From NCBI GenBank assembly GCA_045580085.1, contig JAZNND010000014.1, positions 9,498 to 73,497 of the forward strand: a DNA stretch of 64,000 bases. The letters are read 5' to 3'. Position 1 is the stretch's first letter. Every line of letters starts with the position of its first letter. Source of the DNA: Eubacteriales bacterium (GTDB lineage Bacteria; Bacillota; Clostridia; Oscillospirales; CAG-272). This document shows positions 1-64,000 of this stretch, in pieces. The position numbers were made by a program, and so were the translations under genes. The notes beneath the pieces are model-generated. The model made no database searches. It was not told the DNA's origin and saw only the letters and a program-made list of their open reading frames with translations.

Positions 1-2
1 AA

Positions 3-692
3 TGCCCCGACTGTAAAGGCTCGGGTGCCGCAAAAGGCAGTGAAGCGGAGACTTGCTCGCAGTGCCGCGGTACCGGTCAGGTCACAGTCAATCAGCGTAC
101 CATGTTTGGTATGATGCAGTCTACCACTTCCTGTCCCGGATGTCAGGGAAAGGGAAAGATCATTAAGAATCCTTGCTCCAACTGTAACGGAAAGGGATAT
201 GTGCGCGTAGCAAGAGAGTACAGCGTTTCCATTCCTGCCGGTATTGCCGACGGTCAACGCATTGCCATTCGCGGTAAAGGTGACTGCGGCAGAAACGGCG
301 GTGTTGCCGGGGATCTTGTGATAGAAGTTTCCGTAAGACCGCATCCTCTCTTTGAGCGCGAAGGCAACCATATTTACTGTGAGGTTCCCATCACCTTCAC
401 CGAGGCAACGCTCGGTGCCGAAATCGATGTGCCGACCTTGGACGGTACGCAAAAATACAGCATTCCCGAGGGAACCCAATACGGAACTTCCTTTACGCTT
501 CGCGGCAAAGGTATGCCGGACGTCAATTCGGGTAGACGCGGGGATTTGATTTTTACGGTAACGGTTGAAGTTCCCAAGAATCTTTCCTCTAAACAAAAAG
601 AACTTCTCACAGCTTTCTCCACCTCGCTCGGCGAAAGCAACAACAGCAAAAAAAGCGGTTTTATCAAAAAATTCTTCAAGAAAAAGGGATAA
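3..692 (+). CDS. dnaJ: Chaperone DnaJ, 3' portion (5' end outside window)
   Basis: Frame is open from position 3. Four CxxCxGxG zinc-finger repeats (CPDCKGSG, CSQCRGTG, CPGCQGKG, CSNCNGKG) precede a DnaJ C-terminal domain (GDLVIEVSVRPHPLFEREGNHI). Confidence 0.97.
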   Translation, partial: CPDCKGSGAAKGSEAETCSQCRGTGQVTVNQRTMFGMMQSTTSCPGCQGKGKIIKNPCSNCNGKGYVRVAREYSVSIPAGIADGQRIAIRGKGDCGRNGGVAGDLVIEVSVRPHPLFEREGNHIYCEVPITFTEATLGAEIDVPTLDGTQKYSIPEGTQYGTSFTLRGKGMPDVNSGRRGDLIFTVTVEVPKNLSSKQKELLTAFSTSLGESNNSKKSGFIKKFFKKKG

Positions 693-789
693 AACAATAG
701 CAATTTTTGCAAGAAATGTAAATATGTGTTTGCATAATCGATATAAAACAAGAAGTTTATAGAAAAAGAAACATTTTGTTTTCACTTTT

Positions 790-818
790 GGAAGCCGTCT
801 CCGCGGCTTCCTTTTTTT
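790..818 (+). terminator. Rho-independent terminator after dnaJ
   Basis: GGAAGCCG-6 nt-CGGCTTCC followed by T7. Confidence 0.8.
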
Positions 819-951
819 ATGGGTTGCCGATCCTTTTTTGCTATGATACAATGTTTTTGTAAGTGTCTTTCGGAACGCGAAAGAAAACTGCTGCCGCACG
901 TCCGTCTTCCTCCGAGTGCGTGCGGCAATCTATTTTACAGAAAGGAAAGAT

Positions 952-1851
952 ATGCAGAAAAGAAACAAGATCACAAAAAGATTGGCTTTGTGCCTTGCCT
1001 GTTTGATGATGGTGGGCGTGCTTATGCCGAGTGCTTCGGCGAGTACGGTATCCATAAGACCGCCATCGGTGTCCTATACGAATGTTTCCTCGTATGGCAG
1101 AGTACCGATCTATCTTCCAAGCGGAAAACGGTTGGAGATGGACGGTCGGCTTATTTCCTCTACGACCTATGTGCCGCTTCGCGCCTTTGTTTTGGCATTT
1201 TTGCCCGATGTTTCGGTTACATACCAATCGAAAACACGCACGGCATCCGTGCAAGGTTCGGGGCTTTGGTTGGAAGCGAGCGATGCGTCTCATATCGTAT
1301 ATGCCAACGAAAGATGTCTTTACAGCGATATGCCGGTTCGTATACTGTCGGACGGAACGATGTATGTACCCATCCGTGTTTTGGCGAAGGCACTTTCGCT
1401 GGATGTCGTTTGGAATGCGGCATCGCGGTCTGTCTCTTTGAAGGGAAGCGGTGTGCCGCTGATGTCGGGTTCTCGTTTTTATGACGCAGACACGGTTTAT
1501 TGGCTAGCGCGTATCATTTCAGCAGAGGCGCGCGGTGAACCTTTTATCGGTCAGGTGGCGGTGGGCAATGTCGTTCTTAACCGCGTTCGGCATCCCGAAT
1601 TTCCGAATACCGTATGGGGCGTCATTTTTGACCGCAGAGATGGGGTGGTGCAATTCTCCCCCGTAGACGACGGATCGATCTGGCAAAAACCGTACCATAC
1701 CTCCGTTGTCGCGGCAAAGGTATGCTTGGAAGGATATACCGTATCGGATCGTATCCTCTTTTTCTATGCGCCGAGTATGGTTTCGCATACTTGGATTTCT
1801 CAAAACCGCCCGTATGCTTTTACCATTGCAGGACACAGATTTTATAATTGA
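952..1851 (+). CDS. Secreted cell-wall hydrolase (SleB/CwlJ Hydrolase_2 domain) with N-terminal copper-amine-oxidase-like stalk domains
   Basis: RBS AAAGGAAAG before ATG at 952. Signal peptide, two 'T(M)YVP(L/I)R' repeats, and 'LARIISAEARGEPFIGQVAVGNVVLNRV...QFSPV...IAGHRFY'. Confidence 0.9.
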   Translation: MQKRNKITKRLALCLACLMMVGVLMPSASASTVSIRPPSVSYTNVSSYGRVPIYLPSGKRLEMDGRLISSTTYVPLRAFVLAFLPDVSVTYQSKTRTASVQGSGLWLEASDASHIVYANERCLYSDMPVRILSDGTMYVPIRVLAKALSLDVVWNAASRSVSLKGSGVPLMSGSRFYDADTVYWLARIISAEARGEPFIGQVAVGNVVLNRVRHPEFPNTVWGVIFDRRDGVVQFSPVDDGSIWQKPYHTSVVAAKVCLEGYTVSDRILFFYAPSMVSHTWISQNRPYAFTIAGHRFYN

Positions 1852-1852
1852 C

Positions 1853-1881
1853 TTGATTTTTGTAAAAAAAAGGTGTATAAT
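1853..1881 (+). promoter_or_regulatory. Sigma-A promoter
   Basis: TTGATT-17 bp-TATAAT. Confidence 0.7.
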
Positions 1882-1915
1882 ATTCGTGTAAATACTTGAG
1901 AAGAGGAAACACGCT

Positions 1916-2470
1916 ATGGTATACACAACTGAAATTGCGGGACTTAAAAGAGATCTGCCGCTTTGCCCTTTGAATGAGAAGCTTTGTATCGGTGCGTTTG
2001 TCATGTTCGGTGACGTTGAATTGACCGAAAATTGTGCCAAGGAACTTTTGAAGCTTGCTCCGGCACACGATGTGATCATTACAGCGGAAAGCAAAGGGAT
2101 TCCCCTCGCTTACGAGATGGCAAAGCAATCGGGCAACAATCATTATGCCCTTGCGCGCAAAGGTAAAAAACTTTACATGAGCAATGTTTTGGAATGCCAT
2201 GTGCATTCTATCACCACCGAAGGCGAGCAAACACTTTATTTGGATGGCAAGGACGCTGCCGCCATGAAGGGCAAAAGGGTGCTGATTGTGGATGACGTTA
2301 TTTCCACGGGCGAATCGCTTTATGCGTTGGAGGAGCTTGTTCGCAAGGCAGGAGGAGAGATCGTCGGAAAAATGGCGGTGCTTGCCGAAGGGGATGCTAT
2401 TACGCGTAAGGATATTATCTATCTTGCTCCCTTGCCGCTTTTTGACAGCAAGGGAAAGGCTTTGGCGTAA
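1916..2470 (+). CDS. Type I phosphoribosyltransferase, adenine phosphoribosyltransferase-like
   Basis: PRPP-binding motif 'VLIVDDVISTGES'; also 'AESKGIPLA' and 'ARKGKK'. Confidence 0.85.
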   Translation: MVYTTEIAGLKRDLPLCPLNEKLCIGAFVMFGDVELTENCAKELLKLAPAHDVIITAESKGIPLAYEMAKQSGNNHYALARKGKKLYMSNVLECHVHSITTEGEQTLYLDGKDAAAMKGKRVLIVDDVISTGESLYALEELVRKAGGEIVGKMAVLAEGDAITRKDIIYLAPLPLFDSKGKALA

Positions 2471-2560
2471 AAGCCGTACTCGGCAGATCTGCCGTTTTAA
2501 GCATTTTCATCAGGGCTGTCTTTAGCGAGGCAGCCCGTTTGTCTTTCTCGCGCTTTTCGC

Positions 2561-2589
2561 TTGACGAAACGAGACAAGTCGTGTATAAT
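2561..2589 (+). promoter_or_regulatory. Sigma-A promoter
   Basis: TTGACG-17 bp-TATAAT. Confidence 0.75.
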
Positions 2590-2619
2590 AGAGACAGTAC
2601 GGATATTGGTTGAGGTTAT

Positions 2620-4524
2620 ATGAGAAAACTTTTGCGTTATACCGCTTTTTTGGCGATTTTTATCATGCTTTTTTTATGCGTTACCGCTTGCACATCTTTT
2701 CGCACGGTGCCAAGCTATCATACCTTTTCTTTTGATGACATTCCGCTTTCCGTTTCTTACAGCAAAAACGGCGAAACATGGGTGCCTTTGAGTGCCGATA
2801 CGCTTCTTTTTCAAAAGCGTATTTATTCGGAAGGATACGGTGAGACGGTCTACCTTTCGGTGAAAAACGATGCCGAAGAAGCAGTAAGAATATGGCTCGG
2901 CGTGGGGGCGGGCGGAATTGCGCCGCCGGTCGGGCTTTTATACGGATATGCCGAAAGCGGCGAGGATATTGTTAATTATTACGCGCTCGGGAAAGAGGGA
3001 GAAAACACCTTTGTTCTGCCTCCGAGGGGAGAGGCTCGTTTGGTTCTTTCCGTCAAGACGGATGCCGAGACTTTGGGGGCTGTGGCACCGATCCTCGGTG
3101 TGACCTTTTATGCCGAAAAAATGAATTTCGCCTTTGATATCACGGACAAGGCAAGTTTTGTGATGCAAAAAGGCAAGGACGTTTCCGCAAAGTTGCCGAA
3201 GCATATCAAGCAAATTGTTTTTTCCGACCGTGCCGAACCGAGGAATGCAAGTCTTACGGATTTTTCACTGGCGCAAAACGGTGCGGTGGTCGGCTGGGAA
3301 GAGAATGGTGCTTATATCATCTCCACGCGCGTAAAGGGACAAAAAGTTATAGCAAACGAGTATGCTTCTTTTCTTTTGGCGGATTTGAAGCAGTTAAAAA
3401 AAGCGGATCTTTCTATGTTAGATACCTCGCTTACCAGAGATTTCATGCGTTTCTTTGCGGGGTGCACCTCTTTGGAAGAAGTTTCGCTTGCTTGCCTTGA
3501 TACCTCTTCCGCTGTGCGCATGCGTTCTATGTTCAACGGCTGTGAAAGTTTAAGCGCGGTTGATATCGCAGATTGGAATACCTCTTCTCTGGTTGATGCG
3601 TCTTATATGTTTGCCGACACCTTTTCTCTCTCGGTCTTAGACTTGTCGGCTTGGGATCTTTCGCACGCTGTTCGGACAACTGCTATGTTTCAGTCATCGG
3701 GGATTTCGCAGGTCTTTTTGCCCGATTCGCTCGCTTCGGTAGGAAGCCTTTTCTTTAATCACGTAGACGGTTACGACTTTACCACATGGACGCTTCCGTC
3801 CTCGCTTTTGAGTGTCGGTAAAGCGCATTGCTTTTACAATTTCGGCAGTGATGTCTTTTCTGCATTTCTTGTGGAACAAGAGGATCACGTAGCGAAATCC
3901 CTTGACGGTGTTTTGTATTCCGCGGACGGTACGGTGCTTTTAGCACTTCCCAAAGGGAAAACCTTCGATGACGGTATTTTTGAGATCGCCGAAGGGGTAA
4001 CTTTACTCGGAGAGCTTTCTTTTTCCCGCAATCCCCATGTGAAAACAGTGCTTTTGCCCAATTCTTATCAAGTGAAGATCTACAAAGAAAAGCATCATGC
4101 GGATTTTGCGGATGAAAACGGTACCGGAAACCTCAACGTGGGAAACAGTTTGAATCTTGCCATTTACATTTATACCGCGGTAGAGGCGTATGCCGTAAAG
4201 GAAGATCATCCCCATTATGTCGCGGTGGATGGCGTGCTTTATACCAAGGGAACGGATGAAAGCGCACAGGCACTCGTTGCCGTTCCCGTGCATCTTAAAG
4301 GCGATATCATTATTCCGGAAGGTGTCAAGCGAATCGAGGAAGAGGCTTTTTGGGAGGATAAGGATGTGCCTTTCCGAGGGGTGAGCAGCATCCATATCCC
4401 GGCGAGCCTTACCGAGATAGCGGAAAACCAGCTTGCCAAAATCAATAGCCTTGCCGCCACACTGTCTGTGGCGGAGGAAAATCCGATCTATACAGTACAA
4501 GACGGAAAAATTGTCTTAAAGTAA
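2620..4524 (+). CDS. Surface lipoprotein with BspA/DUF285-type leucine-rich repeats
   Basis: Lipobox VTAC. Repeats 'LDTSSAVRMRSMFNGCESLSAVDIADWNTSS' and 'IPEGVKRIEEEAF...IHIPASLTEI', plus 'SLDGVLYSADGTVL'. Confidence 0.8.
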   Translation: MRKLLRYTAFLAIFIMLFLCVTACTSFRTVPSYHTFSFDDIPLSVSYSKNGETWVPLSADTLLFQKRIYSEGYGETVYLSVKNDAEEAVRIWLGVGAGGIAPPVGLLYGYAESGEDIVNYYALGKEGENTFVLPPRGEARLVLSVKTDAETLGAVAPILGVTFYAEKMNFAFDITDKASFVMQKGKDVSAKLPKHIKQIVFSDRAEPRNASLTDFSLAQNGAVVGWEENGAYIISTRVKGQKVIANEYASFLLADLKQLKKADLSMLDTSLTRDFMRFFAGCTSLEEVSLACLDTSSAVRMRSMFNGCESLSAVDIADWNTSSLVDASYMFADTFSLSVLDLSAWDLSHAVRTTAMFQSSGISQVFLPDSLASVGSLFFNHVDGYDFTTWTLPSSLLSVGKAHCFYNFGSDVFSAFLVEQEDHVAKSLDGVLYSADGTVLLALPKGKTFDDGIFEIAEGVTLLGELSFSRNPHVKTVLLPNSYQVKIYKEKHHADFADENGTGNLNVGNSLNLAIYIYTAVEAYAVKEDHPHYVAVDGVLYTKGTDESAQALVAVPVHLKGDIIIPEGVKRIEEEAFWEDKDVPFRGVSSIHIPASLTEIAENQLAKINSLAATLSVAEENPIYTVQDGKIVLK

Positions 4525-4645
4525 AGTGGGTAAAGCAGTTGGTTTTCTGCCCCCATTGGTTGCATTTTGCAAAAACGCAACAAAATCTGCCAATTTTCTG
4601 CAAAAAAATCGGCAATTTGCGCCGCCTATGGCACAAATTGCCGCG

Positions 4646-4673
4646 GGGCTGAGTGAATGACTCAGCCCCTTTT
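4646..4673. terminator. Terminator hairpin between convergent genes
   Basis: GGGGCTGAGT-GAATG-ACTCAGCCCC followed by T5, with a second hairpin just upstream at about 4610-4644. Confidence 0.7.
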
Positions 4674-4752
4674 CCTATTGGTAGGTGTTATATTTTGCAT
4701 TCAAAAACCGTCTTTAAAAGTACAGCTTATACTGCTTCGCCTTGGTATTTGA

Positions 4753-5538
4753 TTAGAGGTCTGTCATCTCGCGCAGTTTTTTCGCGCCTTCGGAAGCGCG
4801 CGCGAAAAAGTCGTGTATCGAGAAGGAAGCGTAAAAATCGTTTTTGCCCGTTACTTCAAGCATCAAAGGCCCTTCAAATCCGCTTTGGCGAATTTGGCGT
4901 GTAACACGGGCATAGTCCAATGTGCCGTCGAAGGGAAGACGGTGCAAGTCCTCATTAAAAACACCGTTGTTGTCATGGATGTGGGTGCAAACGAGCTTTT
5001 TACCGAAAAGCGGCATGTATTCTCTGCCGGGGGTGAAACAACCTTCGTGCCCGCAGTCATAGCAAAAGCCAACGTGTGCGGAATCCTTGAATTCTTCAAA
5101 TGCCCAACCGATGTTACCTAACATGCGTTGGTTTTCAAAGGCGATCGTGATGCCCTTTTTTTCGGCGTGCTCCACCAAGCGGATATAACGTGCGCGGCCT
5201 GCGTCGGTCGGCGGTGGCGGGGTGAGACCGGATGAAAGATGCACCACGCAAATGGGAGAGCCTGCTTCTTTGCAAATATCAATGGAATACGTCAGGCGTT
5301 TCAGCGTGGTGTCTCCCTCCTCCCCTTCACGCCACATGCTGTTGATGTGACTCCAAGGCGCGTGCAAGGAATCAAAATTGATACCGTATTTTGCCAACAC
5401 TTCTGCGTTTTTCACGGTTTTTTCCATATCCGTGGGAATTTCAAAAGTGGTTTCGAAGCCGTATTCTTTTAATAGTGAAGCGTATTCTTCGATGGAAAGT
5501 CCGTCGATCGCCCAAAGGCACATGCCGATTTTTCTCAT
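4753..5538 (-). CDS. Sugar phosphate isomerase/epimerase (AP_endonuc_2 TIM barrel)
   Basis: Metal-ligand motifs 'AFENQ', 'CYDCGH', 'THIHDN...DLHRLPFDG', 'LMLEV'. Confidence 0.88.
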   Translation of the reverse strand: MRKIGMCLWAIDGLSIEEYASLLKEYGFETTFEIPTDMEKTVKNAEVLAKYGINFDSLHAPWSHINSMWREGEEGDTTLKRLTYSIDICKEAGSPICVVHLSSGLTPPPPTDAGRARYIRLVEHAEKKGITIAFENQRMLGNIGWAFEEFKDSAHVGFCYDCGHEGCFTPGREYMPLFGKKLVCTHIHDNNGVFNEDLHRLPFDGTLDYARVTRQIRQSGFEGPLMLEVTGKNDFYASFSIHDFFARASEGAKKLREMTDL

Positions 5539-6785
5539 ACTGTAGGTTCCTCCTTGTCTTCATGAATGAATTTCGTGTATCTTTTTAAGTGAAGCGCGGT
5601 CAAAAGCACGCCCGCGCATGCAACGATAAGCCATAAGAGAAATACCGGTGTCCAATCTCCGCCCTCACCGAGCGCACCTGCGAGAGGGGCGGCGACGGCA
5701 CTGCCGATATAGGGGAAACAGTTGATGATGCCCGTCACGGTGGAAACGCGGTTGTATTTGGCAAAGTAGGGTGAGATGCGTCCGGTCAAAAGATGGTTGA
5801 TGCCGTGCATACTGCCGTTGACGAAAGCCATGGCGACGATGGCAACCAGTGCGGTGTCACTGTTGCGGAACAGGAAGAGAACCACAGCACCGACAGCCGA
5901 TGCGCCCCATAAGAAGAAGGCGGCAAGCTGCTCGTTTTGGAGCTTTTTGTAGATCGTGATGGTAATAAAGACACAGATAATGCTGAATGCAGGCAAAATA
6001 GCGGCGGTCATGACGGCACTGTCATCCGCTAAATGATAAGTATCTTGAATTAAGCTTGGCATCCATTCTTGTACACCATCGCGCAGAATGCCTTGCAAAA
6101 GAACACAAATTAAAACAAACGGCATGCCCGCACGGAAGAAAGCGCGGAGAAATCCGCTTTGGGCTTCGAGGGCGGGAAGCTTTTGTGCTTCGGAAGATGC
6201 GGAGCTGTTTTTTGAAAGGCGGGGTAAAAGAATAAACCACAAAAGTCCCATCAGCGCCGTTAAAACGGCGGGGATGATAAACGCCATGCGCCATGTGGCG
6301 AAGTTTAAGCACAAGGGCACAAGACATAAGTAAACGATAAAGGTGGATATGTTGCAAGCATAGCTGACGGCGGGAGCCGCAATCATATACGCGCGGCGGG
6401 AGAGCTGTTCTGTCATAACGCGCACGAGCGCGGGCCAGATCATGGCTTGCACGATACCGTTGATTGCCCAAAGCACCCAAATGGCGGGCACGGCGGAAAC
6501 AAGACCGATGATAAAGTTGCAAAGAGCCGAGCCGACAAGTCCGATGGATATAAAATAGCGCGGGGAGATTTTATCTCCGAGAATACCGCAAATTGCTTGA
6601 CCGGCACCGTAGGTGATGGCGTTGCCCGTTAAGGCAATGCTGATGAGCGTTTGCGTGGTGCCGAGACCGTCTACCATAGAGGCAAGACAAGCAGCGAAAT
6701 TGTAGCGGCAGAAGTAATTAAAAAAATAGACCAGCGAGCAAAGCACGATGAGAATTCCCTCGCGGCGTTCGACTTTTTGCGGCAT
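5535..6785 (-). CDS. MFS transporter (sugar/sugar-phosphate-like)
   Basis: About 12 hydrophobic segments and motif A-like 'GILGDKISPR'. Start reassigned to MPQKV, which has RBS AAGGAG. Confidence 0.88.
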   Translation of the reverse strand: MPQKVERREGILIVLCSLVYFFNYFCRYNFAACLASMVDGLGTTQTLISIALTGNAITYGAGQAICGILGDKISPRYFISIGLVGSALCNFIIGLVSAVPAIWVLWAINGIVQAMIWPALVRVMTEQLSRRAYMIAAPAVSYACNISTFIVYLCLVPLCLNFATWRMAFIIPAVLTALMGLLWFILLPRLSKNSSASSEAQKLPALEAQSGFLRAFFRAGMPFVLICVLLQGILRDGVQEWMPSLIQDTYHLADDSAVMTAAILPAFSIICVFITITIYKKLQNEQLAAFFLWGASAVGAVVLFLFRNSDTALVAIVAMAFVNGSMHGINHLLTGRISPYFAKYNRVSTVTGIINCFPYIGSAVAAPLAGALGEGGDWTPVFLLWLIVACAGVLLTALHLKRYTKFIHEDKEEPTV

Positions 6786-6959
6786 AATAAGTCTCCTTTT
6801 CAAGCGTAACATAAACATTGTACAACCTTCTTGTTGAAAAGTCAAGGGAAGGAGATATTTCTTTTTGAAAAAATGATTTTTTTGAATAGATACGGTAGAC
6901 AAAAGTTTAAGAATATGCTATAATGTAAAAATCATAAGGTGCTGAAAGGATTTTCAAAA

Positions 6960-8588
6960 ATGAGTAAAAAAGTAATCCGTCTTTCTGATTTTCATCCCCG
7001 TGCCAATGGAAAAGATAATGATTTTGACGCGTTCCTTTCTGCTTTTTCCGAAGCGGGCGAAGAAAGCGTGCTTTTGATAGAGCCCGGCGACTATTTGATT
7101 GACAGCGCGCAATCCGTTCCGCTGAAAAGCGGCATGTCGGTATATGCAAAGGACGCGCACTTTTATTTCCCGCATTCTTTGGCGGATGCGCCTCACCGTA
7201 TTATGTTTTACGGAGAAAACGTTTCGAATTTTTCGTGGGAGGGCGGTACTTTTCACGGATATGTATATAATCCTTTACATGCGGAGGGACGTTGGGAGCC
7301 CAATGCTTCGACCAAGGGTATCTTTTTGCAGAGAACGGAGCAAGGCGAATCTCAAAACCTGCGTTTCGAACGTATTGAGAGTGAGAGCGTAGCGGGGGCG
7401 GTTGTTAATGTGTACGGCAAGGCAAATGCGCTTGGGCAAAACCGTTTTCCCGTGTACAATGTTGATGTGCATGCCTGCCATTTTCGAAATTCCGGTAAGT
7501 TTATGTGGGACTATGGGTATTTGTGGCAACGCATCGTGTTCCCCGAGCACCACAGTGAAGAAGAAATCCGAAATGCCTATCGCTACATGTCCGAAGAGCT
7601 TTTGTCGGGCTATGTGCTCTTTTCAAAAAAAGGCGAGATTTGTGTAGAGAATATGCCGCAGGGGATTGAAGGCGAGGAGGACACCGTTTGCTTTTACGGT
7701 GACGTGCCGAAGCCTCTTGTGCGCGGCGTTTGCTATTATTTGAACTCGATCCGCACGGAAGGAAACGTCAGCTATATCACCGTGTCGGAAAAACGCGGCG
7801 GCGCGGTAATTGATACCTTTGCCGAGACGGCGGGCAAATGCCGTCTTTTCCGCAATCTTTTTACCGTGCACCATAATCTTTATGCTCCCAAGGGTGCCGG
7901 CACGGGCAAAGGTCCGCTTGATATTTCGGTGGCAAACAATGTCAAGGTCAGCGATTGCCGTATGTATGCCTCGGGTGACTCTATGCACATCCATATGTCT
8001 CATAATGTTATTTACAGCGGAAATCAAATCACGGGTTCTCGCATGGGCGCGTTCTTTATTGCACAGTTTTGCAAGAACGTTACCGTAACGGGCAATACCG
8101 TTCTCGGTACCAACGGTTCACGCGTTATGAGCGTTGAAAAATCCACCGAGGATATCACCATCGTCGGCAATACCTTCTCGGGCGGCGGCAGGGGCACGTG
8201 GATCAACCAGCCGTATAATATCATTCTTGCCGAGAATATTTTCACGCGCAACACCCTGAAATGCACTCCCTCCCCTGCGGTTGGCAGACTGACTCCTTCT
8301 TCGGGTAAATACGAATCTTATCCCGAGATTTATTTTACTACATGGGAAAAGGACGCAAGCTATGGTGCTGTGATTATGCGCTCCAATATCATTACTGCCG
8401 ACGCAAACGCCAAAGCCGCGGTTGCGTTTCATAACGGGGGGAAGGATATTGTCTTTGAAGGCAATATTCTCAAGGGCGAAACACGAAGCGTTTTTGTGGG
8501 TGAGAAATGTGAGATGCCCGTCATGTCGGGTAACATCGGCATGGGACAGATCTTAAACGAACTCGAAGAGGAAAAATTTGACCAGTGA
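6960..8588 (+). CDS. Right-handed parallel beta-helix (pectin lyase-like) protein
   Basis: N-terminal 'ANGKDNDFDAFLSAF...LLIEPGDY' and repeated 'NVTVTGNT', 'DITIVGNTF', 'NIILAENIF' strands. No signal peptide. Confidence 0.75.
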   Translation: MSKKVIRLSDFHPRANGKDNDFDAFLSAFSEAGEESVLLIEPGDYLIDSAQSVPLKSGMSVYAKDAHFYFPHSLADAPHRIMFYGENVSNFSWEGGTFHGYVYNPLHAEGRWEPNASTKGIFLQRTEQGESQNLRFERIESESVAGAVVNVYGKANALGQNRFPVYNVDVHACHFRNSGKFMWDYGYLWQRIVFPEHHSEEEIRNAYRYMSEELLSGYVLFSKKGEICVENMPQGIEGEEDTVCFYGDVPKPLVRGVCYYLNSIRTEGNVSYITVSEKRGGAVIDTFAETAGKCRLFRNLFTVHHNLYAPKGAGTGKGPLDISVANNVKVSDCRMYASGDSMHIHMSHNVIYSGNQITGSRMGAFFIAQFCKNVTVTGNTVLGTNGSRVMSVEKSTEDITIVGNTFSGGGRGTWINQPYNIILAENIFTRNTLKCTPSPAVGRLTPSSGKYESYPEIYFTTWEKDASYGAVIMRSNIITADANAKAAVAFHNGGKDIVFEGNILKGETRSVFVGEKCEMPVMSGNIGMGQILNELEEEKFDQ

Positions 8589-8675
8589 ACACCGTATTTT
8601 CACATTGATATCATAGTTTTTCCATGATGGAAGTGTAGAATGAAATAAATTATAGTAGAGAAGAGGAAAAAGAAC

Positions 8676-11600
8676 TTGCTTGAGCTCTTAAACATCAAAA
8701 AGGATTATCCCACCGGAAATGAAACGGTGCATGCCTTGAAAGGCGTCAGTATCCGTTTTCGCAAGTCGGAATTTGTTTCTATACTCGGTCCTTCCGGCTG
8801 CGGAAAAACGACCATGCTCAACATCATCGGCGGTCTCGACGGTTATACCGAAGGAGATCTTGTCATCAACGGAAAATCCACCAAGGAATATAAGGACAGA
8901 GATTGGGATACCTATCGCAACCATTCTGTAGGCTTTGTGTTCCAAAGCTATAACCTGATTCCTCACCAAACGGTGCTTGGAAATGTTGAGCTTGCTTTGA
9001 CGCTTTCGGGTGTTTCCAAAGCGGAGCGCAGAGAGCGCGCGGCAAAAGCACTTGCCGCTGTGGGACTTGGCGACCAGCTCAAAAAGAAGCCGAGCGAAAT
9101 GTCGGGCGGACAGATGCAACGCGTTGCTATCGCACGCGCATTGGTCAACAACCCCGATATCATTCTTGCCGATGAGCCTACGGGTGCCTTGGATACCGAA
9201 ACGAGCGTTCAGGTGATGGAGATTCTTAAAGAAGTCTCTAAGGACCGCCTTGTCGTTATGGTTACGCACAACCCCGAGCTTGCCGAGCAGTATTCCTCCC
9301 GTATTATTCGTATGGTGGACGGTCTTCTGCTTTCCGACAGCAATCCGCTTTCGGAGGAGGAGTACCGAGAAGAGACAGAGGCGGCTCTTGCCGCTGAGAA
9401 TCAAGAGCTTCTTGCGGCAGAGGGAAAGAAATCCCGAAAGCCCAAAAAGCAAAAAAAGCCGTCCATGTCCTTTTTCACGGCATTTATGCTTTCTTTGAAG
9501 AATCTGATTACCAAAAAAGGAAGAACGACGCTCACCGCTTTTGCGGGCAGTATCGGTATCATCGGTATCGCGTTGATTCTTTCGGTTTCGCAAGGCATGA
9601 GTGCTTATATCGCGCATGTGCAAGAGACGACGCTCTCTTCCTATCCGTTGACACTCGAAGAAACCAATGTGAATATCTCAGCCCTTATGGAAAGCTTTAT
9701 GGGCGTGGGAGAAGATCGAGTGGAGCATCCGAACGATGCGGTTTATAAGGATCCCATCATTGCCGAACTTGTGGAAGCACTCAGTAAAATGGAGGTCAAT
9801 CAAAACGACCTTGCCGCTTTTAAAACGTATTTGGAAGCCGAAATGGCAAAAGAGGACTCTCCCTTGAAGGGTGCCATCAACGGTATTCAATACACATATG
9901 CGCTAAACTTAGCGATCTACACCAAAAACTTGGAAGGTCAGATCATTAAATCCGATGTGAATGAGCTTATGATGGAGATGATCGGTGACTATATGATGGC
10001 AGTCGGCGCTTCGGGCGGCGGTATGTCCGCGGCGTCCGGCGATTCTTCCCAGTCCTCCGGTATGGGCGGCGGCATGTTCTCCATGATGGGCGGTGTCAAT
10101 ATGTGGCAAGAGCTTTTGCCCGGACTTGAGGTGGGCGATGCCATCAATGACACCATCGAAGAGCAGTACGAGCTGGTGCACGGCACATGGCCCAACGAGA
10201 AGGATGAGATCGTTTTGATCCTCAACGAAAACAATGAGATCGACGATTTAACGCTTTACGCGCTTGGACTTCTCAGCAAAGCGGATATCGATGCCATCAT
10301 CAATGCGGCGGCAAGCGGTACAACCCTTCCTCCCGATGATAAGCACTGGTCGTATGATGAGATCTGCAATATGACCTTCAGAACCATCTTCCCCTATGAT
10401 TTCTATACCGAAATTGGCGGTGTTTGGGTGGATGCGAGTGAAAGCGAAAACATTCTTAAAATGCTGTATAACGATGCCATGGAGCTGCGTGTGGTCGGTA
10501 TCATCCGCCCCGATCCCGATGCGGAGAACGCCATGCTGAGAGGCACCATCGGCTATACGCATATGCTGACAGAGCACATCATTCTTTCGGCGGCGAACAG
10601 CGACGTTGTGAAAGCACAGCTCGCAAACCCCGATATTGATGTTCTGACAGGGCTCCCCTTTGAGTCTACCACGGGCAATCTTTCGTTAGAAGAAAAAGCG
10701 GAAGCCTTCCGTCTTTATGTCGCAAGTCTTCCCGAAAAAGACAGAGCGCGTGTGTATTTTGACATTCAGTGTCTGATTGCACAACGCACGGATAATGCGC
10801 TTGAGAATGGTGTGAACGGTATTTTGGCTACCATGACCGACAAGGACGCGATCGTGGAACAGCTGACTGCCGTGCTTGCCGGTGAAATGGGAGGCGGTGC
10901 GGACAAAATCCGTGTATATCTTGCCGCTATGTCGCTTGAAGAGCTGCAAGAAATGATGCGTCCCGGTGTAGAAGAGCAGGTAAAGGCCCATATCGCCATG
11001 CAAGTGGAAATGGCGATGGGCAATATGGGGCTTGCGGACGATGCTTCGCGTGCCTCAGCACTTGAGCTTTTCATGTCAAGTGCCGATGAGGAAAGCCTTG
11101 CGCTCTACTATGATGAGATCACGGAATTTTCCGAAAACACCTATGAAGAGACCATGAAAAAACTCGGAAACTTGGATCTTTCTTCGCCCTCCGGCATCAA
11201 TTTGTATGCGACGAGCTTTGAAAATAAGGATGTTATTGTTGCCGCAATTGATCGGTATAACGCGGGTGTTGCCGAGGAACAAAGAATTTCTTATACCGAT
11301 TATCTCGGTATTATGATGTCCTCCATCACCACCATCATCAATGCCATTACCTATGTTTTGGTGGCGTTTGTGGCGATCTCTCTTGTGGTGTCCTCCATTA
11401 TGATCGGTGTTATCACCTTGATCTCGGTGCAAGAGCGAACCAAAGAGATTGGTATTTTGCGTGCCATCGGTGCTTCCAAACGCAACGTTTCGAGCATGTT
11501 CAATGCAGAGACTGTGATCGTCGGTTTGGCAGCGGGGCTTCTTGGCGTTTTGGTCACGTATCTTTTGTGCATCCCCATCAATTTGATTTTGTATTCCTTG

Positions 11601-11750
11601 ACGGGGCTTGCTAACCTGAAAGCCGTTCTTCCCATTGGTGCGGCAGTGATTCTTGTTGCCATCAGCGTGCTTTTGACGCTCATCTCGGGTATTATTCCTT
11701 CGAGAAGTGCGGCAAAGAAGGACCCTGTTGTGGCACTTCGAACGGAATAA
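8676..11750 (+). CDS. Fused ABC ATPase/FtsX-type permease (MacB-like)
   Basis: Walker A GPSGCGKT, signature MSGGQ, '[11 protein letters not shown]'. C-terminal '[21 protein letters not shown]' and 'DPVVALRTE'. Confidence 0.93.
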
Positions 11751-11772
11751 ACCTCAAAAATCAATTTTAAAA

Positions 11773-11810
11773 ACGGGCTGTTTCTTGCGAGACAGTCCGT
11801 TCTGTTTTTT
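11773..11810. terminator. Bidirectional terminator, GGGCTGTCT-family hairpin
   Basis: ACGGGCTGTTTC-TTGC-GAGACAGTCCGT with A- and T-rich flanks. Confidence 0.7.
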
Positions 11811-11847
11811 CAGTGTTTTAAGTGAATAAGCTCTTTAAGCGTAATGG

Positions 11848-12597
11848 CTAGGAAAGATGCATGGTTTGCGAGGGCGACATCCCGTAATACCGTTTGTAGG
11901 CGCGGCTGAACTGATAAATATCGGAATAACCCACGCGGACAGCCACTTCGCGGATCGGGCGTTTTTCATCAAGCAAGAGCCGCGCCATTTTCATGCGAAC
12001 ATCGGTGATCGTGCGGAAAGGGGTTGCATGTACATGCTTTTCAAACAATTTTCTCAAATAGATCTCGCTGATAAAGCAGTGCTCGGCGATCTCTTTTACC
12101 GTAAGGGCGGGATCGTGATACCGCGTTTTGATATAATCCAAGGCGGCATCTACGGTGCGGTCAGTGGCACGCTTTTCTTCTTTTCCGAAAAGACGCGCGG
12201 CGAGTGCGTAAAGATCTTCCATTAAAAGAAAAGATGCGCACAATGAAGAGGAGCTTACATGGGATAGAATTCTTTGTTGGTATTCCTTTGCCGTTTCTGC
12301 GGAGACGGCGCACAGAGAGCAGGGCGCACCGCCGCTATGCTGGGTATAGAAATTAAAAACATAGCTTTCCGCGTTTTCCAAGCACTCGTTGCGGTAGGTA
12401 AGCCCTTGCGGCAAATAAACGGCATGCTCGGGATCTGCCGTTACCTCGCCTTTTTCGGAGCTAAAACGGATTCTACCTTTCAGCGTGAGAATAAAACACG
12501 CCGATTTGCGATCCTTATAATCCTTGATTTTTCCTTTTTCGTCTTGGACGGAAAAAGCCGCGGCGAAGCCTGTGATGATGAAACCTTCGCTTTTCAT
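11848..12597 (-). CDS. AraC family transcriptional regulator
   Basis: C-terminal 'IREVAVRVGYSDIYQFSRAYKRYYGMSP'. Confidence 0.92.
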   Translation of the reverse strand: MKSEGFIITGFAAAFSVQDEKGKIKDYKDRKSACFILTLKGRIRFSSEKGEVTADPEHAVYLPQGLTYRNECLENAESYVFNFYTQHSGGAPCSLCAVSAETAKEYQQRILSHVSSSSLCASFLLMEDLYALAARLFGKEEKRATDRTVDAALDYIKTRYHDPALTVKEIAEHCFISEIYLRKLFEKHVHATPFRTITDVRMKMARLLLDEKRPIREVAVRVGYSDIYQFSRAYKRYYGMSPSQTMHLS

Positions 12598-12792
12598 AGC
12601 GGTGCCCCCTCTTTTTTATTCGATACGGATATTTTAGCATAAAGTGTAGAAAGAGTCAAGAAAACTTGGAAATATATCTGAAATAAGTATTGTTTCAGCT
12701 AAAAATTGTATCGATACAGACATGGCTTTTTTCTTTCCTTCAAAGTATAATGGAATGGGGGAAACCCTAAAAAGAAAAAAGAGGATATAAAG

Positions 12793-13530
12793 ATGAATTT
12801 TAAAGGTAAAACGGCATGTGTCACGGGTGCAGCAGTGGGAATCGGAAGGGCTGTTGCATTAGAACTCGCCAAACTTGGTGCGGCTGTGGTTCTTTGGGAC
12901 GTGGATCAAAAAAATCTGGAGCTGCTTCAAGAAGAGCTACGAGAAATCGGTGCGGAAGTTCTTTCTTCTGTTTGCGACGTCAGTGACGAAAAAAGTGTGG
13001 CCGAAGCGGCAGAAAAGGCCATTGCCCATTTTGGTAAAGTGGATATCTTGGTGAACAACGCGGCTCTTTGGCGAGAATGGAGTTCTTTTACGGAAATTTC
13101 CACCGAACAATGGAAAAGATATTTTGATATCAATGTCATGGGAACGGTATACGCCACGCGCGCGTTTTTGCCCGGTATGATAGAAAGAGAATACGGCAGA
13201 GTGATCAATGTGGCGTCTGTTGCAGGTGTGTACGGAAACGCCAAGATGGTGTGCTATTCGGCAACCAAGGGTGCGATCATTTCCATGACCAAGGCTTTGG
13301 CAAAAGAAGTGGCGGATAAGGGCGTGCTTGTCAACGCCGTTTCGCCGGGAAGCGTTTCGCCCTCGAACGAGCGCGATATTGATTTTACCAAGCCCTCCGA
13401 GCTTTCTTTTATGGGCAGGACGGGCTCGGACAGAGAGAATGCGAATTTGATCGTCTTTTTGGCGTCGGATGAGGCAAGTTACATCTCCGCGCAGAACATT
13501 CAAATTGACGGCTGCAGAAAAAAGCAATGA
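12793..13530 (+). CDS. Short-chain dehydrogenase/reductase (SDR)
   Basis: TGAAVGIG, NNAA, catalytic YSATK. Confidence 0.93.
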   Translation: MNFKGKTACVTGAAVGIGRAVALELAKLGAAVVLWDVDQKNLELLQEELREIGAEVLSSVCDVSDEKSVAEAAEKAIAHFGKVDILVNNAALWREWSSFTEISTEQWKRYFDINVMGTVYATRAFLPGMIEREYGRVINVASVAGVYGNAKMVCYSATKGAIISMTKALAKEVADKGVLVNAVSPGSVSPSNERDIDFTKPSELSFMGRTGSDRENANLIVFLASDEASYISAQNIQIDGCRKKQ

Positions 13531-13621
13531 TAGGAAGGTTTTCGGCGAGAATTTGAGCTTGTATTGACAAAACGGAAAAAAAGGGGTAAAATAAGCAAAA
13601 AGAAGTAGGGAGAATCGGTAT

Positions 13622-16225
13622 ATGGAAAAAAGACTTCACGATTGTCTTACCGATCGGTATGAAAGCCGACAGTTTCCGTTTTTGTGGCTCCACGGAGATG
13701 AAAGTCATGAACGCATCAAAGAGGAGATCTTGGCGATCAAAAATTGCGGCTTTCGAGCTTTTTGTGTAGAAAGCCGACCTTATGAAAAATTCTGTGAAGA
13801 GCCTTGGTGGCGGGATATGGGTTTTATTCTCGAAACGGCACGTACACACGGTATGAAGGTGTGGTTGCTCGATGATAAGCATTTTCCCACAGGTTACGCT
13901 TCGGGCTTTTTTGAAAAAGAAGAAAACGCGTATTTGCGCAAAAAAATGATCCGCGAGGTGCAAGCCGAAGCGGTAGGCCCGATCCGCCGATGCAAGGTCG
14001 ATGTGGCTGGGTGGATCGATCCTTCCCGCGAGAAGATCATTTCGGTGATCGCGTATCCTCATTTGGAGGGCGGAGAGCGCTTGGACGCATCGGGTGCTTT
14101 GGATTTGACACCCACACTCTCGGCGGACGGAACGGTTTATTTTGATTTGCCTCAAGGCGTCTATCGTGTTTGTACCTTGATCGAAACAGACGGCGCGGGA
14201 GATCACGTATGCGCCGCCTCTTATATCGATATGCTCAACCGTGCATCTTGTGAAGCAATGCTTAAAGCGGTTTATATTCCGCATTATGAACATTTTTCGT
14301 CGTATTTCGGCGAAACCTTTGTAGGCTTTTTCTCGGATGAACCGGGCTTTCTTAACCGCACGGGCACCTATCACAATACCCTCGGTATCTTTGGGGAAAA
14401 ATATCCTTGGCGCAGTGACTTATCGCGCTTGATCGCACAAAGCGCAGGTGTTACGGAAGAAAAAGTGCGGCTTTTGCTTCCTGCGCTTTGGGAGAATGTG
14501 GGAGAAGAAACTTCGCTTATTCGGATGCATTATATGGAGGTCGTTTCGAAGCTTTACCGCGAAAACTTCAGTTTCTTGCTGGGAGACTTTTGCCGTGAGC
14601 ACGGAGTGATGTATGTCGGTCATGTCATCGAGGATCAAGATGCACACATGCGTCTCGGTTACGGAAGCGGCCATTATTTCCGCGCGCTTGACGGGCAGGA
14701 TATGGCAGGAATTGATATCGTTTTGACGCAGGATATTCCGGGGCTTGGTGACCGTGTGCATCGAGGACCTGCTTGCGATGAGGGGCGTTTTGACGGATCC
14801 TTCTTCCGCTATACCCTCCCGAAGCTTGCTGCCTCTCACGCGCACATTGATCCTTTGAAAAAGGGCCGTGCCATGTGTGAGATTTTCGGCGCATTCGGAT
14901 GGGCAGAAGGACTTTCTTATATGAGAGGGCTTGCCGATATTATGATCGCGTCGGGCGTGCACTATTTTGTGCCGCATGCTTTTTCCGCTAAGGCGGAAGA
15001 TCCCGACTGCCCACCGCATTTTTATAACGGCGGCAACTATGTGCATTACGGTCTTTTTCCGCGCCTTGTCGCTTATATGGATCGCCTTTCGCATCTTTTT
15101 GCTGACAGCGTGCATAAAGCGGATGTGGCAGTATTTTACAATGCTGAAGGCGAGTGGACGGGCAAAAAGAATCAACCTTTCCGCACGGTTTGCACCTGCT
15201 TGACGCAAAACTTAATTGATTTTGACATTTTGCCGTTTGACGTGCTTGTAAATGCCAAAGTGAAGGACTGTCGCCTGATTGTGGGAGAAGAGAGCTATGG
15301 CGCGCTGATCATTTCCGAGAGCGCATGTTTGCCTTATGACCGCTTGGCGGTGTTTGCCCGTTTGGCAGACGAGGGGCTTCCCATCCTCTTCACCGAAAGC
15401 TTGCCGCACAGCTCTGCCGAAGGCAAGGATATTACAGAACTTTTGCCTCGGTATACTGTTTCAAAGACCTTGACACTGGCATCTCTTTTGAGGAAAAAGG
15501 GACTTGCGGCACTGAAGGGAGACACCCCTTCGCCTTTCCGTTTTTACCGCGCGGAACGGGGCAAGACGCATCTTTATCTTTTCTCTAACGAGCATGTTAC
15601 GGAAAACGCGCCCCTGTCGCTTTCCTTGCCCGAAACGGACGGTGCATGTTTGATTTACGACGCTTGGGATAATAAGCTTTATCAAACGGAACTGAAAAAA
15701 GGCAAAATTTCCTTACTGATCGAAAAAGGCAATACCTTGGTGCTTATCTTCGGAGAAGAGATTCCCGAGGGCACCCCTGTGTTTACCGAGGAGAAAGCGC
15801 GTGTGCCGCTTGCTTTGCGCTACGATATTGCCTTGATGCAAGAAGGTGAGACGGATTTCACCGATTACGCTTTGCAAAGCGATCTGATCGATATCACTGC
15901 CCCCGATCGTTTGCCCTCCTTCAGCGGAAAGGTGCGTTATCGCGCACGTTTTTCTTGCGAAGAGGGGTACACCGTTCTCGACCTCGGGCAGGTCGGAGAG
16001 ACTGCCGAGGTTTGGCTTAATGGGGTATACCTTGGCGTAAGGATTAACGCGCCCTATAAATTCTCCCTGCTTGAGGGGTTAAAAGACGGCGAAAATGAGC
16101 TTGAGGTTGTTGTGAGTGGCAATGCGGCGCACAAAAGGAGAGACTATTTTTCACGGTTTATCTTTATGCCTCCTACGGGCATCATGGGGGATGTCGCACT
16201 TTGTAAATACGGAAAAAGTAAATAA
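13622..16225 (+). CDS. Glycoside hydrolase, GH106-like (alpha-L-rhamnosidase-like), with C-terminal GH2-type sugar-binding domain
   Basis: 'GMKVWLLDDKHFPTG', 'FFSDEP', 'MCEIFGAFGW', and C-terminal 'LDLGQVGETAEVWLNG...APYKF...GENELEVVV'. Confidence 0.75.
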   Translation: MEKRLHDCLTDRYESRQFPFLWLHGDESHERIKEEILAIKNCGFRAFCVESRPYEKFCEEPWWRDMGFILETARTHGMKVWLLDDKHFPTGYASGFFEKEENAYLRKKMIREVQAEAVGPIRRCKVDVAGWIDPSREKIISVIAYPHLEGGERLDASGALDLTPTLSADGTVYFDLPQGVYRVCTLIETDGAGDHVCAASYIDMLNRASCEAMLKAVYIPHYEHFSSYFGETFVGFFSDEPGFLNRTGTYHNTLGIFGEKYPWRSDLSRLIAQSAGVTEEKVRLLLPALWENVGEETSLIRMHYMEVVSKLYRENFSFLLGDFCREHGVMYVGHVIEDQDAHMRLGYGSGHYFRALDGQDMAGIDIVLTQDIPGLGDRVHRGPACDEGRFDGSFFRYTLPKLAASHAHIDPLKKGRAMCEIFGAFGWAEGLSYMRGLADIMIASGVHYFVPHAFSAKAEDPDCPPHFYNGGNYVHYGLFPRLVAYMDRLSHLFADSVHKADVAVFYNAEGEWTGKKNQPFRTVCTCLTQNLIDFDILPFDVLVNAKVKDCRLIVGEESYGALIISESACLPYDRLAVFARLADEGLPILFTESLPHSSAEGKDITELLPRYTVSKTLTLASLLRKKGLAALKGDTPSPFRFYRAERGKTHLYLFSNEHVTENAPLSLSLPETDGACLIYDAWDNKLYQTELKKGKISLLIEKGNTLVLIFGEEIPEGTPVFTEEKARVPLALRYDIALMQEGETDFTDYALQSDLIDITAPDRLPSFSGKVRYRARFSCEEGYTVLDLGQVGETAEVWLNGVYLGVRINAPYKFSLLEGLKDGENELEVVVSGNAAHKRRDYFSRFIFMPPTGIMGDVALCKYGKSK

Positions 16226-16280
16226 ATGTTTGCAAAAAGGTTGCCCGCGTGGGCAACCCGAAAAGGCATGGAATGATGCT

Positions 16281-17018
16281 CTATATTCCTCTGTTTTTTC
16301 GATAATCACGGGGCGCGACACCCGCTTTCGATTTAAACACGTTGCTGAAATAGTAGGGATTTTCATAACCGCATCGGGCGGCGATGTGTGTAACGGAAAA
16401 GTCTGTTGTGCTTAAAAGCGTTTGCGCTTTGGCAAACCGCATGTCCTCTAAATACGCCATGGGCGTTTTTCCCGTGTGCTTTTTGAAATGATGGATGAGC
16501 CCCGAAGGGGATAAACAAACCTTTTGGGCAAGCGCATCGAGTGATATTTTTTTGTGTAAGTGCTTTTCAAAATAGGTACGGACGGTGCGAACGGTTTTGT
16601 CCGAAGTATGCACAAGCTTTAGCAAATGCTCCGCTTCCGCTTGCGCGAAAAGATCGGCAAGAACGGTGTTCTTTAATTCCGTATGCCCTTCAAGCTGATC
16701 TAAATTTAAAAGCATATGGGCTGTGGCGGTCATACGGTTTTGATCTTCTATTTCGATTTTCCCGACGGGTAACGGATGCCCGTCGGGATTTTTATAACGA
16801 AAATAGTAAAATTCCGCGTGAGTAACGATCTTTCTCTCAAAGGTGACATCATTTGGGAAGCTTAGGAGCATCCCTTTACTTGCGCGCTCTTTGTGACCGT
16901 TGATCTGAAAATCAATTTCGCCTTCCGTAATGAAAAAAACGGAGTGCTCACTGTTGCGCCCCTTTTCCAGCCGAAAGCGGTTTATGGACATGTAGCGGCA
17001 ATCGATCAATTCTTTCAT
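16281..17018 (-). CDS. AraC family transcriptional regulator
   Basis: 'SVTHIAARCGYENPYYFSNVFKSKAGVAPRDYR'. Confidence 0.92.
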   Translation of the reverse strand: MKELIDCRYMSINRFRLEKGRNSEHSVFFITEGEIDFQINGHKERASKGMLLSFPNDVTFERKIVTHAEFYYFRYKNPDGHPLPVGKIEIEDQNRMTATAHMLLNLDQLEGHTELKNTVLADLFAQAEAEHLLKLVHTSDKTVRTVRTYFEKHLHKKISLDALAQKVCLSPSGLIHHFKKHTGKTPMAYLEDMRFAKAQTLLSTTDFSVTHIAARCGYENPYYFSNVFKSKAGVAPRDYRKNRGI

Positions 17019-17182
17019 ATCTTTGTGTATTCCTTTTATAAAAATAGGTATGTTCTTTTTTAAAATTAAAATATTTTATATTTATATTCTAATATATTCC
17101 ATTTACAATGTCAATATTTTATAGTAAAATAAAAATGGAATTCTATTAAAAATGAGCTTTCGGGCGGAAAGGAACATTTACG

Positions 17183-18544
17183 ATGTATCAAACCGGAGAA
17201 CAGTATGATCTTTGTGTCGTCGGAGGAGGCCCTGCGGGGGTATGCGCGGCGATCTGTGCGGCAAGGCTTGGCGTCCGCGTGCTTCTTATCGAGCAGTGCG
17301 GTTTTGCGGGAGGTATGGCAACGGCGGGACTTGTCGGTCCTTTTATGACCTCATATGATGCGAAAGGCGAGCGTATGATCATACGCGGCATTTTTGAAGA
17401 GATTGTTTTGCGCATGGTTGAGCGCGGCTTTGCCATTCATCCGAAGGAGGTGCTTGGCGGCACGGCATTCACGTCTTGGATTAAGATCGGTCACGATCAT
17501 GTTACGCCTTTTGAGGCGGAGGGATTGAAGCTGATCCTTGATGAAATGCTCGAAGAGGCGGGCGTGGATATTCTTTATCACACCTCATTCCTTTCCCCTT
17601 TGATGGAGAAAAATCGAATTGTGGGTGTTCGTGTGGCATCCAAAGCGGGTGAAGAGAATATTTCGGCTCGCATGGTGATCGATGCCACGGGAGACGGCGA
17701 CGTTGCCGCCCGTGCGGGTGTTCCGTATGAAATGGGCAACGAAGAGCTTGGACTCATACAGCCCGCGACGATGTTCTTCCAGCTCTCAAATGTTGACAGC
17801 GATGCCGTTGAAAGAGATATTGAAGCCAACAAAGATAATTTCTATCGCAAGGATGGGGTGAACTACCGTTCGCTTCATTGGCGCGTCAGCGAAGCGAGAG
17901 AGGCGGGAGATTTTACCTTTGACCGTGTGAGCATCGGACTTTTCCGTATGCCCAAAAAGGACGAATGGAGCATCAACACCTCTCGCATTATGAAAGTAGA
18001 CAGCACCGATAATAAGAGCTTGACGAATGCCGAGATTGTGGGCAGAAAACAGGCAGATGAGCTTTTGCGTTTCTTCCGCAAATACGTGCCCGGATGTGAA
18101 AACGCGAGAATCAAAGCCACAGCTTCTCATGTCGGTATTCGTGAGAGCCGTCACATCAAGGGGGACTACCGTCTTACCGCCAAGGATCTTTTGACGTGTA
18201 AAGTGCCCGAGGACAGTGTTTTTGTCGCCGCAAACTCGGTGGATGTGCACGGCAGATTCGGCCCTAAGAGCAATGAATACGTTCCGATTGAGGGCGACTT
18301 TTACGGTGTTCCGTACCGTTCTCTCGTGCCTTTCGGCGTAGAGGGACTTCTTCTTGCCGGCAGATGCCTCAGTGCCGACTCTACCGCCGCAGGTGCCATC
18401 CGCGTGATGCCTCCTTGCATGGCGATGGGCCAAGCGGCAGGAACCGCCGCCGCACTTTGCGTGAAAAACGAGGTTTCGGTCAGAGAGCTTGACATCTCTC
18501 TTTTGAGAAAAACGCTTGCCGATAACGGCGTGGTGTTAGGATAA
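17183..18544 (+). CDS. FAD-dependent oxidoreductase (FAD_oxidored family)
   Basis: 'VVGGGPAG', 'IDATGDGD', 'GIRESRHIKG', 'GVPYRSLVP...AGRCLS...RVMPPCMAMGQAAG'. Confidence 0.9.
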   Translation: MYQTGEQYDLCVVGGGPAGVCAAICAARLGVRVLLIEQCGFAGGMATAGLVGPFMTSYDAKGERMIIRGIFEEIVLRMVERGFAIHPKEVLGGTAFTSWIKIGHDHVTPFEAEGLKLILDEMLEEAGVDILYHTSFLSPLMEKNRIVGVRVASKAGEENISARMVIDATGDGDVAARAGVPYEMGNEELGLIQPATMFFQLSNVDSDAVERDIEANKDNFYRKDGVNYRSLHWRVSEAREAGDFTFDRVSIGLFRMPKKDEWSINTSRIMKVDSTDNKSLTNAEIVGRKQADELLRFFRKYVPGCENARIKATASHVGIRESRHIKGDYRLTAKDLLTCKVPEDSVFVAANSVDVHGRFGPKSNEYVPIEGDFYGVPYRSLVPFGVEGLLLAGRCLSADSTAAGAIRVMPPCMAMGQAAGTAAALCVKNEVSVRELDISLLRKTLADNGVVLG

Positions 18545-18563
18545 AGAGAAAAGGAGAATAGAT

Positions 18564-20363
18564 GTGCTTGAACATTTTCAAAAAATAGAACATGTTTGCG
18601 ATCTTTGTGTTGTCGGCGGAGGGCTTTCGGGTACCATTGCCGCAATTTCGGCGGCGCGCCACGGCGCACGCGTGGTGCTCATACAGGATAGACCGATGCT
18701 CGGCGGAAACGCATCCTCCGAGATCCGCATGTGGGTAAGAGGCGCCAAGGGAATCTATAACCGCGAGGGCGGTGTTTTGGCTGAACTGGAGGAAGAAAAC
18801 ATCTATCGCAATCCCACCCTTGCACCGACCGTATTTGACAGCGTTCTTTACGGTGCCGTCAAGGCGGAAAAGAATATCACGCTTCTTTTGAACGCATCTT
18901 GCTTGGATGCCGAAACCGAAGGGGAGCGTGTCAAGAGTGTCACTGCGTGGCAGTTGACGACCTATACTTCACATCATGTAAGCGCAAAGTATTTTGCCGA
19001 TTGCTCGGGCGACAGCATCTTGGCACCTCTCACGGGCGCGAAGCATCGCATCGGCAGAGAGGCAAGAGACGAATATAACGAAACCATCGGCCCCAAAGTT
19101 GCGGATGGCAAAACGATGGGTATGAGCTTGCTTTTGCAGGCGAAAGAGACCGATCATCCCGTACCCTTCACGCCTCCCGCTTGGGCAAACGTATATGAAA
19201 AGGATGAAGATTTTGCGCTGATTCCTTATATTGAGAGCCAGCATTCTACCTTCCGCGATCACAAGATCGGCACCAGCGGTTGCAATCTTTGGTGGATGGA
19301 ACTTGGCGGCGAGGGACCTGCTATTGTAAATACCGAAGAAACGCGTGACGAGCTTTTGAAGGTTGCCTTCGGTATTTGGGATCACCTTAAAAACCGTGAA
19401 GATCACGGCTATGCCAACTGGGAGCTTGAATGGGTTGGCTTTTTGCCCGGCAAACGGGAATCCGTTCGCTATGAGGGCGCACATGTGCTGACCGAGCACG
19501 ACATTCTTGCCGGCGGTATGTTTGAGGATACGGTAGCCTATGGCGGATGGCCCATGGACGACCATAATCCCAAAGGGATGCTCGCCAAGCCGCCGCATGA
19601 CGAGCCCTCCGTTCTTCACCCCGCACCGTCTCCCTACGGTATTCCTTATCGGTGCTTATATTCCAAAAACATAGAAAATCTCTTTTTTGCAGGGCGTAAC
19701 ATCAGTGCCACCCATGCCGCCATCAGTTCCACGCGTGTGATGGCGACCTGCTCTTTGCTTGGGCAGGCAATGGGTACTGCCGCCGCACTTTGCGCAAGAG
19801 ACGGTATTTTGCCGCGTGAGCTTGCGGGAGAGAGAGTCAAGGAGCTGCAACAAGCTCTTCTTTATGACGGTGTGTTCCTTCCGGGCGTTAAGCGAGAGCC
19901 TTCTTTGCTGACGCAAAAAGCCAAGCTCAATCTTTCGGATGCCGATCGGGAAATTCTTTTGAACGGCACAGACCGCCCGCGCAGTGAAAACGAGCAAAAC
20001 CGTGTTTCTTTCGAAAAGGGTGGGGAACTTGCGTTCGCCTTCGACGAGTCCCAAGAAATTAAGGCAATCCGCCTTTGGCTTGATCCCGATTATTCGAGAG
20101 AATCGGTTTCTCCCAACAAAAAAATGCGCTGGTTCGCGCAGAAGCTTCATACGGGGCTTGATTTTGTTCCCATGACCGTTGCCGCCACGCTTGCCAAGAG
20201 AGTTGCGGTTTATGCCGATGGAGAGATGCTTTGTGCGATGGAAAACATCTATCATTCGCCTTTAACCATTCCCGTAGAAAAGACGGCGAGAGAGATCAAA
20301 ATCGTATTCTGTGAAAACCACGGTGCCGATGATATTGGTATTTTCGGCGTAGATCTTGCTTAA
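18564..20363 (+). CDS. FAD-dependent oxidoreductase (FAD_oxidored family) with C-terminal beta-sandwich extension
   Basis: 'VVGGGLSG', 'LGGNASSEIR', 'DCSGDS', 'GKRESVR', 'AGRNISATHAAISSTRVMATC'. Confidence 0.9.
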   Translation: MLEHFQKIEHVCDLCVVGGGLSGTIAAISAARHGARVVLIQDRPMLGGNASSEIRMWVRGAKGIYNREGGVLAELEEENIYRNPTLAPTVFDSVLYGAVKAEKNITLLLNASCLDAETEGERVKSVTAWQLTTYTSHHVSAKYFADCSGDSILAPLTGAKHRIGREARDEYNETIGPKVADGKTMGMSLLLQAKETDHPVPFTPPAWANVYEKDEDFALIPYIESQHSTFRDHKIGTSGCNLWWMELGGEGPAIVNTEETRDELLKVAFGIWDHLKNREDHGYANWELEWVGFLPGKRESVRYEGAHVLTEHDILAGGMFEDTVAYGGWPMDDHNPKGMLAKPPHDEPSVLHPAPSPYGIPYRCLYSKNIENLFFAGRNISATHAAISSTRVMATCSLLGQAMGTAAALCARDGILPRELAGERVKELQQALLYDGVFLPGVKREPSLLTQKAKLNLSDADREILLNGTDRPRSENEQNRVSFEKGGELAFAFDESQEIKAIRLWLDPDYSRESVSPNKKMRWFAQKLHTGLDFVPMTVAATLAKRVAVYADGEMLCAMENIYHSPLTIPVEKTAREIKIVFCENHGADDIGIFGVDLA

Positions 20364-20384
20364 ATGTAAACATAAAATTGCAAA

Positions 20385-20420
20385 ACGGGCTGTCTTTCGT
20401 GAGACAGCCCGTCCTGTTTT
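20385..20420. terminator. Bidirectional terminator, GGGCTGTCT-family hairpin
   Basis: ACGGGCTGTCT-TTCGTG-AGACAGCCCGT. Confidence 0.75.
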
Positions 20421-20437
20421 ATGGTCAAAAAGGAAGA

Positions 20438-21850
20438 TCAAGTAACATTATTTGCAAAATCCTTTTCAAGATCAATGTCCATGTCCGTAACAAATTCCAA
20501 GATGTATAATGTGTTTTCGTCTGCTACCGGCAAATGCAAAGGTTCATTCCAATCGGTGATTTTTTCCGTGATGTCTTCACCGTTTAATAAAACGCGGTCG
20601 CATTCTTCCGGTGTGACGGTAAGTTCGGTGATGACTTGATGGTTTATGAAATCTTCTCTATTTCGGCTTGCACCGAAGACGATTGTATAGGCATCGGGGA
20701 GATAAGTCATTGTTTTCACGCGCTTGATCACCAAAAGGGAACCGGTACTGAGCAAGGCGTTGCTGTTGGTGTAAAGAGCTTTCAAAGATTCCCATTCTTG
20801 CACGGTTGCACTTCCGGGATAAAACCGTTCGGTGCAAGCGGCGTCTTTATACCATGCGGAAGCTAAGAGACCTCCTTGATCGTAGAAGTCGGCTTCGATG
20901 ATCTGGCAAGCAATTTCACCCTTTTGTCCCCAAGTGATGACGCGAGCGAAAGCGGTTCCGTTTTCATAAACCAAATCAAAGTCCAGTTCATAATCCTGCG
21001 AGGAGGGAATTTCATTCATATCGCTCGGAACAGAGACTTCAATGCTGTCAAAAAGCTCTTTGCCTGTGTTATATGTGATGGAGCAACCGCATTCTTCTTT
21101 TGCATCTATTCCATCGAAGTTGCCGGAAAGGGAAAACAAAACGCTTGTGATTTTGCCGTCAGTCGCTTCTACGGTGCTTTTGACAGTCGTCAAAGTGCCG
21201 TCCATTTCCAGTTGAACCGTTATACATAAGGTGTGTTTTCCGTCGGCGGTGGTAGCGGATACAGAGGTCTCTTCCGCATTACGCCCCTCTGCGGTCCAAA
21301 CCGTAGCGTATGCATTCTTGAGCTGCTCCAAGGATTCTGCCGCGAACGGCTGACCGGGAATGGTATGCTGTGCCATAGAAAGAAGATTTCCGACGTTTTT
21401 CTCTTGGAGATTCTCTCGTGTGGCTTTTTGCAGTGGCATATATCCGTCGGCAGAGTAAATCAATGCCTGCCCATTTAAGTAAAAGCATTTTTCTTCGCTG
21501 TTTTCATACTTTTCACCGTTTTTGTAACATACGGAAGCGGATTCGCCGGTTGCGGTGTTGATATACTCTTTGGTAGAAAAGAGCTCGCTTTCGTTGCCCC
21601 AGACCTCTTTTTCCAAGAATTCGATGAGATATTCTCCTTCAAAGGCGCAGGAGTTTTGATACGCGGTCTTGACTGTTTGAAAAATTTCTTCTTCATTCGC
21701 GGATGCAGAGTCATCCCCGGGGGTTGTCGGCGGTGTGTCGGTATCGGGCGAGCAGCCTGAACAGTCCGAGCAGGCGGTAAGTCCCAAGGAGAGCATCAAA
21801 ATCAGGGCAAGCGAAAGGGTAAAAATACGCAAAAAGGTTGTTTTCTTCAT
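20438..21850 (-). CDS. Acidic lipoprotein of unknown function, copy A
   Basis: RBS AGGAGG and lipobox LTAC. First ~66 aa are nearly identical to 22436..23947. Contains 'WYKDAACTERF'. Confidence 0.85.
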   Translation of the reverse strand: MKKTTFLRIFTLSLALILMLSLGLTACSDCSGCSPDTDTPPTTPGDDSASANEEEIFQTVKTAYQNSCAFEGEYLIEFLEKEVWGNESELFSTKEYINTATGESASVCYKNGEKYENSEEKCFYLNGQALIYSADGYMPLQKATRENLQEKNVGNLLSMAQHTIPGQPFAAESLEQLKNAYATVWTAEGRNAEETSVSATTADGKHTLCITVQLEMDGTLTTVKSTVEATDGKITSVLFSLSGNFDGIDAKEECGCSITYNTGKELFDSIEVSVPSDMNEIPSSQDYELDFDLVYENGTAFARVITWGQKGEIACQIIEADFYDQGGLLASAWYKDAACTERFYPGSATVQEWESLKALYTNSNALLSTGSLLVIKRVKTMTYLPDAYTIVFGASRNREDFINHQVITELTVTPEECDRVLLNGEDITEKITDWNEPLHLPVADENTLYILEFVTDMDIDLEKDFANNVT

Positions 21851-22222
21851 AAGTTAGTCCTCCTAATGTTGATATAATTCACCTACCGTCAATTATATAT
21901 ACATACATATATATATATTGAACAAATGATGAATTTTTGAGAAACGGACGATTGATTGCTTATTTTTTTACATGCTTTTTGCGGTACTCGCGCGGGGAAA
22001 GTCCCGTTTGTTTTTGAAGGTACGAGAAAAGAGAAGAGCGTCCTCATATCCCACCGAGTGCGTAATGCTGAGAACACTGAGCTTTTCATCCGAAAGGAGC
22101 TCTTTGGCTTTGCTCATTCGTACCCAGAGCAAAAAGGCTTGCGGACTCATATGGGTGTGCTCCTTGAAGATGGCAGCAAAATAAGAACGGTGGATGCCAA
22201 GATGTTTGGCGATACCGTTGAC
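21655..22222. repeat. Direct repeat of ~23752-24320 (lipoprotein 5' end, its upstream region, and the AraC 3' end)
   Basis: Near-identical sequence at offset 2097-2098. Confidence 0.95.
21960..22222 (-). pseudogene. Truncated, frameshifted 3' fragment of the AraC gene at 24057-24875
   Basis: 'GIAKHLGIHRSYFAAIFKEHTHMSPQAFLLWVRM' is identical to the intact copy. T5 versus T6 near 22011 shifts the frame, and the 5' part is missing. Confidence 0.9.
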
Positions 22223-22388
22223 AGTAAGATGGTTTATAGTACGGAGAGCAACTACCATTCGTTTTTAAGTCTTCCCACAGAAAAGACGGCGAGAGAGATC
22301 AAAATCGTATTCTGTGAAAACCATGCCGATGATATTGGTATTTTCGGCGTAGATCTTGCTTAAATGTAAACATAAAATTGCAAAACGG
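22220..22388 (+). pseudogene. 3' fragment of the FAD oxidoreductase at 18564-20363, plus its 3' UTR
   Basis: 'EKTAREIKIVFCENH-ADDIGIFGVDLA*' and downstream TAAATGTAAACATAAAATTGCAAAACGG match 20276-20388 apart from a 3-bp deletion. Confidence 0.9.
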
Positions 22389-22435
22389 AGGGCTGCCGCA
22401 TAAGCGACAACCCTCCGCATGTTTTTGTAAATTTA

Positions 22436-23947
22436 TTACCAAGGATCATAGTCTTCCACGGAAAAATCATCATCGGTGATTTCGGTGACATATGTAAGGG
22501 TAGACATGGAATCTTCCGGAATAGGGAAGGGCCAAATCGCCATATTGGGATCCCAACCGTCGGGAATAACAACAGCGGTGCCATCTAACAAAACGCAAGA
22601 ATAATCGTCAAGCCAGATGTTCGAATCGCCCAACAAATTAAATCCGACAGAGGGAAGAAAGGAAACGGCAACGAAGCATGTGACGTCTTCATACTCGCGA
22701 GGAGTGCCGAACACAATGCGATAGGCATCGGAAATGTTGGAAACTCTTTTTTCTTGCAGGGAGACCAAAAAGATATTTTCCGCGTGGGGGGATGTGAGGG
22801 CTTCCGCGTTCGTGTAAAGCGTGGAAACGGATGCCCATACTTCGTCCGAAGACATGATATCAAAAGGTTGGGTGCAGGCTTCGTCGGTGTACCAAGTGCT
22901 TACATAGCTATAAGCAAGTTTACCGCTGAATTGCTGCGAAAAACTTTTATCGGAGTAGTAATCGGATACAAAGTAGCCCCAAAGAGTTCCGTCGCTAAAG
23001 CGGAGAGCAACAGAAATTCCGTTGTTCTCGGCGTAATTTGCCCAAATCGTTTCGTGCTTGGGAATGGTATTCATATCGTCCGGCAGAGGTACGGATACGC
23101 TGTTATAAAAATCTTTTCCCGTTTGGTAGCTGATGCGGATGGTTATGCTCGCATTATAAGTTTCCCCATCTTCTTCCATGGAACCCTGACAGCCGACTTC
23201 CACAAGCTTACCGTCTGCGACAGCCACTTTTTGCGTTAGGTGCATGGGCGTGTCATCATCAAAGGCAGGGACTTCAATCAAAAGGATGTATTTGCCGTCT
23301 TCGATTTTGACGGTTATGGCGGTGTCTTCGTCACTATAACCGTCCTTTGCCCAAACGGTGGCATAGGCACTTCTTAACTCCGCAAGGCTGTTTGCCGAAA
23401 AGGGTTCGCCGTACAGATCGTTAAAAATCGAAAATCTTTCATTACTGATGCGCTTAGTGAGATATTCTTGGGGAATTTCTTTGATCGGTGCTTGAATGAA
23501 ATCAGAACCGATGCCTTCTTCTGCACCGCCGTCGGGGGAAAGACTGCCATCACCGTAGAAACCGTCGGTATACTTGTAATATTTTCCATCTGCAGAGAAA
23601 AGTTTATCGGTGCAACCTGTATCATCGGTGGCGAGGTATTCGCCCGTTGCGAGATTGAGGTAAGATTTTGTTGTATCGGTCCAAGATTCATCGCCGTAAC
23701 TTTCCGCGCCGGTGGCTTCGATGTACATCTCGCCACTATAGGAATCGAAGTTTTGATATGCGGTTTTGATCGCTTGAAAAATTTCTTCTTCATTCGCGGT
23801 TGCAGAGTCATCCCCGGGGGTTGTCGGCGGTGCGTCGGTATCGGGCGAGCAGCCTGAACAGTCCGAGCAGGCGGTAAGCCCCAAAGAGAGCATCAAAATC
23901 AGGGCAAGCGAAAGGGTAAAAATACGCAAAAAGGTTGTTTTCTTCAT
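22436..23947 (-). CDS. Acidic lipoprotein of unknown function, copy B
   Basis: Same leader and lipobox as copy A with a strongly diverged body. Contains 'WYTDEACTQPF'. Confidence 0.85.
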   Translation of the reverse strand: MKKTTFLRIFTLSLALILMLSLGLTACSDCSGCSPDTDAPPTTPGDDSATANEEEIFQAIKTAYQNFDSYSGEMYIEATGAESYGDESWTDTTKSYLNLATGEYLATDDTGCTDKLFSADGKYYKYTDGFYGDGSLSPDGGAEEGIGSDFIQAPIKEIPQEYLTKRISNERFSIFNDLYGEPFSANSLAELRSAYATVWAKDGYSDEDTAITVKIEDGKYILLIEVPAFDDDTPMHLTQKVAVADGKLVEVGCQGSMEEDGETYNASITIRISYQTGKDFYNSVSVPLPDDMNTIPKHETIWANYAENNGISVALRFSDGTLWGYFVSDYYSDKSFSQQFSGKLAYSYVSTWYTDEACTQPFDIMSSDEVWASVSTLYTNAEALTSPHAENIFLVSLQEKRVSNISDAYRIVFGTPREYEDVTCFVAVSFLPSVGFNLLGDSNIWLDDYSCVLLDGTAVVIPDGWDPNMAIWPFPIPEDSMSTLTYVTEITDDDFSVEDYDPW

Positions 23948-24056
23948 AAGTTAGTCCTCCTAATGTTGATATAATTCACCTACCGTTAATTATATATACA
24001 TACATATATATATATTGAACAAATGATGAATTTTTGAGAAACGGACGATTGATTGC

Positions 24057-24875
24057 TTATTTTTTTACATGCTTTTTGCGGTACTCGCGCGGGGAAAGTC
24101 CCGTTTGTTTTTTGAAGGTACGGGAAAAGAGAAGAGCGTCCTCATATCCCACCGAGTGCGCAATGCTGAGAACACTGAGCTTTTCATCCGAAAGGAGCTC
24201 TTTGGCTTTGTTCATTCGTACCCAAAGCAAAAAGGCTTGCGGACTCATATGGGTGTGCTCCTTGAAGATGGCGGCAAAATAAGAACGGTGGATGCCAAGA
24301 TGTTTGGCGATACCGCTGACGGATGTTTTCAAGGCATAGTTTTGCTGGATATAGTGAATGGCGTGCTCTACATAATCCTCTTTGATGCCGAGCCCCGAGG
24401 AAGGTGTGGAGGGGGAGATTTGCGGAACGATCTCGGCAAGGAGCATAAAAAGATTTCCGACCAATCTCAACTGACCGTCCGCGCGGGTTTCATCCGCCTG
24501 TTCCATGGCGGAAAAGATGCGTAAAAGCGCGTGAGGATCGCTAAAGGTGAAAACAGGGCTTTCTACCGAGAGACCAAGCTCTTCCATCAGCTTTGCGCCG
24601 CCTGAGAAGCCGATCCATGAATAGCACCAAGGTTTTTTTTCATCCGCTTCGTAATAGGCGACCTCGCCCGGAAAAATGAGAAATCCTTCGCCCGCCTTCA
24701 CGGTATACTCTCTGCCGCCCGACACGAAAACGCCGTATCCCGAGGTGACGAAGTGTAAAAGAAAATGGTCTCTGACGGCAGGGCCGAAGCTGTGATGCGC
24801 TTCGCATTCTTCCATGCCGTATTGGCAGACGCTCGGTTCTGCGTGGCGCAGCGGTGTAACCCAGATATGCTCCAA
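24057..24875 (-). CDS. AraC family regulator (MsmR-like ligand-binding domain); start codon uncertain
   Basis: 'HSFGPAVRDHFLLHFVTSGYG', 'PWCYSWIGFSG', 'SVGYEDALLFSRTFKKQTGLSP'. TTG at 24875 follows AAGGAAAGGAAGG; ATGs at 24926 and 24947 are alternatives. Confidence 0.88.
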   Translation of the reverse strand: MEHIWVTPLRHAEPSVCQYGMEECEAHHSFGPAVRDHFLLHFVTSGYGVFVSGGREYTVKAGEGFLIFPGEVAYYEADEKKPWCYSWIGFSGGAKLMEELGLSVESPVFTFSDPHALLRIFSAMEQADETRADGQLRLVGNLFMLLAEIVPQISPSTPSSGLGIKEDYVEHAIHYIQQNYALKTSVSGIAKHLGIHRSYFAAIFKEHTHMSPQAFLLWVRMNKAKELLSDEKLSVLSIAHSVGYEDALLFSRTFKKQTGLSPREYRKKHVKK

Positions 24876-25020
24876 AATAATTGCCTTCCTTTCCTTCTCA
24901 TTTAAATTATACTCTATATATGACATTTTACCATATTTATCTGACATAAAGCCATTTACTTTTTGCAAATAAGTTATAAACTTAAATTGAACTCTAAAAA
25001 TAAAAAAACGGAGGCGCAAA

Positions 25021-26565
25021 ATGAAATACGTAATGATTTTCCACGCGAATCTCAACTACGCTTATCTGCATCCCGATAAGTATGAGTTTGTTATTCGCAA
25101 CAGCTATGAGCTTCTTTTCGATACCATGGCTGAGAATTTCCCCAACACTAAATTCGTTTTCGAGGCATCGGGCTACACCATCGAGCAGATGGCAAAGCTG
25201 ACTCCCGACGTTCTTGAAAAGCTGAAAGCGGCAGTCGCTCGCGGCGCTTGCGAATTCATGGGCAGCCCTTACGCACATCCCATGCTCCCCAACTTCCCCG
25301 AGGAGGACGGTACTTATTCCATTAAGTTCGCTATGGATGTTTTTGAAAAGTACCTCGGCTTTAAGCCCAAGTCTCTTTGGAACCCCGAGTGCGGTTGGAG
25401 AAGCTATGTTCCCCGCGAGGCAGTTGCCAACGGAGCGAAGAACCTCATTGGTGACTTTGAGGCATACAGCCGTTCCAAGGGTGTAGACGGTAAACCCCTT
25501 CGCCCTGAGATCTATGAGAAGGAGCATTCCGACGATCCTTCCTTCTACAGCTTTGATTTCAAGTATGATCTTGAAGGCTCCGAGCGTGCTATTCACCGCC
25601 CCTTCCAGCACATCGAAGGCATCGAGGACGGCAAGCTCCGCATGTTCCTCAGAACCGACCGTATCGCACAGTTCGCAGTTCGTTACTTCATGGGTATGGA
25701 AGGCTATACCTTTGAGAAGTACATGGATCTCGTTAAGAAGTATTCCGAAGAGAAGCCCGGCGATCCCGAAGGCGCACTCATCATCTTCGCGGATGACGCT
25801 GAGTACATCGGTACCAACGGTTGGTTCCGTTTGAAGTATCAGAACAAGCCCGATAACGTATTTGAGGTAACTCCCGATTCCCGTGAGAAGCTCATCAAGG
25901 TTGTAACCGAGGTGCAAGAGAAGTATGGCGAGTTCATTACTTATGATGAAGCTTGCAATACCATCGAGCCTCTTGATGACGTTCTTAACGTAGACGACGA
26001 TGCCGCATGGCACGGTGCTCGCGCATCCACTTGGGCATCCACTCCTCTCGCGCAGACGCTCCGCCCCTGGCAGGATCTCGTTCGCGAGAAGCTTCATGCC
26101 GTCAAGGATACGTTAGATGAGGCAACTGTCGAGAAGGTTTGGTATCACTTGACCAACTCCTTCAACTCCGACGGTCAGTGGCCCCCCACGCTTCCCAACG
26201 CTCCTCACATCATTTTCCCCTTCAACTATGAGTACTGCTTCGAGAACCTGCTTGCGGCTGAAATGCTCGTTGGCGGCGTTGACAGAAGCCGTTTGACCTC
26301 TTCTTCCGTTGAGACCATCAAGAAGATCCTCACCATGCAACAGGATCTCGTTCTTGACAAGGCAAATACCCTTCTCGCTAACGGCACCGACGAGGAAAAG
26401 AAGAACGCGAAGAACGCGATCAACCTCATCATGGCTTCGAGAAATCTCGATTCCTTGAAGGCTGCATCCGAGACGCTTCTCTATCCTTCCGAGTATACCG
26501 TTCGCGCCAATGCTCTGATCGAAGCTCGCCGTCTGGTTGGCGGTGTCGTTCTTGAAAAGAACTAA
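25021..26565 (+). CDS. Glycoside hydrolase family 57
   Basis: GH57 conserved regions 'FHANLNY', 'EFMGSPYAHPML', 'WNPECGW' (catalytic Glu), 'ADDAEYIG' (catalytic Asp), 'NSDGQW'. Confidence 0.82.
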   Translation: MKYVMIFHANLNYAYLHPDKYEFVIRNSYELLFDTMAENFPNTKFVFEASGYTIEQMAKLTPDVLEKLKAAVARGACEFMGSPYAHPMLPNFPEEDGTYSIKFAMDVFEKYLGFKPKSLWNPECGWRSYVPREAVANGAKNLIGDFEAYSRSKGVDGKPLRPEIYEKEHSDDPSFYSFDFKYDLEGSERAIHRPFQHIEGIEDGKLRMFLRTDRIAQFAVRYFMGMEGYTFEKYMDLVKKYSEEKPGDPEGALIIFADDAEYIGTNGWFRLKYQNKPDNVFEVTPDSREKLIKVVTEVQEKYGEFITYDEACNTIEPLDDVLNVDDDAAWHGARASTWASTPLAQTLRPWQDLVREKLHAVKDTLDEATVEKVWYHLTNSFNSDGQWPPTLPNAPHIIFPFNYEYCFENLLAAEMLVGGVDRSRLTSSSVETIKKILTMQQDLVLDKANTLLANGTDEEKKNAKNAINLIMASRNLDSLKAASETLLYPSEYTVRANALIEARRLVGGVVLEKN

Positions 26566-26578
26566 TTGAAAAAGCCAA

Positions 26579-26606
26579 GCGGGCTGTCTCCAAGGAGACA
26601 GCCCGC
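26579..26606. terminator. GGGCTGTCT-family hairpin between convergent genes
   Basis: GCGGGCTGTCTCC-AA-GGAGACAGCCCGC. Confidence 0.7.
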
Positions 26607-26647
26607 AACATTTTGTGCCACAAAATGTGCAAAATGCTCAAATTTTG

Positions 26648-27064
26648 TTAGCTTAGCTTTGCATTGATACGCTTTTCGATAGCTTTGACTGTGAAATAGA
26701 CCGAGAGCCAAACGGCGAGAAAAGTAAGCAAAAAGACGGCGGTGAAAATGAGAAGGAACATGGGTTCAAAGGGAATCCAAGCATTCACCAGATACGCGAG
26801 CACATAAACGAGGTAGAGCAGAGAAAGATGTATGGCGAATACTTTAACGGTTGACCAGTGCTCAATTCCTTTCAATGCCGTCGCGCCGGCTTGCATGAAA
26901 GCGAGAATGTAGGTGGAGAGAATGCCGAGCAAAACTTCCGAGCCCGAAAGCGAAAAATCGGTCAGCGTTTTTTGGAGTACCGCGTAAACAATGCCCAATA
27001 CGATGGGGCCGAAGCCTCCGAACATAATACCGCGGAGTAAAAAGTTTTTGACGTGTCGGTTCAT
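26648..27064 (-). CDS. DUF3021-like four-TM membrane protein (partner of the LytTR regulator)
   Basis: 'GFGPIVLGIVY', 'IEHWS', 'YLVNAWIP', 'KRINAKL'. Overlaps the LytTR stop codon by 4 bp. Confidence 0.78.
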   Translation of the reverse strand: MNRHVKNFLLRGIMFGGFGPIVLGIVYAVLQKTLTDFSLSGSEVLLGILSTYILAFMQAGATALKGIEHWSTVKVFAIHLSLLYLVYVLAYLVNAWIPFEPMFLLIFTAVFLLTFLAVWLSVYFTVKAIEKRINAKLS

Positions 27065-27498
27065 TTTTTAAGTCCCATCCTTTCTTTGACTTCCTTGAGC
27101 TGACGGCGCGATATGATATCGCGAAAGCCGTCCTTGCAGATCACGGCGAGTGATCCGCCCACGGTGGCGGAAAAACGTTCGATCCTCTTTTTGTTGATGA
27201 GGCAGGATTGGTTGATCTTGATAAAATCGGGCGTGAGCCGTTCTTCCAAGGTGTAAAGCCTTTCGCTTATGCGAAGCCTTTCCCCCCGTCTCACGGCAAA
27301 CACTTTGCCGTTTTCTACGGTAAAAGCCGTGATCTCTTGGGGCTCAAAGGGGAAAAGATCAGCACCCGTACTTCCAACAAAAGTCTGTTCCTCCTTTTGG
27401 CAAAGTGCTTCTATGTCACAAACGAGAGGGGTGCGTGTTTTGGCATAAACGATGCATTCTTCCGGGCGGTCTTTATCGATGACGGTTGTGCATTTCAT
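27061..27498 (-). CDS. Stand-alone LytTR DNA-binding domain regulator
   Basis: 'RLYTLEERLTPDFIKINQSCLINKKRI' and 'ISRRQLKEVKERMG'; no receiver domain. Confidence 0.88.
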   Translation of the reverse strand: MKCTTVIDKDRPEECIVYAKTRTPLVCDIEALCQKEEQTFVGSTGADLFPFEPQEITAFTVENGKVFAVRRGERLRISERLYTLEERLTPDFIKINQSCLINKKRIERFSATVGGSLAVICKDGFRDIISRRQLKEVKERMGLKK

Positions 27499-27537
27499 GG
27501 TGATTTCCTTTCCAAGGAGATTATCTCCTTTGCTCTT

Positions 27538-27606
27538 ATTGTAACCCGACGGCGTGGAAAAAGCAAGCACTTTGCCTTTTTCGGTCGTTTTACGGAATTA
27601 AACGGT
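27538..27606 (-). promoter_or_regulatory. Promoter with a candidate LytTR direct-repeat binding site
   Basis: Minus strand: ACCGTTTAA-12 bp-ACCGAAAAA, then TTGCTT-17 bp-TACAAT. Confidence 0.6.
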
Positions 27607-27648
27607 AAAAGCTGCCTCAAATACATTTTGCACTCGAGGCAGCTTTTG

Positions 27649-28476
27649 TTATTGTTTCCCCTTTTTTCTTTTCCGAATATGTAAAACGCAGAACGCGCTT
27701 CCAACGCCTAAGGCGAGACCGCTGACGGCGGACAGAATGATATAGGGTATGCGATATGTGTATATGTGCGTGGGGACTTGCGGAGTATCTATATCAAGGG
27801 ATAAGCTTTGCACCGTTTTTATATAGTAACTAAAATAAAAAATGGCATTTGTTTCATCTAAAAACCGTACAAACCCTTGCATGAGTGTCAAAAAGTCTTC
27901 TTGTGTCAGAACAATCGGATCAGAACCTCGGTTGCGAACCGAGATAAAAGTGCCGTCAGGCGTTACATAATAGACAAAGAAGCAGTCCGTATCTTCGGTG
28001 TAAAACGCGTACAGATCCAAAATGTTTTCTTCTTGATATATTCTTTCACCGTAGCGAAGGGGAAGGTGCTTTTGAGAAATATATTGTGAAATATCATAAA
28101 AAAAATTATTTTTTACATTAGACACGACGGCAGAGGGCTCGCTTTCCGTTCTGGGCGTGATACGGAGAATATAAGTATTTACAAGATAATCGCTATATTC
28201 CGTCGCCCTTTCGCAGTGATCGAGCAGTTTGGGAAGGGGCATACTTGAAAGACTTTCCTCGTCTGTTTTATAAAATCGGATCATCGGATGCCCGCTTATG
28301 TTGAGGGGAGGCGATATCGATGAGTCATAAAACTCGGGGTTTTGCAAAATGACAATCTCATTTTCGCTTATGTTTTGACTGCGCAAGTGGGGCTGCCTCG
28401 CGAGTTCTTCCCCGTAGCACGGAAGCGTGAGCGAGAAAATCAAAAGCAAAATTAAAAAAGGAAGCAATTTTTTCAT
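27649..28476 (-). CDS. Secreted, C-terminally membrane-anchored hypothetical protein (paralog of 28473-29342)
   Basis: Signal peptide and C-terminal TM with a basic tail. Shares 'SQNISE', 'ILDxYxF', 'YYxTxxGxF' and 'QEDFLT' with its neighbour. Confidence 0.7.
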   Translation of the reverse strand: MKKLLPFLILLLIFSLTLPCYGEELARQPHLRSQNISENEIVILQNPEFYDSSISPPLNISGHPMIRFYKTDEESLSSMPLPKLLDHCERATEYSDYLVNTYILRITPRTESEPSAVVSNVKNNFFYDISQYISQKHLPLRYGERIYQEENILDLYAFYTEDTDCFFVYYVTPDGTFISVRNRGSDPIVLTQEDFLTLMQGFVRFLDETNAIFYFSYYIKTVQSLSLDIDTPQVPTHIYTYRIPYIILSAVSGLALGVGSAFCVLHIRKRKKGKQ

Positions 28477-29342
28477 ACGGCACCGCCTTCTTCCTCAAAC
28501 GTGGTATTCGGTTGCGTGCGCTTTTTCTTTATGCGTTTATGTAAAAAAGAAATGCCGAATACGGTGGCAGTACCGAGTGCACAAGCTCCTACGGCACTGA
28601 TTATAGAATAGAAAACGGTGCGGTCTTGGAGCAAAAACGCGCCTTTATCCCAGTTTGTTCCGAAAATGTACCACATATACATCATAAAATCCGGAGGGGA
28701 TTCCAAAAGCCCTTCCGTTTGCTTCAAGTGTATCCCATAGCTGTGCCGGATCGTTAGAAAATCTTCTTGTGCATACGTTTTAGAACGGTCATCCCACCCA
28801 TCATCGCCGATAAAGTATTCTAAAAACACACCGTGGTCTGTGATGTAATAAACAGCTGCGCCTTCGCAGTGATAGTTGTTCGGCAAAAAAACGTAAGCAT
28901 CCAAGATGTTGTAGTCTGCCGTAAGATTCGGCTTATCGGAAAGACTTGCATACGAAAGAAAGTATGGGCTGCAGCTGTGCTCACAGAGGCTGACAGTTGG
29001 CATTTTGTTTTCGTTATAATGGAGTGAAATGAGTTCTTTGCCTGCCATATAATATTCGGTTCTCGGAAAGATATCGCTTTTGTCGTGAAGCTTTGTTAGT
29101 TGGTCGAGGGGGTAATCGAGCGCATCGTCAAGAAAAAACCAATAGGCACGAATCAAAAATTTGTTTGAAATATCGACTTTCGCCATGCTCTCGTCATAAT
29201 AATCGCGATTCAAAAGAATTGCTTTTGTGTCTTCGGATATATTTTGACTTTGAAAAGGTGCGGTCATCTTTCCTTCCGATGCATGGGTGGGGAGTGAAAG
29301 AAAAATGCAAATAGAAAGAGCAATAGAAAGAAATTTTTTCAT
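28473..29342 (-). CDS. Secreted, C-terminally membrane-anchored hypothetical protein
   Basis: Signal peptide, C-terminal TM followed by 'HKRIKKKR', and the paralog motifs noted above. Confidence 0.7.
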   Translation of the reverse strand: MKKFLSIALSICIFLSLPTHASEGKMTAPFQSQNISEDTKAILLNRDYYDESMAKVDISNKFLIRAYWFFLDDALDYPLDQLTKLHDKSDIFPRTEYYMAGKELISLHYNENKMPTVSLCEHSCSPYFLSYASLSDKPNLTADYNILDAYVFLPNNYHCEGAAVYYITDHGVFLEYFIGDDGWDDRSKTYAQEDFLTIRHSYGIHLKQTEGLLESPPDFMMYMWYIFGTNWDKGAFLLQDRTVFYSIISAVGACALGTATVFGISFLHKRIKKKRTQPNTTFEEEGGAV

Positions 29343-29353
29343 ATAAAACTCCT

Positions 29354-32300
29354 TTATATTATGGGAATTGTATTTTCATAATTGCCGACTTTGAAGACTA
29401 AAACACCTTGCCAAATGTATGCAACCTTAGTGCATTCGGTTTCCGTGCACTCAGTGACTACTATCCCTGTGCAAAGCTCTTGATAGGATGCTTGGGTTAT
29501 TTTGTCGTCAACATTGGCAGGATCGTGTATTTTAAATTTGTTTGTATCAGAATCGTATCCATATATAACAACGAAGTGACCGCCTGAGTTTTTGCCACGA
29601 GCTACGGTTTCGGTTCTCCTTAAATAGGCTACTACCGGGGTAGAACCAAGGATATTGATTAAATCTTGTTCGCTATAAATTCTGTTGTCTGCGAAATAAG
29701 TATTATCATCAGATGTTAAAATATATTCTATTGCCTGTGATATATCTTGCAATGTACCGGTGACATTATTGTTGTCGGATGAAGATATAGATTTAACAAC
29801 TGTGACAGCATCTTCTTGTGAAATATGCGAGTCTATATAAAAAGAGCACATCATTCTAGCACAAGCTACCCAACACCACTTGCTTTTCTCTTGATTTTCA
29901 AGTTTCACCGAATTAGATTTAGCGGCCAAGAACCACTCATCGTCATCATTATCATCTGCCACGTAAACAAGTTGTGTGACAGCGGATACGGTTCCTTGCA
30001 TGTGCCCTTTTGCACATAAGTTTTGAGATATTCCCGATTTAGGTCGAATGATGTATGTTCCTTGTTCAGTAAGGGTTATTTTCCAAAGTTGGTTGTCGGC
30101 CTTTTGATCAGAAAGTTGAATCAGAAATTTGCCGGGAGTGCCGGCAGAAGACGAGGCGATAGACAAAGCTAAACCGCTTTTGACGGAAATAATACTATAG
30201 CAACCGTTTGCGTTGTATTCTAAGCGCCACTGTTGCTTTTCCTCGTTAAAAGGCTTTAGTTTCATTTCAGCTTTGGCCATAGAGTATTTGAAGGGTTCCG
30301 CTTGCAGATATTGATCATACGCTCCGTTCCTAATATAATATATGCCATCTAATTTGTTTCCAATGTTGAAATTTAAGTAGGTTGAATAGCCAATATCATC
30401 GCTGGGGTTTTTTATTATAAACCATATTCTGCCTTCTCCGTGGTGCCATTCTATGGTCGCTTGGCGTGCGTTTATATCCCAATAAAGATCGATATCTCCC
30501 GGCTCCGTTACCAAATAGGGATGATTTTCATATAAATAAGTTTCATCATTCACTATTTCCAAAGTGTTGTAGTTTATTTTGGTGGAAGAGACACGGATGA
30601 TGTCGATGATACTTGTGTTTCCGATGCACATCATATTGGGGGTTATTGGGGTTCGCTCGATAACTCCTCTGTCGTAACTAGTGTATTTGGTAAGAATATA
30701 GGTATCGCCTTCCTCGTCTGAGTTTCCCCTAAGTTCCATACTGTTCGTAGAAGAGTTATAGCAAAGAAGATAATTGGTTTTGCAATGTATCAGCTCGAAG
30801 CCGTCGTGGTGCCATGATAAGTAAAATGTATCGTCTTTGGAAACATCCGCATCTGCGGGAGGAATTTCCTTTAAAATAACGGAATTGTTAGAAATGCCGA
30901 ATGTTAAACAGTTGTCTCTCATTAAGCGAATGATGTATCTTGATGTGGTGCCGACTTGAGAAATTTTAAATGTAAGATTGTATTTAAAACCGGAAATATG
31001 GGCAGGATTTGTTGAAGAGGAAACACCTTGAACAGTGCCTAAAGCATCAGCGGATTCCACCCATCCTAAGTAGATATCTTCTTCGCAAGTATCTTCTTCG
31101 AAAACAACGCGCATGGAATATACGCCGTCCGGAACAGAATGTTGATAATTGATTTCAAGAAAAGAGACATAGGCACCGTCTTCTTCTGCGGCGATGTTTA
31201 CGACAGGGCAAGTGCCGCCGTTGCGTTTTAATGCAACGCCGTGGTTAAGTGTGCTGCTATACCACAGTGTGCCAAGCTCGGTGATGTCAAACGTAAAGTA
31301 ATCAGCATCCTCTCTTGTAAAACTTTCATCTACAGTCAGTGTAACGGAATCGACCGGTGTCGTGGCAAGCCCCATGTTTGCATTGTCAGATGCGCAATTC
31401 CACGTTAATGTGTCTTCATTCCATGGCGACAAGATTTGGTATGCATCTAAAGATATGTTTCCCACTGCGTTTGCACAATAATAGGTTACATAAAGATAAA
31501 CCCAACCGATATTGGTAGTGCCATCCGGAAGGGTAGGATGGGGAACGTAAATATAAGCAATATCAGTGTCGCTGACACGCATAGCAACATTTTGACCGTA
31601 GTTTTCTGTCGGTGAGGTGGCACTTATGTACGTGTCATAGCATTCTCCTACATACGATACAGTGGGATCAATTGTAACAGGAAACGCGCGACAGGTGTCA
31701 TTTATCCACTCTCTGTCGGCGGTTACCGTTAATGTGTACGTAGTGCCAAGATTAGATGTTAAAGTGTAATATACATCATATGAGCGTATACCGTTTGCAT
31801 CATCCATATAGGGGGCTGGGATTATATAAACATTCTCGTTTGTGTTGATGTCGGAAAGAAGAATATTTCCGTTTTGATCCAGTGCGGCGGTAAGTCCGTT
31901 CAAAACAAGATCGAAAGAATAGCTGTAGGTATCGCGGCGAGATTTTACGATGATATTTTCTTTAATATCATTTCCAATCAATAGGTATTCAATATTGATG
32001 TCCGATTGAACGTTTTCGTAAACGACAGAGCTTCTGTTGGATACCGTCCGAGCTTCTTGTATAGAAGAAAAGGAATTGATATTGGAACGTTCAGGCGAGT
32101 TGCTGATTTTCAGATGTGAAGCACTTAATTCCATGGAATTGCTTTTTAAGGACATGGAAATAGAATAACTGTTTTCTTGCAAAGTAAATGCCGGCGTTGT
32201 GGAAGAGAAGGATGTTCGTTCATCAACAGTCGTATAAAGAGAAACGTTTTTGACTGAAGAAAGTTGTAAGTTGTTATTAATATCTTGCCAGTTTCCATTT

Positions 32301-32587
32301 TTATCTTTTCTATGTATGGCGGAGCTGTAGCTGATGGCTTTGTATGTGCCGTCAGTCATTGCAAAATGCTTGGTGTTTTTTTCGCGTAGCTCAAGAATTT
32401 CCGTAATGCCGGAGCACAACTCATTGGAGATTAACTCTTGTGCGATAGGATTGGTGGTTGCTTCGGTTTGGTCTACGGAAGACAATGTTGTTTGCGGCTC
32501 CGTGGCGTAGATTTTACCCGGAAGAGCTGAAATAAGTATGGCGATGACAGAGAATAAAGCAAGAGCTTTTTTGAGAGAGTTTTTCAT
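29354..32587 (-). CDS. Large secreted multidomain protein: WapA/Rhs-type N-terminal region, DNRLRE-like domain, ricin-type beta-trefoil(s), and C-terminal papain-fold (C39-like) cysteine peptidase
   Basis: 'ELREKNTKHF...DGTYKA...NWQDINNNL', 'FPVTIDPT', 'DTYISATSPTENYG', QQW/QLW repeats, 'QEKSKWCWVACARM...GHFVVIYGYD...IHDP'. Confidence 0.75.
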   Translation of the reverse strand: MKNSLKKALALFSVIAILISALPGKIYATEPQTTLSSVDQTEATTNPIAQELISNELCSGITEILELREKNTKHFAMTDGTYKAISYSSAIHRKDKNGNWQDINNNLQLSSVKNVSLYTTVDERTSFSSTTPAFTLQENSYSISMSLKSNSMELSASHLKISNSPERSNINSFSSIQEARTVSNRSSVVYENVQSDINIEYLLIGNDIKENIIVKSRRDTYSYSFDLVLNGLTAALDQNGNILLSDINTNENVYIIPAPYMDDANGIRSYDVYYTLTSNLGTTYTLTVTADREWINDTCRAFPVTIDPTVSYVGECYDTYISATSPTENYGQNVAMRVSDTDIAYIYVPHPTLPDGTTNIGWVYLYVTYYCANAVGNISLDAYQILSPWNEDTLTWNCASDNANMGLATTPVDSVTLTVDESFTREDADYFTFDITELGTLWYSSTLNHGVALKRNGGTCPVVNIAAEEDGAYVSFLEINYQHSVPDGVYSMRVVFEEDTCEEDIYLGWVESADALGTVQGVSSSTNPAHISGFKYNLTFKISQVGTTSRYIIRLMRDNCLTFGISNNSVILKEIPPADADVSKDDTFYLSWHHDGFELIHCKTNYLLCYNSSTNSMELRGNSDEEGDTYILTKYTSYDRGVIERTPITPNMMCIGNTSIIDIIRVSSTKINYNTLEIVNDETYLYENHPYLVTEPGDIDLYWDINARQATIEWHHGEGRIWFIIKNPSDDIGYSTYLNFNIGNKLDGIYYIRNGAYDQYLQAEPFKYSMAKAEMKLKPFNEEKQQWRLEYNANGCYSIISVKSGLALSIASSSAGTPGKFLIQLSDQKADNQLWKITLTEQGTYIIRPKSGISQNLCAKGHMQGTVSAVTQLVYVADDNDDDEWFLAAKSNSVKLENQEKSKWCWVACARMMCSFYIDSHISQEDAVTVVKSISSSDNNNVTGTLQDISQAIEYILTSDDNTYFADNRIYSEQDLINILGSTPVVAYLRRTETVARGKNSGGHFVVIYGYDSDTNKFKIHDPANVDDKITQASYQELCTGIVVTECTETECTKVAYIWQGVLVFKVGNYENTIPII

Positions 32588-32643
32588 TTTTCAGTTCCTT
32601 TCCAAAGTTGGCTTTGAAAAAGAAAACAGCCGAACCGAAAAAA

Positions 32644-33093
32644 TCAATAGGTATATTCGAGCGTTCGCTCGATTTCTTCGAATTTCCCGGAAGTTCCGAA
32701 AATTTTAAGAGTAAATATAGCACGGTACCTTCCGCTGTCAGCGATGCGGAAGGAGTTAGAGAAAGTGTGGGAGGCATTGCTAGCGGTAGCGATCCATTCC
32801 TCTCCGAAGTTGCCAAGTTCTACCGTAGTCCAAATGTCGGCAAAAGTATTTCGTTCGATTTTGACGATCAAAACCGCGCTGGAGAAGAGGCTGGGGTTTG
32901 TATTATAGGATAGACTTACTATGGCCTTGCCACCGGAGATGCTAAAGTCGGGTGAAGCTGAGAGACATATCTCAGCACGGGGTGTAACTTCATTGGTTAG
33001 ATCGAAATTGGCTGCATGGATAGCGGGGGGAATGATAGCGGAAAAAGAGCATAGAAGCGCAAGGAACATTGCAATAAAAGATGTTTTTTTCAT
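32644..33093 (-). CDS. Small secreted hypothetical protein
   Basis: RBS AAGGAG, signal peptide, 'EVTPR' motif and a beta-rich body. Confidence 0.7.
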   Translation of the reverse strand: MKKTSFIAMFLALLCSFSAIIPPAIHAANFDLTNEVTPRAEICLSASPDFSISGGKAIVSLSYNTNPSLFSSAVLIVKIERNTFADIWTTVELGNFGEEWIATASNASHTFSNSFRIADSGRYRAIFTLKIFGTSGKFEEIERTLEYTY

Positions 33094-33208
33094 TCTTTTT
33101 TCTCCTTTTGAAGGGTATTGGAAAAGACAAGTCGGTTCGGCCCGTTTTCTTTAACTGTATATAATACCGATCACTTTGCATTTTTTCTTCAAAAGGAGAA
33201 AGAAGAAT
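33092..33208. repeat. 22-bp inverted repeat (1 mismatch) around a 73-bp promoter-like spacer
   Basis: 33092-33113 ATTCTTTTTTCTCCTTTTGAAG versus the reverse complement of 33187-33208, ATTCTTCTTTCTCCTTTTGAAG. Confidence 0.85.
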
Positions 33209-33210
33209 AA

Positions 33211-34341
33211 TTATTTTTCTTTAGGACTCATACCATTCAGGATTTTAACGAGCTCTTCCTGCTGAATAGCAACTGTCGAAAACAAGAAGAGCTCATATTT
33301 CCCGTCGGTCCAGATATAAAAATTTGCTTTATCTGCACAATAATGATATATTTCATAAGTATCAATGTTGAAAATTTTGATTTCGCCCTTTTCATTATCC
33401 ACAATAATACCGGCTTTTGAGATGGGGGACTGATTAAATTCTAAAATTTCCCCTTTCGTGTTTGTATAACGTAAAAAATGAAGCAAAGGATTTCTTGTTG
33501 CTGATGTGAAGGAAAATCCTTCCGGGATATAAGAGAGAGTGTACGGTTGTTCAACCATGATGGGGTATTCTGTGGTTGGGGTTTGGTCAAGGGCGACACC
33601 GGAGATAATCCTTGAGAGTTCTTGCGAAGCAATGCTTTGCGGTGATAAAAGGCGCAACTCATATTTTCCGTCGTTCCAAGTGTATACATGCTGTTCGTCA
33701 ACGCAATAACGCACTTCATAGCCGGCGGCTGACAGTATCAAGCTTTTCGGATGGGTACAGCTCGAGAAAGGTCCCTCTTGCGGGATCGGTGTTTGCTCAA
33801 AGGTGAGGATATCACCTTTTTTGTTTTGATATTGCCAAATGAGAAGGGATGTATATTTTTCATAGGCCATTAAAGAGTATCCTTTGGGATCGCGAGACAA
33901 AAAGTAGGGTTCTTCGATGGTTGAAGGTCTTGCACCGGTTTGATCGGTTTTGTTTTCGTTTGTATTCGTTTGCGTACCATCGGGGTGGAAAAGCACAACG
34001 TCATATTCCTCACCGCGTTCTACCGTAAATGTATTAAAATTCATGAACCTATGATCGAAAGAAAACAAGTCGAGCTCTTTCAGTTCTTCGTAATGATGGT
34101 AGATTGTGCAACCGAACAAGAGAAGGGCGGCGGCGATGATGGCGGCAATGAGCCCAAACGAGCGTATGCGGTGGTTCTTATGTCTGTTTACGATGGATTC
34201 CATGCGCTTTAGGTGTTCGGGAGAGCATCCGTCAAAATCAGGGGCATCGGCGAGAACCTTTTCAAAACGGCGCGCGAGGCCTTCTTCTATGGCTTGTGCC
34301 AGCAGCTCTTTGTTCGTTTTTGCCATGTTCTTTATCACCAT
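33211..34341 (-). CDS. Putative anti-sigma factor with two DUF4367-like extracytoplasmic repeats
   Basis: N-terminal 'SPEHLKRME' and a single TM. Tandem 'PYxLSxxPxGx...YxNxKGxILxFxQ...WxDGKYEL' repeats. Lies directly downstream of an ECF sigma. Confidence 0.75.
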   Translation of the reverse strand: MVIKNMAKTNKELLAQAIEEGLARRFEKVLADAPDFDGCSPEHLKRMESIVNRHKNHRIRSFGLIAAIIAAALLLFGCTIYHHYEELKELDLFSFDHRFMNFNTFTVERGEEYDVVLFHPDGTQTNTNENKTDQTGARPSTIEEPYFLSRDPKGYSLMAYEKYTSLLIWQYQNKKGDILTFEQTPIPQEGPFSSCTHPKSLILSAAGYEVRYCVDEQHVYTWNDGKYELRLLSPQSIASQELSRIISGVALDQTPTTEYPIMVEQPYTLSYIPEGFSFTSATRNPLLHFLRYTNTKGEILEFNQSPISKAGIIVDNEKGEIKIFNIDTYEIYHYCADKANFYIWTDGKYELFLFSTVAIQQEELVKILNGMSPKEK

Positions 34342-34362
34342 CCTTTTTATAGTATATTGCGC

Positions 34363-34911
34363 TTATTCATCTTTGCAAAGTGCGAGCAATAGTTTTTTTC
34401 CGCGTTCCAAACGGGTATAGACGGTTTTGATGTTGATGCCTAAAAGCTGTGAGATTTCCTTTGGTTTCATTTCGTGACAGTAATGAAAGAGCAATACGGT
34501 GCTGTATCGCTCATCCATTTCTTCGATCAAACGGACGACTTCTCGATAGCGTTCTTGAATGATGAGGTGTTCTAAGAATGCGTCTTCCGAGGAGGAAGAA
34601 AAGAAGTTATCTATCGATAACGTTTTTTTGACATCTTTTAAAACATTGATGCATTCGTTGTGTACGACGGAAAAGACGTAGTTTTTTAAGGCGCGTTCGT
34701 CTTGATTGAAATCTATTTTATCCAAGTATTTGATCAACTTTACAAAGGCGTCTTGTACGACATCTTCGGCAAGAAATTTTACATTCTTGTCGATGTGGCT
34801 GCTCAAACGGCTGAGCGCGAAGCGCAACATGTCTTTATGAAAATGCCGGTACAAATATTCGACTTTGTTACGATCGTTGTCTTCGGCTATGGAAAGCAGA
34901 TAAGCGAGCAT
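34363..34911 (-). CDS. ECF RNA polymerase sigma factor
   Basis: Region 2 'AEDVVQDAFVKL' and region 4 'KEISQLLGINIKTVYTRLERGKKLL'. Confidence 0.92.
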   Translation of the reverse strand: MLAYLLSIAEDNDRNKVEYLYRHFHKDMLRFALSRLSSHIDKNVKFLAEDVVQDAFVKLIKYLDKIDFNQDERALKNYVFSVVHNECINVLKDVKKTLSIDNFFSSSSEDAFLEHLIIQERYREVVRLIEEMDERYSTVLLFHYCHEMKPKEISQLLGINIKTVYTRLERGKKLLLALCKDE

Positions 34912-35111
34912 GCGAATGTCCTTTCAATTGTGTTGAACGTCTTTTTTCGTTTTCAGTATAATAAAAATTGCCGCAAAATTTTTGATTTTGAGAGAGAAAC
35001 GCTGTTTCTCTTTCGCCCGTAATGCGGGCGCGGCAAGTTTCCGTTGGTATCCACATGCGCGTTTCACGCGCAAGAGCGCACGTGCGGTTCGGGGGGGGGC
35101 CACCTGCGGAT

Positions 35112-35140
35112 ATTATAACATAGAGAAAAAAAGAAGTCAA
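35112..35140 (-). promoter_or_regulatory. Sigma-A promoter facing the ECF sigma gene
   Basis: Minus strand TTGACT-17 bp-(TGn)TATAAT. Confidence 0.75.
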
Positions 35141-35163
35141 CACGAGAAAATTCTTTCACTTGC

Positions 35164-35192
35164 TTGACTTTGGGCGCGTTTTGGTTTATACT
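35164..35192 (+). promoter_or_regulatory. Sigma-A promoter for the hypothetical-GH38 unit
   Basis: TTGACT-17 bp-TATACT. Confidence 0.7.
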
Positions 35193-35255
35193 GTAAAAAA
35201 TGTCTTTATAAATGAAGATAACGGCAACCGCATATAGAAAGGAATGTTTATCTGC

Positions 35256-35861
35256 ATGATTTACCGTTTTATGTATACCGCGTATTGCGATGGCTCGCCC
35301 AACGTAACCGATTTGAGAAATCCCGCTGTTACCCATCTTTGTGTGACGGCGTATGAAAATCAGATTTTTCTTTATATTGAGGCGACGTGCGAAGAGGTTG
35401 ATCCTTCGAAGATTATCGCCGCTAGGCTCAAGCCCTATCCCGACGGTTCCTACTTTTTCCGCATGACGGAGGTTTTTCACTATTCGAAGCCTTTTTCGGA
35501 AGAGCATTGGAAGCGTAAGGATCCCACCAAGAAGCCTTGGGTGCGTATCAATTATCTAAAGCCCGAAAAGACATCGAGTTATTTCTTTTATCATTATCAA
35601 TTCCAAGAGGAAAATCCAGGTATGGTAGACAAATACGGCATACTGTTCCTTTACGGTAATATGCTCGTTTTGTACCACGAGACACCTTTTGAGGAGGAGA
35701 CACTTTCTTATAAAGGCAGTCTTGATACCCATAACACTCCCGTTGGCAAAGAGGCGTGGGATGATATGATCGAACGTCATTTCATTCCGTGGGAGGATGA
35801 CCGTATCAACAACGATCCCGACGGACCTTGGCTGGCGTTGACGGTTTTGATCTATAAATAA
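35256..35861 (+). CDS. Hypothetical cytoplasmic protein (alternative start at 35244)
   Basis: Open frame lying between a promoter and the GH38 gene; no motif recognised. Confidence 0.65.
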   Translation: MIYRFMYTAYCDGSPNVTDLRNPAVTHLCVTAYENQIFLYIEATCEEVDPSKIIAARLKPYPDGSYFFRMTEVFHYSKPFSEEHWKRKDPTKKPWVRINYLKPEKTSSYFFYHYQFQEENPGMVDKYGILFLYGNMLVLYHETPFEEETLSYKGSLDTHNTPVGKEAWDDMIERHFIPWEDDRINNDPDGPWLALTVLIYK

Positions 35862-35881
35862 CGGAAAAGGGAGTTTGCGAT

Positions 35882-38239
35882 ATGAAAAAGCAGATACATA
35901 TGATTGGAAACACCCATTTCGATCCTGTTTGGCTTTGGCGTTGGGATGAGGCGTTGGCTTCGATCCGCGCGACCTTTCACGCGGCTCTTGAGCGCATGAA
36001 GGAGGACGAGGATTTTGTGTATTCCTTTTCGGCACCTGCTGTTTTGCGCATGATCGAAGAGGTCGAGCCCGAGCTGTTTGCCGAGATCAAGGCAAGAGTC
36101 AAGGAGGGCAGATGGGAGCTCGGCGAGGGGCTTTGGCTTCAACCCGATTGTGAGAGTGGCGGCGGAGAGATCTACGTCAGAGAGGGGCTTTATGCCCAAA
36201 GGTATTTTCTTGAAAAATTCGGCATGACGAGCGAGACCGCCTTTAATATCGATTCCTTTGGCCATCCTGCAACCTTCCCTCAGATTCTTGCGGGATGCGG
36301 CATGAAAAATTATGCTTTCGTTCGACCGGGTGAGCAGGCATTTCACCTGCCGTCTCCCTATTTTATTTGGCGCGGCATTGACGGCACCGAGCTTGTTGCT
36401 GCCCGTGCCGAAAACGCGTATCCTCCGAAGCTCGAAGAGCAAACGCTTCTTCCGATGCTTCAAGATGAACAAAGACCGGAGCACAGCTTTATCGTTTACG
36501 GTGTAACCGACCACGGCGGAGCTCCCACCAAGGCGGATATGGCAACCATTCGCCGCTATCGGGATGAGGGGGTATATTATTCGCGCTGTGACAGCTTTTT
36601 TGATGCTTTGCGCAATACCGATCTTCCTACGGTGGAGGGGCATTTGCCCGTCAACTTCATCGGTCCTTCGGTCAACCATACCGAGGTTAAACAGAATAGC
36701 CGTATGGCGGAAGAAAAGCTTTTGCGAGCAGAGGCGGCGGCGACCATGGCGTGGAATCTTTGCGGTAAGAGTTACCCGAGAGAAAAGCTTTACGAGGCGT
36801 GGGCGGATGCCATGTTCAACACCTTTCACGATATCGTGGGCGGATGCTGCATTCCCTCCGCGTATCTCGACGCACGCAATCTTCATGGCAGAGCCATGCA
36901 AACAGCCGATGAAATTGCACACTATTCTTTGCAAACCATTGCTTCGAATATTAAAATGCCGGGTAAAAATCCCGATAACGCATGGAATTTGGTGCTGTTC
37001 AACACCAACGGCGTAGACGGCAGAACCGTCGTTGAGGCAGAGGCACAATGGGCATGGGAATTTGACTGGTACCGCGACGGACTCTGTTTGAAGACCGAAA
37101 ACGGCGAAGAGATTCCCGTACAAATCATTCGTGAGGAAAGCGTGATTCCGGGCTTCCGTTCCCGTATGGTTTTCGAGGTGGATATGCCGGCTTACGGCTA
37201 CCGCACCTTCGCGCTTTGCCAAAAAGGTGGCAGACCGCAGCTTTGCGAGTCCAACGACCGCAAGGAGGTTTCGATCGGTGCTTACACCGTTCGCGCCGAA
37301 AAGAACGGCGGTGTGACGCTCAAATGCGGTAAGCGCACTTATAAAGGACTTTTCCGCCCTTATCTGCGCCGCGATATTTGCGACACATGGGGGTTCAATA
37401 AGACCACGTACGAAAGAAAAAAGGAATTCTGCCGTTTGCTTTCAACCTCTGTCATCGAGGAGGGAAGCGAGAGAGTCGCGCTTAAGACGGTGTGTTTGTT
37501 CCATCATTCCAAGATTGAACAGACCTTCCTTTTGTATGCCGACGGCATGCTTGAATGCCGTTACCGCGTTCTTTTCTCGGAAGAGGGGTACGGCTTGAAA
37601 CTTGCACTCGGCGCAAAAGAAAAGACGGCAACCGTGACTGCCGCCGAGCCCTATGGGTACACGGCGCGCCCTGCCTCTTTCTATGAGAAGCCTGTGAGTG
37701 GCTTTCTCTCCTTTGGCGAGGTAGGTGTTGTTTCGGGCGATATTTTTGCTTATGATTTTGACGGTGATGCGGTTGGGCTTTCGATCTTGCGCTCTCCCAT
37801 TTACGGCGATTTACGTAATGAACCGCTTGCGCCTCGAGACGATTACATGTATATGGGGCAGGGGGAAACGCACGGCACGCTTCGCGCCTTCTTTGACGCC
37901 CCCACGCCCGCCCGCTTGGCACGGGAATCGGCAAAGCTTTTGCGCCCCGTTACGGTAATTGATGAGGCGTGCCATGACGGCGTATTGCCTGCCGAAGGCA
38001 TTTGTGTGCACAGCGACGGCGAAGATGTCATCGTTACCTCTTTGAAGCTTGCCGAGGACGGCGACCGTCCCACCTTCCGCGCTGTGGATTACAGCGGCAC
38101 GGACAGCCGTGTTTCTGTTACTGTTTTTGACCGTACGCGCCGTTATTCTTTCCGTGCGCACGAGATCAAAACGGCGGTTAATATGGAAGAAACCGATCTT
38201 TTGGAACGCCGTGGAGACGATGAATCGCTCAAGGTGTGA
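35882..38239 (+). CDS. Glycoside hydrolase family 38 (alpha-mannosidase-like)
   Basis: 'IGNTHFDPVWLWRW', 'IDSFGHP', 'YGVTDHGGAPT', 'FHDIVGG'. Confidence 0.9.
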   Translation: MKKQIHMIGNTHFDPVWLWRWDEALASIRATFHAALERMKEDEDFVYSFSAPAVLRMIEEVEPELFAEIKARVKEGRWELGEGLWLQPDCESGGGEIYVREGLYAQRYFLEKFGMTSETAFNIDSFGHPATFPQILAGCGMKNYAFVRPGEQAFHLPSPYFIWRGIDGTELVAARAENAYPPKLEEQTLLPMLQDEQRPEHSFIVYGVTDHGGAPTKADMATIRRYRDEGVYYSRCDSFFDALRNTDLPTVEGHLPVNFIGPSVNHTEVKQNSRMAEEKLLRAEAAATMAWNLCGKSYPREKLYEAWADAMFNTFHDIVGGCCIPSAYLDARNLHGRAMQTADEIAHYSLQTIASNIKMPGKNPDNAWNLVLFNTNGVDGRTVVEAEAQWAWEFDWYRDGLCLKTENGEEIPVQIIREESVIPGFRSRMVFEVDMPAYGYRTFALCQKGGRPQLCESNDRKEVSIGAYTVRAEKNGGVTLKCGKRTYKGLFRPYLRRDICDTWGFNKTTYERKKEFCRLLSTSVIEEGSERVALKTVCLFHHSKIEQTFLLYADGMLECRYRVLFSEEGYGLKLALGAKEKTATVTAAEPYGYTARPASFYEKPVSGFLSFGEVGVVSGDIFAYDFDGDAVGLSILRSPIYGDLRNEPLAPRDDYMYMGQGETHGTLRAFFDAPTPARLARESAKLLRPVTVIDEACHDGVLPAEGICVHSDGEDVIVTSLKLAEDGDRPTFRAVDYSGTDSRVSVTVFDRTRRYSFRAHEIKTAVNMEETDLLERRGDDESLKV

Positions 38240-38267
38240 ACAATTTGTTAAAACGAAAGCGTAGTTC

Positions 38268-38297
38268 TTGACAAGCGGAAAGGGATTATGCTATACT
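38268..38297 (+). promoter_or_regulatory. Sigma-A promoter of the leuA-like/ACS1 operon
   Basis: TTGACA-18 bp-(TGn)TATACT. Confidence 0.75.
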
Positions 38298-38325
38298 CAT
38301 TGCATCAAAAAAAGGAGATACCGAT

Positions 38326-38418
38326 ATGGCACGCGCAATTGCAATGGCACTCGAGCTATCCGCTGTGATCCTAACGAAGTCTGTTCGTATGGGTGACAGT
38401 GTTGTTTGTCGTGCATGA
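38326..38418 (+). CDS. Putative 30-aa attenuation leader peptide MARAIAMALELSAVILTKSVRMGDSVVCRA
   Basis: Strong RBS AAAGGAG. Leu codons are CTC, CTA, CTA. Sits between the promoter and a terminator. Not in the ORF track. Confidence 0.65.
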   Translation: MARAIAMALELSAVILTKSVRMGDSVVCRA

Positions 38419-38463
38419 ATTGGCGTATCGGCAGCGGTATTTACCAAAGCTATAAGTGAATCC

Positions 38464-38505
38464 AATTCCCACGCGCTTCGCTGCGCCGTGGGAATTTTTA
38501 TTTTT
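38464..38505 (+). terminator. Attenuator terminator in the leader
   Basis: AATTCCCACG...CGTGGGAATT followed by TTTATTTTT. GAATTGG (38417-38423) can pair instead with CCAATTC (38462-38468). Confidence 0.7.
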
Positions 38506-38535
38506 AAATCGGCATGAGCCGAAAGGAGAAAAACT

Positions 38536-39936
38536 ATGCAGAACATTCATATCACAGATACCACGCTTCCCAAGAGAGAAGAGAGTGGAAACGCCGCCTA
38601 CAGCTTCCGCGAGAAGATTGAAATCGCGAAAACGCTTGACCGTATCGGTGTTTCGGTTATTGAAATGCCCCCCTTTACGGGCAGCCGTGCCGACATCCTT
38701 CTTTTGCACACGGTGCTTCCTGTGGTAAAAAACGCTGTTCTTTCCTGCCGTCCCGCTTTGAATGAAAGCTCTGTTGCCGCTGTGTGCGATGCCATGAAGG
38801 GCTATAAGAACGCTCGCGTTCATATCGCGGTGCCGACCTCTCCCGTACAGATGGAATATCATTGCCATAAGAAGCCCAAGCCCTTGATGGAGCTTGTGGA
38901 AAAGCTGATCCAAACCGCTATGTCTGCCGGTTTTGAGGTAGAGTTTTCGGCACTCGATGCTACCCGCGCCGAAAAGGAATTTCTCTACGAAGTGCTCTCG
39001 CTTGCCGTCAAGGCGGGCGTGAAATACATCACCCTTTGCGATAGCGAGGGAATCATGCTCCCCGATGAATTTGCCGCTTTTGTTTCCGATGTGAAGAAAA
39101 ACGTGGCACTCGCTGATTGCGAGATCGGCGTGGAATGCTCCGATTTTCTGCATATGGGCTGTGCGCTCGCCGTTGCCGCCATCGGCGCGGGGGCTGTGAC
39201 GGTGAAGACCGCTGTCGGTGTGGATGGAACTACCCCCCTGCCTGCGTTTGCTTCCGTTTTGAAGATGAGAGGGGATTCTCTTGGCATCACCTCGTCGCTG
39301 AACGGTGCAAGCCTTGGCAAAACCGCCGCCAAGATCACTGCCATGACCAACGCTTCGCAAGCTGGAAAAGCGGCGATCGGCGAAAATGACGCCGCAAGCC
39401 TCGTGCTTCGCAACACCGATGATGAAAAGACGGTTGCTTCCGCGGTAGCCGCCCTCGGATACGATCTTTCCGAGGAGGATATGCACAAGGTTTACGAGAG
39501 CTTCAAACGTCTGTCCGAAAAGAAAACCATAAGCGGTGCCGAGCTTGATGTTATCGTAGCCAGCAGCGCGCTTGAGGTTGCTCCTACTTTTGTCTTGAAG
39601 AGCTATTCCGTGACGTCGAGCAACGTTATTTCCGCATCGGCTCATATCGAGCTTGAAAAAGACGGCGCGCTCCTTCGCGGTATCAGCCTTGGTGACGGCC
39701 CCGTTGACGCCGCCTTCCGTGCGATTGAACAAATCGTGGGCCACCGTTTTGAGCTTGACGATTTCGGCATTCGTGCATTGACCGAAGGGCAAGAGGCTGT
39801 CAGTGAGACGGTTGTCCGTCTGCGTGCGGGCGGCAAGATCTATTCCGGCAGAGGCGTTTCCACCGACATCATCGGTTCGAGTGTCCGCGCCTATATCAGT
39901 GCCCTCAATAAGATCTGCTTTGAAGAAATGCTTTGA
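38536..39936 (+). CDS. LeuA (2-isopropylmalate synthase)-like protein with a degenerate active site and retained C-terminal regulatory domain
   Basis: DTTLPKREE replaces DTTLRDGEQ, ECSD replaces HCHND, and GERAGN is absent. 'GDGPVDAAFRAI...GRGVSTDIIGSSVRAYISALNK' is intact. Confidence 0.85.
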   Translation: MQNIHITDTTLPKREESGNAAYSFREKIEIAKTLDRIGVSVIEMPPFTGSRADILLLHTVLPVVKNAVLSCRPALNESSVAAVCDAMKGYKNARVHIAVPTSPVQMEYHCHKKPKPLMELVEKLIQTAMSAGFEVEFSALDATRAEKEFLYEVLSLAVKAGVKYITLCDSEGIMLPDEFAAFVSDVKKNVALADCEIGVECSDFLHMGCALAVAAIGAGAVTVKTAVGVDGTTPLPAFASVLKMRGDSLGITSSLNGASLGKTAAKITAMTNASQAGKAAIGENDAASLVLRNTDDEKTVASAVAALGYDLSEEDMHKVYESFKRLSEKKTISGAELDVIVASSALEVAPTFVLKSYSVTSSNVISASAHIELEKDGALLRGISLGDGPVDAAFRAIEQIVGHRFELDDFGIRALTEGQEAVSETVVRLRAGGKIYSGRGVSTDIIGSSVRAYISALNKICFEEML

Positions 39937-39962
39937 TCGTAAAGCAGAAAAGGAGAAACAGC

Positions 39963-42440
39963 ATGAAATTATCATTTTCCACCAACCGTTGGAAGGACAC
40001 CACCATGTCGGAATTCTTCGCCATGGCGAAGGAATACCGTTTTTCCGGCGTTGAAATTCACAGCATAGAGGACTTTGGAGAAAAGGAATGCTCCGCCTTG
40101 TATCATGAGGCGATGGCACTGAACCTTTCCATTGCCTGCCTTGATATGGGTGCCGATATCGGTGCCGCCGATGATACCGCCGCGAAGGAAGAGCTTTCGG
40201 CTTGCATTGCCGCCGCGCACAGATTGCATACCCCATACCTTCGTTTGCGTGCAGGCAAGGGCGAAGGCGCAGTAGAGAACAGCGAAAAATTCCTCACATA
40301 CGCCTTGGAAGAGGCACACAAAGCCGATCTTGTGCTTCTTATTGAGACGGTTGGCGCGTATGCCGATACGGGCGTTCTTGCGAATACGCTTCGCCGTTTT
40401 GCGGATGACTCTTTGGGTGCGCTTTGGGATGTTTACTATCCCTATACCGAAGCGGGTGAGAGTGCCGAAAAAACCATCCAGAACCTCGGTGCTGCCGTGA
40501 AGCACGTTCATATGAAGGATGCGGACGGCATGGATGAATTCCGCCCCGTGGGGGAAGGAAAGATGCCCCTTGCGGATTTTATGAACGCATTACGCTCTGT
40601 CAATTACGACGGATTTATTTCCGCCGAGTGGGATCCCGATTGGATGGAGGAGCTTGCGGATGCTTCTATCATCTTCCCTCATTTTGTAACCTACATGTCG
40701 CGGTATAAGGATCCTTCTCGCAATGTTGTGTCGCTGTATGAAAACAAGGCGAAAACGGGTAAGTTCGTTTGGAAAAAAGAAACGCTGATCGAAAAGACCT
40801 TCGGTCAGGTGCTTGATACCATGGTGGAGCTTTTTCCCGATCAATACGCTATCAAGTATACGACGCTTGACTACACGCGTACCTATGCCGAGTTCCGCGA
40901 CGACGTCGATACCTTCGCGCGCGCCCTTGTTTCACTCGGTGTGCGTGCGGGTAGCCATGTTGCACTTTGGGCAACCAACCTTCCCGAGTGGTACATTGCC
41001 TTTTGGGCGACCACCAAGATCGGTGCGGTTCTGGTTACCGTCAATACCGCTTACAAGATTCATGAAGTGGAATATCTTTTGCGTCAATCGGATACCCATA
41101 CGCTGATTCTCGAACAGGGATACCGTGATTCTCATTACGATGAGATTATCGCCGAGCTTTGCCCGGAGTTGGAAAATACCAAGCCGGGCGAACCGCTTCG
41201 TTCGCGCCGCTTGCCTTTCCTTCGCAATGTCATTACCATCGGCTATAAGCAAAAAGGGTGCCTTTCCTTTGATGAGACGGTTGCCCGCGCCGACCGTGTG
41301 CCTCAAGAAGAAGTCAATCGCATGGCGGCTGCGGTGGATATCCACGACGTTTGCAACATGCAATACACCTCCGGCACCACAGGTTTCCCCAAGGGCGTTA
41401 TGCTGACGCATTACAATGTTGTCAACAACGGCAAGTGCATCGGCGACCGTATGGATCTTTCTACCGCCGATCGGCTTATGATTCAAGTGCCTATGTTCCA
41501 CTGCTTCGGCATGGTGCTTGCCATGACCGCCTCCATGACACACGGCGTTACCATCTATCCCTTACCTTACTTCTCTCCGAAGCCTGCGCTCGCTTGCATT
41601 CATAACGAGCACATCACTGCTTTCCACGGTGTTCCTACCATGTTTATTGCTCTCTTGGAACATCCCGATTTCCCCAAGACCGATTTCTCGTATATGCGTA
41701 CGGGTATCATGGCGGGCTCACCTTGCCCTATTTCGGTTATGGAGGACGTTGTCAACAAGATGCACATGTCCGAGATTACCATCGTTTACGGGCAGACCGA
41801 GGCATCTCCCGGATGCACCATGAGTTCGACCGACGATCCGCTTGAGGTGCGTGTCGGTACCGTCGGCAGAAATCTGCCCGAGATCGAGTGCCGCATTGTA
41901 GATCCCGAGACGGGTGAAGAGCTCCCCGACAATGTAACGGGTGAGTTTGTAGCGCGCGGTTATAACATCATGAAGGGATATTATAAGATGCCCGAAGCAA
42001 CCTCTAAGGCAATCGATGCCGAAGGTTGGCTCCACACGGGCGACTTGGCTTGCCGCACCCCCGAAGGCAATTACCGTATTACGGGCCGCTTGAAGGATAT
42101 GATCATCCGCGGCGGCGAGAACATTTATCCCAAGGAGATCGAGGAATTTATTTATACCCATCCGAAGGTCAGCGATGTACAAGTCATCGGTGTGCCCGAC
42201 GAGCAATACGGCGAGGAAATCATGGCTTGCATCATTTTGAAAGAGGGCGAGAGCATGACCGAACAGGAAATGAAGGACTATGTGCTTGCGCATATGGCAA
42301 AGCATAAGGTGCCGAAATATATCGATTTTGTCGATGCCTTCCCGATGAATGCCGCAGGTAAGATTCTTAAGTATAAGATGCGTGAGGATGCCGTAGAAAA
42401 GCTTGGTTTGCATAAAGCTGCCAAGATCGTTACCGCGTAA
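39963..42440 (+). CDS. Acyl-CoA synthetase (ACS1, AMP-binding) with fused N-terminal AP_endonuc_2-type TIM barrel
   Basis: N-terminal 'LLIET', 'LWDVYYP', 'HVHMKD', 'SAEW'. C-terminal 'YTSGTTGFPKG', 'YGQTE', 'WLHTGDLA', 'RLKDMIIRGGENIYP', 'AAGKI'. Confidence 0.9.
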   Translation: MKLSFSTNRWKDTTMSEFFAMAKEYRFSGVEIHSIEDFGEKECSALYHEAMALNLSIACLDMGADIGAADDTAAKEELSACIAAAHRLHTPYLRLRAGKGEGAVENSEKFLTYALEEAHKADLVLLIETVGAYADTGVLANTLRRFADDSLGALWDVYYPYTEAGESAEKTIQNLGAAVKHVHMKDADGMDEFRPVGEGKMPLADFMNALRSVNYDGFISAEWDPDWMEELADASIIFPHFVTYMSRYKDPSRNVVSLYENKAKTGKFVWKKETLIEKTFGQVLDTMVELFPDQYAIKYTTLDYTRTYAEFRDDVDTFARALVSLGVRAGSHVALWATNLPEWYIAFWATTKIGAVLVTVNTAYKIHEVEYLLRQSDTHTLILEQGYRDSHYDEIIAELCPELENTKPGEPLRSRRLPFLRNVITIGYKQKGCLSFDETVARADRVPQEEVNRMAAAVDIHDVCNMQYTSGTTGFPKGVMLTHYNVVNNGKCIGDRMDLSTADRLMIQVPMFHCFGMVLAMTASMTHGVTIYPLPYFSPKPALACIHNEHITAFHGVPTMFIALLEHPDFPKTDFSYMRTGIMAGSPCPISVMEDVVNKMHMSEITIVYGQTEASPGCTMSSTDDPLEVRVGTVGRNLPEIECRIVDPETGEELPDNVTGEFVARGYNIMKGYYKMPEATSKAIDAEGWLHTGDLACRTPEGNYRITGRLKDMIIRGGENIYPKEIEEFIYTHPKVSDVQVIGVPDEQYGEEIMACIILKEGESMTEQEMKDYVLAHMAKHKVPKYIDFVDAFPMNAAGKILKYKMREDAVEKLGLHKAAKIVTA

Positions 42441-42520
42441 ATCCGCGCCCTCCCTTCCGCAAGGAAGGGGGGGAACTCGGTGTACAATTATCCTAAAAAC
42501 AGAAACGAAGAATATAAATT

Positions 42521-43306
42521 ATGATTATCGACGCACATTGCCACATATATCCCGATGCCATTGCTTCGCGCGCCGTGGCGGGGATCGGCAATTTTTATAA
42601 CATGCCGTTGCTTTACGACGGCACATTGGCGACGCTGAACGCCGCCCATGCGGCAAACGGCATCACGCATGCTGTCATTTTTTCGGTGGCGACAAAACCT
42701 TCTCAAACAGCGGGTATCAATCGCTTTATTGCCGAAAACGTGTCGGCTTCGAACGGCCGTTTTGTCGGACTTGGTACACTCCATCCGGACAGTGAAGACA
42801 TTAAGGGAGACATAGAGCACATTTTGGAGCTTGGATTGCGCGGTGTTAAATTGCATCCCGATATTCAACGCTTCAAGATCGATGACTACAGGTGCCTTAA
42901 AATCTATGAGCTCTGCGAGGGGAGACTTCCCGTTCTTTTGCATTGCGGCGACCACCGTTTTGATTTTTCCAATCCCAATCGCTTACGCCCTATCTTGGAG
43001 ATCTTTACCGAACTTCAAGTGATCGGCGCACATTTCGGCGGTTGGTCGGTTTGGAATGAGGCGGAAGATATGCTCAGCGGATTTTCCAATTTTTCGGTGG
43101 ATACCTCTTCTTCCTTCTATGCGCTCACACCCGAAAAAGCAACCGAAATTGTCCGCAAATTCGGTGCGGACCGCGTGATGTTTGCTACCGATTATCCCAT
43201 GTGGGATATCGGGGAAGAACTGGGGAGATTTTATAAGCTTTCTTTAACGGAGGACGAGAGGGAAGCGGTTCTTTGGCGCAACGCTGCCCGCATTTTTGGA
43301 TTTTAA
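42521..43306 (+). CDS. Amidohydrolase family protein (Amidohydro_2)
   Basis: 'IIDAHCH', 'GVKLHP', 'LHCG', 'AHFGG', 'FATDYP'. Confidence 0.88.
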   Translation: MIIDAHCHIYPDAIASRAVAGIGNFYNMPLLYDGTLATLNAAHAANGITHAVIFSVATKPSQTAGINRFIAENVSASNGRFVGLGTLHPDSEDIKGDIEHILELGLRGVKLHPDIQRFKIDDYRCLKIYELCEGRLPVLLHCGDHRFDFSNPNRLRPILEIFTELQVIGAHFGGWSVWNEAEDMLSGFSNFSVDTSSSFYALTPEKATEIVRKFGADRVMFATDYPMWDIGEELGRFYKLSLTEDEREAVLWRNAARIFGF

Positions 43307-43424
43307 AAAGCAAAAATGGAAAGGATTGTTTGCTTTTTTACTCGTGTTTCTCTATGAAACCGTTTGCTTTGCTTTTCGTTTGACCGTAGGGATTATTTCC
43401 TTGCAAAAAAATATTAAAAAACTC

Positions 43425-43453
43425 TTGACAAACGGTTTTTCGAGTGCTATAAT
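43425..43453 (+). promoter_or_regulatory. Consensus sigma-A promoter
   Basis: TTGACA-17 bp-(TGn)TATAAT. Confidence 0.9.
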
Positions 43454-43467
43454 CATGACATAATTGA

Positions 43468-43722
43468 AAAAGGCTATGACGAAGACGGACGAAGACGAGT
43501 GCTTCCAGAGAGTCGGTGGCGGTGTGAATCCGACAGTTACCCCCTTCAGTTCCCATCCCTTCTGAGCCGAAGTCCCCAACGCATCTGCAAGTAGGGCCTT
43601 CCGTATGGCTGCGTAAAAGCACGGAGCTTGTTTGAGCTCGCAGAGAGGCACCTTTGGTGCAATTTGAGTGGTACCGCGGATAATTTATTACCCGTCTCAA
43701 AGAAATTTGAGACGGTTTTTTT
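43468..43722 (+). ncRNA. T-box riboswitch, predicted Ile specifier (AUC at 43555-43557)
   Basis: Stem I K-turn GGCTATGACGAAG...CTTCTGAGCC, CAGAGA and GGTGTGA distal motifs, T-box AATTTGAGTGGTACCGCG (43661-43678), terminator CCGTCTCAAA/TTTGAGACGG followed by T7. Confidence 0.9.
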
Positions 43723-43751
43723 ATTTAAGATTAAGAAAAGGAGAACGCATC

Positions 43752-46016
43752 ATGAAAAACACGGTAAATTCTTTGGCGGAGGTTGCGGCACGTATCCGCG
43801 AGATGCGTGAGATTTTAGGCTTCAGTACCGCAGAAATGGCAGAAAAGACGGAAGTCGAAAAAGAGCTTTACGAGGAATACGAAAAGGGTGAGACCGATCT
43901 TCCTTTTTCCTTTATTCATAAATGCACGTTGGCATTCGGCGTAGACATTGCGGACCTTTTGGAAGGTAACAGCGCAAAGCTTTCTTCCTATACCGTTACG
44001 CGCAAAGGAAAAGGTCAGTTGACAGCCAAGGAAAACGGCATTGAGATTTCCAATATGGCGCCCCGTTTCCGCAACAAGCTTGCCGAACCTTATTGGGTTC
44101 GTTATGAATATTCAGAGGAACTTCAAAACCGCCCCATTCATACCACCACCCACGGCGGTCAGGAGTTTGACCTCGTGATCAGCGGTTCTTTGAAGGTGCA
44201 GATCGGTGAGCATACTGTTGTTTTGGAGGAGGGGGACAGCATTTACTATGAAAGCGGTACTCCCCACGGCATGATCGCTGTCGGCGGCAAGGACTGCGTG
44301 TTCTGCGCTGTCGTTCTTCCCGACGAGGATGTGTCCGATGAAAAAGAGATCGAAAAGTCCATCGTTACTGCAGGGGCTAAGCGTGAGCTTTTGATCAACA
44401 AGTTCATCAAGTGCAAAGAAAACGAAGAGGGTGTTTTGACCGAGATTTCTTTCACGGATGACGATAAATACAATTTCGCCTTTGATACCGTTGACGCTAT
44501 CGCGGATAAATATCCCGATAAGCTTGCGATGCTCCACGTTGCCAACGATAAGTCCGAACGCCGCTTCACATACCGTGACATCAAGCGCGAGTCCAACCGT
44601 TGCGCCAATTATTTAAAGTCTCTCGGCATCGGCAAGGGAGACCGCGTGGTCGTTGTTCTGAAAAGACATTATGAGTTCTGGTTTGCGATTCTCGCGCTTC
44701 ATAAGCTCGGTGCTGTTGCCATCCCCGCAACCAACCAGCTTAAGGCGCATGACTTTGTTTACCGCTTTAAGTCCGCAGGCGTTAAAGCCATCCTTTGCAC
44801 CGCCACCGATAAGACTGCGGAAGAGGTCGATATCGCAGCTGCCGAATGCCCGACGCTTACGGCGAAGATCCTTGTGAACGGCGACCGTGAGGGCTGGCAT
44901 AATTTCGGCGAAGAGTATAAGCTTTACAGTACGCATTTCGAACGCACCGCCGACGCGGCATGCGGAAACGATCCTATGATCATGTTCTTTACCTCGGGTA
45001 CGACCGGTTATCCGAAAATCGCCATGCACAGCTATAAGTATGCCCTCGGTCATTTTCCGACGGCACGCTATTGGCATGACATCCGCCCCGAGGATTTACA
45101 CTTGACCATTTCGGAAACCGGTTGGGGCAAAGCCCTTTGGGGCAAGCTTTACGGACAGTGGATGTGTGAAGGTGCGGTTTTTGTCTACGACTTTGACCGC
45201 TTCAATGCTTCCGATATCCTTCCGATGTTCTCGAAATATCATATCACCACCTTCTGTGCGCCTCCCACCATGTACCGTATGCTCATCAAAGACGATCTTT
45301 CGGGATACGATCTTTCGAGCATTCGCCACGCAACCACCGCGGGCGAGGCACTCAATCCCGAGGTGTTCTATCAGTTTAAAAAGGCGACCGGGTTGACTAT
45401 CATGGAGGGCTTCGGACAGACAGAAACCACCCTCACCATCGGCAATTTGGTCGGCACCACGCCCAAGCCCGGCTCTATGGGTAAAGCGATGCCGCTTTAC
45501 GATATCGATATCGTGGATACCGACGGTAATCCCGTCGGCACGGGTGAAAACGGTGAGATCGTTGTTCGCACCGACAAGCGTGTTCCCCCCGGACTCTTCC
45601 TCGGTTATTACAACGATGAGGAGAAAACGCATGACGCATGGCACGACGGTATGTATCATACGGGCGACGTTGCTTGGAGAGACGAGGACGGCTTCTTCTG
45701 GTATGTCAGCCGCATCGATGACGTCATCAAGTCCTCCGGTTACCGCATCGGTCCGTTTGAGATCGAGAACGTCATCATGGAGCTGCCTTATGTGCTTGAA
45801 TGCGGTGTTTGCGCCGCGCCCGATGAGGTCAGAGGGCAAGTAGTCAAGGCTTGCATTGTGTTGACCAAGGGCACCGAAGGCACCGATGCACTCAAAAAAG
45901 AAATTCAAGAGTATGTAAAAACGCATACGGCACCGTATAAATATCCCCGTATCGTTGAATTCCGTACCGAGCTTCCCAAAACCATCAGCGGTAAAATCCA
46001 ACGCAATAAGCTCTAA
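43752..46016 (+). CDS. XRE-HTH/cupin/medium-chain acyl-CoA synthetase fusion (ACS2)
   Basis: N-terminal 'RIREMRE...EMAEKT', cupin 'THGGQEF...GDSIYY...PHGM', then 'FTSGTTGYPK', 'GFGQTE', 'YHTGD', 'KSSGYRIGPFEIE', 'SGKIQR'. Confidence 0.92.
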   Translation: MKNTVNSLAEVAARIREMREILGFSTAEMAEKTEVEKELYEEYEKGETDLPFSFIHKCTLAFGVDIADLLEGNSAKLSSYTVTRKGKGQLTAKENGIEISNMAPRFRNKLAEPYWVRYEYSEELQNRPIHTTTHGGQEFDLVISGSLKVQIGEHTVVLEEGDSIYYESGTPHGMIAVGGKDCVFCAVVLPDEDVSDEKEIEKSIVTAGAKRELLINKFIKCKENEEGVLTEISFTDDDKYNFAFDTVDAIADKYPDKLAMLHVANDKSERRFTYRDIKRESNRCANYLKSLGIGKGDRVVVVLKRHYEFWFAILALHKLGAVAIPATNQLKAHDFVYRFKSAGVKAILCTATDKTAEEVDIAAAECPTLTAKILVNGDREGWHNFGEEYKLYSTHFERTADAACGNDPMIMFFTSGTTGYPKIAMHSYKYALGHFPTARYWHDIRPEDLHLTISETGWGKALWGKLYGQWMCEGAVFVYDFDRFNASDILPMFSKYHITTFCAPPTMYRMLIKDDLSGYDLSSIRHATTAGEALNPEVFYQFKKATGLTIMEGFGQTETTLTIGNLVGTTPKPGSMGKAMPLYDIDIVDTDGNPVGTGENGEIVVRTDKRVPPGLFLGYYNDEEKTHDAWHDGMYHTGDVAWRDEDGFFWYVSRIDDVIKSSGYRIGPFEIENVIMELPYVLECGVCAAPDEVRGQVVKACIVLTKGTEGTDALKKEIQEYVKTHTAPYKYPRIVEFRTELPKTISGKIQRNKL

Positions 46017-46052
46017 AAAACAAAAAAAGTGTTGTTTTTTTGCGGATTTCTC

Positions 46053-46081
46053 TTGACAAATAAAAAAGATACTGCTATACT
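46053..46081 (+). promoter_or_regulatory. Sigma-A promoter
   Basis: TTGACA-17 bp-(TGn)TATACT. Confidence 0.85.
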
Positions 46082-46101
46082 ATCCATATAAAAGAATAAT
46101 C

Positions 46102-46368
46102 AAAGGCATTGACGAAGAGGATGCTTGGCACAGCTTACAGAGAACCGGCGGTTGGTGTGAGTCGGGAGTGGGTGTCTTGCGGTCGGTAGCTTCCGAGCCG
46201 ATGGGAAGAAAGCGTTTCGCCGTAGAACCCATCCGTGATTGCTGCGTTAAGGCATAGGGCTTAATGGAGTCCGAGAGTGGCACCTATGGTGCAATTTGAG
46301 TGGTACCGCGGGATAAGTTTCTTATACCCGTCTCAAAGTCGTCAGTATCTTTGAGACGGGTTTTCTTG
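46102..46368 (+). ncRNA. T-box riboswitch, predicted Val specifier (GUA at 46186-46188)
   Basis: GGCATTGACGAAG...CTTCCGAGCC, CAGAGA and GGTGTGA motifs, T-box AATTTGAGTGGTACCGCG (46293-46310), terminator CCCGTCTCAAAG/CTTTGAGACGGG followed by T4. Confidence 0.9.
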
Positions 46369-46418
46369 TTCTTTTCCGTCCCGAAGAAACCATCAAAAGC
46401 AGAAAAGGAAAATCTATC

Positions 46419-48716
46419 ATGGAACAACAGATCACAGGTCTTGATCTCAAGATCAGGGAAATGGCATCCCGTATCCGCGCTTTGCGTGAGATCGAGGCAC
46501 TTTCCGTTGCTGACATGGCGAAAAAGACCAATGTCAGTGAGGCGGAATACTTAGCTTGTGAAAACGGCGAGAGCGATTTGAACTTTGCTTTCATCTACCG
46601 TTGCGCACTTGCGTTCAATGTGGACGTTACCGATATTATTGAAGGTACGAGCCCCAAGCTCGGTGCTTTCACTGTGACGAGAAGCGGAGAAGGGCAGCGC
46701 ATTGAGCAGGCGCATGGCATGGTTTATTATAACCTGGCACCTTCTTTCCGTAACCGTATTGCCGAGCCTCTTCTTGTACGCGCCGCATACAGCACTGATG
46801 CCGAGCATGCCGATATTGAGCTAACCACCCATGACGGGCAGGAGTGCGATATTGTTCTTAAAGGTTCTCTTAAGGTGCAGGTCGGTGAACATAAGGTCGT
46901 TCTTCACGAAGGTGACAGCATTTATTACGATTCGTCTACGCCGCACGGTATGATCGCCGCGGAGGGAGAGGACTGTCTCTTCTACGCCTTTGTGCTCAAT
47001 CCCTCGGGCGAACCTATTCCCGAGCTTGAGACTTCGACCAAGGCTTCCGTTGTGGATAAGCCTCGCAAGAAAGAGAGTAAAGAGCCTCGCGTATACGATA
47101 AATGGGTGGATGCCGAGGAGGATGAGAACGGTGTTCTCAAAAAGATCTCCTTCCGTAACGCCGAAAAATTCAATTTTGCTTTCGATATTGTTGATGTTCT
47201 TGCGAAAGAAAAGCCGGATAAGCTCGCCATGCTTCATCTTGACAGAGATAAGACCGAGCGCCGCTTTACCTTCCGTGATATCAAACGCGCTTCCAACCAG
47301 TGCGCGAACTATTTCAAGTCTCTCGGCATCAAAAAAGGCGACCGCGTCATGCTGGTGCTCAAACGTCACTATCAGTTCTGGTTTGCCATGCTTGGACTTA
47401 ACAAGCTTGGTGCCATTGTTATTCCCGCCACCAATCAGCTGAAATCTCATGACTTCAGCTACCGCTTCGGTGCCGCCGGTATCAGTGCCATTCTTTGCAC
47501 CTCGGATGCCGAAACGGTGAGCGAAGCTGAGATTGCGCTTGCCGAGTCTCCTTCCGTTGTTCACCGTATCATTGTCGGAGAAGCACGTGAGGGTTGGCGC
47601 AACTTTGACGATGAGTATACGCTTTACAGCACTCATTTCCACCGCACCGCAGAAAGTCCTTGCGGCGACGACTTGATGCTCATGTTCTTTACCTCGGGCA
47701 CCACGGGTTATCCCAAGATTGCCGCACACAATTATAAGTACGCGCTTGGGCATTTCTTAACCGCTAAGTATTGGCACGGTGTAAACCCCGAAGGGCTTCA
47801 CTTCACCATCTCGGATACCGGATGGGCAAAGGCAATGTGGGGTAAGCTTTACGGTCAGTGGATGGCAGAGGGCGCAACCTTTGTATATGACTTTGTCCGC
47901 TTCAGCGCGGCGGATATTCTTCCCTTGTTTGCTAAATATCATATCACTACTTTCTGTGCGCCTCCTACTATGTACCGTATGATGATCAAGCAAGATCTGA
48001 CGAAATACGATATGACTTCCGTAGAGCGCGCGACCACCGCGGGCGAGGCACTCAACCCCGAGGTATTCCGTCAGCTTGAAAAGCTCATGGGGCTTAAGAT
48101 CATGGAAGGCTTCGGTCAGTCCGAGTGCACGCTCATGATCGGTAATTTGCTCGGTGATTCGCATAAACTCGGCTCGATGGGTAAACCTGTTCCGCTTTAC
48201 GATGTGGATATCGTGGATCCCGACGGTAAGAGCGTCGGTGTCGGTGAAACGGGTGAGATCGTTGTACATACCGAAAACGGCGCACCTTGCGGTCTGTTCA
48301 CGGGCTACTATCTGGACGAAGAAAAAACGCGTGACGCATGGCACGACGGTCTTTATCACACGGGCGATACCGCGTGGAGAGACGAGGACGGATTCTATTG
48401 GTATGTCGGCCGTGTGGATGATGTCATCAAGTCCTCCGGTTACCGCATCGGTCCGTTTGAGATCGAGAATGTTATCATGGAGTTGCCTTATGTTCTTGAG
48501 TGCGGCATTTCCGCGGCTCCCGATCCTGTCAGAGGTCAGGTTGTCAAGGCAAGCATTGTTTTGACCAAGGGAACGGAAGGCACGGAAGAGCTGAAAAAAG
48601 AAATCCAAGAGTACGTCAAGCAAAAGACAGCACCTTACAAATATCCCAGAATCGTTGTATTCCGTGATGAATTGCCCAAGACCACCAGCGGCAAGATCAT
48701 CCGCAACAAGCTTTGA
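46419..48716 (+). CDS. XRE-HTH/cupin/medium-chain acyl-CoA synthetase fusion (ACS3), paralog of ACS2
   Basis: Same domain order and motifs as 43752-46016. Confidence 0.92.
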   Translation: MEQQITGLDLKIREMASRIRALREIEALSVADMAKKTNVSEAEYLACENGESDLNFAFIYRCALAFNVDVTDIIEGTSPKLGAFTVTRSGEGQRIEQAHGMVYYNLAPSFRNRIAEPLLVRAAYSTDAEHADIELTTHDGQECDIVLKGSLKVQVGEHKVVLHEGDSIYYDSSTPHGMIAAEGEDCLFYAFVLNPSGEPIPELETSTKASVVDKPRKKESKEPRVYDKWVDAEEDENGVLKKISFRNAEKFNFAFDIVDVLAKEKPDKLAMLHLDRDKTERRFTFRDIKRASNQCANYFKSLGIKKGDRVMLVLKRHYQFWFAMLGLNKLGAIVIPATNQLKSHDFSYRFGAAGISAILCTSDAETVSEAEIALAESPSVVHRIIVGEAREGWRNFDDEYTLYSTHFHRTAESPCGDDLMLMFFTSGTTGYPKIAAHNYKYALGHFLTAKYWHGVNPEGLHFTISDTGWAKAMWGKLYGQWMAEGATFVYDFVRFSAADILPLFAKYHITTFCAPPTMYRMMIKQDLTKYDMTSVERATTAGEALNPEVFRQLEKLMGLKIMEGFGQSECTLMIGNLLGDSHKLGSMGKPVPLYDVDIVDPDGKSVGVGETGEIVVHTENGAPCGLFTGYYLDEEKTRDAWHDGLYHTGDTAWRDEDGFYWYVGRVDDVIKSSGYRIGPFEIENVIMELPYVLECGISAAPDPVRGQVVKASIVLTKGTEGTEELKKEIQEYVKQKTAPYKYPRIVVFRDELPKTTSGKIIRNKL

Positions 48717-49378
48717 TGAATATGAAATACGAACCTAAACGAATTACACTTTTTGCAGGGCATTACGGCAGTGGAAAAACCAACATCGCCGTAAACTATG
48801 CTTTGCAATTGGCGAAAAACGGCATGCCCGTAACCATCGCCGACCTTGATATCGTCAATCCTTATTTCCGCACCAAAGACAGTGCCGCAGAACTTGAGGC
48901 GGCAGGTGTTCGCCTCATTTCCTCTGCCTATGCAAACTCCAATGTCGATTTGCCCGCCTTGCCGGCTGAGCTGTATGCTTTGACGGAGGACAAAAGCCGT
49001 TACGCCGTGTTTGACGTTGGCGGCGACGACAGAGGCGCACTGGCACTTGGCAGATACGCACCCGCCATCAAGGAGGAAGGGAAGTACGAAATGATTTTCG
49101 TTGCCAACTTCTATCGCCCCTTGACGCGAAACGCCGAAGAGGCACTTGAGGTGATGCGTGAGATTGAGGCGGCGGGCGGTATCCCCTTTACGGGAATCGT
49201 TCATAACTCTAACGTCGGTCCCGAAACGACTCCCGATGATATTCGCGCCAAAAGCGCGGAAGCGGAAAAACTATCCGCGATGGCGGCTTTGCCCATTCTC
49301 TTCACCGCGGCGGAAAGCACGGTGGCAAAGGGCATGGACAACACGTTGCCGCTTGATTTGCAAAAGAAAATTTTTTAA
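48716..49378 (+). CDS. P-loop ATP-binding protein (MinD/ParA/CobQ-like) at the head of the oxidoreductase genes
   Basis: 'GHYGSGKTN', 'DLDIVNPYFR', 'DVGGD'. TGATG stop/start overlap with ACS3. Confidence 0.8.
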   Translation: MNMKYEPKRITLFAGHYGSGKTNIAVNYALQLAKNGMPVTIADLDIVNPYFRTKDSAAELEAAGVRLISSAYANSNVDLPALPAELYALTEDKSRYAVFDVGGDDRGALALGRYAPAIKEEGKYEMIFVANFYRPLTRNAEEALEVMREIEAAGGIPFTGIVHNSNVGPETTPDDIRAKSAEAEKLSAMAALPILFTAAESTVAKGMDNTLPLDLQKKIF

Positions 49379-49397
49379 ATAAAGGACGGAATGAAAA

Positions 49398-49604
49398 ATG
49401 GCAAAAGTGACATTTAATACCGACCTTTGCAAGGGCTGCGGGCTTTGCGTCGATGCTTGCCCGAAGAAACTGCTCGTGATTGCGAAGGATAAGATCAACA
49501 AGAAAGGGCATTCTCCTGCCGAAATGACCGATATGAGTAAGTGCATCGGTTGCGCCTTCTGTGCGACCATGTGCCCCGATTGCGTCATTCGTGTTGAGAA
49601 ATAA
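49398..49604 (+). CDS. 2[4Fe-4S] ferredoxin-like delta subunit of 2-oxoacid:ferredoxin oxidoreductase
   Basis: CKGCGLCVDACP and CIGCAFCATMCP. Confidence 0.93.
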   Translation: MAKVTFNTDLCKGCGLCVDACPKKLLVIAKDKINKKGHSPAEMTDMSKCIGCAFCATMCPDCVIRVEK

Positions 49605-49617
49605 GGAGGAAAAAGAA

Positions 49618-50679
49618 ATGTCTGAGAAAGTACTTATGAAGGGCAACGAGGCGATTGCGGAGGCTGCTATTTTGGCAGGTTGCCGCCATTACTTCGGCTA
49701 CCCCATCACCCCTCAAACCGAGATTGCCGCTTATATGGCAAAACGCATGCCCAAGATCGGCGGCGTATTTCTCCAAGCGGAGAGTGAGATCTCCGCGATC
49801 AATATGGTTTACGGTGTTGCAGGCGCGGGACTTCGCGTAATGACCTCCTCCTCCAGCCCCGGAATTTCGCTCAAGAGCGAAGGCCTTTCCTATCTTGCGG
49901 GCAGTGATCTTCCCGCACTGATCGTCAATGTCCAGAGAGGCGGCCCCGGTCTCGGCGGTATTCAGCCCTCCCAGTCCGACTATTTCCAAGCCACTCGCGG
50001 CGGCGGCCACGGTGACTATCATATGCTGGTATATGCGCCTGCTTCCGTTCAGGAAATGGCTGATTTGACCGTTCTTGGTTTTGAGAAGGCAGACGAATAC
50101 CGTATGACTGCCATGATCCTTGCTGACGGTACGATGGGCCAAATGATGGAGCCTGTTGCGCTTCCCAAGGGCGAGAGCCGTACCTTCCCGAAGCCTTGGG
50201 CTTTGACGGGTACCGGTTGCGAGCGTAAGCACAATATCGTCAACTCCCTTTTCCTCAAGCCCGAAACGCTTGAGAAGGAGAATTTCGCGCGTTATGAGCG
50301 TTACCGTAAGATCGAAGAGACAGAAGCTATGTATGAGTCCTTCATGATGGAAGATGCAGAATACTGCGTTGTTGCCTTCGGTATCGCCGCGCGCGTATCC
50401 AAAAACGCCATCGTAGAAGCACGCAAAGCGGGCGTTAAGGTCGGTATGATCCGTCCTATCACCGTTTGGCCCTTCCCGAAGGCACCCCTTGCCGAGGCTG
50501 CAAAGCAAGTCAAGGCATTCCTTTCCGTAGAGCTTTCCATGGGGCAGATGATCGAAGACATCGAGCTGGCTACCCGTTGCGCACGTCCTGTGCTTCTTTG
50601 CAACCGTGCGGGCGGCATGATCCCCTCGCCCGAGGAAGTTTACGCGAAAATCATGGATATGGCAAAGGAGGTAAAATAA
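49618..50679 (+). CDS. vorB: 2-oxoisovalerate (3-methyl-2-oxobutanoate):ferredoxin oxidoreductase alpha-type subunit
   Basis: 'GNEAIAEAAI', 'YPITPQTE', 'SSSSPGISLK', 'RGGPGLGGIQPSQSDYFQ', 'VELSMGQM'. ATG at 49618 follows GGAGG. Confidence 0.85.
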   Translation: MSEKVLMKGNEAIAEAAILAGCRHYFGYPITPQTEIAAYMAKRMPKIGGVFLQAESEISAINMVYGVAGAGLRVMTSSSSPGISLKSEGLSYLAGSDLPALIVNVQRGGPGLGGIQPSQSDYFQATRGGGHGDYHMLVYAPASVQEMADLTVLGFEKADEYRMTAMILADGTMGQMMEPVALPKGESRTFPKPWALTGTGCERKHNIVNSLFLKPETLEKENFARYERYRKIEETEAMYESFMMEDAEYCVVAFGIAARVSKNAIVEARKAGVKVGMIRPITVWPFPKAPLAEAAKQVKAFLSVELSMGQMIEDIELATRCARPVLLCNRAGGMIPSPEEVYAKIMDMAKEVK

Positions 50680-50680
50680 G

Positions 50681-51433
50681 ATGAGCATCGTATTTGATAA
50701 GCCCAAGTCTTTGGCGGATGTTCCCTTCCATTACTGCCCCGGATGCACCCACGGTATCATTCACCGTTTGGTGGCTGAGGCGATTGATGAGCTTGGTATT
50801 GAGGGTAAGGCTATCGGCGTAGCCCCTGTAGGCTGTGCTGTTATGGCGTATGACTATTTTACCTGCGATATGATCGAGGCGGCACACGGCCGCGCACCCG
50901 CCGTTGCGACGGGTATCAAGAGAGGCAGACCTGACAATATTGTATTCACCTATCAGGGTGACGGCGACCTTGCCTCCATCGGTATGGCAGAGACCGTACA
51001 CGCCGCCGCAAGAAACGAAAACATCACCATCATCTTCGTTAACAATGCCATTTACGGTATGACGGGCGGTCAGATGGCCCCCACCTCGCTTCCCGGTCAG
51101 GTTACGCAGACCTCGCCTTACGGCAGAGACGTTAAGGTGCAAGGCTATCCTGTTAAGGTTGCGGAGCTTCTTTCGGCACTTGACGGACCTACCTATATCG
51201 AGCGTGTTGCCGTAAACAATGTTAAAAACGTAAAGAATGCGAAGAAGGCGATCCTCAAAGCATTCCGCAATCAGGTAGAGGGCAAGGGCTTCTCTCTTGT
51301 TGAAGTCGTTTCTTCCTGCCCCACCAACTGGGGTATGACGCCCTCGAAGGCACTGCAATGGGTGGATGAAAAGATGATCCCCTACTATCCTCTCGGCGTA
51401 TACCGCGACAAGACTGCCGACGAAGGCAAATAA
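50681..51433 (+). CDS. 2-oxoacid:ferredoxin oxidoreductase beta (ThDP-binding) subunit
   Basis: 'HYCPGCTHG', 'AHGRAPA', 'YQGDGDLASIG...NNAIYGMTGGQ', 'CPTNW'. Confidence 0.92.
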   Translation: MSIVFDKPKSLADVPFHYCPGCTHGIIHRLVAEAIDELGIEGKAIGVAPVGCAVMAYDYFTCDMIEAAHGRAPAVATGIKRGRPDNIVFTYQGDGDLASIGMAETVHAAARNENITIIFVNNAIYGMTGGQMAPTSLPGQVTQTSPYGRDVKVQGYPVKVAELLSALDGPTYIERVAVNNVKNVKNAKKAILKAFRNQVEGKGFSLVEVVSSCPTNWGMTPSKALQWVDEKMIPYYPLGVYRDKTADEGK

Positions 51434-51453
51434 GAGAAAGGAAGGATACAGTT

Positions 51454-51993
51454 ATGAATACCACGAATCTTCTTATTGCAGGCTTCGGCGGACAGGGTGT
51501 TCTGTTTGCGGGCAAGTTTATCGCTTATAAAGGGCTCCTTGAAGGCAGACAGCTGAGCTGGCTCCCCTCTTACGGTCCCGAGATGCGCGGCGGCACCGCA
51601 AACTGCAGTGTAATCCTCAGTGACGATCCCGTCGGCTCTCCCATCGTTTCGAATCCCGATGTTCTGATGGTTATGAATCTCCCTTCTCTTGATAAATATG
51701 AGGATGCGGCAGTCAAGGGCGCAAAGATCTTTATTGACTCCACACTCATCGAGAGAAAGGTGCGCCGCACCGATGTCTCCGCTTACTACATCCCCGCGAC
51801 TCAGCTTGCCAAGGATGCCGGCTTCCCCACGCTTGCCAACATGATTATGGTTGGTAAAATGATTCGTGAAAGCGGCCTTATTTCCTATGACGGTTTGCGC
51901 GAGGCACTCGGTAAAGTTGTTTCCGCAAAGCATGCCGACCTTCTTGAGGTTAACCTCAAGGCGATCGAAACAGGCTATAATTACGAAGGCTGA
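51454..51993 (+). CDS. 2-oxoacid:ferredoxin oxidoreductase gamma subunit
   Basis: 'AGFGGQGVL', 'PSYGPEMRGGTANC'. Confidence 0.92.
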   Translation: MNTTNLLIAGFGGQGVLFAGKFIAYKGLLEGRQLSWLPSYGPEMRGGTANCSVILSDDPVGSPIVSNPDVLMVMNLPSLDKYEDAAVKGAKIFIDSTLIERKVRRTDVSAYYIPATQLAKDAGFPTLANMIMVGKMIRESGLISYDGLREALGKVVSAKHADLLEVNLKAIETGYNYEG

Positions 51994-52019
51994 TTTTCGA
52001 TAAAGAAAGGGTAAAAACA

Positions 52020-53087
52020 ATGTTGAATATCAAGATTGAAAAAACCACGGCTCCCAAAGTGAAGCCTCAAAAAGGTGAAAAGCTTGGTTTCGGCCACATC
52101 TTCACCGATCATATGTTTGTGATGAATTATACCGAGGGCAAGGGTTGGCACGATGCCCGTATTGTGCCTTACGGTCCGATTTCTCTTGATCCTTCCGCTA
52201 TGGTGTTCCATTACGGTCAGGAAATGTTTGAGGGCTTGAAGGCATATAAAGGTGCTGACGGCAAGGCGTACCTTTTCCGTCCTGATATGAACGCTAAGCG
52301 TGCCAATAAGTCCAATGACCGCCTTTGCATTCCTCACATTCCCGAAGAGGATTTTGTAGAGGCTGTCAGAGCCGTTGTAGAGGTGGATAAGGATTGGATT
52401 CCCGAAGAGGAGGGTACTTCTCTTTACATTCGTCCTTTTGTGATCGCAACCGATGAATTCCTCGGTGTTGCTCCCTCCAAGACCTATCTTTTCATGGTTA
52501 TCCTTTCTCCCAGCGGAGCTTATTATGCCAGCGGACTTGCACCTGTAGGCATTTGGATTGAGGACGAATATGTTCGTGCCGTCAAAGGCGGTATGGGCTT
52601 TGCTAAGACCGGCGGTAACTACGCCGCATCCTTGATCGCGCAGGTTAAGGCTCATGACGATGGCTATAGCCAGGTGCTCTGGCTCGACGGTGTGGAAAGA
52701 AAGTACATCGAAGAGGTCGGTGCCATGAATATCTTCTTCAAGATCGATGGCAAGGTTGTGACTCCTATGCTCAACGGCAGCATTCTCCCCGGTGTCACCC
52801 GTGATTCGGTTCTCCGTCTCTGCCGCGAATGGGGCTATGAGGTTGAGGAAAGAAGAATCTCCGTAGAAGAGCTCGTTGCAGCTGCCAAGTGCGGCAAGCT
52901 GGAAGAGGTTTGGGGTACGGGTACGGCGGCTGTTGTTTCCCCTGTTGGCAAGCTTCGCTATTGCGATGATGTCATGCAGATCGGCGGCGGCGAGATCGGA
53001 GAGCTGACACAAAAGCTTTACGATGAGATCACCGGTATCCAATGGGGCAAACGCCCTGATCCGTTTGGCTGGAGAAAAGAGGTTTAA
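52020..53087 (+). CDS. ilvE: Branched-chain amino acid aminotransferase
   Basis: 'FHYGQEMFEGLKAY', 'AKTGGNYA', 'EEVGAMNIF', 'ILPGVTR', 'GTAAVVSP'. Confidence 0.95.
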   Translation: MLNIKIEKTTAPKVKPQKGEKLGFGHIFTDHMFVMNYTEGKGWHDARIVPYGPISLDPSAMVFHYGQEMFEGLKAYKGADGKAYLFRPDMNAKRANKSNDRLCIPHIPEEDFVEAVRAVVEVDKDWIPEEEGTSLYIRPFVIATDEFLGVAPSKTYLFMVILSPSGAYYASGLAPVGIWIEDEYVRAVKGGMGFAKTGGNYAASLIAQVKAHDDGYSQVLWLDGVERKYIEEVGAMNIFFKIDGKVVTPMLNGSILPGVTRDSVLRLCREWGYEVEERRISVEELVAAAKCGKLEEVWGTGTAAVVSPVGKLRYCDDVMQIGGGEIGELTQKLYDEITGIQWGKRPDPFGWRKEV

Positions 53088-53095
53088 TCCTTTGT

Positions 53096-53130
53096 GGGCT
53101 GTCATATTCGACAGCCCCTTTCTCCTCTTT
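53096..53130 (+). terminator. Terminator after ilvE (GGGCTGTC-family hairpin)
   Basis: GGGCTGTC-ATATTC-GACAGCCC followed by CTTT. Confidence 0.65.
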
Positions 53131-53224
53131 TAACATTACATTTCACTCTTCAAAAATCATCTAACTGTTTGCAATTATTGCATTTAATGTAAATAAATGT
53201 ATACATTTAAGAAAGTGTGTTTGC

Positions 53225-54508
53225 ATGAAAGAACTTAGAATTGAAACCAAATGCGTGCAAGGCGGCTACACGCCCGGCAACGGCGAGCCCCGTCAAGTAC
53301 CGATCATTCAGAGCACGACCTTTAAATATGAGACCAGTGCCGATATGGGCAAGCTTTTTGATCTCGAAGCATCGGGCTACTTCTATTCCCGTTTGCAAAA
53401 TCCCACTTGCGACACGGTTGCGGCAAAGATCTGCGCCTTGGAAGGCGGAAGTGCCGCTATGCTGACTTCTTCCGGTCAGGCGGCAAACTTTTATGCCGTT
53501 TTCAATATCGCAAACTGTGGGGATCACGTTGTGGCATCTTCTGCGATCTATGGCGGTACCTTCAATCTTTTTGCCGTCACCATGAAGAAAATGGGCATCG
53601 AATTCACCTTTGTGAAGCCCGACTGTTCCGATGAAGAGCTGGAAGCGGCATTCCGCCCGAATACCAAGGCGGTATTCGGTGAAACTATTGCCAACCCCGC
53701 CCTTTCCGTACTGGACATTGAGCGTTTTGCCAATGCCGCGCATGCGCACGGTGTTCCGCTGATCATCGATAATACTTTTGCAACACCCGTCCATTGCCGT
53801 CCCATTGAGTGGGGTGCGGACATTGTGACGCACTCTACTACGAAATATATGGACGGTCACGGTGCGGCTGTCGGCGGATGTATCGTAGACAGCGGTAAGT
53901 TTGACTGGATGGCTCACGCCGAGAAGTTCCCCGGTCTTTGCACGCCCGATGACAGCTATCACGGTATCACGTATGCCGAAAAGTTCGGCTTGGGCGGCGC
54001 ATTTATTACCAAAGCGACGGCACAGCTTATGCGTGATTTCGGTTCTACACCCGCACCGCAAAGTGCGTTTATCCTCAATCTCGGTCTTGAGAGCTTGCAT
54101 GTTCGCATGGCACGCCATTTTGAAAACGCGCTTGCTGTTGCCGAATTTTTGGAGAAGCATGAAAAGATCGCTTGGGTGCGTTTCCCCGCACTCCCCTCCG
54201 ATCCCGATTATCCTCTTGTTCAAAAATATATGCCGAAGGGCACGTGCGGAGTCGTCAGCTTCGGTGTCAAGGGCGGCAGAGCCGCGGCAGAGAAGTTTAT
54301 GGGTGCTCTGAAGATCGCAGCGATCGAAACCCATGTTGCCGACGCGCGCAGCTGTTGCTTGCACCCCGCAAGCGCGACGCACCGTCAGATGAGTGACGCG
54401 GAGCTTGAAGCGGCAGGCGTTTCTCCCGATCTTGTTCGTCTTTCTTGCGGTATTGAGAACAAGGAAGATCTTATTGAGGACATCGCGGCGGCACTTGCAA
54501 CCGTCTGA
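53225..54508 (+). CDS. metY: O-acetylhomoserine sulfhydrylase (aminocarboxypropyltransferase)
   Basis: 'YSRLQNPT', 'ETIANP', 'DNTFATP', PLP lysine in '[11 protein letters not shown]', 'HPASATHRQ'. Confidence 0.88.
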
Positions 54509-54531
54509 TTACAGAAAGGAAGGACATACCG

Positions 54532-55449
54532 TTGCCGATTCGTATTCCCAATGAATTGCCCGCTACCCATATTCTGACCGAAGAGAATATCTTCGTTATG
54601 ACCGAAACGCGTGCGCAAACGCAGGACATCCGTCCGCTTGAGATCCTTCTTCTCAATCTCATGCCCACCAAAATCGTGACCGAGACACAGCTTTCGCGCT
54701 TACTTGGTAACACCCCTCTTCAAGTGGAGCTGACACTTCTTCATACCAAGACGCATCAGTCCAAAAACACTTCCGAACAGCATCTTTTGACCTTTTATAA
54801 GACGTTTGATGAGATCAAAAATCGCAATTTTGACGGTCTCGTGATCACGGGCGCACCTGTCGAAACACTGCCTTTTGAGGAAGTGGATTATTGGGAAGAG
54901 CTTTGCGAGATTATGGAATGGAGCAAAACCCACGTGCATTCGACCTTCCATATCTGTTGGGGGGCGCAAGCGGCTTTGTATTACCATTACGGTATTCCGA
55001 AATATCCCTTGGATGCTAAGATGTTCGGTGTGTTTGAACATACGCTCGCACATAGAAAATCCATGCTGTTCCGCGGTTTTGACGATTCTTTCTTCGTTCC
55101 TCACTCCCGTCATACCGAGGTGAGGGAAGAGGATATCGCCAAGTGTGACGAGCTCGAGATTCTTTCCGTTTCTCCCAAAGCCGGTGTTTATGCCGTGGTC
55201 TCCAAGGATCGGAAACAGGTGTTTATCACCGGTCACTCTGAGTACGATCCCGAAACGCTTGCTAAGGAGTATTTTCGCGACATCTCTCAAGGAAAAGAAA
55301 TCGCTGTCCCCGAGAATTATTTTCCGAACAATAACCCGGAAATGCCACCCCATGTTCGTTGGCGCGCACATGCCAACCTGCTTTATTCCAACTGGTTGAA
55401 TTACTATGTATACCAGACGACACCCTATGATTTAACCGATCTCGGATGA
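54532..55449 (+). CDS. metA: Homoserine O-acyltransferase MetA family, probably acetyl-CoA-specific
   Basis: 'LNLMPTK', 'ICWGAQA', 'GHSEYD'. The Glu in 'TGAPVE' is the acetyl-specific residue in this family, consistent with the adjacent metY. Confidence 0.92.
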
Positions 55450-55472
55450 GAAAAAATACATCATTTCGTAAC

Positions 55473-55502
55473 AAAAACCGCTGTCTCTGACGGCGGTTTT
55501 TT
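55473..55502 (+). terminator. Terminator after metA
   Basis: AAAAACCGCTGTC-TCT-GACGGCGGTTTTTT. Confidence 0.8.
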
Positions 55503-55731
55503 AATTTTTTGTAAATTTTCAGAACACAAGAAAAGGAAAAAACAGGGCAGAAAGCCGTAAAATGTGTGGCAAAAAGCACAATAACTGTCCATATTTTTGA
55601 ACATTTCGACAAAAATGCTTAATAATTTCAAAAAAAGGTTGATTTTCTAAATAGAATGATTATAATATATATTAGATATTTCTCCCCTAATGACATTTTG
55701 ACATAAGAATATGAAAGGATATTACATAACT

Positions 55732-58700
55732 ATGAAATTTGGCAAAAGACTTTTGTCTTTGTTGCTTTGCTTGGTTTGCCTTGCTTCCACGCTGCTTGTC
55801 GCTTTGCCCGCGGAGGCAGCCGAGGAACCTCTTTCCGCTTCGCAAACAAGCACGCAAGGCTATACCAAGAAAAAAGTGGTATCGGTGCTTTACGATACGT
55901 CAGGTTCCATGCAGGCTGAGCAACGTGCGGAATACGCTCGCTACGCCTCTCAGACCTTGATGGCGATGCTCGGCTCCGAGGATAAGCTTTTCTTCATGCC
56001 GATGCACCAAAGAAGGAATGTCGGTTCCGCTGTTGCCATCGACCAGTCCAACTATAACAAAGCAGGCGTTTACGAAGAAGTCGTTTTGACCGATCCGAAC
56101 GGCCGCGAGGCGGCAATCTCCGATGCCTTGAACAATATTATGTTCTCGCCGATGCCGAACGGCGGCGATACGCCCGTGAGCAGTATCGAGTGGGCATTAC
56201 AGCATTTGCTTGACGCCGGAATGAAAAAGACTGACGAGATCAAAGCCGGCGAAGAGGGCGATACCGAATATTTCCTTGTGATTTTGACGGACGGTGCCTT
56301 TGAAGATGAAACCAATCCGGACCGAGTCGCTTCCATGGTTTCGCGCTATGTAAAGCCTGCCGATTATGACTCGTACCGTTGCATCTATCTCGGGTTCAGT
56401 TCCGGTGCCGTTGATTTGACCGGAACCGATTTTGATACCGAAAACGGCAATGTAACAACGCGAAAAGCGGAAACGCCTGCGGACGTTATCAAGAGTATGC
56501 AAGACGTTGCCAACCTTATTTCCGGCAGATATTCCATCGAATCCGCACGTTTCAGCCGTTCGGGCAACACGGTTACGGTAGATCTTGACGGCGTGGGCTA
56601 CGGCTTGCGCTCGGTTTCCATGTTGCTGCAAAACAGCGATGCCAAGCTCTTGCGCTCCTATTACGGCGGTGAAGAGCTCACCGTCACCCAGCGTGCCTCT
56701 TTCTCGGCGGACGGATTGCCGACCATGAAGGGCGGATCCTCTGCCGTTCTCAAAAGACGGGATGCCGATATGAATTTCTCCCAAGGCACTTTGACGCTTG
56801 AGTTCGACGCTTTGACGGATAAGGATTTGGAGGGGCTTTCCATCCTGCTTGAACCCGCGCTTTCTTTGCGCGCGTACGCAACGCACAAAGGCGAAATCGT
56901 CGATGCCGCCGCGATCACGAAACTAAAAGCGGGCGATGAGCTGGTGATCGGATATGAACTTTTGGAAGAGGGAAGCAATGAGGGAGTTACCATCCCGGGA
57001 ACACCTTTGGCGGAAATCACCTATAACAACGAAAAGTACGAGGTGGGAAAACCCATTCCGCTGGTAGAGGGAAAGCTGGCGATTTCGTTGACCGTCAGCA
57101 TTTTGAACGGCTCTTATACGCTGTATACCTCGCTGTTCTGTAATGTACGAGCCAATCCCGACAGCTTCCGCATAGAAGCCGAAAAACCGGTTTTGGAGCC
57201 CAACGCGTCGCATAAAAGCAAAACGCTGTTTACCATCACTGACGGTGAGAAGATCACGACCAATCTCGCGCTTTCGACCTATGATTACGATGTTGCCGTG
57301 ACGATGGCGGACGGTACACCTCTTCCGTCCTCCGTTTATTCGGTTGCTCCCGAGAACGGTAAGATCGCGGTTTCTTTGAACTTAGATCCCGAGGAATATG
57401 AGTACGGTGTCTTTTCCATCTACGTGTTGGTGTATAAGGACGGAGCACCTCGCGATTGCACTGCGAGCGTGCCTTACTATCCAGCCGACGTGTTGCTTTC
57501 TCCCGTAGGGGACAATAGTCTTTCCATGACGCTTTACGGACTTTCGCAAAACGCACAAATCGGGAAAAAACTGATCTTCGCGCTCTCCGCCGAGGGGCGG
57601 CCGCTTCCGTTCGGTGAGGAGGTTTTGAAATACAAGGTCACCTTGAACGGCGCGGATGTCACCGCCGCATGCTTGGTGGAAGGAAATAACTTAAGCTTCT
57701 TGCCGACGGCGGAAACGCTCGGAAGCTTCGGCACGGCAACGGGCGAAGGTAAGCTTCAGATCAAGGTTTACTCAGATATCGCCACCTACATCAATGCTTC
57801 GGCAGAGGCGAGCATCACCTTGACCGAAACTGTTTTCGAGGTTGTTCCCGTCAGCAAAGACAAAGATCCCATTGACCGTTTTGCGCTTGGAAAAAACCAA
57901 TCGTCGGTTCGCTTTGCGATCTACAGAGACGGCGCACCCTTAAGCGAGGAAGAGTTAAAATACGCTTTGGATAACGGACTCTTCACGGTAGACGAGTCTG
58001 CTTACGGCGCAAACGGATTTACCCGTTTTATCACCCCGATCGGCGGTGAGACTACGGTGGAGACGGTGGACGGTGTTCCCGTGATCCGCATCCGTATCGT
58101 TCCCGATCAGTGGGGTATCTTCCGTTTCTTCACCTCCATGTTCATCCGTGGCGGGGATAAAACGGTGAATGTAAAGTATCAGTCCGATTCGGGTGAAAAG
58201 CTCGGTCAGGACATCTACACCATCGCACCCGCGGGTGCTTTCGGGTATATTCTTCGCATTGCCATTTTGATCGCGATCATTTATTTGATCATCTTTGCTA
58301 TCGAGAGCTTGCGTTGCATTCGCTTTGAAAAGGGAAGCTTCGTGAAAATGAAGATCGAAACGCAAGGCAAGAGCAAGGGTAAAGTCGCACGTGTGCAAAG
58401 CATCAAACACGTGGGCGGATTCCCGAAAAATTTGATGCTCGGACGCTTGGTGCCGATCATCGGTTTGAAGAGACGCACGCAAGAAACCTCCTTTGAAGGC
58501 AATCGCGTGGATGCTGAAAAATACGCAATGACGCTTCCCGCAAGCGTAAAGATGCAGATCCGTCCGCAGTCGGATGAAAAAACCGTCAGCTGCATGAATG
58601 AGATCAGAACCAAGGTGCGCGAGGCGCATCGCACGGGCAGTGTCAGCATTGCCAAGATTTCCGAAGCGCATGCTCAGCTCTTCTGGGAAAGCGAGTCTCT

Positions 58701-58809
58701 TGATATTAAGACCATCAAGACCGCGCAACTGAAATCCGGTATCTTCATCGTCTCGAAGGAATCCGACGATTTCATTGAAGTTATTTTCTACGTGCCCTTT
58801 GGCAGATAA
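55732..58809 (+). CDS. Large membrane-anchored vWA-domain protein
   Basis: Signal peptide and MIDAS motif 'YDTSGSM...GDTP...ILTDG'. Beta-rich stalk, TM 'ILRIAILIAIIYLIIFAI', then a ~165-aa cytoplasmic tail. Confidence 0.85.
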   Translation: MKFGKRLLSLLLCLVCLASTLLVALPAEAAEEPLSASQTSTQGYTKKKVVSVLYDTSGSMQAEQRAEYARYASQTLMAMLGSEDKLFFMPMHQRRNVGSAVAIDQSNYNKAGVYEEVVLTDPNGREAAISDALNNIMFSPMPNGGDTPVSSIEWALQHLLDAGMKKTDEIKAGEEGDTEYFLVILTDGAFEDETNPDRVASMVSRYVKPADYDSYRCIYLGFSSGAVDLTGTDFDTENGNVTTRKAETPADVIKSMQDVANLISGRYSIESARFSRSGNTVTVDLDGVGYGLRSVSMLLQNSDAKLLRSYYGGEELTVTQRASFSADGLPTMKGGSSAVLKRRDADMNFSQGTLTLEFDALTDKDLEGLSILLEPALSLRAYATHKGEIVDAAAITKLKAGDELVIGYELLEEGSNEGVTIPGTPLAEITYNNEKYEVGKPIPLVEGKLAISLTVSILNGSYTLYTSLFCNVRANPDSFRIEAEKPVLEPNASHKSKTLFTITDGEKITTNLALSTYDYDVAVTMADGTPLPSSVYSVAPENGKIAVSLNLDPEEYEYGVFSIYVLVYKDGAPRDCTASVPYYPADVLLSPVGDNSLSMTLYGLSQNAQIGKKLIFALSAEGRPLPFGEEVLKYKVTLNGADVTAACLVEGNNLSFLPTAETLGSFGTATGEGKLQIKVYSDIATYINASAEASITLTETVFEVVPVSKDKDPIDRFALGKNQSSVRFAIYRDGAPLSEEELKYALDNGLFTVDESAYGANGFTRFITPIGGETTVETVDGVPVIRIRIVPDQWGIFRFFTSMFIRGGDKTVNVKYQSDSGEKLGQDIYTIAPAGAFGYILRIAILIAIIYLIIFAIESLRCIRFEKGSFVKMKIETQGKSKGKVARVQSIKHVGGFPKNLMLGRLVPIIGLKRRTQETSFEGNRVDAEKYAMTLPASVKMQIRPQSDEKTVSCMNEIRTKVREAHRTGSVSIAKISEAHAQLFWESESLDIKTIKTAQLKSGIFIVSKESDDFIEVIFYVPFGR

Positions 58810-58873
58810 AAAACGGTAGTGCTGCCGCGCCTTGCGGCGGCTCTGCCCTCCATTCTCCGAAAGGAAAAATATT

Positions 58874-61800
58874 ATGAAAAGCATACTTTTGATCGGTGTC
58901 GGCGGAACCGGCAGTGCCGCCGTCGATATCCTCTATCAAAAAATCAAAGAATTCGGCAATCAGACCGATAACCACATTTCCGCCGTTGTGTTCGATACCG
59001 ATGTCGGCAGTGTGACGACCATTCGCTCCGCTGAGGCTGTCAGCATGGCGGATCCCGCTTCGGTCGGAACCATTTGCGACCGTATCGGCAAAGAATTTTT
59101 GCGCGAGTGGTTCCCTTGCGATAAAACGGCGGTCCGTTCGCAAGAGATGGTGCGCGGTGCCTCCCAATGGCGTAAAAAGTCCTTCCTTGCCTTTCTCAAT
59201 CTCATGAATAAGCAGGAAGCGCGTACCGCCTTCCACCGTGCCCTTGATTCCGTGGCAATTGCGGAACCCGGTGCGGCATGCGAGATCTATGTCATCGCAT
59301 CCATTGCGGGCGGCACGGGCTCGGGATCCTTTATTCCGATCTCGCTTTATGCGCGCCGCTATATCCGCGAGTTGGGCAAAGAGCCCATCGTCAGCGCGAT
59401 GATCGCGTGCCCCGATATTTATGCCGAAAGTCAAACTCCCGAAAACCGCATCAAGATCTATGCCAACGCATATGCTATCTTAAGAGAGCTGAATGCCATC
59501 AACTTAGTCACCAATAACGACTATAACCGCGTATGCCTTGACAATTATCTTGAGAAAAAAGCACCCGTCCGTTTCCGCATCGGTCACCCCGATGAACCCA
59601 ATGTCGGCGTCCTTTTCGATGCCTCGGACGAGCGTTTCTGGACGCCCGATGCCGCCCCCTTCTCGCAGGTCTTTATCCTCGATAAGATTCCGGGCGTGCA
59701 TTCGGTACATGCGCATGAAATCGTGCTTGCCAACTCTCTTTATACCATTCTTTGCACCGATATCGGTGCGGCGATGGACAGTGAAGCATCCAACCACGTG
59801 GTTCTTCACTCCCAAAACAACGGCGGCAACGCGATCTATGCAGGCATTTCCACCGCCCAGCTTTGCTTCCCCGCGGACAGTATTTTGAACTATTTGGCAC
59901 ACAAAAAAGCCATTGCCGCGTGTGAGGGCGAATGGCTGACGCTCCATAACGCGACCGAGGAGCGTGTGCATGAAGAAGAGCTCCGCGCAAAGGAAATGCG
60001 CCGTCAGTTCTTTATGAAGGATGGCGATTACGCGAAGTTTTTCCTTGCCGCCTTGAAGGCGGAAGAGGGCAATGCCACCAGCAGTGTTGCCTCTTTGGTG
60101 GAAAGATGTACCTATCGCACCGATAGTGAAGGCAATAAATTCAGCCTTATCGAAGAATATTTCGAGTCCATGATGGAAGAGCTTGCCGCGCGCATTGAAC
60201 CGTACGACAAGCAGAAAGATGAAATCGAAAGCCTGTCTGTGGTGGAGAAGCCCGGTCTTTTCGGCGCAAACGAAGCTAAGACAAAAGTGCTTAATATGGC
60301 GGATGAGATCAATTACGAACTTCGCTCCTATTTTGCAACTTGCGTGCGTTCGGTTTGCGATTCCGCTACCGGTCTTGCCGAGGCTATGCTGACCTTTGAC
60401 GAGCGCAAGGATAAACGCGCCAACCGCAAGCTTTCCATTGTGGAAAACGTCTTGATGCGCGACGGTAAATACATTCACCCCGTTGCCGCAGAGACACAGC
60501 TTTGCCGTTTGAAGCTTTTGCTTCACGAGTTCCTTGAAGTGAACAGATCCTCTCTTTGGAAGGAACTTAAGACGGGCGAGGCGGGTGCTGTGCCGACTTC
60601 TTTGCTTTCTATGCGTGAGACTCCTTCGATTGAGGACAAGAGCGTTAACGAGAGAAAGAGCGCGTATTGCAAGATGGCGGATGGCCGCCTTTCGGGCATT
60701 CTTTTGCAAAGAGAAGATTATATGAAACAGCGTACCTGTCCGCACAGTGACAGCGTATATCTCCGCGCCGACGGCGTTTCCGCCTTGAACCGTATCCGTT
60801 CCGCCGCGGAAAAGCAAATTCAAACCAAGGTCCTTGAGGAGATCGATAAGAGACTCAATGATCTTATCGCGCAATACCGCGCCTTCTTTACGCGCTTTGC
60901 CGCCGCCAAGACCGATTTTGAAGAAGCCGTCAAAACCGCGCACAGACGTGACGCAGGCAGAGCAGACAGCGTGCTCAACATTTATTCCACCGCGGCAGAT
61001 AAAGATGCCATCATGAAACAAGTTTTGGGCGATTCGGGTGCCGATAGCTTGGAAGATGTTTTGGAAGCGGATCATATCGCCGGTGAAAGCATTTTCGAGA
61101 CCGCGTATATTTCCGCCGCTATGGAACGCAACAACGAAGGCAGACCTTCCCTCGGCAATGTGTACCGTAATCTCTTTGAGAATATGGTTGCTTCCTATCG
61201 CAAGACCATCGCCAAATCAACGGCATATCAGTCCATCGGAAGCTGTAACGTCATCGATGCCATTATTCGCTCCGCGGGTAAACAGGCGGAGACAAACGAT
61301 GTCAAAGCGACCGTACGCGCTATGTTCGCCGCCGCCATGGAGATCGCGAAGCCTGCTTTGCAGGTGGATATGACCGAAAAGGGCAGTGACGTAATCAAGC
61401 CTTCGGACGTTACCGTTGTGATGATGTCTTATGAGACAGCCAAGTACATAAAATCCCGTGCCGATCTCTTCGGTATCAAAGTGACCGACGGTGTCAGTGA
61501 GGAAAAGATCGTTAAGAGCTGTGCCGAAGAATTCGTGCATATTTATTCGGGCAACTACCAAGCAAGAATCGCTCTTGTCCGCGGTATTCCCGATCAGATC
61601 CTTTACATCACGGGCGAAAAGATGGATATCACGCCCTTGCGCATTCCCAAGTTTGACGAGATGAGCGCGAATCCTCTGTATTTCAAGAACTATCAAAAGG
61701 CACTTTCCAATCTGCGCCGTTTTGATACCGATATGTGGAATCCTCATCTCGGCAACGATCTTTACAAGCGCGGTTTCCTTCCTTATATGAATGCCGACAT

Positions 61801-62656
61801 GGAAAAGATCTGCGATGAAAAGCTCGTCAAAGCCATGCTTTACGGTATCGTGAAGAAAAAGATTATTCTTAAAAAAGGAAAGAGCGCGTCTTATACTGCC
61901 TTCCGCTATTTGAATGAGGTAGGCAATGAGAGCATCATTTTGACCGCAAACGGCGACCACGTCAATATGAAAAACGTAGCCGAGCTCTTTACTTGGTTGC
62001 GCAATGAAGATATCCTGATTGAAAAATGGAGCGAAGCGTTTGACGGTGAAATTACCGTGGCAAAGGGCAACCTTTCCAACATCGTCAGCGAAAGCGACGT
62101 CGGACGCGTCAGCGGCGAGATCACCCGTTCCTCCTTTATCAAGACCTTGCGTTCCGGCTTGTTTGCCGGCAATATGGCAAAGGATTCGAAGGGCATCGGT
62201 ATCATTGAGTTTGCATATGCGGTCAAGGCGAGCGAAGAGGCTGCACGAGACTGTGATGATGCGGACAGAATGCTTAAGATCACAAGCGATCTCTTCAAAG
62301 AAATCTGCCGCCATAAGACCACCAATCCCGAGCACTATGTGGTGATCTATAAGGCACAGCTTGATGCGCTCTATGAAGCGTATGCTTCTTCCTATGCCGT
62401 GCAAAAGGAAAAATCCAGCAAAGAACCTTACTTCAACCGTGTTGTTGAGTGGGTGAACAGCATTGGTGCATATTGCCAAGTGCAAGAAGTGCGCGGCATC
62501 AATCCCGACGGCAGTATCAACTATACCGCTTATGAAGCATCTGCCGACGTGCTCAAGCTCTTGAAATACGATCCCGCAACCGCATCGGATCTTGGTGCGG
62601 AAGAGGCAAGCGGCGACGGCGAACTTTACGACGACGACACGACCGATACCGAATAA
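58874..62656 (+). CDS. Tubulin/FtsZ-like GTPase (Tubulin_2-type) with a long helical C-terminal region
   Basis: T1 loop 'LIGVGGTG', 'FDTD', tubulin signature 'SIAGGTGSG', 'ANAYAILREL'. Confidence 0.88.
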   Translation: MKSILLIGVGGTGSAAVDILYQKIKEFGNQTDNHISAVVFDTDVGSVTTIRSAEAVSMADPASVGTICDRIGKEFLREWFPCDKTAVRSQEMVRGASQWRKKSFLAFLNLMNKQEARTAFHRALDSVAIAEPGAACEIYVIASIAGGTGSGSFIPISLYARRYIRELGKEPIVSAMIACPDIYAESQTPENRIKIYANAYAILRELNAINLVTNNDYNRVCLDNYLEKKAPVRFRIGHPDEPNVGVLFDASDERFWTPDAAPFSQVFILDKIPGVHSVHAHEIVLANSLYTILCTDIGAAMDSEASNHVVLHSQNNGGNAIYAGISTAQLCFPADSILNYLAHKKAIAACEGEWLTLHNATEERVHEEELRAKEMRRQFFMKDGDYAKFFLAALKAEEGNATSSVASLVERCTYRTDSEGNKFSLIEEYFESMMEELAARIEPYDKQKDEIESLSVVEKPGLFGANEAKTKVLNMADEINYELRSYFATCVRSVCDSATGLAEAMLTFDERKDKRANRKLSIVENVLMRDGKYIHPVAAETQLCRLKLLLHEFLEVNRSSLWKELKTGEAGAVPTSLLSMRETPSIEDKSVNERKSAYCKMADGRLSGILLQREDYMKQRTCPHSDSVYLRADGVSALNRIRSAAEKQIQTKVLEEIDKRLNDLIAQYRAFFTRFAAAKTDFEEAVKTAHRRDAGRADSVLNIYSTAADKDAIMKQVLGDSGADSLEDVLEADHIAGESIFETAYISAAMERNNEGRPSLGNVYRNLFENMVASYRKTIAKSTAYQSIGSCNVIDAIIRSAGKQAETNDVKATVRAMFAAAMEIAKPALQVDMTEKGSDVIKPSDVTVVMMSYETAKYIKSRADLFGIKVTDGVSEEKIVKSCAEEFVHIYSGNYQARIALVRGIPDQILYITGEKMDITPLRIPKFDEMSANPLYFKNYQKALSNLRRFDTDMWNPHLGNDLYKRGFLPYMNADMEKICDEKLVKAMLYGIVKKKIILKKGKSASYTAFRYLNEVGNESIILTANGDHVNMKNVAELFTWLRNEDILIEKWSEAFDGEITVAKGNLSNIVSESDVGRVSGEITRSSFIKTLRSGLFAGNMAKDSKGIGIIEFAYAVKASEEAARDCDDADRMLKITSDLFKEICRHKTTNPEHYVVIYKAQLDALYEAYASSYAVQKEKSSKEPYFNRVVEWVNSIGAYCQVQEVRGINPDGSINYTAYEASADVLKLLKYDPATASDLGAEEASGDGELYDDDTTDTE

Positions 62657-62677
62657 TATAATAAGGAGAGTTTTCTT

Positions 62678-64000
62678 GTGAAAAGAGTACTCGTCATCGG
62701 TGTCGGCGGTATGGGGGTTCGCGCGCTTGAGCTGTTTAAGCAGTTATGTATGCGTGATCCGCCAAGCGAGGCGTCTTGCGTGGAAACGTTGGTGCTTGAT
62801 GGCGATCCTACCGATTTGGAACGGGTTCGCCATGCCACCGTTTTGCCGCTTTCCGCTTCCCAAAATCTCGGTGAAGCTTGCGACGCGCTCGGACAAGAGA
62901 TGTTAGAAGGATGGTTTCCTTACCGTGAACCTTCTCTTCGCGCTTGCGACTTACGCCGTTCTTTTGGGCTATGGCGAAAAAAAGCATTGTTTGATTTTCT
63001 CTTTGCCATGCAAAACGGCGCAAACCGTGCGCAAGTTGATGCCGTGTTAGATCGCCTTTGCGAGGGCGATGCGGACGGCAAGGCAAGATATGAGATTTGT
63101 ACCGTAGCTTCTTTGGCGGGCGGTACGGGCTCGGGAGCTTTTCTTCCCGTGACGCTTTATGTAAAAAAATGTCTTGCGCAAAGGGGCAAAAAAGACGTTC
63201 ATGCTTATGCGGCACTCGCGCTCCCGGAGATTTATGCGGAATATGCGCTTGGTAGTATGCAAAATCAGTTTTACGCCAACGCTTACGCCGCTTTGACCGA
63301 GCTTAACATCATGACACGGACCGCGCATGGTGAAAAAACGCCCGCGTTTCGTTTGGGAAAAAGCAAAGATCCGTTTGTCGGTTTGCTGTTCGACAGTGAG
63401 GATGCTTCGTTTCGAACACCCTCCGCCGCCCCTTTCTCTTGTGTGTTTTTGTTAGACAAAGCAGCCTCTCGCGCCATTGATCTTCACGCGAGAAGCTTAA
63501 GTAATTTTCTCTATTCCTTCTTTTGTACTCCCATATTCCACTCCTTTGAGAGTGAGCTTTCCAACCGTTCTTCGCGCTTTGCGCGCCGTATTCCGTTTGT
63601 AAAAATCGCTGCGGCGATTGCATATGATCCGGCGGACGGTCTTATGGAAAAACTTTCCCATGTGATTGCGGGCGAAGAGCTTGAAAGCGTGTTCTCTCAA
63701 GAGGATGGGATGGCGGGGGAGAAATGTGAATCTCTTTTGCGCGAATACTTCGGTGACTTTGCCAAGAAAGCGGAAAAGATTCTCCCCGATTTGAGCGCGG
63801 TGAGGGATAAGCTTTGTGCCTTGCCCGTTTGCCGTGCGTACCGCTTATTTGATTCCCACCGCGCAAAAGCCGAAAAAAATGAGCAGGTGGCGGATCGGTA
63901 TCGGGAATGCGTGGATACCGTAGACAGGTATTACCGCATATTTACCGAGCTTCTGTCCGAACATGCGCGAGTACTTGTAAAAGAAATGCTCCCGCATGAT
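62678..64000 (+). CDS. Second tubulin/FtsZ-like protein, divergent paralog; 3' end outside window
   Basis: RBS AAGGAG and GTG at 62678. Frame open for 441 codons to the window end: 'VIGVGGMG', 'GWFPY', 'SLAGGTGSG', 'ANAYAALTEL'. Absent from the ORF track because it has no stop codon in the window. Confidence 0.85.
   Translation, partial: MKRVLVIGVGGMGVRALELFKQLCMRDPPSEASCVETLVLDGDPTDLERVRHATVLPLSASQNLGEACDALGQEMLEGWFPYREPSLRACDLRRSFGLWRKKALFDFLFAMQNGANRAQVDAVLDRLCEGDADGKARYEICTVASLAGGTGSGAFLPVTLYVKKCLAQRGKKDVHAYAALALPEIYAEYALGSMQNQFYANAYAALTELNIMTRTAHGEKTPAFRLGKSKDPFVGLLFDSEDASFRTPSAAPFSCVFLLDKAASRAIDLHARSLSNFLYSFFCTPIFHSFESELSNRSSRFARRIPFVKIAAAIAYDPADGLMEKLSHVIAGEELESVFSQEDGMAGEKCESLLREYFGDFAKKAEKILPDLSAVRDKLCALPVCRAYRLFDSHRAKAEKNEQVADRYRECVDTVDRYYRIFTELLSEHARVLVKEMLPHD

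Follow-up and report, generated by a model that had tools for sequence, protein, structure and literature searches.

A three-unit gene cluster in an Eubacteriales genome with a predicted role in salvage of isoleucine, valine and leucine from branched short-chain acids

Classical labelling physiology showed that rumen anaerobes and methanogens carboxylate isovalerate, 2-methylbutyrate and isobutyrate reductively to form leucine, isoleucine and valine, and to our knowledge that work gave no genes. A 64,000-nucleotide stretch of the genome of a gut member of the Eubacteriales (the window) raises the question of what such genes might look like. It contains three consecutive genes for AMP-forming acyl-CoA synthetases, ACS1, ACS2 and ACS3, all on the + strand (Pfam AMP-binding E-values 1.5e-91, 1.9e-68 and 1.8e-63), as an earlier note on this DNA had described. 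We propose, with a probability of about 75%, that the cluster serves in salvage of isoleucine, valine and leucine from branched short-chain acids present in the gut or rumen. The physiology is already known, and what is added here is a candidate gene cluster, with its regulation, for isoacid salvage.

The window contains three promoter-led units, and the region's three top-scoring sigma-70 matches (12/12, 11/12 and 11/12) are located directly before the three leaders:

Unit 1, + strand: leader, LeuA-like gene, TIM-barrel::ACS1 fusion and amidohydrolase
38268..38297, + strand: unit 1 promoter, TTGACA, 18 nt, TATACT, with TG; 11/12 matches
Unit 2, + strand: Ile (AUC) T-box and HTH-cupin::ACS2
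43425..43453, + strand: unit 2 promoter, TTGACA, 17 nt, TATAAT; 12/12
Unit 3, + strand: Val (GUA) T-box, HTH-cupin::ACS3, P-loop NTPase, four VOR subunits and IlvE
46053..46081, + strand: unit 3 promoter, TTGACA, 17 nt, TATACT; 11/12

Each unit has its own synthetase, as the earlier note had described, but unit 1 contains three further components besides ACS1.

The leaders of ACS2 and ACS3 are T-boxes with the isoleucine and valine specifiers that the earlier note had read in them:

43467..43715, + strand: Ile T-box leader of ACS2; specifier AUC at 43555-43557, T-box sequence at 43666-43679, terminator at 43692-43715
46100..46375, + strand: Val T-box leader of ACS3; specifier GUA at 46186-46188, T-box sequence at 46298-46311, terminator stem at 46327-46360 plus U tract

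Both were recovered as Infernal covariance-model matches (43467-43702, 76.0 bits, E 3.8e-15 for ACS2; 46100-46338, 84.7 bits, E 2.2e-17 for ACS3), though these score below the Rfam T-box gathering score of 93 bits; a default Rfam scan of the window returned no matches. Elsewhere in the same genome the ileS leader also uses an AUC+C specifier, and the leader of a putative valS operon has GUC. Dozens of species share the Ile and Val specifiers but differ in the bases around them: GUA is present in all 75 parsed ACS3 leaders of relatives (78 examined, three without a T-box core), and AUC in 45 of 48 parsed ACS2 leaders (53 examined), preceded by C, U or G. A T-box activates its genes in response to uncharged cognate tRNA, and such leaders control amino-acid biosynthesis operons in Firmicutes, one example being the Bacillus subtilis ilv-leu operon with its Leu T-box. 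The leaders described here share with that system transcription attenuation by uncharged tRNA and a specifier matching the predicted pathway product, but three specifiers would split one salvage pathway by substrate, and the first enzymes under control are acyl-CoA synthetases in place of canonical ilv/leu enzymes.

ACS2 and ACS3 have a common architecture:

43752..46016, + strand: ACS2, HTH_19 and Cupin_2 fused to a MacsMa/MbcS-like acyl-CoA synthetase
46419..48716, + strand: ACS3, HTH_19 and Cupin_2 fused to a MacsMa/MbcS-like acyl-CoA synthetase

Their catalytic parts match PDB 3ETC (MacsMa of Methanosarcina acetivorans) at 608 bits and fall in the same synthetase clade as MacsMa and Staphylococcus aureus MbcS. 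MbcS is the best NCBIfam model for both, at 449 and 438 bits against an equivalog cut-off of 850, and ACS1-3 all fall below their family cut-offs and outside the curated families whose substrate is known. Further differences from MacsMa and MbcS are the extra N-terminal HTH and cupin module of about 240 residues, the T-box control, and the placement with VOR and IlvE genes. A residue beside an invariant Trp is paralogue-specific, being Gly in 55/55 ACS2 proteins and in MacsMa, and Ala in 80/80 ACS3 proteins. The modules recall enzyme-regulator fusions such as BirA or PutA, in which a DNA-binding-type domain is likewise joined to an enzyme acting on the sensed metabolite, but any regulatory role of theirs would come on top of the RNA sensors that their operons already have. 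2-Methylbutyrate is the preferred substrate of MacsMa (PMC10455477), and MbcS is selective for 2-methylbutyrate and isobutyrate and poor on isovalerate (PMC10026030), both enzymes thus favouring alpha-branched C4/C5 acids. We predict that ACS2 is a 2-methylbutyrate-CoA ligase and ACS3 an isobutyrate-CoA ligase.

ACS3 runs on, as previously described, through overlaps or short gaps and without a strong terminator, into the P-loop NTPase, oxidoreductase and aminotransferase genes:

48713..49378, + strand: P-loop NTPase, weak CbiA/ParA-like match, no conserved cysteine
49398..49604, + strand: ferredoxin-like delta subunit, 2x[4Fe-4S]
49561..50679, + strand: 2-oxoacid:ferredoxin oxidoreductase alpha subunit, NCBIfam 'VorB' NF005507 (526.7 bits, cut-off 399)
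50681..51433, + strand: oxidoreductase beta (TPP-binding) subunit
51454..51993, + strand: oxidoreductase gamma subunit
52020..53087, + strand: branched-chain aminotransferase IlvE, PRK13357 (505.6 bits, cut-off 307)
53225-54508, + strand: metY-like gene
54532-55449, + strand: metA
55473-55501, + strand: first strong terminator past unit 3, downstream of metA

The metY-like gene and metA (53225..55501 including the terminator) are possibly co-transcribed with unit 3. The oxidoreductase has the same four subunits (delta, alpha, beta and gamma) as archaeal and bacterial 2-oxoisovalerate:ferredoxin oxidoreductase (VOR), with an alpha subunit above the VorB cut-off; it differs from known VORs in being always preceded by a dedicated P-loop NTPase, and in a direction that would here be biosynthetic. 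This NTPase constantly accompanies the VOR genes. Its gene directly follows ACS3 in 61 of the 73 loci whose sequence extends 1 kb or more downstream, the ferredoxin-like gene is next to it in 78 of the 80 loci fetched with a P-loop alignment, and the whole series through VorABG to IlvE is found in 39 of the 49 loci that extend 4.6 kb or more. The genome has one VOR-type enzyme, and the search for class IV aminotransferases found IlvE alone.

Behind its promoter, unit 1 has the following parts:

38326..38418, + strand: leader ORF P0124, 30 codons, behind a Shine-Dalgarno site
38466..38505, + strand: strong intrinsic terminator, stem 38466-38494 plus U tract
38536..39936, + strand: LeuA-like protein, 466 aa, HMGL-like barrel and LeuA_dimer regulatory domain
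39963..42440, + strand: ACS1, xylose-isomerase-like N-terminal TIM barrel and AMP-forming acyl-CoA synthetase of the FadD/PRK12583 type
42521..43306, + strand: Amidohydro_2 enzyme, metal ligands conserved

ACS1 had been placed directly behind a leader-peptide attenuator with Leu codons. The leader ORF and the strong terminator are present, and compared with shuffled sequences the leader fold has z = -3.9, but the LeuA-like gene intervenes before ACS1. Ten of the 30 residues of P0124 are Ile, Leu or Val, only three dispersed codons specify Leu with no run among them, and no antiterminator alternative emerged when this leader was folded with ribosome masks. A similar leader ORF (P0125) in locus L082 has a Leu-Leu-Leu run. 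In relatives the Leu unit is headed by a Leu T-box, with CUC in 20 and CUG in three of 23 parsed leaders (28 examined), and in this genome the leader ORF and terminator may be its replacement. The claim that each synthetase has its own sensor holds for the Ile and Val T-boxes, while for Leu the T-box is that of relatives and the window has a candidate attenuator only.

The LeuA-like protein has the domain architecture of 2-isopropylmalate synthase (LeuA, IPMS) but lacks the catalytic motifs present in IPMS 3RMJ. Across 37 homologues the RDGEQ motif varies or is deleted and none has a His at the HxH position; conservation of the regulatory domain, in contrast, is strong, with a mean pairwise identity of 66%. 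Because the isopropylmalate synthase catalytic residues are lost, the protein is probably a pseudoenzyme or Leu sensor. Its constant partner is TIM::ACS1, which directly follows it in 37/37 loci, instead of LeuBCD. The ACS1 reading frame is open from 39933 (the ATG at 39963 is the likely start) and scores 712 bits against PRK12583 (cut-off 832). Its TIM barrel is degenerate, the metal tetrad not being conserved (E222 in 17/32, H183 in 24/32). ACS1 belongs to another clade than ACS2 and ACS3, presumably because the enzymes nearest the latter two use isovalerate poorly, and we predict that it is an isovalerate-CoA ligase.

We infer the following pathway. ACS2, ACS3 and ACS1 would convert 2-methylbutyrate, isobutyrate and isovalerate, respectively, to CoA thioesters at the expense of ATP; the single four-subunit VOR, with its P-loop partner, would carboxylate the acyl-CoAs reductively to 2-oxoacids using reduced ferredoxin; and the single IlvE would aminate these to the amino acids. 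Each synthetase would respond through its own promoter and its own amino-acid-starvation sensor, with Ile (AUC) and Val (GUA) T-boxes and, in relatives, a Leu (CUC or CUG) T-box. The chemistry predicted is that of classical isoacid carboxylation (acid, acyl-CoA, 2-oxoacid by a ferredoxin-dependent oxidoreductase, amino acid), with the difference that the present proposal ties it to a specific, regulated set of genes in which every acid has a dedicated synthetase. VOR and IlvE had been described as shared, and a single set is indeed present, but in the window it is placed behind the Val sensor only, so it is not obvious how starvation for Leu or Ile alone would switch it on. This simple pathway does not account for the LeuA-like protein, the TIM barrel, the amidohydrolase, the HTH-cupin modules or the P-loop protein. 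The loss of catalytic residues from the LeuA-like protein, the degenerate barrel of ACS1 and the HTH-cupin modules of ACS2 and ACS3 had been overlooked at first reading.

The canonical pathways are missing from the source genome, which is 96.5% complete. There is no match to ilvC or ilvD, no true ilvB (best 322 bits, cut-off 538), no true leuA (the window's LeuA-like gene gives 141 and 112 bits, cut-off 599), no leuB (a sub-threshold match of 31 bits) and no leuC (a sub-threshold match to an aconitase-like ORF). The arrangement is kept in hundreds of Clostridia MAGs from gut and rumen. In a cross-tabulation of 151 genomes of the family, whose relatedness means that independence is overstated, ilvC is absent from 66 of 77 genomes with at least two fused ACS copies and present in 10 of 11 with one, the single copy having an Ile T-box in six clear and one probable of 10 loci fetched; leuB is absent from 68 of 73 genomes with the TIM+ACS1 unit. 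Since ilvC is present in 21 of 88 genomes with a fused ACS and leuB in five of 73 with the Leu unit, the cluster is not simply a replacement. All of the computational checks suggested by the earlier note were favourable, and its core biosynthetic reading is supported.

IlvE and VOR are reversible and many anaerobes use both to ferment branched-chain amino acids, and gene content alone gives no direction. Degradation of these amino acids to acyl-CoAs, with the synthetases reversed or recycling acids, is nevertheless very improbable here: T-boxes activate on uncharged tRNA, AMP-forming synthetases do not conserve ATP, neither a butyrate kinase nor an ADP-forming ACS domain was found above cut-off in the genome, and the units occur where ilvC or leuB is missing. 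That the synthetases instead supply branched acyl-CoA for membrane branched-chain fatty acids would agree with the MbcS match of ACS2 and ACS3, primer supply being the role shown for S. aureus MbcS (PMC10026030). Control through charging of tRNA-Ile, tRNA-Val and tRNA-Leu, predicted co-transcription with VOR and IlvE, and the tie between unit presence and absence of ilvC and leuB make this quite unlikely as an alternative to salvage, although the two uses are compatible and the acyl-CoAs could feed both.

Auxotrophy is common in the family, as 28 of 52 family genomes without a fused ACS also lack ilvC, and the ACS substrates are assigned by prediction. It is quite unlikely, however, that this organism is a plain auxotroph whose T-box-controlled cluster does something unrelated, such as activating other acids: the three sensors name exactly the three branched-chain amino acids, the operon includes IlvE and a VorB-family enzyme, and the enzymes nearest ACS2 and ACS3 use exactly the alpha-branched acids. 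The Leu unit could also be imagined as a new leucine route from 2-oxoisovalerate, with isopropylmalate formed by the LeuA-like enzyme and the LeuCD and LeuB steps taken over by the TIM barrel, ACS1 and the amidohydrolase; 10 of 11 ilvC+ leuB- genomes have the unit, and the invariant pairing of the LeuA-like and TIM::ACS1 genes and the intact amidohydrolase ligands would fit. The lost IPMS motifs and degraded metal tetrad speak against this, as do several ilvC+ leuB- loci without the amidohydrolase, and we regard it as very unlikely. Seven Leu-unit loci were fetched from these 10 genomes (that of G080 starts at the gene). In four the unit directly adjoins IlvE and/or VOR genes, and in two (G075 and G036) a PFOR-type oxidoreductase follows it, in G036 after IlvE, which fits isovaleryl-CoA carboxylation; the G147 locus has no IlvE, VOR or PFOR-type neighbour. 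A CUC T-box heads the Leu unit in six of seven loci whose leaders were examined (six from the 10 genomes, plus L103 of G104). Finally, the genome containing the window has a parallel operon elsewhere, with a Tyr (UAC) T-box, a symporter, an ACS, IorAB and a PaaK-like gene.

The cluster occupies part of the window taken from contig C14 (positions 9498-73497) of a genome of 2.46 Mb (67 contigs, 96.5% complete). The closest relatives found are MAGs from gut and rumen, with the labels Acutalibacteraceae, Oscillospiraceae or Eubacteriales. Every gene between 38268 and 55501 lies on the forward strand, and the leaders of the three units are each preceded by one of the three top promoter matches in the 18-kb region scanned.

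Features of the cluster (window coordinates, strand, description)
38268, +, promoter of unit 1
38326-38418, +, leader ORF of unit 1 (P0124), 30 codons with a Shine-Dalgarno site
38466-38505, +, terminator of the unit 1 leader, a stable fold
38536-39936, +, LeuA-like gene of unit 1
39963-42440, +, ACS1, a xylose-isomerase-like TIM barrel fused to an AMP-forming acyl-CoA synthetase
42521-43306, +, Amidohydro_2 gene of unit 1
43425, +, promoter of unit 2
43467-43715, +, T-box of unit 2
43752-46016, +, ACS2
46053, +, promoter of unit 3
46100-46375, +, T-box of unit 3
46419-48716, +, ACS3
after ACS3 and up to 53087, +, genes for a P-loop NTPase, a ferredoxin-like delta subunit, oxidoreductase alpha, beta and gamma subunits, and IlvE
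55473-55501, +, first strong terminator, following metY and metA

Rumen and gut anaerobes have been known for decades to need isoacids and to build leucine, isoleucine and valine from them; to our knowledge the genes for isoacid activation had not been assigned. The earlier note proposed that this cluster makes the three amino acids from branched acids through three synthetases under RNA control, a shared 2-oxoisovalerate:ferredoxin oxidoreductase (VOR) and IlvE, and we put the probability of this pathway at about three in four. The parts, the sensors, their conservation and the missing alternatives are directly observed; from them we infer the substrates of the synthetases, the direction of VOR and induction on starvation. 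In this scheme uncharged tRNA-Ile, tRNA-Val or tRNA-Leu would lead the matching leader to allow transcription into the matching synthetase, which would activate a branched acid at the cost of ATP. VOR would then carboxylate the acyl-CoA with reduced ferredoxin, which the PFOR of the genome could supply, and IlvE would aminate the product. VOR, IlvE, T-boxes, the MacsMa/MbcS clade and the chemistry of reductive carboxylation are all already known.

All three synthetases contain PF00501 and PF13193 above the Pfam cut-offs, and ACS2 and ACS3 share 65% identity over their whole length. Their catalytic parts match PDB 3ETC (608 bits), which is MacsMa of Methanosarcina acetivorans. Its preferred substrate is 2-methylbutyrate (PMC10455477). 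The closest named family of ACS2 and ACS3 is MbcS (NCBIfam NF047394, an equivalog), with 449 and 438 bits respectively, below the equivalog cut-off of 850 bits, and they are thus not members of it; MbcS itself activates 2-methylbutyrate and isobutyrate selectively and isovalerate poorly (PMC10026030). ACS1 falls in another clade, its best model being PRK12583 (712 bits vs a cut-off of 832), with PDB matches to feruloyl-, coumaroyl- and fatty-acyl-CoA ligases, and none of the three scores high enough to be placed in a curated family whose substrate is known. Because MacsMa and MbcS favour alpha-branched acids and ACS1 belongs to another clade, the sequences fit a predicted division of labour in which the MacsMa-like ACS2 and ACS3 would take the alpha-branched acids and ACS1 isovalerate.

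Sixteen positions are specific to one or other paralogue (at least 90% conserved within each of ACS2 and ACS3 and differing between them), five in the catalytic domain and 11 in the HTH-cupin module. One of the five catalytic-domain positions, right after an invariant Trp, is a perfect discriminator: all 55 ACS2 sequences and MacsMa have Gly there, and all 80 ACS3 sequences have Ala. The smaller residue is in ACS2, which is predicted to take the larger acid, as would be expected; its placement in the acyl pocket is hypothetical.

The VOR alpha subunit scores 526.7 bits against the NCBIfam VorB model (NF005507; cut-off 399) and adjoins TPP_enzyme_C, POR and Fer4 subunits, and IlvE passes both branched-chain aminotransferase cut-offs (PRK13357, 505.6 bits vs 307; TIGR01123, 419.9 vs 250). 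The ACS3 unit continues as far as ilvE with no strong terminator, in line with the earlier note; the first strong one is that at 55473-55501. The genes described there for ACS2, ACS3 and VOR are all present, but the HTH-cupin modules fused to the two synthetases were missed, and the leader was placed directly before ACS1 with the LeuA-like gene, the TIM part and the amidohydrolase overlooked.

The same genome (96.5% complete) has no match to ilvC or ilvD and only sub-threshold matches to ilvB, leuA, leuB and leuC, which agrees with the absence of these genes that the pathway predicts. The leuC match and a second leuA match sit together on contig C8, and we suspect that they are a citrate synthase and aconitase pair. 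A 665-aa ORF on contig C29 (17992-19671) scores 321.9 bits against the acetolactate synthase large-subunit model (cut-off 538) and is a TPP enzyme. There is one class IV aminotransferase in the genome, and its three oxidoreductases of the VOR superfamily are PFOR, the VOR of the window and IOR. No butyrate kinase or ADP-forming acyl-CoA synthetase domain scores above cut-off in this genome, and the usual ATP-yielding exits of branched-chain amino acid fermentation were therefore not found.

Each T-box leader matches Rfam RF00230 over model positions 1-219 (ACS3, 84.7 bits, E 2.2e-17; ACS2, 76.0 bits, E 3.8e-15). A scan of the window at the gathering threshold returns nothing, and both T-boxes appear only in E-value mode; the suggested check with the Rfam model thus gave full-length matches at both leaders but scores under the gathering score of 93, which three further T-boxes in the same genome exceed. 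The two leaders have in common the T-box sequence GAGUGGUACCGCGG with its UGGN bulge, directly followed by a terminator hairpin and U tract, and the N is U in both, which would fit an A73 discriminator. We read the specifier as the bases three to one before the last loop base that comes ahead of the basal Stem I helix on its 3' side. Other leaders of the genome yield the expected codons in this register, namely AAC for aspS, UGG for trpB, AUC for ileS, and GUC for the leader of an operon ending in a class I aminoacyl-tRNA synthetase; in the window it gives AUC (Ile) for ACS2 and GUA (Val) for ACS3, the specifiers initially read from the sequence.

The same assignments hold in relatives. Upstream regions were examined at the 80 best of at least 591 related loci, and in these a T-box core motif precedes ACS2 in 50/52, ACS3 in 74/77 and the LeuA-like gene in 25/28 cases. 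With each set of specifiers taken from a parser that keeps the helix register, GUA is found in all 75 parsed ACS3 leaders (78 including that of the window, three being without the core) and AUC in 45 of 48 parsed ACS2 leaders. The base 5' of AUC varies in the latter (C, U or G), which disfavours the shifted readings CAU and UAU. The 23 parsed leaders of the Leu unit have CUC (20) or CUG (3). The specifiers kept in the leaders of relatives thus link the three units to Ile, Val and Leu across many species. Aragorn reports 41 tRNAs in the genome, with tRNA-Val(UAC) and tRNA-Leu(GAG) present; tRNA-Ile was not found among them, which we take to be an assembly gap.

The unit 1 leader of the window is not a T-box. 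It had been described as a leader-peptide attenuator with Leu codons, and the promoter, Shine-Dalgarno site, 30-codon ORF and terminator are all there; however, P0124 has only three Leu codons, dispersed among its 30, and we found no antiterminator, as the terminator persisted in every fold that had a ribosome set on one of the Leu codons or on the stop. Because the Leu codons are few and dispersed and the terminator stays unopened in these masked folds, the leader-peptide mechanism stays putative. A genome of the same genus (G027, contig C25, locus L114) has a CUC T-box at the site corresponding to 38268-38535 of the window, and one other MAG encodes a similar small ORF (P0125, L082:3613-3705) with a run of Leu-Leu-Leu codons and the same last two residues as P0124. 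We read the window as having undergone a recent replacement of a Leu T-box by a putative leader-peptide type element; at this gene one kind of attenuator may have taken the place of another.

The gene order, which the earlier note had proposed to survey across Clostridia MAGs, is widely retained there. Among loci with enough flanking sequence, the P-loop gene directly follows ACS3 in 61/73 and ACS2 lies upstream of ACS3 in 54/66; the complete set of P-loop, Fdx, VorABG and IlvE genes follows ACS3 in 39/49 loci, and the Leu unit is also present in 30 of the 80. Eight loci have ACS3 alone with a Val T-box, and in at least two such MAGs the VOR cluster is behind ACS2 on another contig (L022 with L195, and L092 with L135). 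In L022 a carbon-nitrogen hydrolase gene (12301-13080) starts three bases past the ACS3 stop, with lysine biosynthesis genes next.

We sampled 151 genomes of the family, including that of the window, for co-occurrence. A strong fused ACS match (E < 1e-220) is present in 88 of these 151 gut and rumen genomes, and cut-offs are passed by ilvC in 54 and leuB in 50. Genomes with a fused ACS mostly have no ilvC (67/88). By copy number, ilvC is missing in 66 of the 77 genomes where the fusion occurs twice or more and present in 10 of the 11 with one copy. For single-copy synthetases, 10 loci were fetched, of which six have a clear and one a probable AUC T-box, with no T-box core in the other three. 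The TIM and ACS1 pair is found in 73 genomes, 68 of which have no leuB, and in 10 of the 11 genomes that have ilvC without leuB. An ACS1 homologue without the TIM part is seen in about 15 to 17 genomes, and leuB in 10/17 of these. Such a pattern would be expected if ACS3 substituted for the Val branch, ACS2 for the Ile branch and ACS1 for the Leu branch, although the genomes are related and the counts are thus not independent events; in some genomes the cluster coexists with ilvC or leuB.

Leu-unit loci were fetched for seven of the ten genomes that have ilvC and the pair without leuB. In G070 the Leu unit is directly continuous with P-loop-Fdx-VorABG and in G080 with IlvE-P-loop-Fdx-VorABG; in G114 metY and metA come first, with the same set after them. 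IlvE is 3' of the Leu unit in G123 and G036, and a PFOR-type enzyme (TIGR02176, about 1698 bits) comes after IlvE in G036 and directly after the Leu unit in G075; the G147 locus has no IlvE, VOR or PFOR-type neighbour. A CUC T-box heads the Leu unit in 6 of 7 loci examined, these being six of those fetched and that of G104 (L103); the G080 locus starts at the gene and is left out of this count.

The alternative that the cluster serves fermentation of the amino acids shares the enzymes VOR and IlvE with the biosynthetic reading, and the sensors and the lack of matches above cut-off for the ATP-yielding exits both point to biosynthesis. The arrangement of the window is a difficulty for the biosynthetic pathway: VOR and IlvE are behind the Val T-box only, so that inducing them when just Leu or Ile is short would take read-through or basal expression. 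Elsewhere VOR is found behind ACS2 or behind the Leu unit.

In the LeuA-like protein the fold and the LeuA_dimer domain (PF08502, E 2.2e-29) are retained, and its scores are below the LeuA equivalog cut-offs (best 281.6 bits vs 532). Relative to the 2-isopropylmalate synthase 3RMJ, RDGEQ is replaced by PKREE and HCHND by ECSDF, and in 37 LeuA-like homologues the positions of the catalytic motifs are variable or deleted, with no His at HxH; in structures of the synthase the residues of these motifs bind metal and substrate. The barrel averages 40% pairwise identity and the regulatory domain, the most conserved part, 66%. The gene for the TIM::ACS1 fusion is directly 3' of the LeuA-like gene in 37/37 loci, mostly with an overlap or a gap of at most 10 bases. 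The TIM barrel of the window (PF01261) holds all four presumed metal residues, a Glu/Asp/His/Glu set that we take to bind metal in xylose-isomerase-like barrels; the tetrad is not conserved in 32 homologues (E128 in 30, D156 in 18 with N in 12, H183 in 24 and E222 in 17). About 20 of the 73 TIM/ACS1 matches contain one stop codon, and the two parts may be adjacent genes in some genomes. A PDB sequence search with the TIM domain gives weak matches only. The amidohydrolase keeps the ligands HxH, His, His and Asp, and its gene is absent from several loci; the ESM Atlas has only generic names for it and for the P-loop protein.

Complex prediction for the LeuA-like protein with the TIM domain scored 0.52, vs 0.00 for the best of three controls, a score in the range (up to 0.60) where the calibrated mark was passed by only 7 of 80 solved complexes and by both of the passing mismatches (overall 58/80 solved complexes and 2/110 mismatched pairs passed). 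Agreement between the runs is 43% of contacts or more, and the partner pLDDT does not fall below 83; the model thus lends weak support to a predicted complex.

The HTH-cupin module is constrained in ACS2 and ACS3, where 55 positions within the first 200 residues are invariant in both; in some genomes it is a separate upstream gene (for example L109:8341-10597 and L113:18493-20003). Of 8000 protein clusters scored with it as query, 7283 are of a length that fits the fusion. Among the 120 best listed matches all have cupin and AMP-binding domains, 117 have the HTH as well, and their sole source name is 'AMP-binding protein', the generic annotation that had been anticipated; a PDB sequence search gives weak matches only. 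We aligned the promoter regions of 45 ACS2 and 70 ACS3 leaders and looked by eye for an operator, finding no general palindrome and only -35 and -10 elements in common. One sub-lineage of ACS2 leaders (L038, L039, L040, L042, L044, L047, L055, L061, L073, L075, L076) has a conserved stretch of about 25 bases with ATATCACAAAT downstream of the -10 box and ahead of the Ile T-box, which may be a candidate protein-binding site.

Two motifs, GHYGSGKTN and DLDIVNPYFR, are conserved in the P-loop protein, and the delta subunit gene directly follows its gene in 78 of the 80 loci found with the P-loop alignment. We considered a NifH- or ApbC-like Fe-S ATPase and ruled it out, there being no conserved cysteine in 66 sequences. 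The 80 loci include three Spirochaetales or Sphaerochaetaceae MAGs from the rumen (L167, L180 and L183), which carry P-loop-Fdx-VorABG and IlvE at 59-61% identity; a fused ACS precedes the block in L180 and L183, and the L167 contig begins within IlvE. This suggests horizontal spread of the block beyond Clostridia, unless it is a binning error.

A more elaborate arrangement is conceivable, and we think it rather improbable as a whole: a second, protein-level layer of control with a sensor for each synthetase, together with the P-loop NTPase as an obligatory helper of a biosynthetic VOR. The LeuA-like/TIM::ACS1 pairing, the 40% vs 66% identities, the split HTH-cupin/ACS pairs and the TIM/ACS1 stops count in its favour. 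Speculatively, the LeuA-derived pseudoenzyme would be a Leu-binding subunit docking on the TIM barrel of ACS1 for leucine feedback, and the HTH-cupin modules of ACS2 and ACS3 might sense Ile and Val or the acids and may bind DNA.

In the open full-text literature searched we found no description of the cluster or its three-sensor wiring, nor of the fused HTH-cupin synthetases, the LeuA-derived pseudoenzyme or the P-loop partner, and a term search of the main text of a comparative T-box and riboswitch regulon paper found no mention of the cluster genes (PMC3766115). The pathway of reductive carboxylation proposed here would provide a concrete and testable genetic basis for the isoacid requirement, with substrate predictions for three enzyme types that databases call just 'AMP-binding protein'. 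Auxotrophy predictions would change, since 67 of the 88 genomes with a fused ACS have no ilvC, and there is a bearing on isoacid feed additives and on cross-feeding of amino-acid fermenters with fibre degraders. The cluster would also be a clean example of enzyme specificity read out from regulatory RNAs, and is of high interest for gut and rumen microbiology.

Several neighbouring or related arrangements were seen. The metY gene (O-acetylhomoserine sulfhydrylase) adjoins the cluster in the window (53225-55501), with no strong terminator in the ilvE-metY interval, and also in L051, L060, L064, L083, L099, L113, L114, L131 and L148; metA is beside it too wherever the sequence reaches, which it does not in L060, L064 and L131. 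Elsewhere in the genome, on contig C47 (14651-16343, L002), a T-box of 117.1 bits, its specifier apparently GUC (Val), lies ahead of a gene for a GpsA-like NAD-dependent dehydrogenase, and 3' of this gene a class I aminoacyl-tRNA synthetase gene begins, probably valS. Contig C49 (46158-53400; L119, 1-7900) has a T-box of 120.2 bits, above the Rfam gathering score and with an apparent UAC (Tyr) specifier, heading an operon of a sodium:solute symporter, an AMP-forming acyl-CoA synthetase (545 aa), IorA, IorB and a PaaK-like ligase. This looks like a parallel salvage of arylacetates to aromatic amino acids by reductive carboxylation.

Follow-up and report, generated by a model that had tools for sequence, protein, structure and literature searches.

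Leader-peptide attenuation of amino-acid genes is textbook knowledge in enteric bacteria and sparsely documented in Firmicutes, where T-boxes dominate. The Salmonella leu attenuator normally uses three CUA codons, and changing CUA to CUG lowers its sensitivity (PMC1183508); the original prediction for the locus described here had pointed to the use of CUA in enteric leu attenuators. In S. aureus, the ilvD (ilv-leu) genes have a Leu-rich attenuator peptide and a terminator standing where B. subtilis has a Leu T-box, and experiments have shown that they respond to Leu and to peptide and terminator mutations (PMC5794164). A switch from a T-box to a 'regular' leader peptide has been documented for the hisS paralogues of bacilli (PMC2965389); that paper contains neither 'leuA' nor 'leucine'. 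Subscription journals aside, the full-text literature yielded no Leu leader peptide in Clostridia and no description of the LeuA-like/ligase gene pair treated below.

Our candidate lies in a window of 64,000 nucleotides (the whole stretch of DNA that was analysed) from a Clostridia genome, where the leader is flanked by the end of a mannosidase (GH38) gene (35882-38239) and by a LeuA-like gene (38536-39936). We consider it very probably a ribosome-mediated transcription attenuator that senses charged tRNA-Leu(UAG) and switches the operon on at low leucine. Judged from its sequence, it represents a new attenuator family, with no Rfam match, of a known kind, the ribosome-mediated leader-peptide class. 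The promoter, ribosome-binding site, 30-codon uORF, terminator and leuA-like gene were all found where the original prediction had placed them, and the parts come in the order expected of an attenuator: promoter, Shine-Dalgarno (SD) sequence, uORF, hairpin, terminator, gene.

38268 to 38297, + strand: sigma-70-type promoter; TTGACA (38268-38273), 18 nt, TATACT (38292-38297); 11 of 12 matches, with TG upstream of the -10.
38312 to 38317, + strand: Shine-Dalgarno sequence of the uORF, AAGGAG; the GGAG ends 8 nt ahead of the ATG at 38326.
38326 to 38418, + strand: leader ORF of 30 sense codons plus TGA (38416-38418), MARAIAMALELSAVILTKSVRMGDSVVCRA.
38350 to 38352, 38356 to 38358 and 38371 to 38373, + strand: Leu codons CTC, CTA (CTA-11) and CTA (CTA-16), from the translation of the uORF.
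38360 to 38371, + strand: segment 1, the 5' strand of hairpin P1, with core CGCTGT (38361-38366); directly 3' of CTA-11 and running into CTA-16.
38391 to 38401, + strand: segment 2a, the 3' strand of P1, with core ACAGTG (38396-38401).
38402 to 38413, + strand: conserved T-rich tract TTGTTT (38402-38407) plus GTCGTG; fits the B. subtilis NusG pause motif TTNTTT.
38410 to 38423, + strand: segment 2b, the proposed antiterminator 5' strand, from constrained folds; CGTG (38410-38413) and GAATTGG (38417-38423), overlapping the stop codon.
38462 to 38473, + strand: segment 3, the proposed antiterminator partner; CCAATTC (38462-38468) and CACG (38470-38473), overlapping the terminator 5' arm.
38464 to 38505, + strand: intrinsic terminator; stem 38464-38496 with one bulged C and loop TTCGCT, then TTTTTATTTTT; core about -18 kcal/mol.
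38536 to 39936, + strand: first regulated gene, for a divergent LeuA-like protein with HMGL-like and LeuA_dimer domains; has its own SD.
39933 to 42440, + strand: second regulated gene, for a fusion of a xylose-isomerase-like TIM barrel with an acyl-CoA ligase; start overlapping the LeuA-like stop.

The promoter is the only promoter-like site in 37500-39500, a count that by itself is not significant because shuffles are expected to contain 1.4 ± 1.2. The terminator was missed by a simple scanner because its stem carries a bulge. The window leader folds better than its shuffles (z -4.85, reached by 0 of 200). Two in-frame CTA among 30 triplets are unremarkable for non-coding DNA, so that the weight of the case comes from conservation in relatives, and we count it against an attenuator that the window's uORF has just three, dispersed Leu codons.

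Of 150 genomes sampled from the same family, 57 have LeuA-like orthologues, at identities of at most 48%. Two MAGs with closer LeuA-like proteins (67-69% identity), together with G061 (48%), have no T-box at the locus and carry a uORF and terminator like the window's; the G061 protein as query led to 80 further loci, many with the same kind of leader. The collection was curated, by an automatic screen first and then by choosing uORFs by eye, and comprises 17 distinct homologous leaders ahead of orthologous genes, i.e. the window's and 16 in other Clostridia MAGs (18 when L096, nearly identical to L089, is counted). The carriers are gut and rumen Clostridia, at least 16 besides the window's, from several assemblies. 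Because the 17 leaders are kin from one clade, counts made on them overstate independence.

The leaders share their anatomy. All 18 have an SD-like word ahead of the ATG, and all 18 have a terminator hairpin with a T-run, of -11.1 to -22.7 kcal/mol, 25-94 nt before the gene. The uORFs are 22-45 codons long (18 leaders) and contain 2-7 Leu codons each, which cluster at codons 7-25, often as LL or LLL, and are often split around the hairpin strand. A TTGACA-N15-19-TATAAT-like promoter was detected by regular expression 55-70 nt ahead of the uORF ATG in 15 of 18, and the remaining three have near-match promoters on reading by eye.

Searches outside this set were mostly empty. Profiles (nhmmer) built from the leaders found 0 matches at E <= 1 among 102 non-leader loci, and in its own genome the leader is single-copy. 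BLAST of the leader DNA against 401 same-family genomes gave, outside its own genome, merely 20-34 nt matches. Scanning metagenomes with the LeuA-like protein gave three loci, none close (38-43% identity). An exact-pattern scan of genome contigs with the 23-nt motif found the records of L032 and L033 and one match in an Acidiferrales MAG. Covariance model R1 (92 positions, 6 pairs), run over 151 family genomes, found G000, G061 and one weak match (E 0.0035); the weak match was rejected, as it lies inside a long coding-like stretch and has no terminator. R1 had no match in five genomes where the LeuA-like gene follows an amidohydrolase gene, a result that carries little weight.

Codon usage points to leucine. 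CTA, suspected to be rare from neighbouring genes and accounting with CTC for the three Leu codons (CTC, CTA, CTA) of the window's uORF, is the rarest sense codon of the genome (834 of about 51,400 Leu codons in 1103 long ORFs, or 1.6%), and there is one tRNA-Leu(UAG) gene. The original prediction had advised looking for conservation of the uORF and its CTA codons upstream of orthologues. Over the 17 distinct leaders found there, the Leu share of uORF codons is 14.1%, compared with 8.0% for the genes downstream. CTA supplies 31 of the 74 Leu codons in the uORFs and 9 of the 632 in those genes, an enrichment of about 30-fold. Counted by frame, the CTA triplets of the leaders number 32, 13 and 0. 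One leader (L110) has five CTC and no CTA, and thus keeps Leu identity through synonymous change.

The reading frame is likewise kept. In all 17 leaders the ATG shares its frame with the conserved RNA anchor, though the codon number of the anchor ranges from 12 to 22. Nine of the 17 have CTA or CTC two codons ahead of the anchor, and 13 have one within three codons; a ribosome stalled there would cover the P1 5' strand. In a metagenome contig of a close relative (a single contig of depth 3, 151 nt over 38293-38425), a +1/-1 indel pair at 38336/38346 brings the frame back ahead of the Leu codons, and ATC>ATT at 38370 is synonymous. The contig comes from a DNA metagenome run that shares a fifth of the words sampled; this run gave no contig over the terminator, and no RNA run was listed as containing the stretch. 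The uORF is presumably translated. The possibility that Ile and Val are sensed as well found no support: Ile is enriched 1.27-fold in the uORFs without rare-codon skew, Val shows neither enrichment nor rare-codon skew (17 leaders each), and Ile and Val T-boxes lie further down the cluster. Leu sensing itself fared well, with SD and ATG, CTA-dominated Leu clusters, a covarying hairpin and a terminator in the 17 leaders.

That hairpin, P1, was read from A2, an ordinary MAFFT alignment of the 17 leaders made without structural fitting. Its aligned blocks are CTA-NN-CGCTRT, the motif AYAGYG-yTNTTT-GYCGTG and the terminator; A2 misregisters the terminators, and terminator and antiterminator pairs were therefore not counted on it. 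P1 pairs CGCTRT with AYAGYG beside the Leu codons (38361-38366 with 38396-38401 in the window). Each of the six core pairs is paired in 13-16 of 17 sequences, and one of them is G-C in 7 and A-U in 6. With the helix taken as 10 pairs, 71.8% of cells pair, whereas shuffles give 63.5 ± 2.0 and slid controls 28-55%; the pairing and covariation scores were each reached by 0 of 500 shuffles. RNAalifold on a second alignment returned the same six P1 pairs.

The T-rich tract directly follows P1, and in the window it reads TTGTTT (38402-38407), an exact TTNTTT. In B. subtilis, the NusG pause motif TTNTTT occupies -11 to -6 and a pause hairpin lies 11-12 nt upstream of the pause (PMC11602163). At the fixed place after P1, 3 of 17 leaders have TTNTTT and 8 of 17 have nTNTTT; the per-position background frequencies in the leaders overall are 0.009 and 0.024. 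These positions suggest a putative pause near 38412, 11 nt after P1.

The motif AYAGYG-yTNTTT-GYCGTG is kept as nucleotides whatever the reading frame: L033 reads it in a different frame, the uORFs of L119 and L126 end before it, and in L098 the stop falls inside it. A uORF 3' half conserved in this manner, rather than as peptide, is what a structured cis-regulatory RNA (a riboswitch or protein-binding leader) might show, with the ORF untranslated or its translation irrelevant; the good folding of the whole leader and the covariation of P1 would agree. Such an RNA would not account for the coding features, however. An SD with ATG in every leader, an ATG-to-anchor frame that survives length changes upstream of the anchor, Leu identity that outlasts synonymous changes, and strong enrichment of the rarest codon, mostly in frame, all weigh against it, as does the lack of a matching Rfam family, and we judge this reading improbable.

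For the attenuator we prefer, the antiterminator is the weak link. GAATTGG, overlapping the uORF stop, had been proposed to pair with CCAATTC at the 5' base of the terminator stem. In the window, CGTG and GAATTGG (38410-38413 and 38417-38423) can indeed pair with CCAATTC and CACG (38462-38468 and 38470-38473). With a ribosome placed at CTA-11, this antiterminator is the constrained MFE fold, and with a ribosome at the stop it is lost. Without a ribosome, GUGC and AAUUG are also tied up in the window's long 1:2 hairpin. A stalled ribosome would leave codons 2-5 free behind it, which counts against the model, as the MFE fold has them paired to a portion of the antiterminator strand. The closest relative, L033, has GAGUAGG/CCUAUUC, in which both sides are changed (U-A to A-U) and pairing is kept; L032 has a different but analogous antiterminator pairing.

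The proposed pairing thus stood in the window and in L033, while tests over the family were weak or negative. In stalled-state folds, at least 6 nt of the terminator 5' arm are paired with upstream RNA in 16 of 18 leaders, and by reading the arm pairs with a segment overlapping the GYCGTG core in 14 of 17 distinct leaders; truncated-RNA folds without a ribosome have the arm paired upstream in 10 of 18. RNAduplex energies of the uORF 3' end with the terminator 5' arm were no better than those of shuffles (mean z +0.26, 0 of 17 below -1.64). The best ungapped helices to the GTCGTG core sum to 93, a modest excess over 82.6 ± 4.6 in shuffles (10 of 500 reach it), and a leader's own pairs are no better than cross pairs (5.47 vs 5.64). 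Nor does the motif mimic the terminator 3' arm (similarity sum 103 vs 105 ± 3). The equilibrium probability of the terminator is at least 0.89 in 15 of 17 leaders whatever the ribosome position, so any antitermination must be kinetic. The idea that a ribosome at the stop frees the terminator fits the constrained folds of the window, but in three leaders (L033, L119 and L126) the stop lies too far upstream, ahead of the motif, and in L098 it lies inside, so the stop-masking step cannot be general. An antiterminator acting across the family is plausible and, by these folds, would be kinetic.

A cycle of regulation in the window might run as follows. Transcription would start at about 38304, and RNA polymerase would make the uORF and P1 (38360-38401) and then probably pause at the TTGTTT/GTCGTG tract, some 11 nt further on. 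As it translates the uORF, a ribosome would melt P1 and free the polymerase. With ample Leu, the ribosome would reach the stop (38416-38418) and cover CGTG..GAATTGG; the terminator (38464-38505) could then form, and transcription would end before the LeuA-like/acyl-CoA-ligase operon. With scarce Leu-tRNA(UAG), the ribosome would stall with CTA-11 or CTA-16 in its A site, sitting on the P1 5' strand, and the free downstream segment may pair with CCAATTC..CACG of the terminator 5' arm before the 3' arm is made. Once the 5' arm is captured in this way, the polymerase would read through. The pause, the antiterminator and the response to Leu are thus predicted steps.

The regulated gene had been called leuA-like. 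The protein does have an HMGL-like catalytic barrel and a LeuA_dimer regulatory domain, the sole LeuA_dimer match in the genome; it does not have the synthase motifs, and it scores below the NCBIfam LeuA cut-offs (281.6 bits at best against 532 for the equivalog). It has DTTLPKREES and ECSDF where 3rmj has DTTLRDGEQS and HCHND. We take R-D-G-E-Q after DTTL, and H-x-H, to be the substrate and metal motifs of LeuA. In the two stretches aligned over 121 orthologues, RDGEQ is absent from the 40 commonest variants of each, and the H-x-H place is ECSD or ECSN in most. By its predicted product, then, the gene is not a canonical leuA, and is LeuA-like by domains alone. The TIM-barrel/acyl-CoA-ligase gene follows it at 18 of 19 loci with a leader, 47 of 50 with a T-box and 51 of 52 of the rest.

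Further downstream in the cluster, an amidohydrolase comes first. Two ligases follow, each behind a T-box: an HTH-cupin-MbcS-like ligase behind one that has AUC at the specifier place, and then a second MbcS-like ligase behind one that has GUA there. A VorB-type oxidoreductase subunit comes next. With Ile and Val sensed by T-boxes in the same cluster, Leu is left to the leader. The genome is 96.5% complete and has no IlvD match, one Iso_dh match and one aconitase, of 645 aa; carriers seem to lack the classical pathway. The leader would mark the LeuA-like/ligase pair as leucine-controlled, a lead to the function of the pair in gut and rumen bacteria.

Most other orthologues have a T-box upstream (17 of 20 scanned loci over Rfam's cut-off). 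The specifier is CUC in the four T-box alignments inspected, and a regular expression read CTC at the specifier place in 42 of 50 T-box loci (7 other readings, 1 unparsed), which puts the orthologues under leucine control. The window's own host uses T-boxes, as had been assumed, with 8 matches elsewhere in the genome, 3 of them over Rfam's cut-off; no T-box (RF00230) match was found at 38300-38535. Rfam as a whole gave no match at E <= 10 in 36000-41000 of the window, except two chance matches inside a gene, and no match at E <= 0.1 at 16 homologous leader loci.

Leaders and T-boxes are separated in a FastTree of 120 orthologues. Leader-type proteins fall, 17 of 18, in one clade of 48 (SH-like support 98), which contains zero T-box loci; all 50 T-box loci are outside it. 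The exception, L099, is a leader-type protein outside the clade, on a long branch. Two kinds of locus make up the other 31 clade members: those of Lentisphaerota, which have a different leader, and those with the gene placed after an amidohydrolase gene. A genome of the window's own genus (G027) has a T-box, with a LeuA-like protein merely 46% identical. The window cassette looks like a member of a leader-plus-gene lineage that is patchy in the family.

This placement also bears on a second alternative, that the uORF encodes a small hydrophobic (membrane) peptide, has its own terminator and, with no regulatory role, lies upstream of the operon by chance. The encoded peptides, of 21-45 residues, are rich in L, I, V, A and F and resemble a single TM helix with a polar tail, as in MFSITIFDIIVLLLAVTLLIQKNNRYSAFSRT; enteric BCAA leader peptides, however, are just as hydrophobic. 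The nucleotide motif and hairpin are conserved and the peptide sequence poorly so, the C-terminal part shifts frame or is truncated in 4 leaders, and the rarest codon is enriched, not avoided. Moreover, no separate promoter was seen between the terminator and the next gene, 25-94 nt on, and the element sits exactly where orthologous loci have a Leu T-box. We regard a membrane peptide as very unlikely. That the leader is without function, an ORF lying by chance between promoter and leaky terminator or a product of MAG mis-assembly, is scarcely credible: two CTA in 30 non-coding triplets are not rare and the regional promoter count is no higher than in shuffles, but the same architecture recurs in 16 other genomes from several assemblies and the nhmmer leader profiles leave all 102 non-leader loci unmatched at E <= 1, conservation that in our view refutes the idea.

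Returning to the attenuator, a wider reading can be sketched, which we offer tentatively and with doubt about its holding as a whole. (i) The leader may be the Leu arm of a three-armed regulon that makes branched-chain amino acids from branched-chain fatty acids, in which the leader peptide would sense Leu, the AUC T-box Ile and the GUA T-box Val, each arm having its own acyl-CoA ligase, upstream of the VorB-type 2-oxoacid:ferredoxin oxidoreductase. (ii) The leader peptide may have displaced an ancestral Leu (CUC) T-box in one clade, ahead of a conserved gene pair. (iii) The LeuA-like protein, with its rebuilt active site, may be a Leu sensor and not a synthase. (iv) The conserved hairpin and TTNTTT tract may form a ribosome-released, NusG-dependent pause module. 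Perhaps, then, this is a Clostridia leader-peptide attenuator with a pause element that is readable from the sequence.

The narrower reading would matter in its own right. Orthologous Clostridia genes under either a Leu T-box or a Leu leader peptide would be a clean natural case of sensor replacement, and the leader would be an independent case, as in Salmonella, of the rare CUA as control codon. A family of at least 17 distinct members could enter RNA and small-ORF annotation, so that such uORFs are no longer missed or called hypothetical proteins.

Of the described systems, the leu leader of Salmonella and E. coli is like the window family in its short leader ORF, rare CUA control codons and intrinsic terminator, and in that a stall at Leu leads (here, would lead) to read-through. 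It differs in that the window family is hosted by Clostridia, is without sequence or structure match to Rfam leaders (among them Leu_leader, which we take to be the family name for the enteric leu operon leader), and has a Firmicute-type TTNTTT pause motif after the hairpin; moreover, the enteric leader controls leuABCD and the window family the LeuA-like/acyl-CoA-ligase pair. The enteric leader has four Leu codons in a row, whereas the window family has 2-7, often split. The S. aureus ilvD attenuator is alike as a Firmicute Leu-rich leader peptide in the place of a T-box; it is set apart, by description, as a system of Bacilli on another operon, with a peptide of 26 aa that has three Ile and then two Leu codons. 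The His leader peptides of bacilli concern another amino acid, other genes and another class (Bacilli). Closest in place is the Leu T-box (RF00230), which shares position, signal (uncharged tRNA-Leu), output (terminator/antiterminator) and orthologous genes with the window leader; the T-box binds tRNA directly, without translation, and reads CUC (tRNA-Leu GAG), whereas the leader would read CUA (tRNA-Leu UAG).

Neither the RDGEQ nor the H-x-H motif is present in the LeuA-like protein (window 38536–39936); among the variants listed from an alignment of 121, its orthologues likewise lack both, most having ECSD or ECSN in the H-x-H place. Almost always the next gene encodes a xylose-isomerase-like TIM barrel/acyl-CoA ligase fusion (39933–42440 here). 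On sequence grounds the two genes are a conserved, leucine-controlled pair, whose first product, the LeuA-like protein, may serve as a partner that binds Leu instead of acting as a synthase. A search of the whole source genome G000 (96.5% complete) gave no match to IlvD (PF00920), one to Iso_dh and one aconitase (645 aa), and the sole protein with LeuA_dimer is the LeuA-like protein under control of the Leu leader; the genome may lack the classical Leu/Ile/Val pathway.

The position of the uORF stop codon varies among the curated leaders. At locus L033 the uORF (1186–1254, 22 codons) stops 24 nt earlier because of a 1-nt length difference past the second CTA codon, and the nucleotides remain conserved despite the earlier stop. 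The stop lies upstream of the conserved AYAGYG-yTNTTT-GYCGTG motif in L119 and L126, and within it in L098. Stop-codon position is therefore no fixed part of the mechanism. In the minimum free energy fold of the whole leader, the uORF SD region GGAGAUACCG (38314–38323) pairs with CGGUAUUUACC (38435–38445), located 3' of the uORF, and an analogous SD/anti-SD pairing is found in L032. As modeled, this pairing might turn the uORF off once the leader transcript is complete. The uORFs of L089 and L096 have nine Ile codons versus just two Leu codons (MYSFGFAAVISVIIAIIILDIIGLNKNSAFCRI); these leaders may respond to Ile, in addition to or in place of Leu.

One further feature lies just upstream of the leader promoter:

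38237–38251, imperfect palindrome TGAACAATTTGTTAA, 17 nt 5' of the -35 hexamer

The palindrome overlaps the mannosidase stop codon and is kept in the same place as TGAACAAnnTGTTAA in L032 and L033, and is not conserved in the remaining 15 leaders; it may be a transcription factor operator. Another upstream element occurs at loci L034–L042, L116 and L137–L140, from Lentisphaerota and rumen MAGs, whose upstream regions have neither a T-box nor a Leu uORF. The Lentisphaerota orthologues are nested within the leader-type clade of the protein tree. Their conserved element comprises a promoter-like stretch, CTTGTAAA..TTATATTATA, and a hairpin, GGTGTGGACGG..CCGTCCGG, followed by AAAGTCAGAAAGGTT.

Downstream of the gene pair, the window holds:

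43467–43702, T-box, 76 bits (under the Rfam cut-off of 93), codon AUC (Ile) in the specifier place
43668–46016, N-terminally extended MbcS-like acyl-CoA synthetase, downstream of the AUC T-box
46100–46338, T-box, 84.7 bits (under the same cut-off), codon GUA (Val) in the specifier place
46419–48716, second N-terminally extended MbcS-like acyl-CoA synthetase, downstream of the GUA T-box
49561–50679, VorB-type 2-oxoacid:ferredoxin oxidoreductase subunit, after the second synthetase

Both specifier-place codons were read via the consensus alignment. Pfam, run on the 43668–46016 synthetase only, detects HTH and cupin domains in its extension. Together, the Leu leader and the two T-boxes look like three amino-acid-specific switches, in a system where Leu, Ile and Val would be made from branched-chain fatty acids.

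Follow-up and report, generated by a model that had tools for sequence, protein, structure and literature searches.

The LeuA-like protein encoded in the window, the 64,000-nucleotide stretch of DNA analysed here, probably helps to make or to regulate leucine from isovalerate, because its gene is conserved where the leucine pathway is absent, lies beside an acyl-CoA ligase gene and is under leucine-starvation control. The explanation that we favour, and to which we give about an even chance of being right, is that a catalysis-dead descendant of LeuA acts as the leucine-sensing allosteric partner of this ligase (the TIM-ligase, named for its fused TIM barrel) in an operon leading from isovalerate to leucine. 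Because of the ligase pairing, the absence of LeuA, the leucine, isoleucine and valine leaders, and the oxidoreductase and aminotransferase genes, the locus as a whole resembles a route with three arms, on which branched-chain fatty acids would be turned into branched-chain amino acids (Table 1).

Table 1. Features of the LeuA-like locus, in window coordinates.
Feature	Position	Strand	Details
Sigma-70-like promoter of the LeuA-like operon	38268..38297	+	TTGACA-18-TATACT, TG-extended; 11/12 matches
30-codon leader ORF (MARAIAMALELSAVILTKSVRMGDSVVCRA) with Shine-Dalgarno	38326..38418	+	Inside strongly structured leader, MFE z = -4.6
Terminator-like hairpin and U-run	38464..38507	+	-21.3 kcal/mol, z = -4.5; about 30 nt 5' of the LeuA-like ribosome-binding site
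LeuA-derived protein	38536..39936	+	466 aa; barrel 1-250 without metal ligands; subdomain I deleted; subdomain II 297-344; LeuA_dimer regulatory domain 353-465
TIM-ligase: xylose-isomerase-like TIM barrel (about 275 aa) fused to AMP-forming acyl-CoA ligase	39963..42440	+	Invariable downstream partner
Amidohydro_2 family protein	42521..43306	+	Operon's third gene in about half of loci
T-box leader, specifier AUC (Ile)	43467..43702	+	76 bits, E 6.9e-17, below Rfam gathering score 93
HTH-cupin-acyl-CoA ligase fusion (MbcS-like), Ile arm	43752..46016	+	Ile T-box 5'
T-box leader, specifier GUA (Val)	46100..46338	+	84.7 bits, E 4.2e-19, below gathering score 93
Second HTH-cupin-acyl-CoA ligase fusion, Val arm	46419..48716	+	Val T-box 5'
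Gene block after the Val-arm ligase	48713..53087	+	P-loop protein through aminotransferase
Terminator-like hairpin	53096-53117		After the aminotransferase gene

The first-pass annotation described a full-length, unbroken ORF with LeuA architecture, and this description is borne out. The reading frame is uninterrupted with a good coding score, and Pfam recognises an HMGL-like barrel (PF00682, residues 4-254, 121 bits) followed by a LeuA_dimer domain (PF08502, residues 333-460, 102 bits). The antisense ORF at 38371..40236, which a longest-ORF rule picks, is a shadow and was discarded under a codon-usage model. With short-form LeuA the protein has in common the (beta/alpha)8 barrel, subdomain II and the C-terminal LeuA_dimer domain, and its predicted structure superposes on the solved Neisseria meningitidis IPMS (3rmj) with an rmsd of 1.8 A over 277 columns, indicating an overall LeuA fold. 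Its identity to real LeuAs is 28-32%, and it scores below the cut-offs of the LeuA equivalogs, with 281.6 bits against 532 for the best NCBIfam model (NF002086) and 251.5 against 598.7 for TIGR00973. Genes of this family are currently annotated as hypothetical or 'IPMS regulatory domain-containing'.

What separates the protein from LeuA is the loss of the catalytic motifs. In alignments with 3rmj and seven real LeuAs from genomes of the same order, DTTLRDGEQ has become DTTLPKREE, HCHND has become ECSDF with the HxH metal ligands gone, and a four-residue deletion takes out GERAGN, including its Asn. These losses had been claimed from the window alone and are confirmed, with two amendments. The loss of the first-motif Arg is not family-wide, since most members retain it and lose only the D-G-E-Q part; the stretch after TL(R) is variable across the family, and the window protein has Pro at the Arg position and reads PKREE. 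Furthermore, a 29-residue deletion removes 'AFAHESGIHQHG...' of accessory subdomain I (the HESGIHQxG region), where the model shows no more than a long helix and a disordered segment (residues 278-287). Subdomain I is needed for acetyl-CoA chemistry (PMC9860122). Judged from its sequence, the LeuA-like protein is unable to carry out the canonical Claisen condensation. A synthase for isopropylmalate or citramalate with an unorthodox active site would agree with the overall fold and with the leucine-starvation regulation of the operon, but the metal ligands, GERAGN and subdomain I are missing, the score lies far under the LeuA equivalog cut-off, and the genome lacks the LeuB, LeuCD and IlvCD that would use or supply the substrates; we therefore regard retained synthase activity as highly improbable.

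The regulatory domain has had a different fate. Against the same eight proteins it keeps GDGPVDAA...GRGVSTDII..S..AYISALNK, and 10 of the 16 columns that are invariant in the seven real LeuAs are retained there, compared with 33 of 101 in the barrel. The GxGPxDA, TEGxxA and GxGxSxD motifs are invariant in the family, in the nearly unchanged forms GDGP(I/V)DAA, TEGxEA and GRGxSTDI, and the predicted secondary structure matches the twice-repeated beta-beta-beta-alpha arrangement of the C-terminal domain. The C-terminal tail has become newly fixed as ALNKI(C/V)(F/Y)EE. Thus the allosteric domain is well preserved, as first proposed, and by dN/dS no other part of the protein is under tighter constraint. 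CimA shares this domain architecture, and its LeuA_dimer domain, which binds Ile, is described as a proven autonomous sensor of branched-chain amino acids (PMC13381585). The CimA-like proteins of the order, which form the outgroup of our tree, keep all the catalytic motifs that the LeuA-like protein has lost. Motif conservation, taken with the leucine T-box of related operons, suggests that the LeuA-like domain would bind leucine.

Neutral decay in relatives is contradicted by the dN/dS comparison that had been proposed for this gene. Across 11 independent pairs dN/dS is 0.03-0.13 overall, 0.05-0.17 in the barrel and 0.007-0.06 in the regulatory domain, which indicates strong purifying selection. 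In species-representative genomes, 588 of 600 candidate stretches were confirmed as relatives, so that 588 is a lower bound for the gut and rumen Clostridia genomes that hold the family, and in the tree its members form a monophyletic group (SH-aLRT 100) whose sister is LeuA of the same order. The family is not decaying, because it is monophyletic, is this widespread and evolves at these ratios. A functionless remnant of leuA would account for the lost catalytic motifs in a genome without the pathway, but every locus examined has an unbroken frame, and family size, dN/dS, conserved synteny and a dedicated T-box led us to reject decay, to which we assign a negligible probability.

The genomic context points to the replacement of the classical pathway. 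In the window's own genome (96.5% complete) no match to IlvD or IlvC was found, nor were LeuB and LeuCD, and there is a single aconitase-family protein and a single Iso_dh; as the earlier claim presupposes, the isopropylmalate route is absent, and so is the whole classical route to branched-chain amino acids. We compared 24 carriers and 97 non-carriers of the LeuA-like gene among 121 genomes of the order. Any LeuA is absent from 23 of the 24 carriers, compared with 18 of the 97 non-carriers; the short form occurs in no carrier and the long form in one, whereas 79 non-carriers have one form or the other. KARI is present in 3/24 carriers versus 57/97 non-carriers. Unlike LeuA, the LeuA-like protein is not found with leuBCD, and the two are mutually exclusive in all carriers except G091, which has both a long-form LeuA and KARI and so counts against our best explanation.

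The gene directly 3' of the LeuA-like gene encodes the TIM-ligase in 79 of 81 loci (tblastn), and in the remaining two the contig stops within 200 nt of the end of the LeuA-like gene; the two genes also adjoin in all 24 carriers of the independent sample of the order. Intergenic gaps are short: in the window the longest ORF opens at a TTG at 39933, and the likely start is the ATG at 39963, 26 nt past the LeuA-like stop. The first-pass annotation had called this protein an ACS1. It is indeed an acyl-CoA ligase and strictly coupled to the LeuA-like gene, but not a plain ACS, being fused to the xylose-isomerase-like barrel. At least 18 genomes of the 121 have the TIM-ligase fusion without any LeuA-like gene, and therefore the ligase can function without this partner. 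The T-box core motif is found upstream of none of 16 solo TIM-ligase genes. Partnered and solo ligases differ at just four group-specific positions (W20, P235, L720 and E738), too few to locate an interface. Complex prediction with the full LeuA-like protein and the ligase part of its partner (residues 286-819 alone) gave scores of 0.00 and 0.12 against a mark of 0.32, which speak neither for nor against contact, and a search for longer relatives yielded no LeuA-like-ligase fusion protein, which is weak evidence.

A purely structural partner, that is, a subunit that assembles, stabilises or scaffolds the TIM-ligase and possibly bridges it to the oxidoreductase with no amino-acid sensing, would agree with the strict gene pairing, the short gaps and the newly fixed tail. 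The ligand-domain motifs, nearly unchanged and the most constrained part of the protein, are hard to explain without a ligand, and we consider a structural role alone improbable.

Control by leucine is supported in the relatives. A T-box core is present in 51 of 77 LeuA-like leaders, with a leucine specifier in 47 (CUC in 45, CUG in 2), and no isoleucine or valine T-box was found 5' of a LeuA-like gene among those parsed; conversely, the T-boxes 5' of HTH-cupin-ligases comprise 10 for isoleucine, 10 for valine and none for leucine. An Rfam T-box above the gathering score lies directly 5' of the LeuA-like gene in six of the seven loci searched. The window's own LeuA-like leader has no Rfam match at the gathering or E-value threshold. 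It contains instead what resembles a leader-peptide-type attenuator: the leader ORF holds a Val-Ile-Leu codon cluster, which suggests that it forms part of such an attenuator, and small ORFs with LLL, III or VIL clusters occupy the same place in the relatives L009, L011, L012, L017, L029 and L031. Terminator-like hairpins lie upstream of the LeuA-like gene in most loci, and an equivalent of the promoter, TTGACAAG...TAnACT, aligns in related leaders. Firmicutes leu/ilv operons likewise have leucine T-boxes and leucine-rich leader-peptide attenuators, one such peptide being described in S. aureus (PMC5794164); the window's clade has a leader ORF with branched-chain codon clusters and a terminator. 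In those operons the leaders control ilv/leu genes, whereas here they control a ligase-based salvage operon.

The isoleucine and valine arms follow downstream, each with a T-box, a ligase and no equivalent of the LeuA-like protein. For both HTH-cupin-ligases the best-scoring model is MbcS, the S. aureus branched-chain acyl-CoA synthetase, which is said to activate branched short acids (PMC11167679). The first ligase reaches 449 bits, below the cut-off of 850. Unlike MbcS, which serves lipid synthesis, the window ligases carry fused HTH-cupin domains and are tied by their T-boxes to amino-acid synthesis. The block after the Val-arm ligase encodes a P-loop (CbiA/ParA-like) protein, a 68-residue 2x[4Fe-4S] ferredoxin (49398-49604), the alpha, beta and gamma subunits of a 2-oxoacid:ferredoxin oxidoreductase, and a class IV (branched-chain) aminotransferase, a set common to 27-28 of 77 related loci. 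The VOR that the first-pass annotation named, beside the ligase, as a possible target of the LeuA-like protein would correspond to the VOR-type oxidoreductase genes, which lie at the locus together with BCAT genes.

In the mechanism that we suggest, the LeuA-like ORF descends from short-form bacterial LeuA, can no longer carry out the metal-dependent Claisen condensation but has kept the amino-acid-binding regulatory domain, and stands first in a leucine-starvation-induced operon, where it heads the leucine arm. The TIM-ligase would convert isovalerate to isovaleryl-CoA, reductive carboxylation would yield 2-oxoisocaproate, and transamination would give leucine. As allosteric partner of the TIM-ligase, the LeuA-like protein would take up free leucine through its regulatory domain and, in the bound state, would throttle the first, ATP-consuming ligase step, as HisZ confers histidine feedback on HisG. 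We infer the substrates of the three ligases, which are assigned solely from T-box codons, as well as leucine binding, physical contact between the two proteins and whether the effect is inhibitory.

HisZ is described as an inactive HisRS paralogue that serves as regulatory subunit of the short-form ATP phosphoribosyltransferase and subjects the first committed enzyme to feedback by the end product (PMC9734150). The logic would be alike, that of a dead paralogue of an amino-acid-recognising enzyme, and the LeuA-like protein shows the corresponding features of lost catalytic residues, purifying selection and co-encoding with its partner, but its complex and its allostery are hypothetical. The fold is unrelated to that of HisZ, and the partner occurs alone in other genomes. 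These solo TIM-ligases count against a regulatory subunit, as do isoleucine and valine arms that manage without an equivalent protein; T-box transcriptional control alone could suffice.

The former metal site of the barrel has not degenerated. Its ligand positions are fixed to new residues throughout the family (Q105 100%, E200 90%, S202 97%, D203 93%, K224 100%), and in the family alignment and model all conserved barrel residues lie at the C-terminal ends of the beta strands, the catalytic face. Together with the low barrel dN/dS, this re-fixed site is at least as compatible with a working pocket as with a module that only transmits a signal, and it would allow the barrel a new function, either in catalysis or in binding a ligand. 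The protein might thus be a neofunctionalised enzyme or small-molecule binder whose regulatory domain still gates an extra step in the leucine arm, possibly shared with the TIM domain and the amidohydrolase; the leucine arm does have three extra barrel-type modules that the isoleucine and valine arms do not need. To our knowledge, however, every characterised member of the superfamily requires the Asp/His/His metal site, which is gone here. Subdomain I is deleted, the Arg that binds substrate varies across the family, and the new Lys and acidic residues might do no more than occupy the vacated metal site. Nor does any reaction seem to be missing on the way from isovalerate through isovaleryl-CoA and 2-oxoisocaproate to leucine. 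We consider neofunctionalisation unlikely, though it is the likeliest alternative to the leucine-sensing partner.

Allison's work reportedly established decades ago, at the level of physiology, that rumen bacteria make leucine, isoleucine and valine by reductive carboxylation of isovalerate, 2-methylbutyrate and isobutyrate. The genes for this route are poorly defined, above all the activating ligases and their control, and the locus offers a directly testable assignment in which every amino acid has a ligase of its own, identified by the T-box codon. Leucine synthesis by isovalerate carboxylation in rumen microbes is also recorded in PMC7356843. At slightly less than even chances, we propose that an entire clade of gut and rumen Clostridia has swapped de novo branched-chain amino acid synthesis for a three-armed salvage regulon of branched-chain fatty acids, with LeuA, shorn of catalysis, redeployed in the leucine arm as a HisZ-like leucine-sensing subunit. 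If so, end-product control has moved from the lost pathway onto the isovalerate-CoA ligase, and the acyl-CoA ligase of each arm responds to a T-box for the amino acid which that arm makes. Many genomes of gut Oscillospirales type that seem auxotrophic for branched-chain amino acids may then not be. The LeuA-like protein would then be a clean natural case of an allosteric module that outlived its enzyme and moved to a new pathway entry point, of relevance to pseudoenzyme evolution, gene annotation, and biosensor or feedback engineering. Searches of openly available full texts gave no description of the family; an earlier mention, for instance in T-box regulon tables, may exist.

The favoured explanation assigns no role to the TIM domain or the amidohydrolase, which counts against it. 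Fold search gives the TIM domain, which retains conserved acidic and His residues, a generic placement among ketose epimerases and dehydratases, and sets the amidohydrolase beside an uncharacterised protein, suggesting a reaction for neither. The Amidohydro_2 gene occupies position +2 in 31 of 67 loci.

The LeuA-like ORF is intact, as the first-pass annotation had described it. Pfam places the HMGL-like barrel over residues 4-254 and LeuA_dimer over residues 333-460, and the top LeuA equivalog model scores 281.6 bits, well short of its cut-off of 532. An antisense open frame that overlaps the gene was rejected as a shadow ORF on its poor codon-usage score; it is a trap for gene calling by length. 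In alignments with the solved N. meningitidis IPMS and with sequences from same-order genomes (seven genuine LeuAs, five CimA-like proteins), RDGEQ has become PKREE, the His of TSxxH is Gln, AED has become A(L/M)D, HCHND has become ECSDF and the Glu of VEC is Lys. A four-residue deletion takes away GERAGN, and a 29-residue deletion removes accessory subdomain I, 'AFAHESGIHQHG...YEI..PE'. The regulatory domain keeps GDGP(V/I)DAA, TEGxEA, GRG(V/I)STDI and AYxxALNK. According to PMC10464499, substitutions of R80 or E218 destroy MtIPMS activity; taken with these alignments, this therefore confirms and extends the earlier observation of lost catalytic motifs beside a preserved C-terminal domain. 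The sequence comparison identifies the protein as a LeuA descendant, predicted to be incapable of LeuA chemistry, and we consider it extremely improbable that it is a residual synthase. [quoted passage not shown] Its closest structural matches are IPMS, MAM and LeuA, and 3rmj superposes on it with an rmsd of 1.8 Å over 277 columns.

The best 120 protein matches (457-493 aa, 47-100% identity) all hold the two domains, under the names hypothetical or 'IPMS regulatory domain-containing'. A scan with one genome per species confirmed at least 588 relatives from 600 candidate stretches, mostly from MAGs of gut and rumen Clostridia, and in a tree with CimA-like proteins as outgroup the family forms a single clade (SH-aLRT 100, stem 0.65) whose sister is the short-form LeuA of the order. 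Over 11 non-overlapping pairs (Nei-Gojobori, 77-95% amino acid identity), with dS near saturation in most, dN/dS is 0.03-0.13 for the whole protein, 0.05-0.17 for the barrel and 0.007-0.06 for the regulatory domain; in the pair farthest from saturation (dS 0.35) the overall ratio is 0.075. The gene is under selection, and a large one-clade family with such ratios argues against neutral decay, which we regard as having practically no chance of being the explanation.

Where the seven real LeuAs are invariant, the family keeps 33 of 101 columns in the barrel and 10 of 16 in the regulatory domain, four of the six changes in the latter being D/E or K/Q swaps; 22 such columns are deleted. The positions of the lost ligands are not free to vary in alignment A1 (Q105 and K224 100%, S202 97%, D203 93%, E200 90%); in a wider 61-genome alignment K224 is still at least 90% conserved, and H58 and the C201/S202/D203 triplet are looser. 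The main rival to a regulatory role is a barrel pocket re-fixed for a new task in ligand binding or catalysis, perhaps shared with the TIM domain of the adjacent gene, which retains the conserved D159, E176, H191, H193 and D196, and with the Amidohydro_2 protein that 31 of 67 loci have at position +2; we judge this rather unlikely.

The product of that adjacent gene is a fusion of a xylose-isomerase-like TIM barrel with an AMP-forming acyl-CoA ligase (TIM-ligase). Our gene calls place it directly 3' on the same strand in 61 of 73 loci, and tblastn recovers it in 18 more, where it is cut by a contig end or uncalled, for a total of 79 of 81; in the remaining two (L035 and L036) the contig stops less than 200 nt past the LeuA-like gene. 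A TIM-domain match also adjoins the gene, in a frame of 819-872 aa, in all 24 carriers of an independent 121-genome sample. The LeuA-like gene is always co-encoded with a TIM-ligase. The ligase part is unusually conserved, at 70-86% identity to that of the window versus 40-67% for the LeuA-like protein, with 144 of 445 columns invariant. A purely structural partnership between the two proteins seems improbable to us. The fusion also occurs without the LeuA-like gene in at least 18 of the sampled genomes. Sixteen such solo copies, in LeuA-positive genomes, stand alone amid unrelated genes with no conserved neighbours and group separately from the partnered copies, in a clade of their own (support 100). 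The T-box core motif is absent from the 600 nt 5' of each (0/16).

The isopropylmalate route is missing from the window's own genome (2.46 Mb, 96.5% complete), as had been supposed. The LeuA-like ORF is its single LeuA_dimer domain, KARI and ILVD_EDD have no matches in it, and there is one Iso_dh match (contig C39) and one aconitase (645 aa), the latter beside a second HMGL-like gene. This gene may be Re-citrate-synthase-like; with the aconitase and the Iso_dh it presumably resembles a Re-citrate synthase/aconitase/IDH branch to 2-oxoglutarate. The independent sample comprises 121 genomes of the order, each at least 90% complete, of which 24 carry the LeuA-like gene and 97 do not. Short-form LeuA above cut-off is found in 46/121 (carriers 0/24, non-carriers 46/97), long-form LeuA (E <= 1e-100) in 35/121 (1/24, 34/97), either form in 80/121 (1/24, 79/97) and KARI in 60/121 (3/24, 57/97). 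The non-carrier union is 79 because one genome (G009) holds both forms, and becomes 80 if the contig-cut G028 is included. Carriers fall in 11 of 26 family-level groups, in which LeuA-positive members occur too; since kin are not independent, no P value is attached to the exclusivity. The LeuA-like gene occurs where LeuA is missing, with one exception. G091, which breaks mutual exclusivity, is the single sampled genome with the LeuA-like/TIM-ligase pair, long-form LeuA and KARI.

Nearly all loci have 300-500 nt of non-coding DNA with a terminator-like hairpin 5' of the LeuA-like start, and 62 aligned leaders yield a canonical T-box (AGAGA, GGUGNNA, GAGCA, AGUA, GGGUGGUACCGCG, terminator). Rfam RF00230 lies directly 5' of the gene, above its gathering score (116-130 bits), in six of seven whole-searched loci; in the seventh the gene is operon-internal and the T-box lies further 5'. 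The specifier is CUC followed by A in three printed Rfam alignments. A motif parse finds the core in 51 of 77 called leaders, with specifiers CUC (45), CUG (2), wrong parse (2, one of which, L058, is CUG by eye in the leader alignment) and unparsed (2); the other 26 have a short intergenic region, a contig end or another leader type. Over all loci, T-boxes 5' of the LeuA-like gene read Leu 38, Ile 0 and Val 0 (unparsed 2, misparsed 1), and those 5' of HTH-cupin-ligase genes read Leu 0, Ile 10 and Val 10 (unparsed 9, misparsed 3). In these relatives, leucine starvation is predicted to switch the LeuA-like gene on.

The window's own LeuA-like leader has no T-box and no Rfam family match, and is strongly structured (z = -4.6). 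The same kind of leader, terminator included, occurs in six relatives, whose small ORFs carry clusters of branched-chain codons at the equivalent place (L009, AVIL; L012, LLLSAILRL; L017, IIIGNAIIILPLIII; L029, LILSAESLLL; L031, LLLHVIGRL; L011, LLGATLLL). We infer that a leader-peptide attenuator took the place of the T-box in this sub-clade, and the conserved TTTGTCGTGC block that these leaders share could equally be an RNA motif.

Coordinates of features in the window and in sampled genomes
Feature	Location	Strand	Details
GH38 alpha-mannosidase-like gene	35882-38239		directly 5' of LeuA-like gene
Promoter-like site	38268-38297		5' of LeuA-like gene
LeuA-like leader	38298-38535
Leader ORF	38326-38418		30 codons, Shine-Dalgarno sequence
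Terminator hairpin	38464-38507		in LeuA-like leader
LeuA-like ORF	38536-39936	+	466 codons, no interruption, strong coding signal
Shadow ORF	38371-40236	-	621 codons
TIM-ligase start	ATG 39963	+	AAGGAG box, 26 nt past LeuA-like stop; from alignment and sequence
Ile HTH-cupin-ligase unit with T-box	43467-46016		N-terminal XRE-type HTH and cupin
Ile T-box	43467-43702		AUC; 76 bits, E 7e-17
Val HTH-cupin-ligase unit with T-box	46100-48716		N-terminal XRE-type HTH and cupin
Val T-box	46100-46338		GUA; 84.7 bits, E 4e-19
CbiA/ParA-like P-loop protein	48713-49378		221 aa; overlaps Val ligase stop; 5' of ferredoxin and oxidoreductase
Terminator-like hairpin	53096-53117		between BCAA cluster and methionine genes
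O-acetylhomoserine sulfhydrylase-like and homoserine O-acyltransferase genes	53225-55449		methionine synthesis; 3' of BCAA cluster
Second HMGL-like gene, own genome	G000:C8:861-3953		460-aa frame, next to sole aconitase
G091 LeuA-like/TIM-ligase pair, long-form LeuA and KARI	C2:50809-52218; C1:577509-579170; C1:236179-236673
Solo TIM-ligases	L090-L105		G072, G040, G089, G055, G009, G082, G086, G077, G034, G073, G054, G029, G003, G021, G002, G103

Further 3' in the window lie an Amidohydro_2 protein and two T-box-controlled HTH-cupin-ligases, which match the branched-chain ligase MbcS best among families, with a score under the MbcS cut-off, and then the P-loop protein, a 68-aa ferredoxin, 2-oxoacid:ferredoxin oxidoreductase alpha, beta and gamma subunits and a class IV aminotransferase; in 19-28 of 77 loci these neighbours recur near the LeuA-like gene. 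Both T-boxes are highly significant and fall below the Rfam gathering score of 93, and are therefore invisible in a default window scan; they carry GAGUGGUACCGCG in place of GGGUGGUACCGCG. The gene set and the absent classical route fit a pathway in which isovalerate, 2-methylbutyrate and isobutyrate would be converted to Leu, Ile and Val, respectively, by CoA activation, reductive carboxylation and transamination. The presumptive ligase substrates are read from the T-box codons only. Isovalerate carboxylation followed by amination can yield leucine, according to PMC7356843.

We suggest that the LeuA-like protein has retained leucine binding and acts as a putative partner of the TIM-ligase, putting the opening step of the salvage route, which consumes ATP, under fast end-product control, a proposal we see as about evenly balanced between right and wrong. 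Such feedback would complement slower T-box control, a pairing that the classical pathway has in LeuA feedback and leu attenuation. The LeuA_dimer domain is known as a self-contained BCAA sensor (PMC13381585), and HisZ (PMC9734150) is the nearest precedent in logic.

In the HTH-cupin-ligases, the enzyme is joined to a DNA-binding/ligand-binding module and is also under riboswitch control, an unusual pairing; in the Ile and Val arms, the cupin may do the sensing that the LeuA-like protein would do in its own arm. Other loci do not conserve the GH38 alpha-mannosidase-like gene as a neighbour of the LeuA-like gene. The P-loop protein, which 28 of 77 related loci conserve, may be an oxidoreductase maturation or Fe-S factor.
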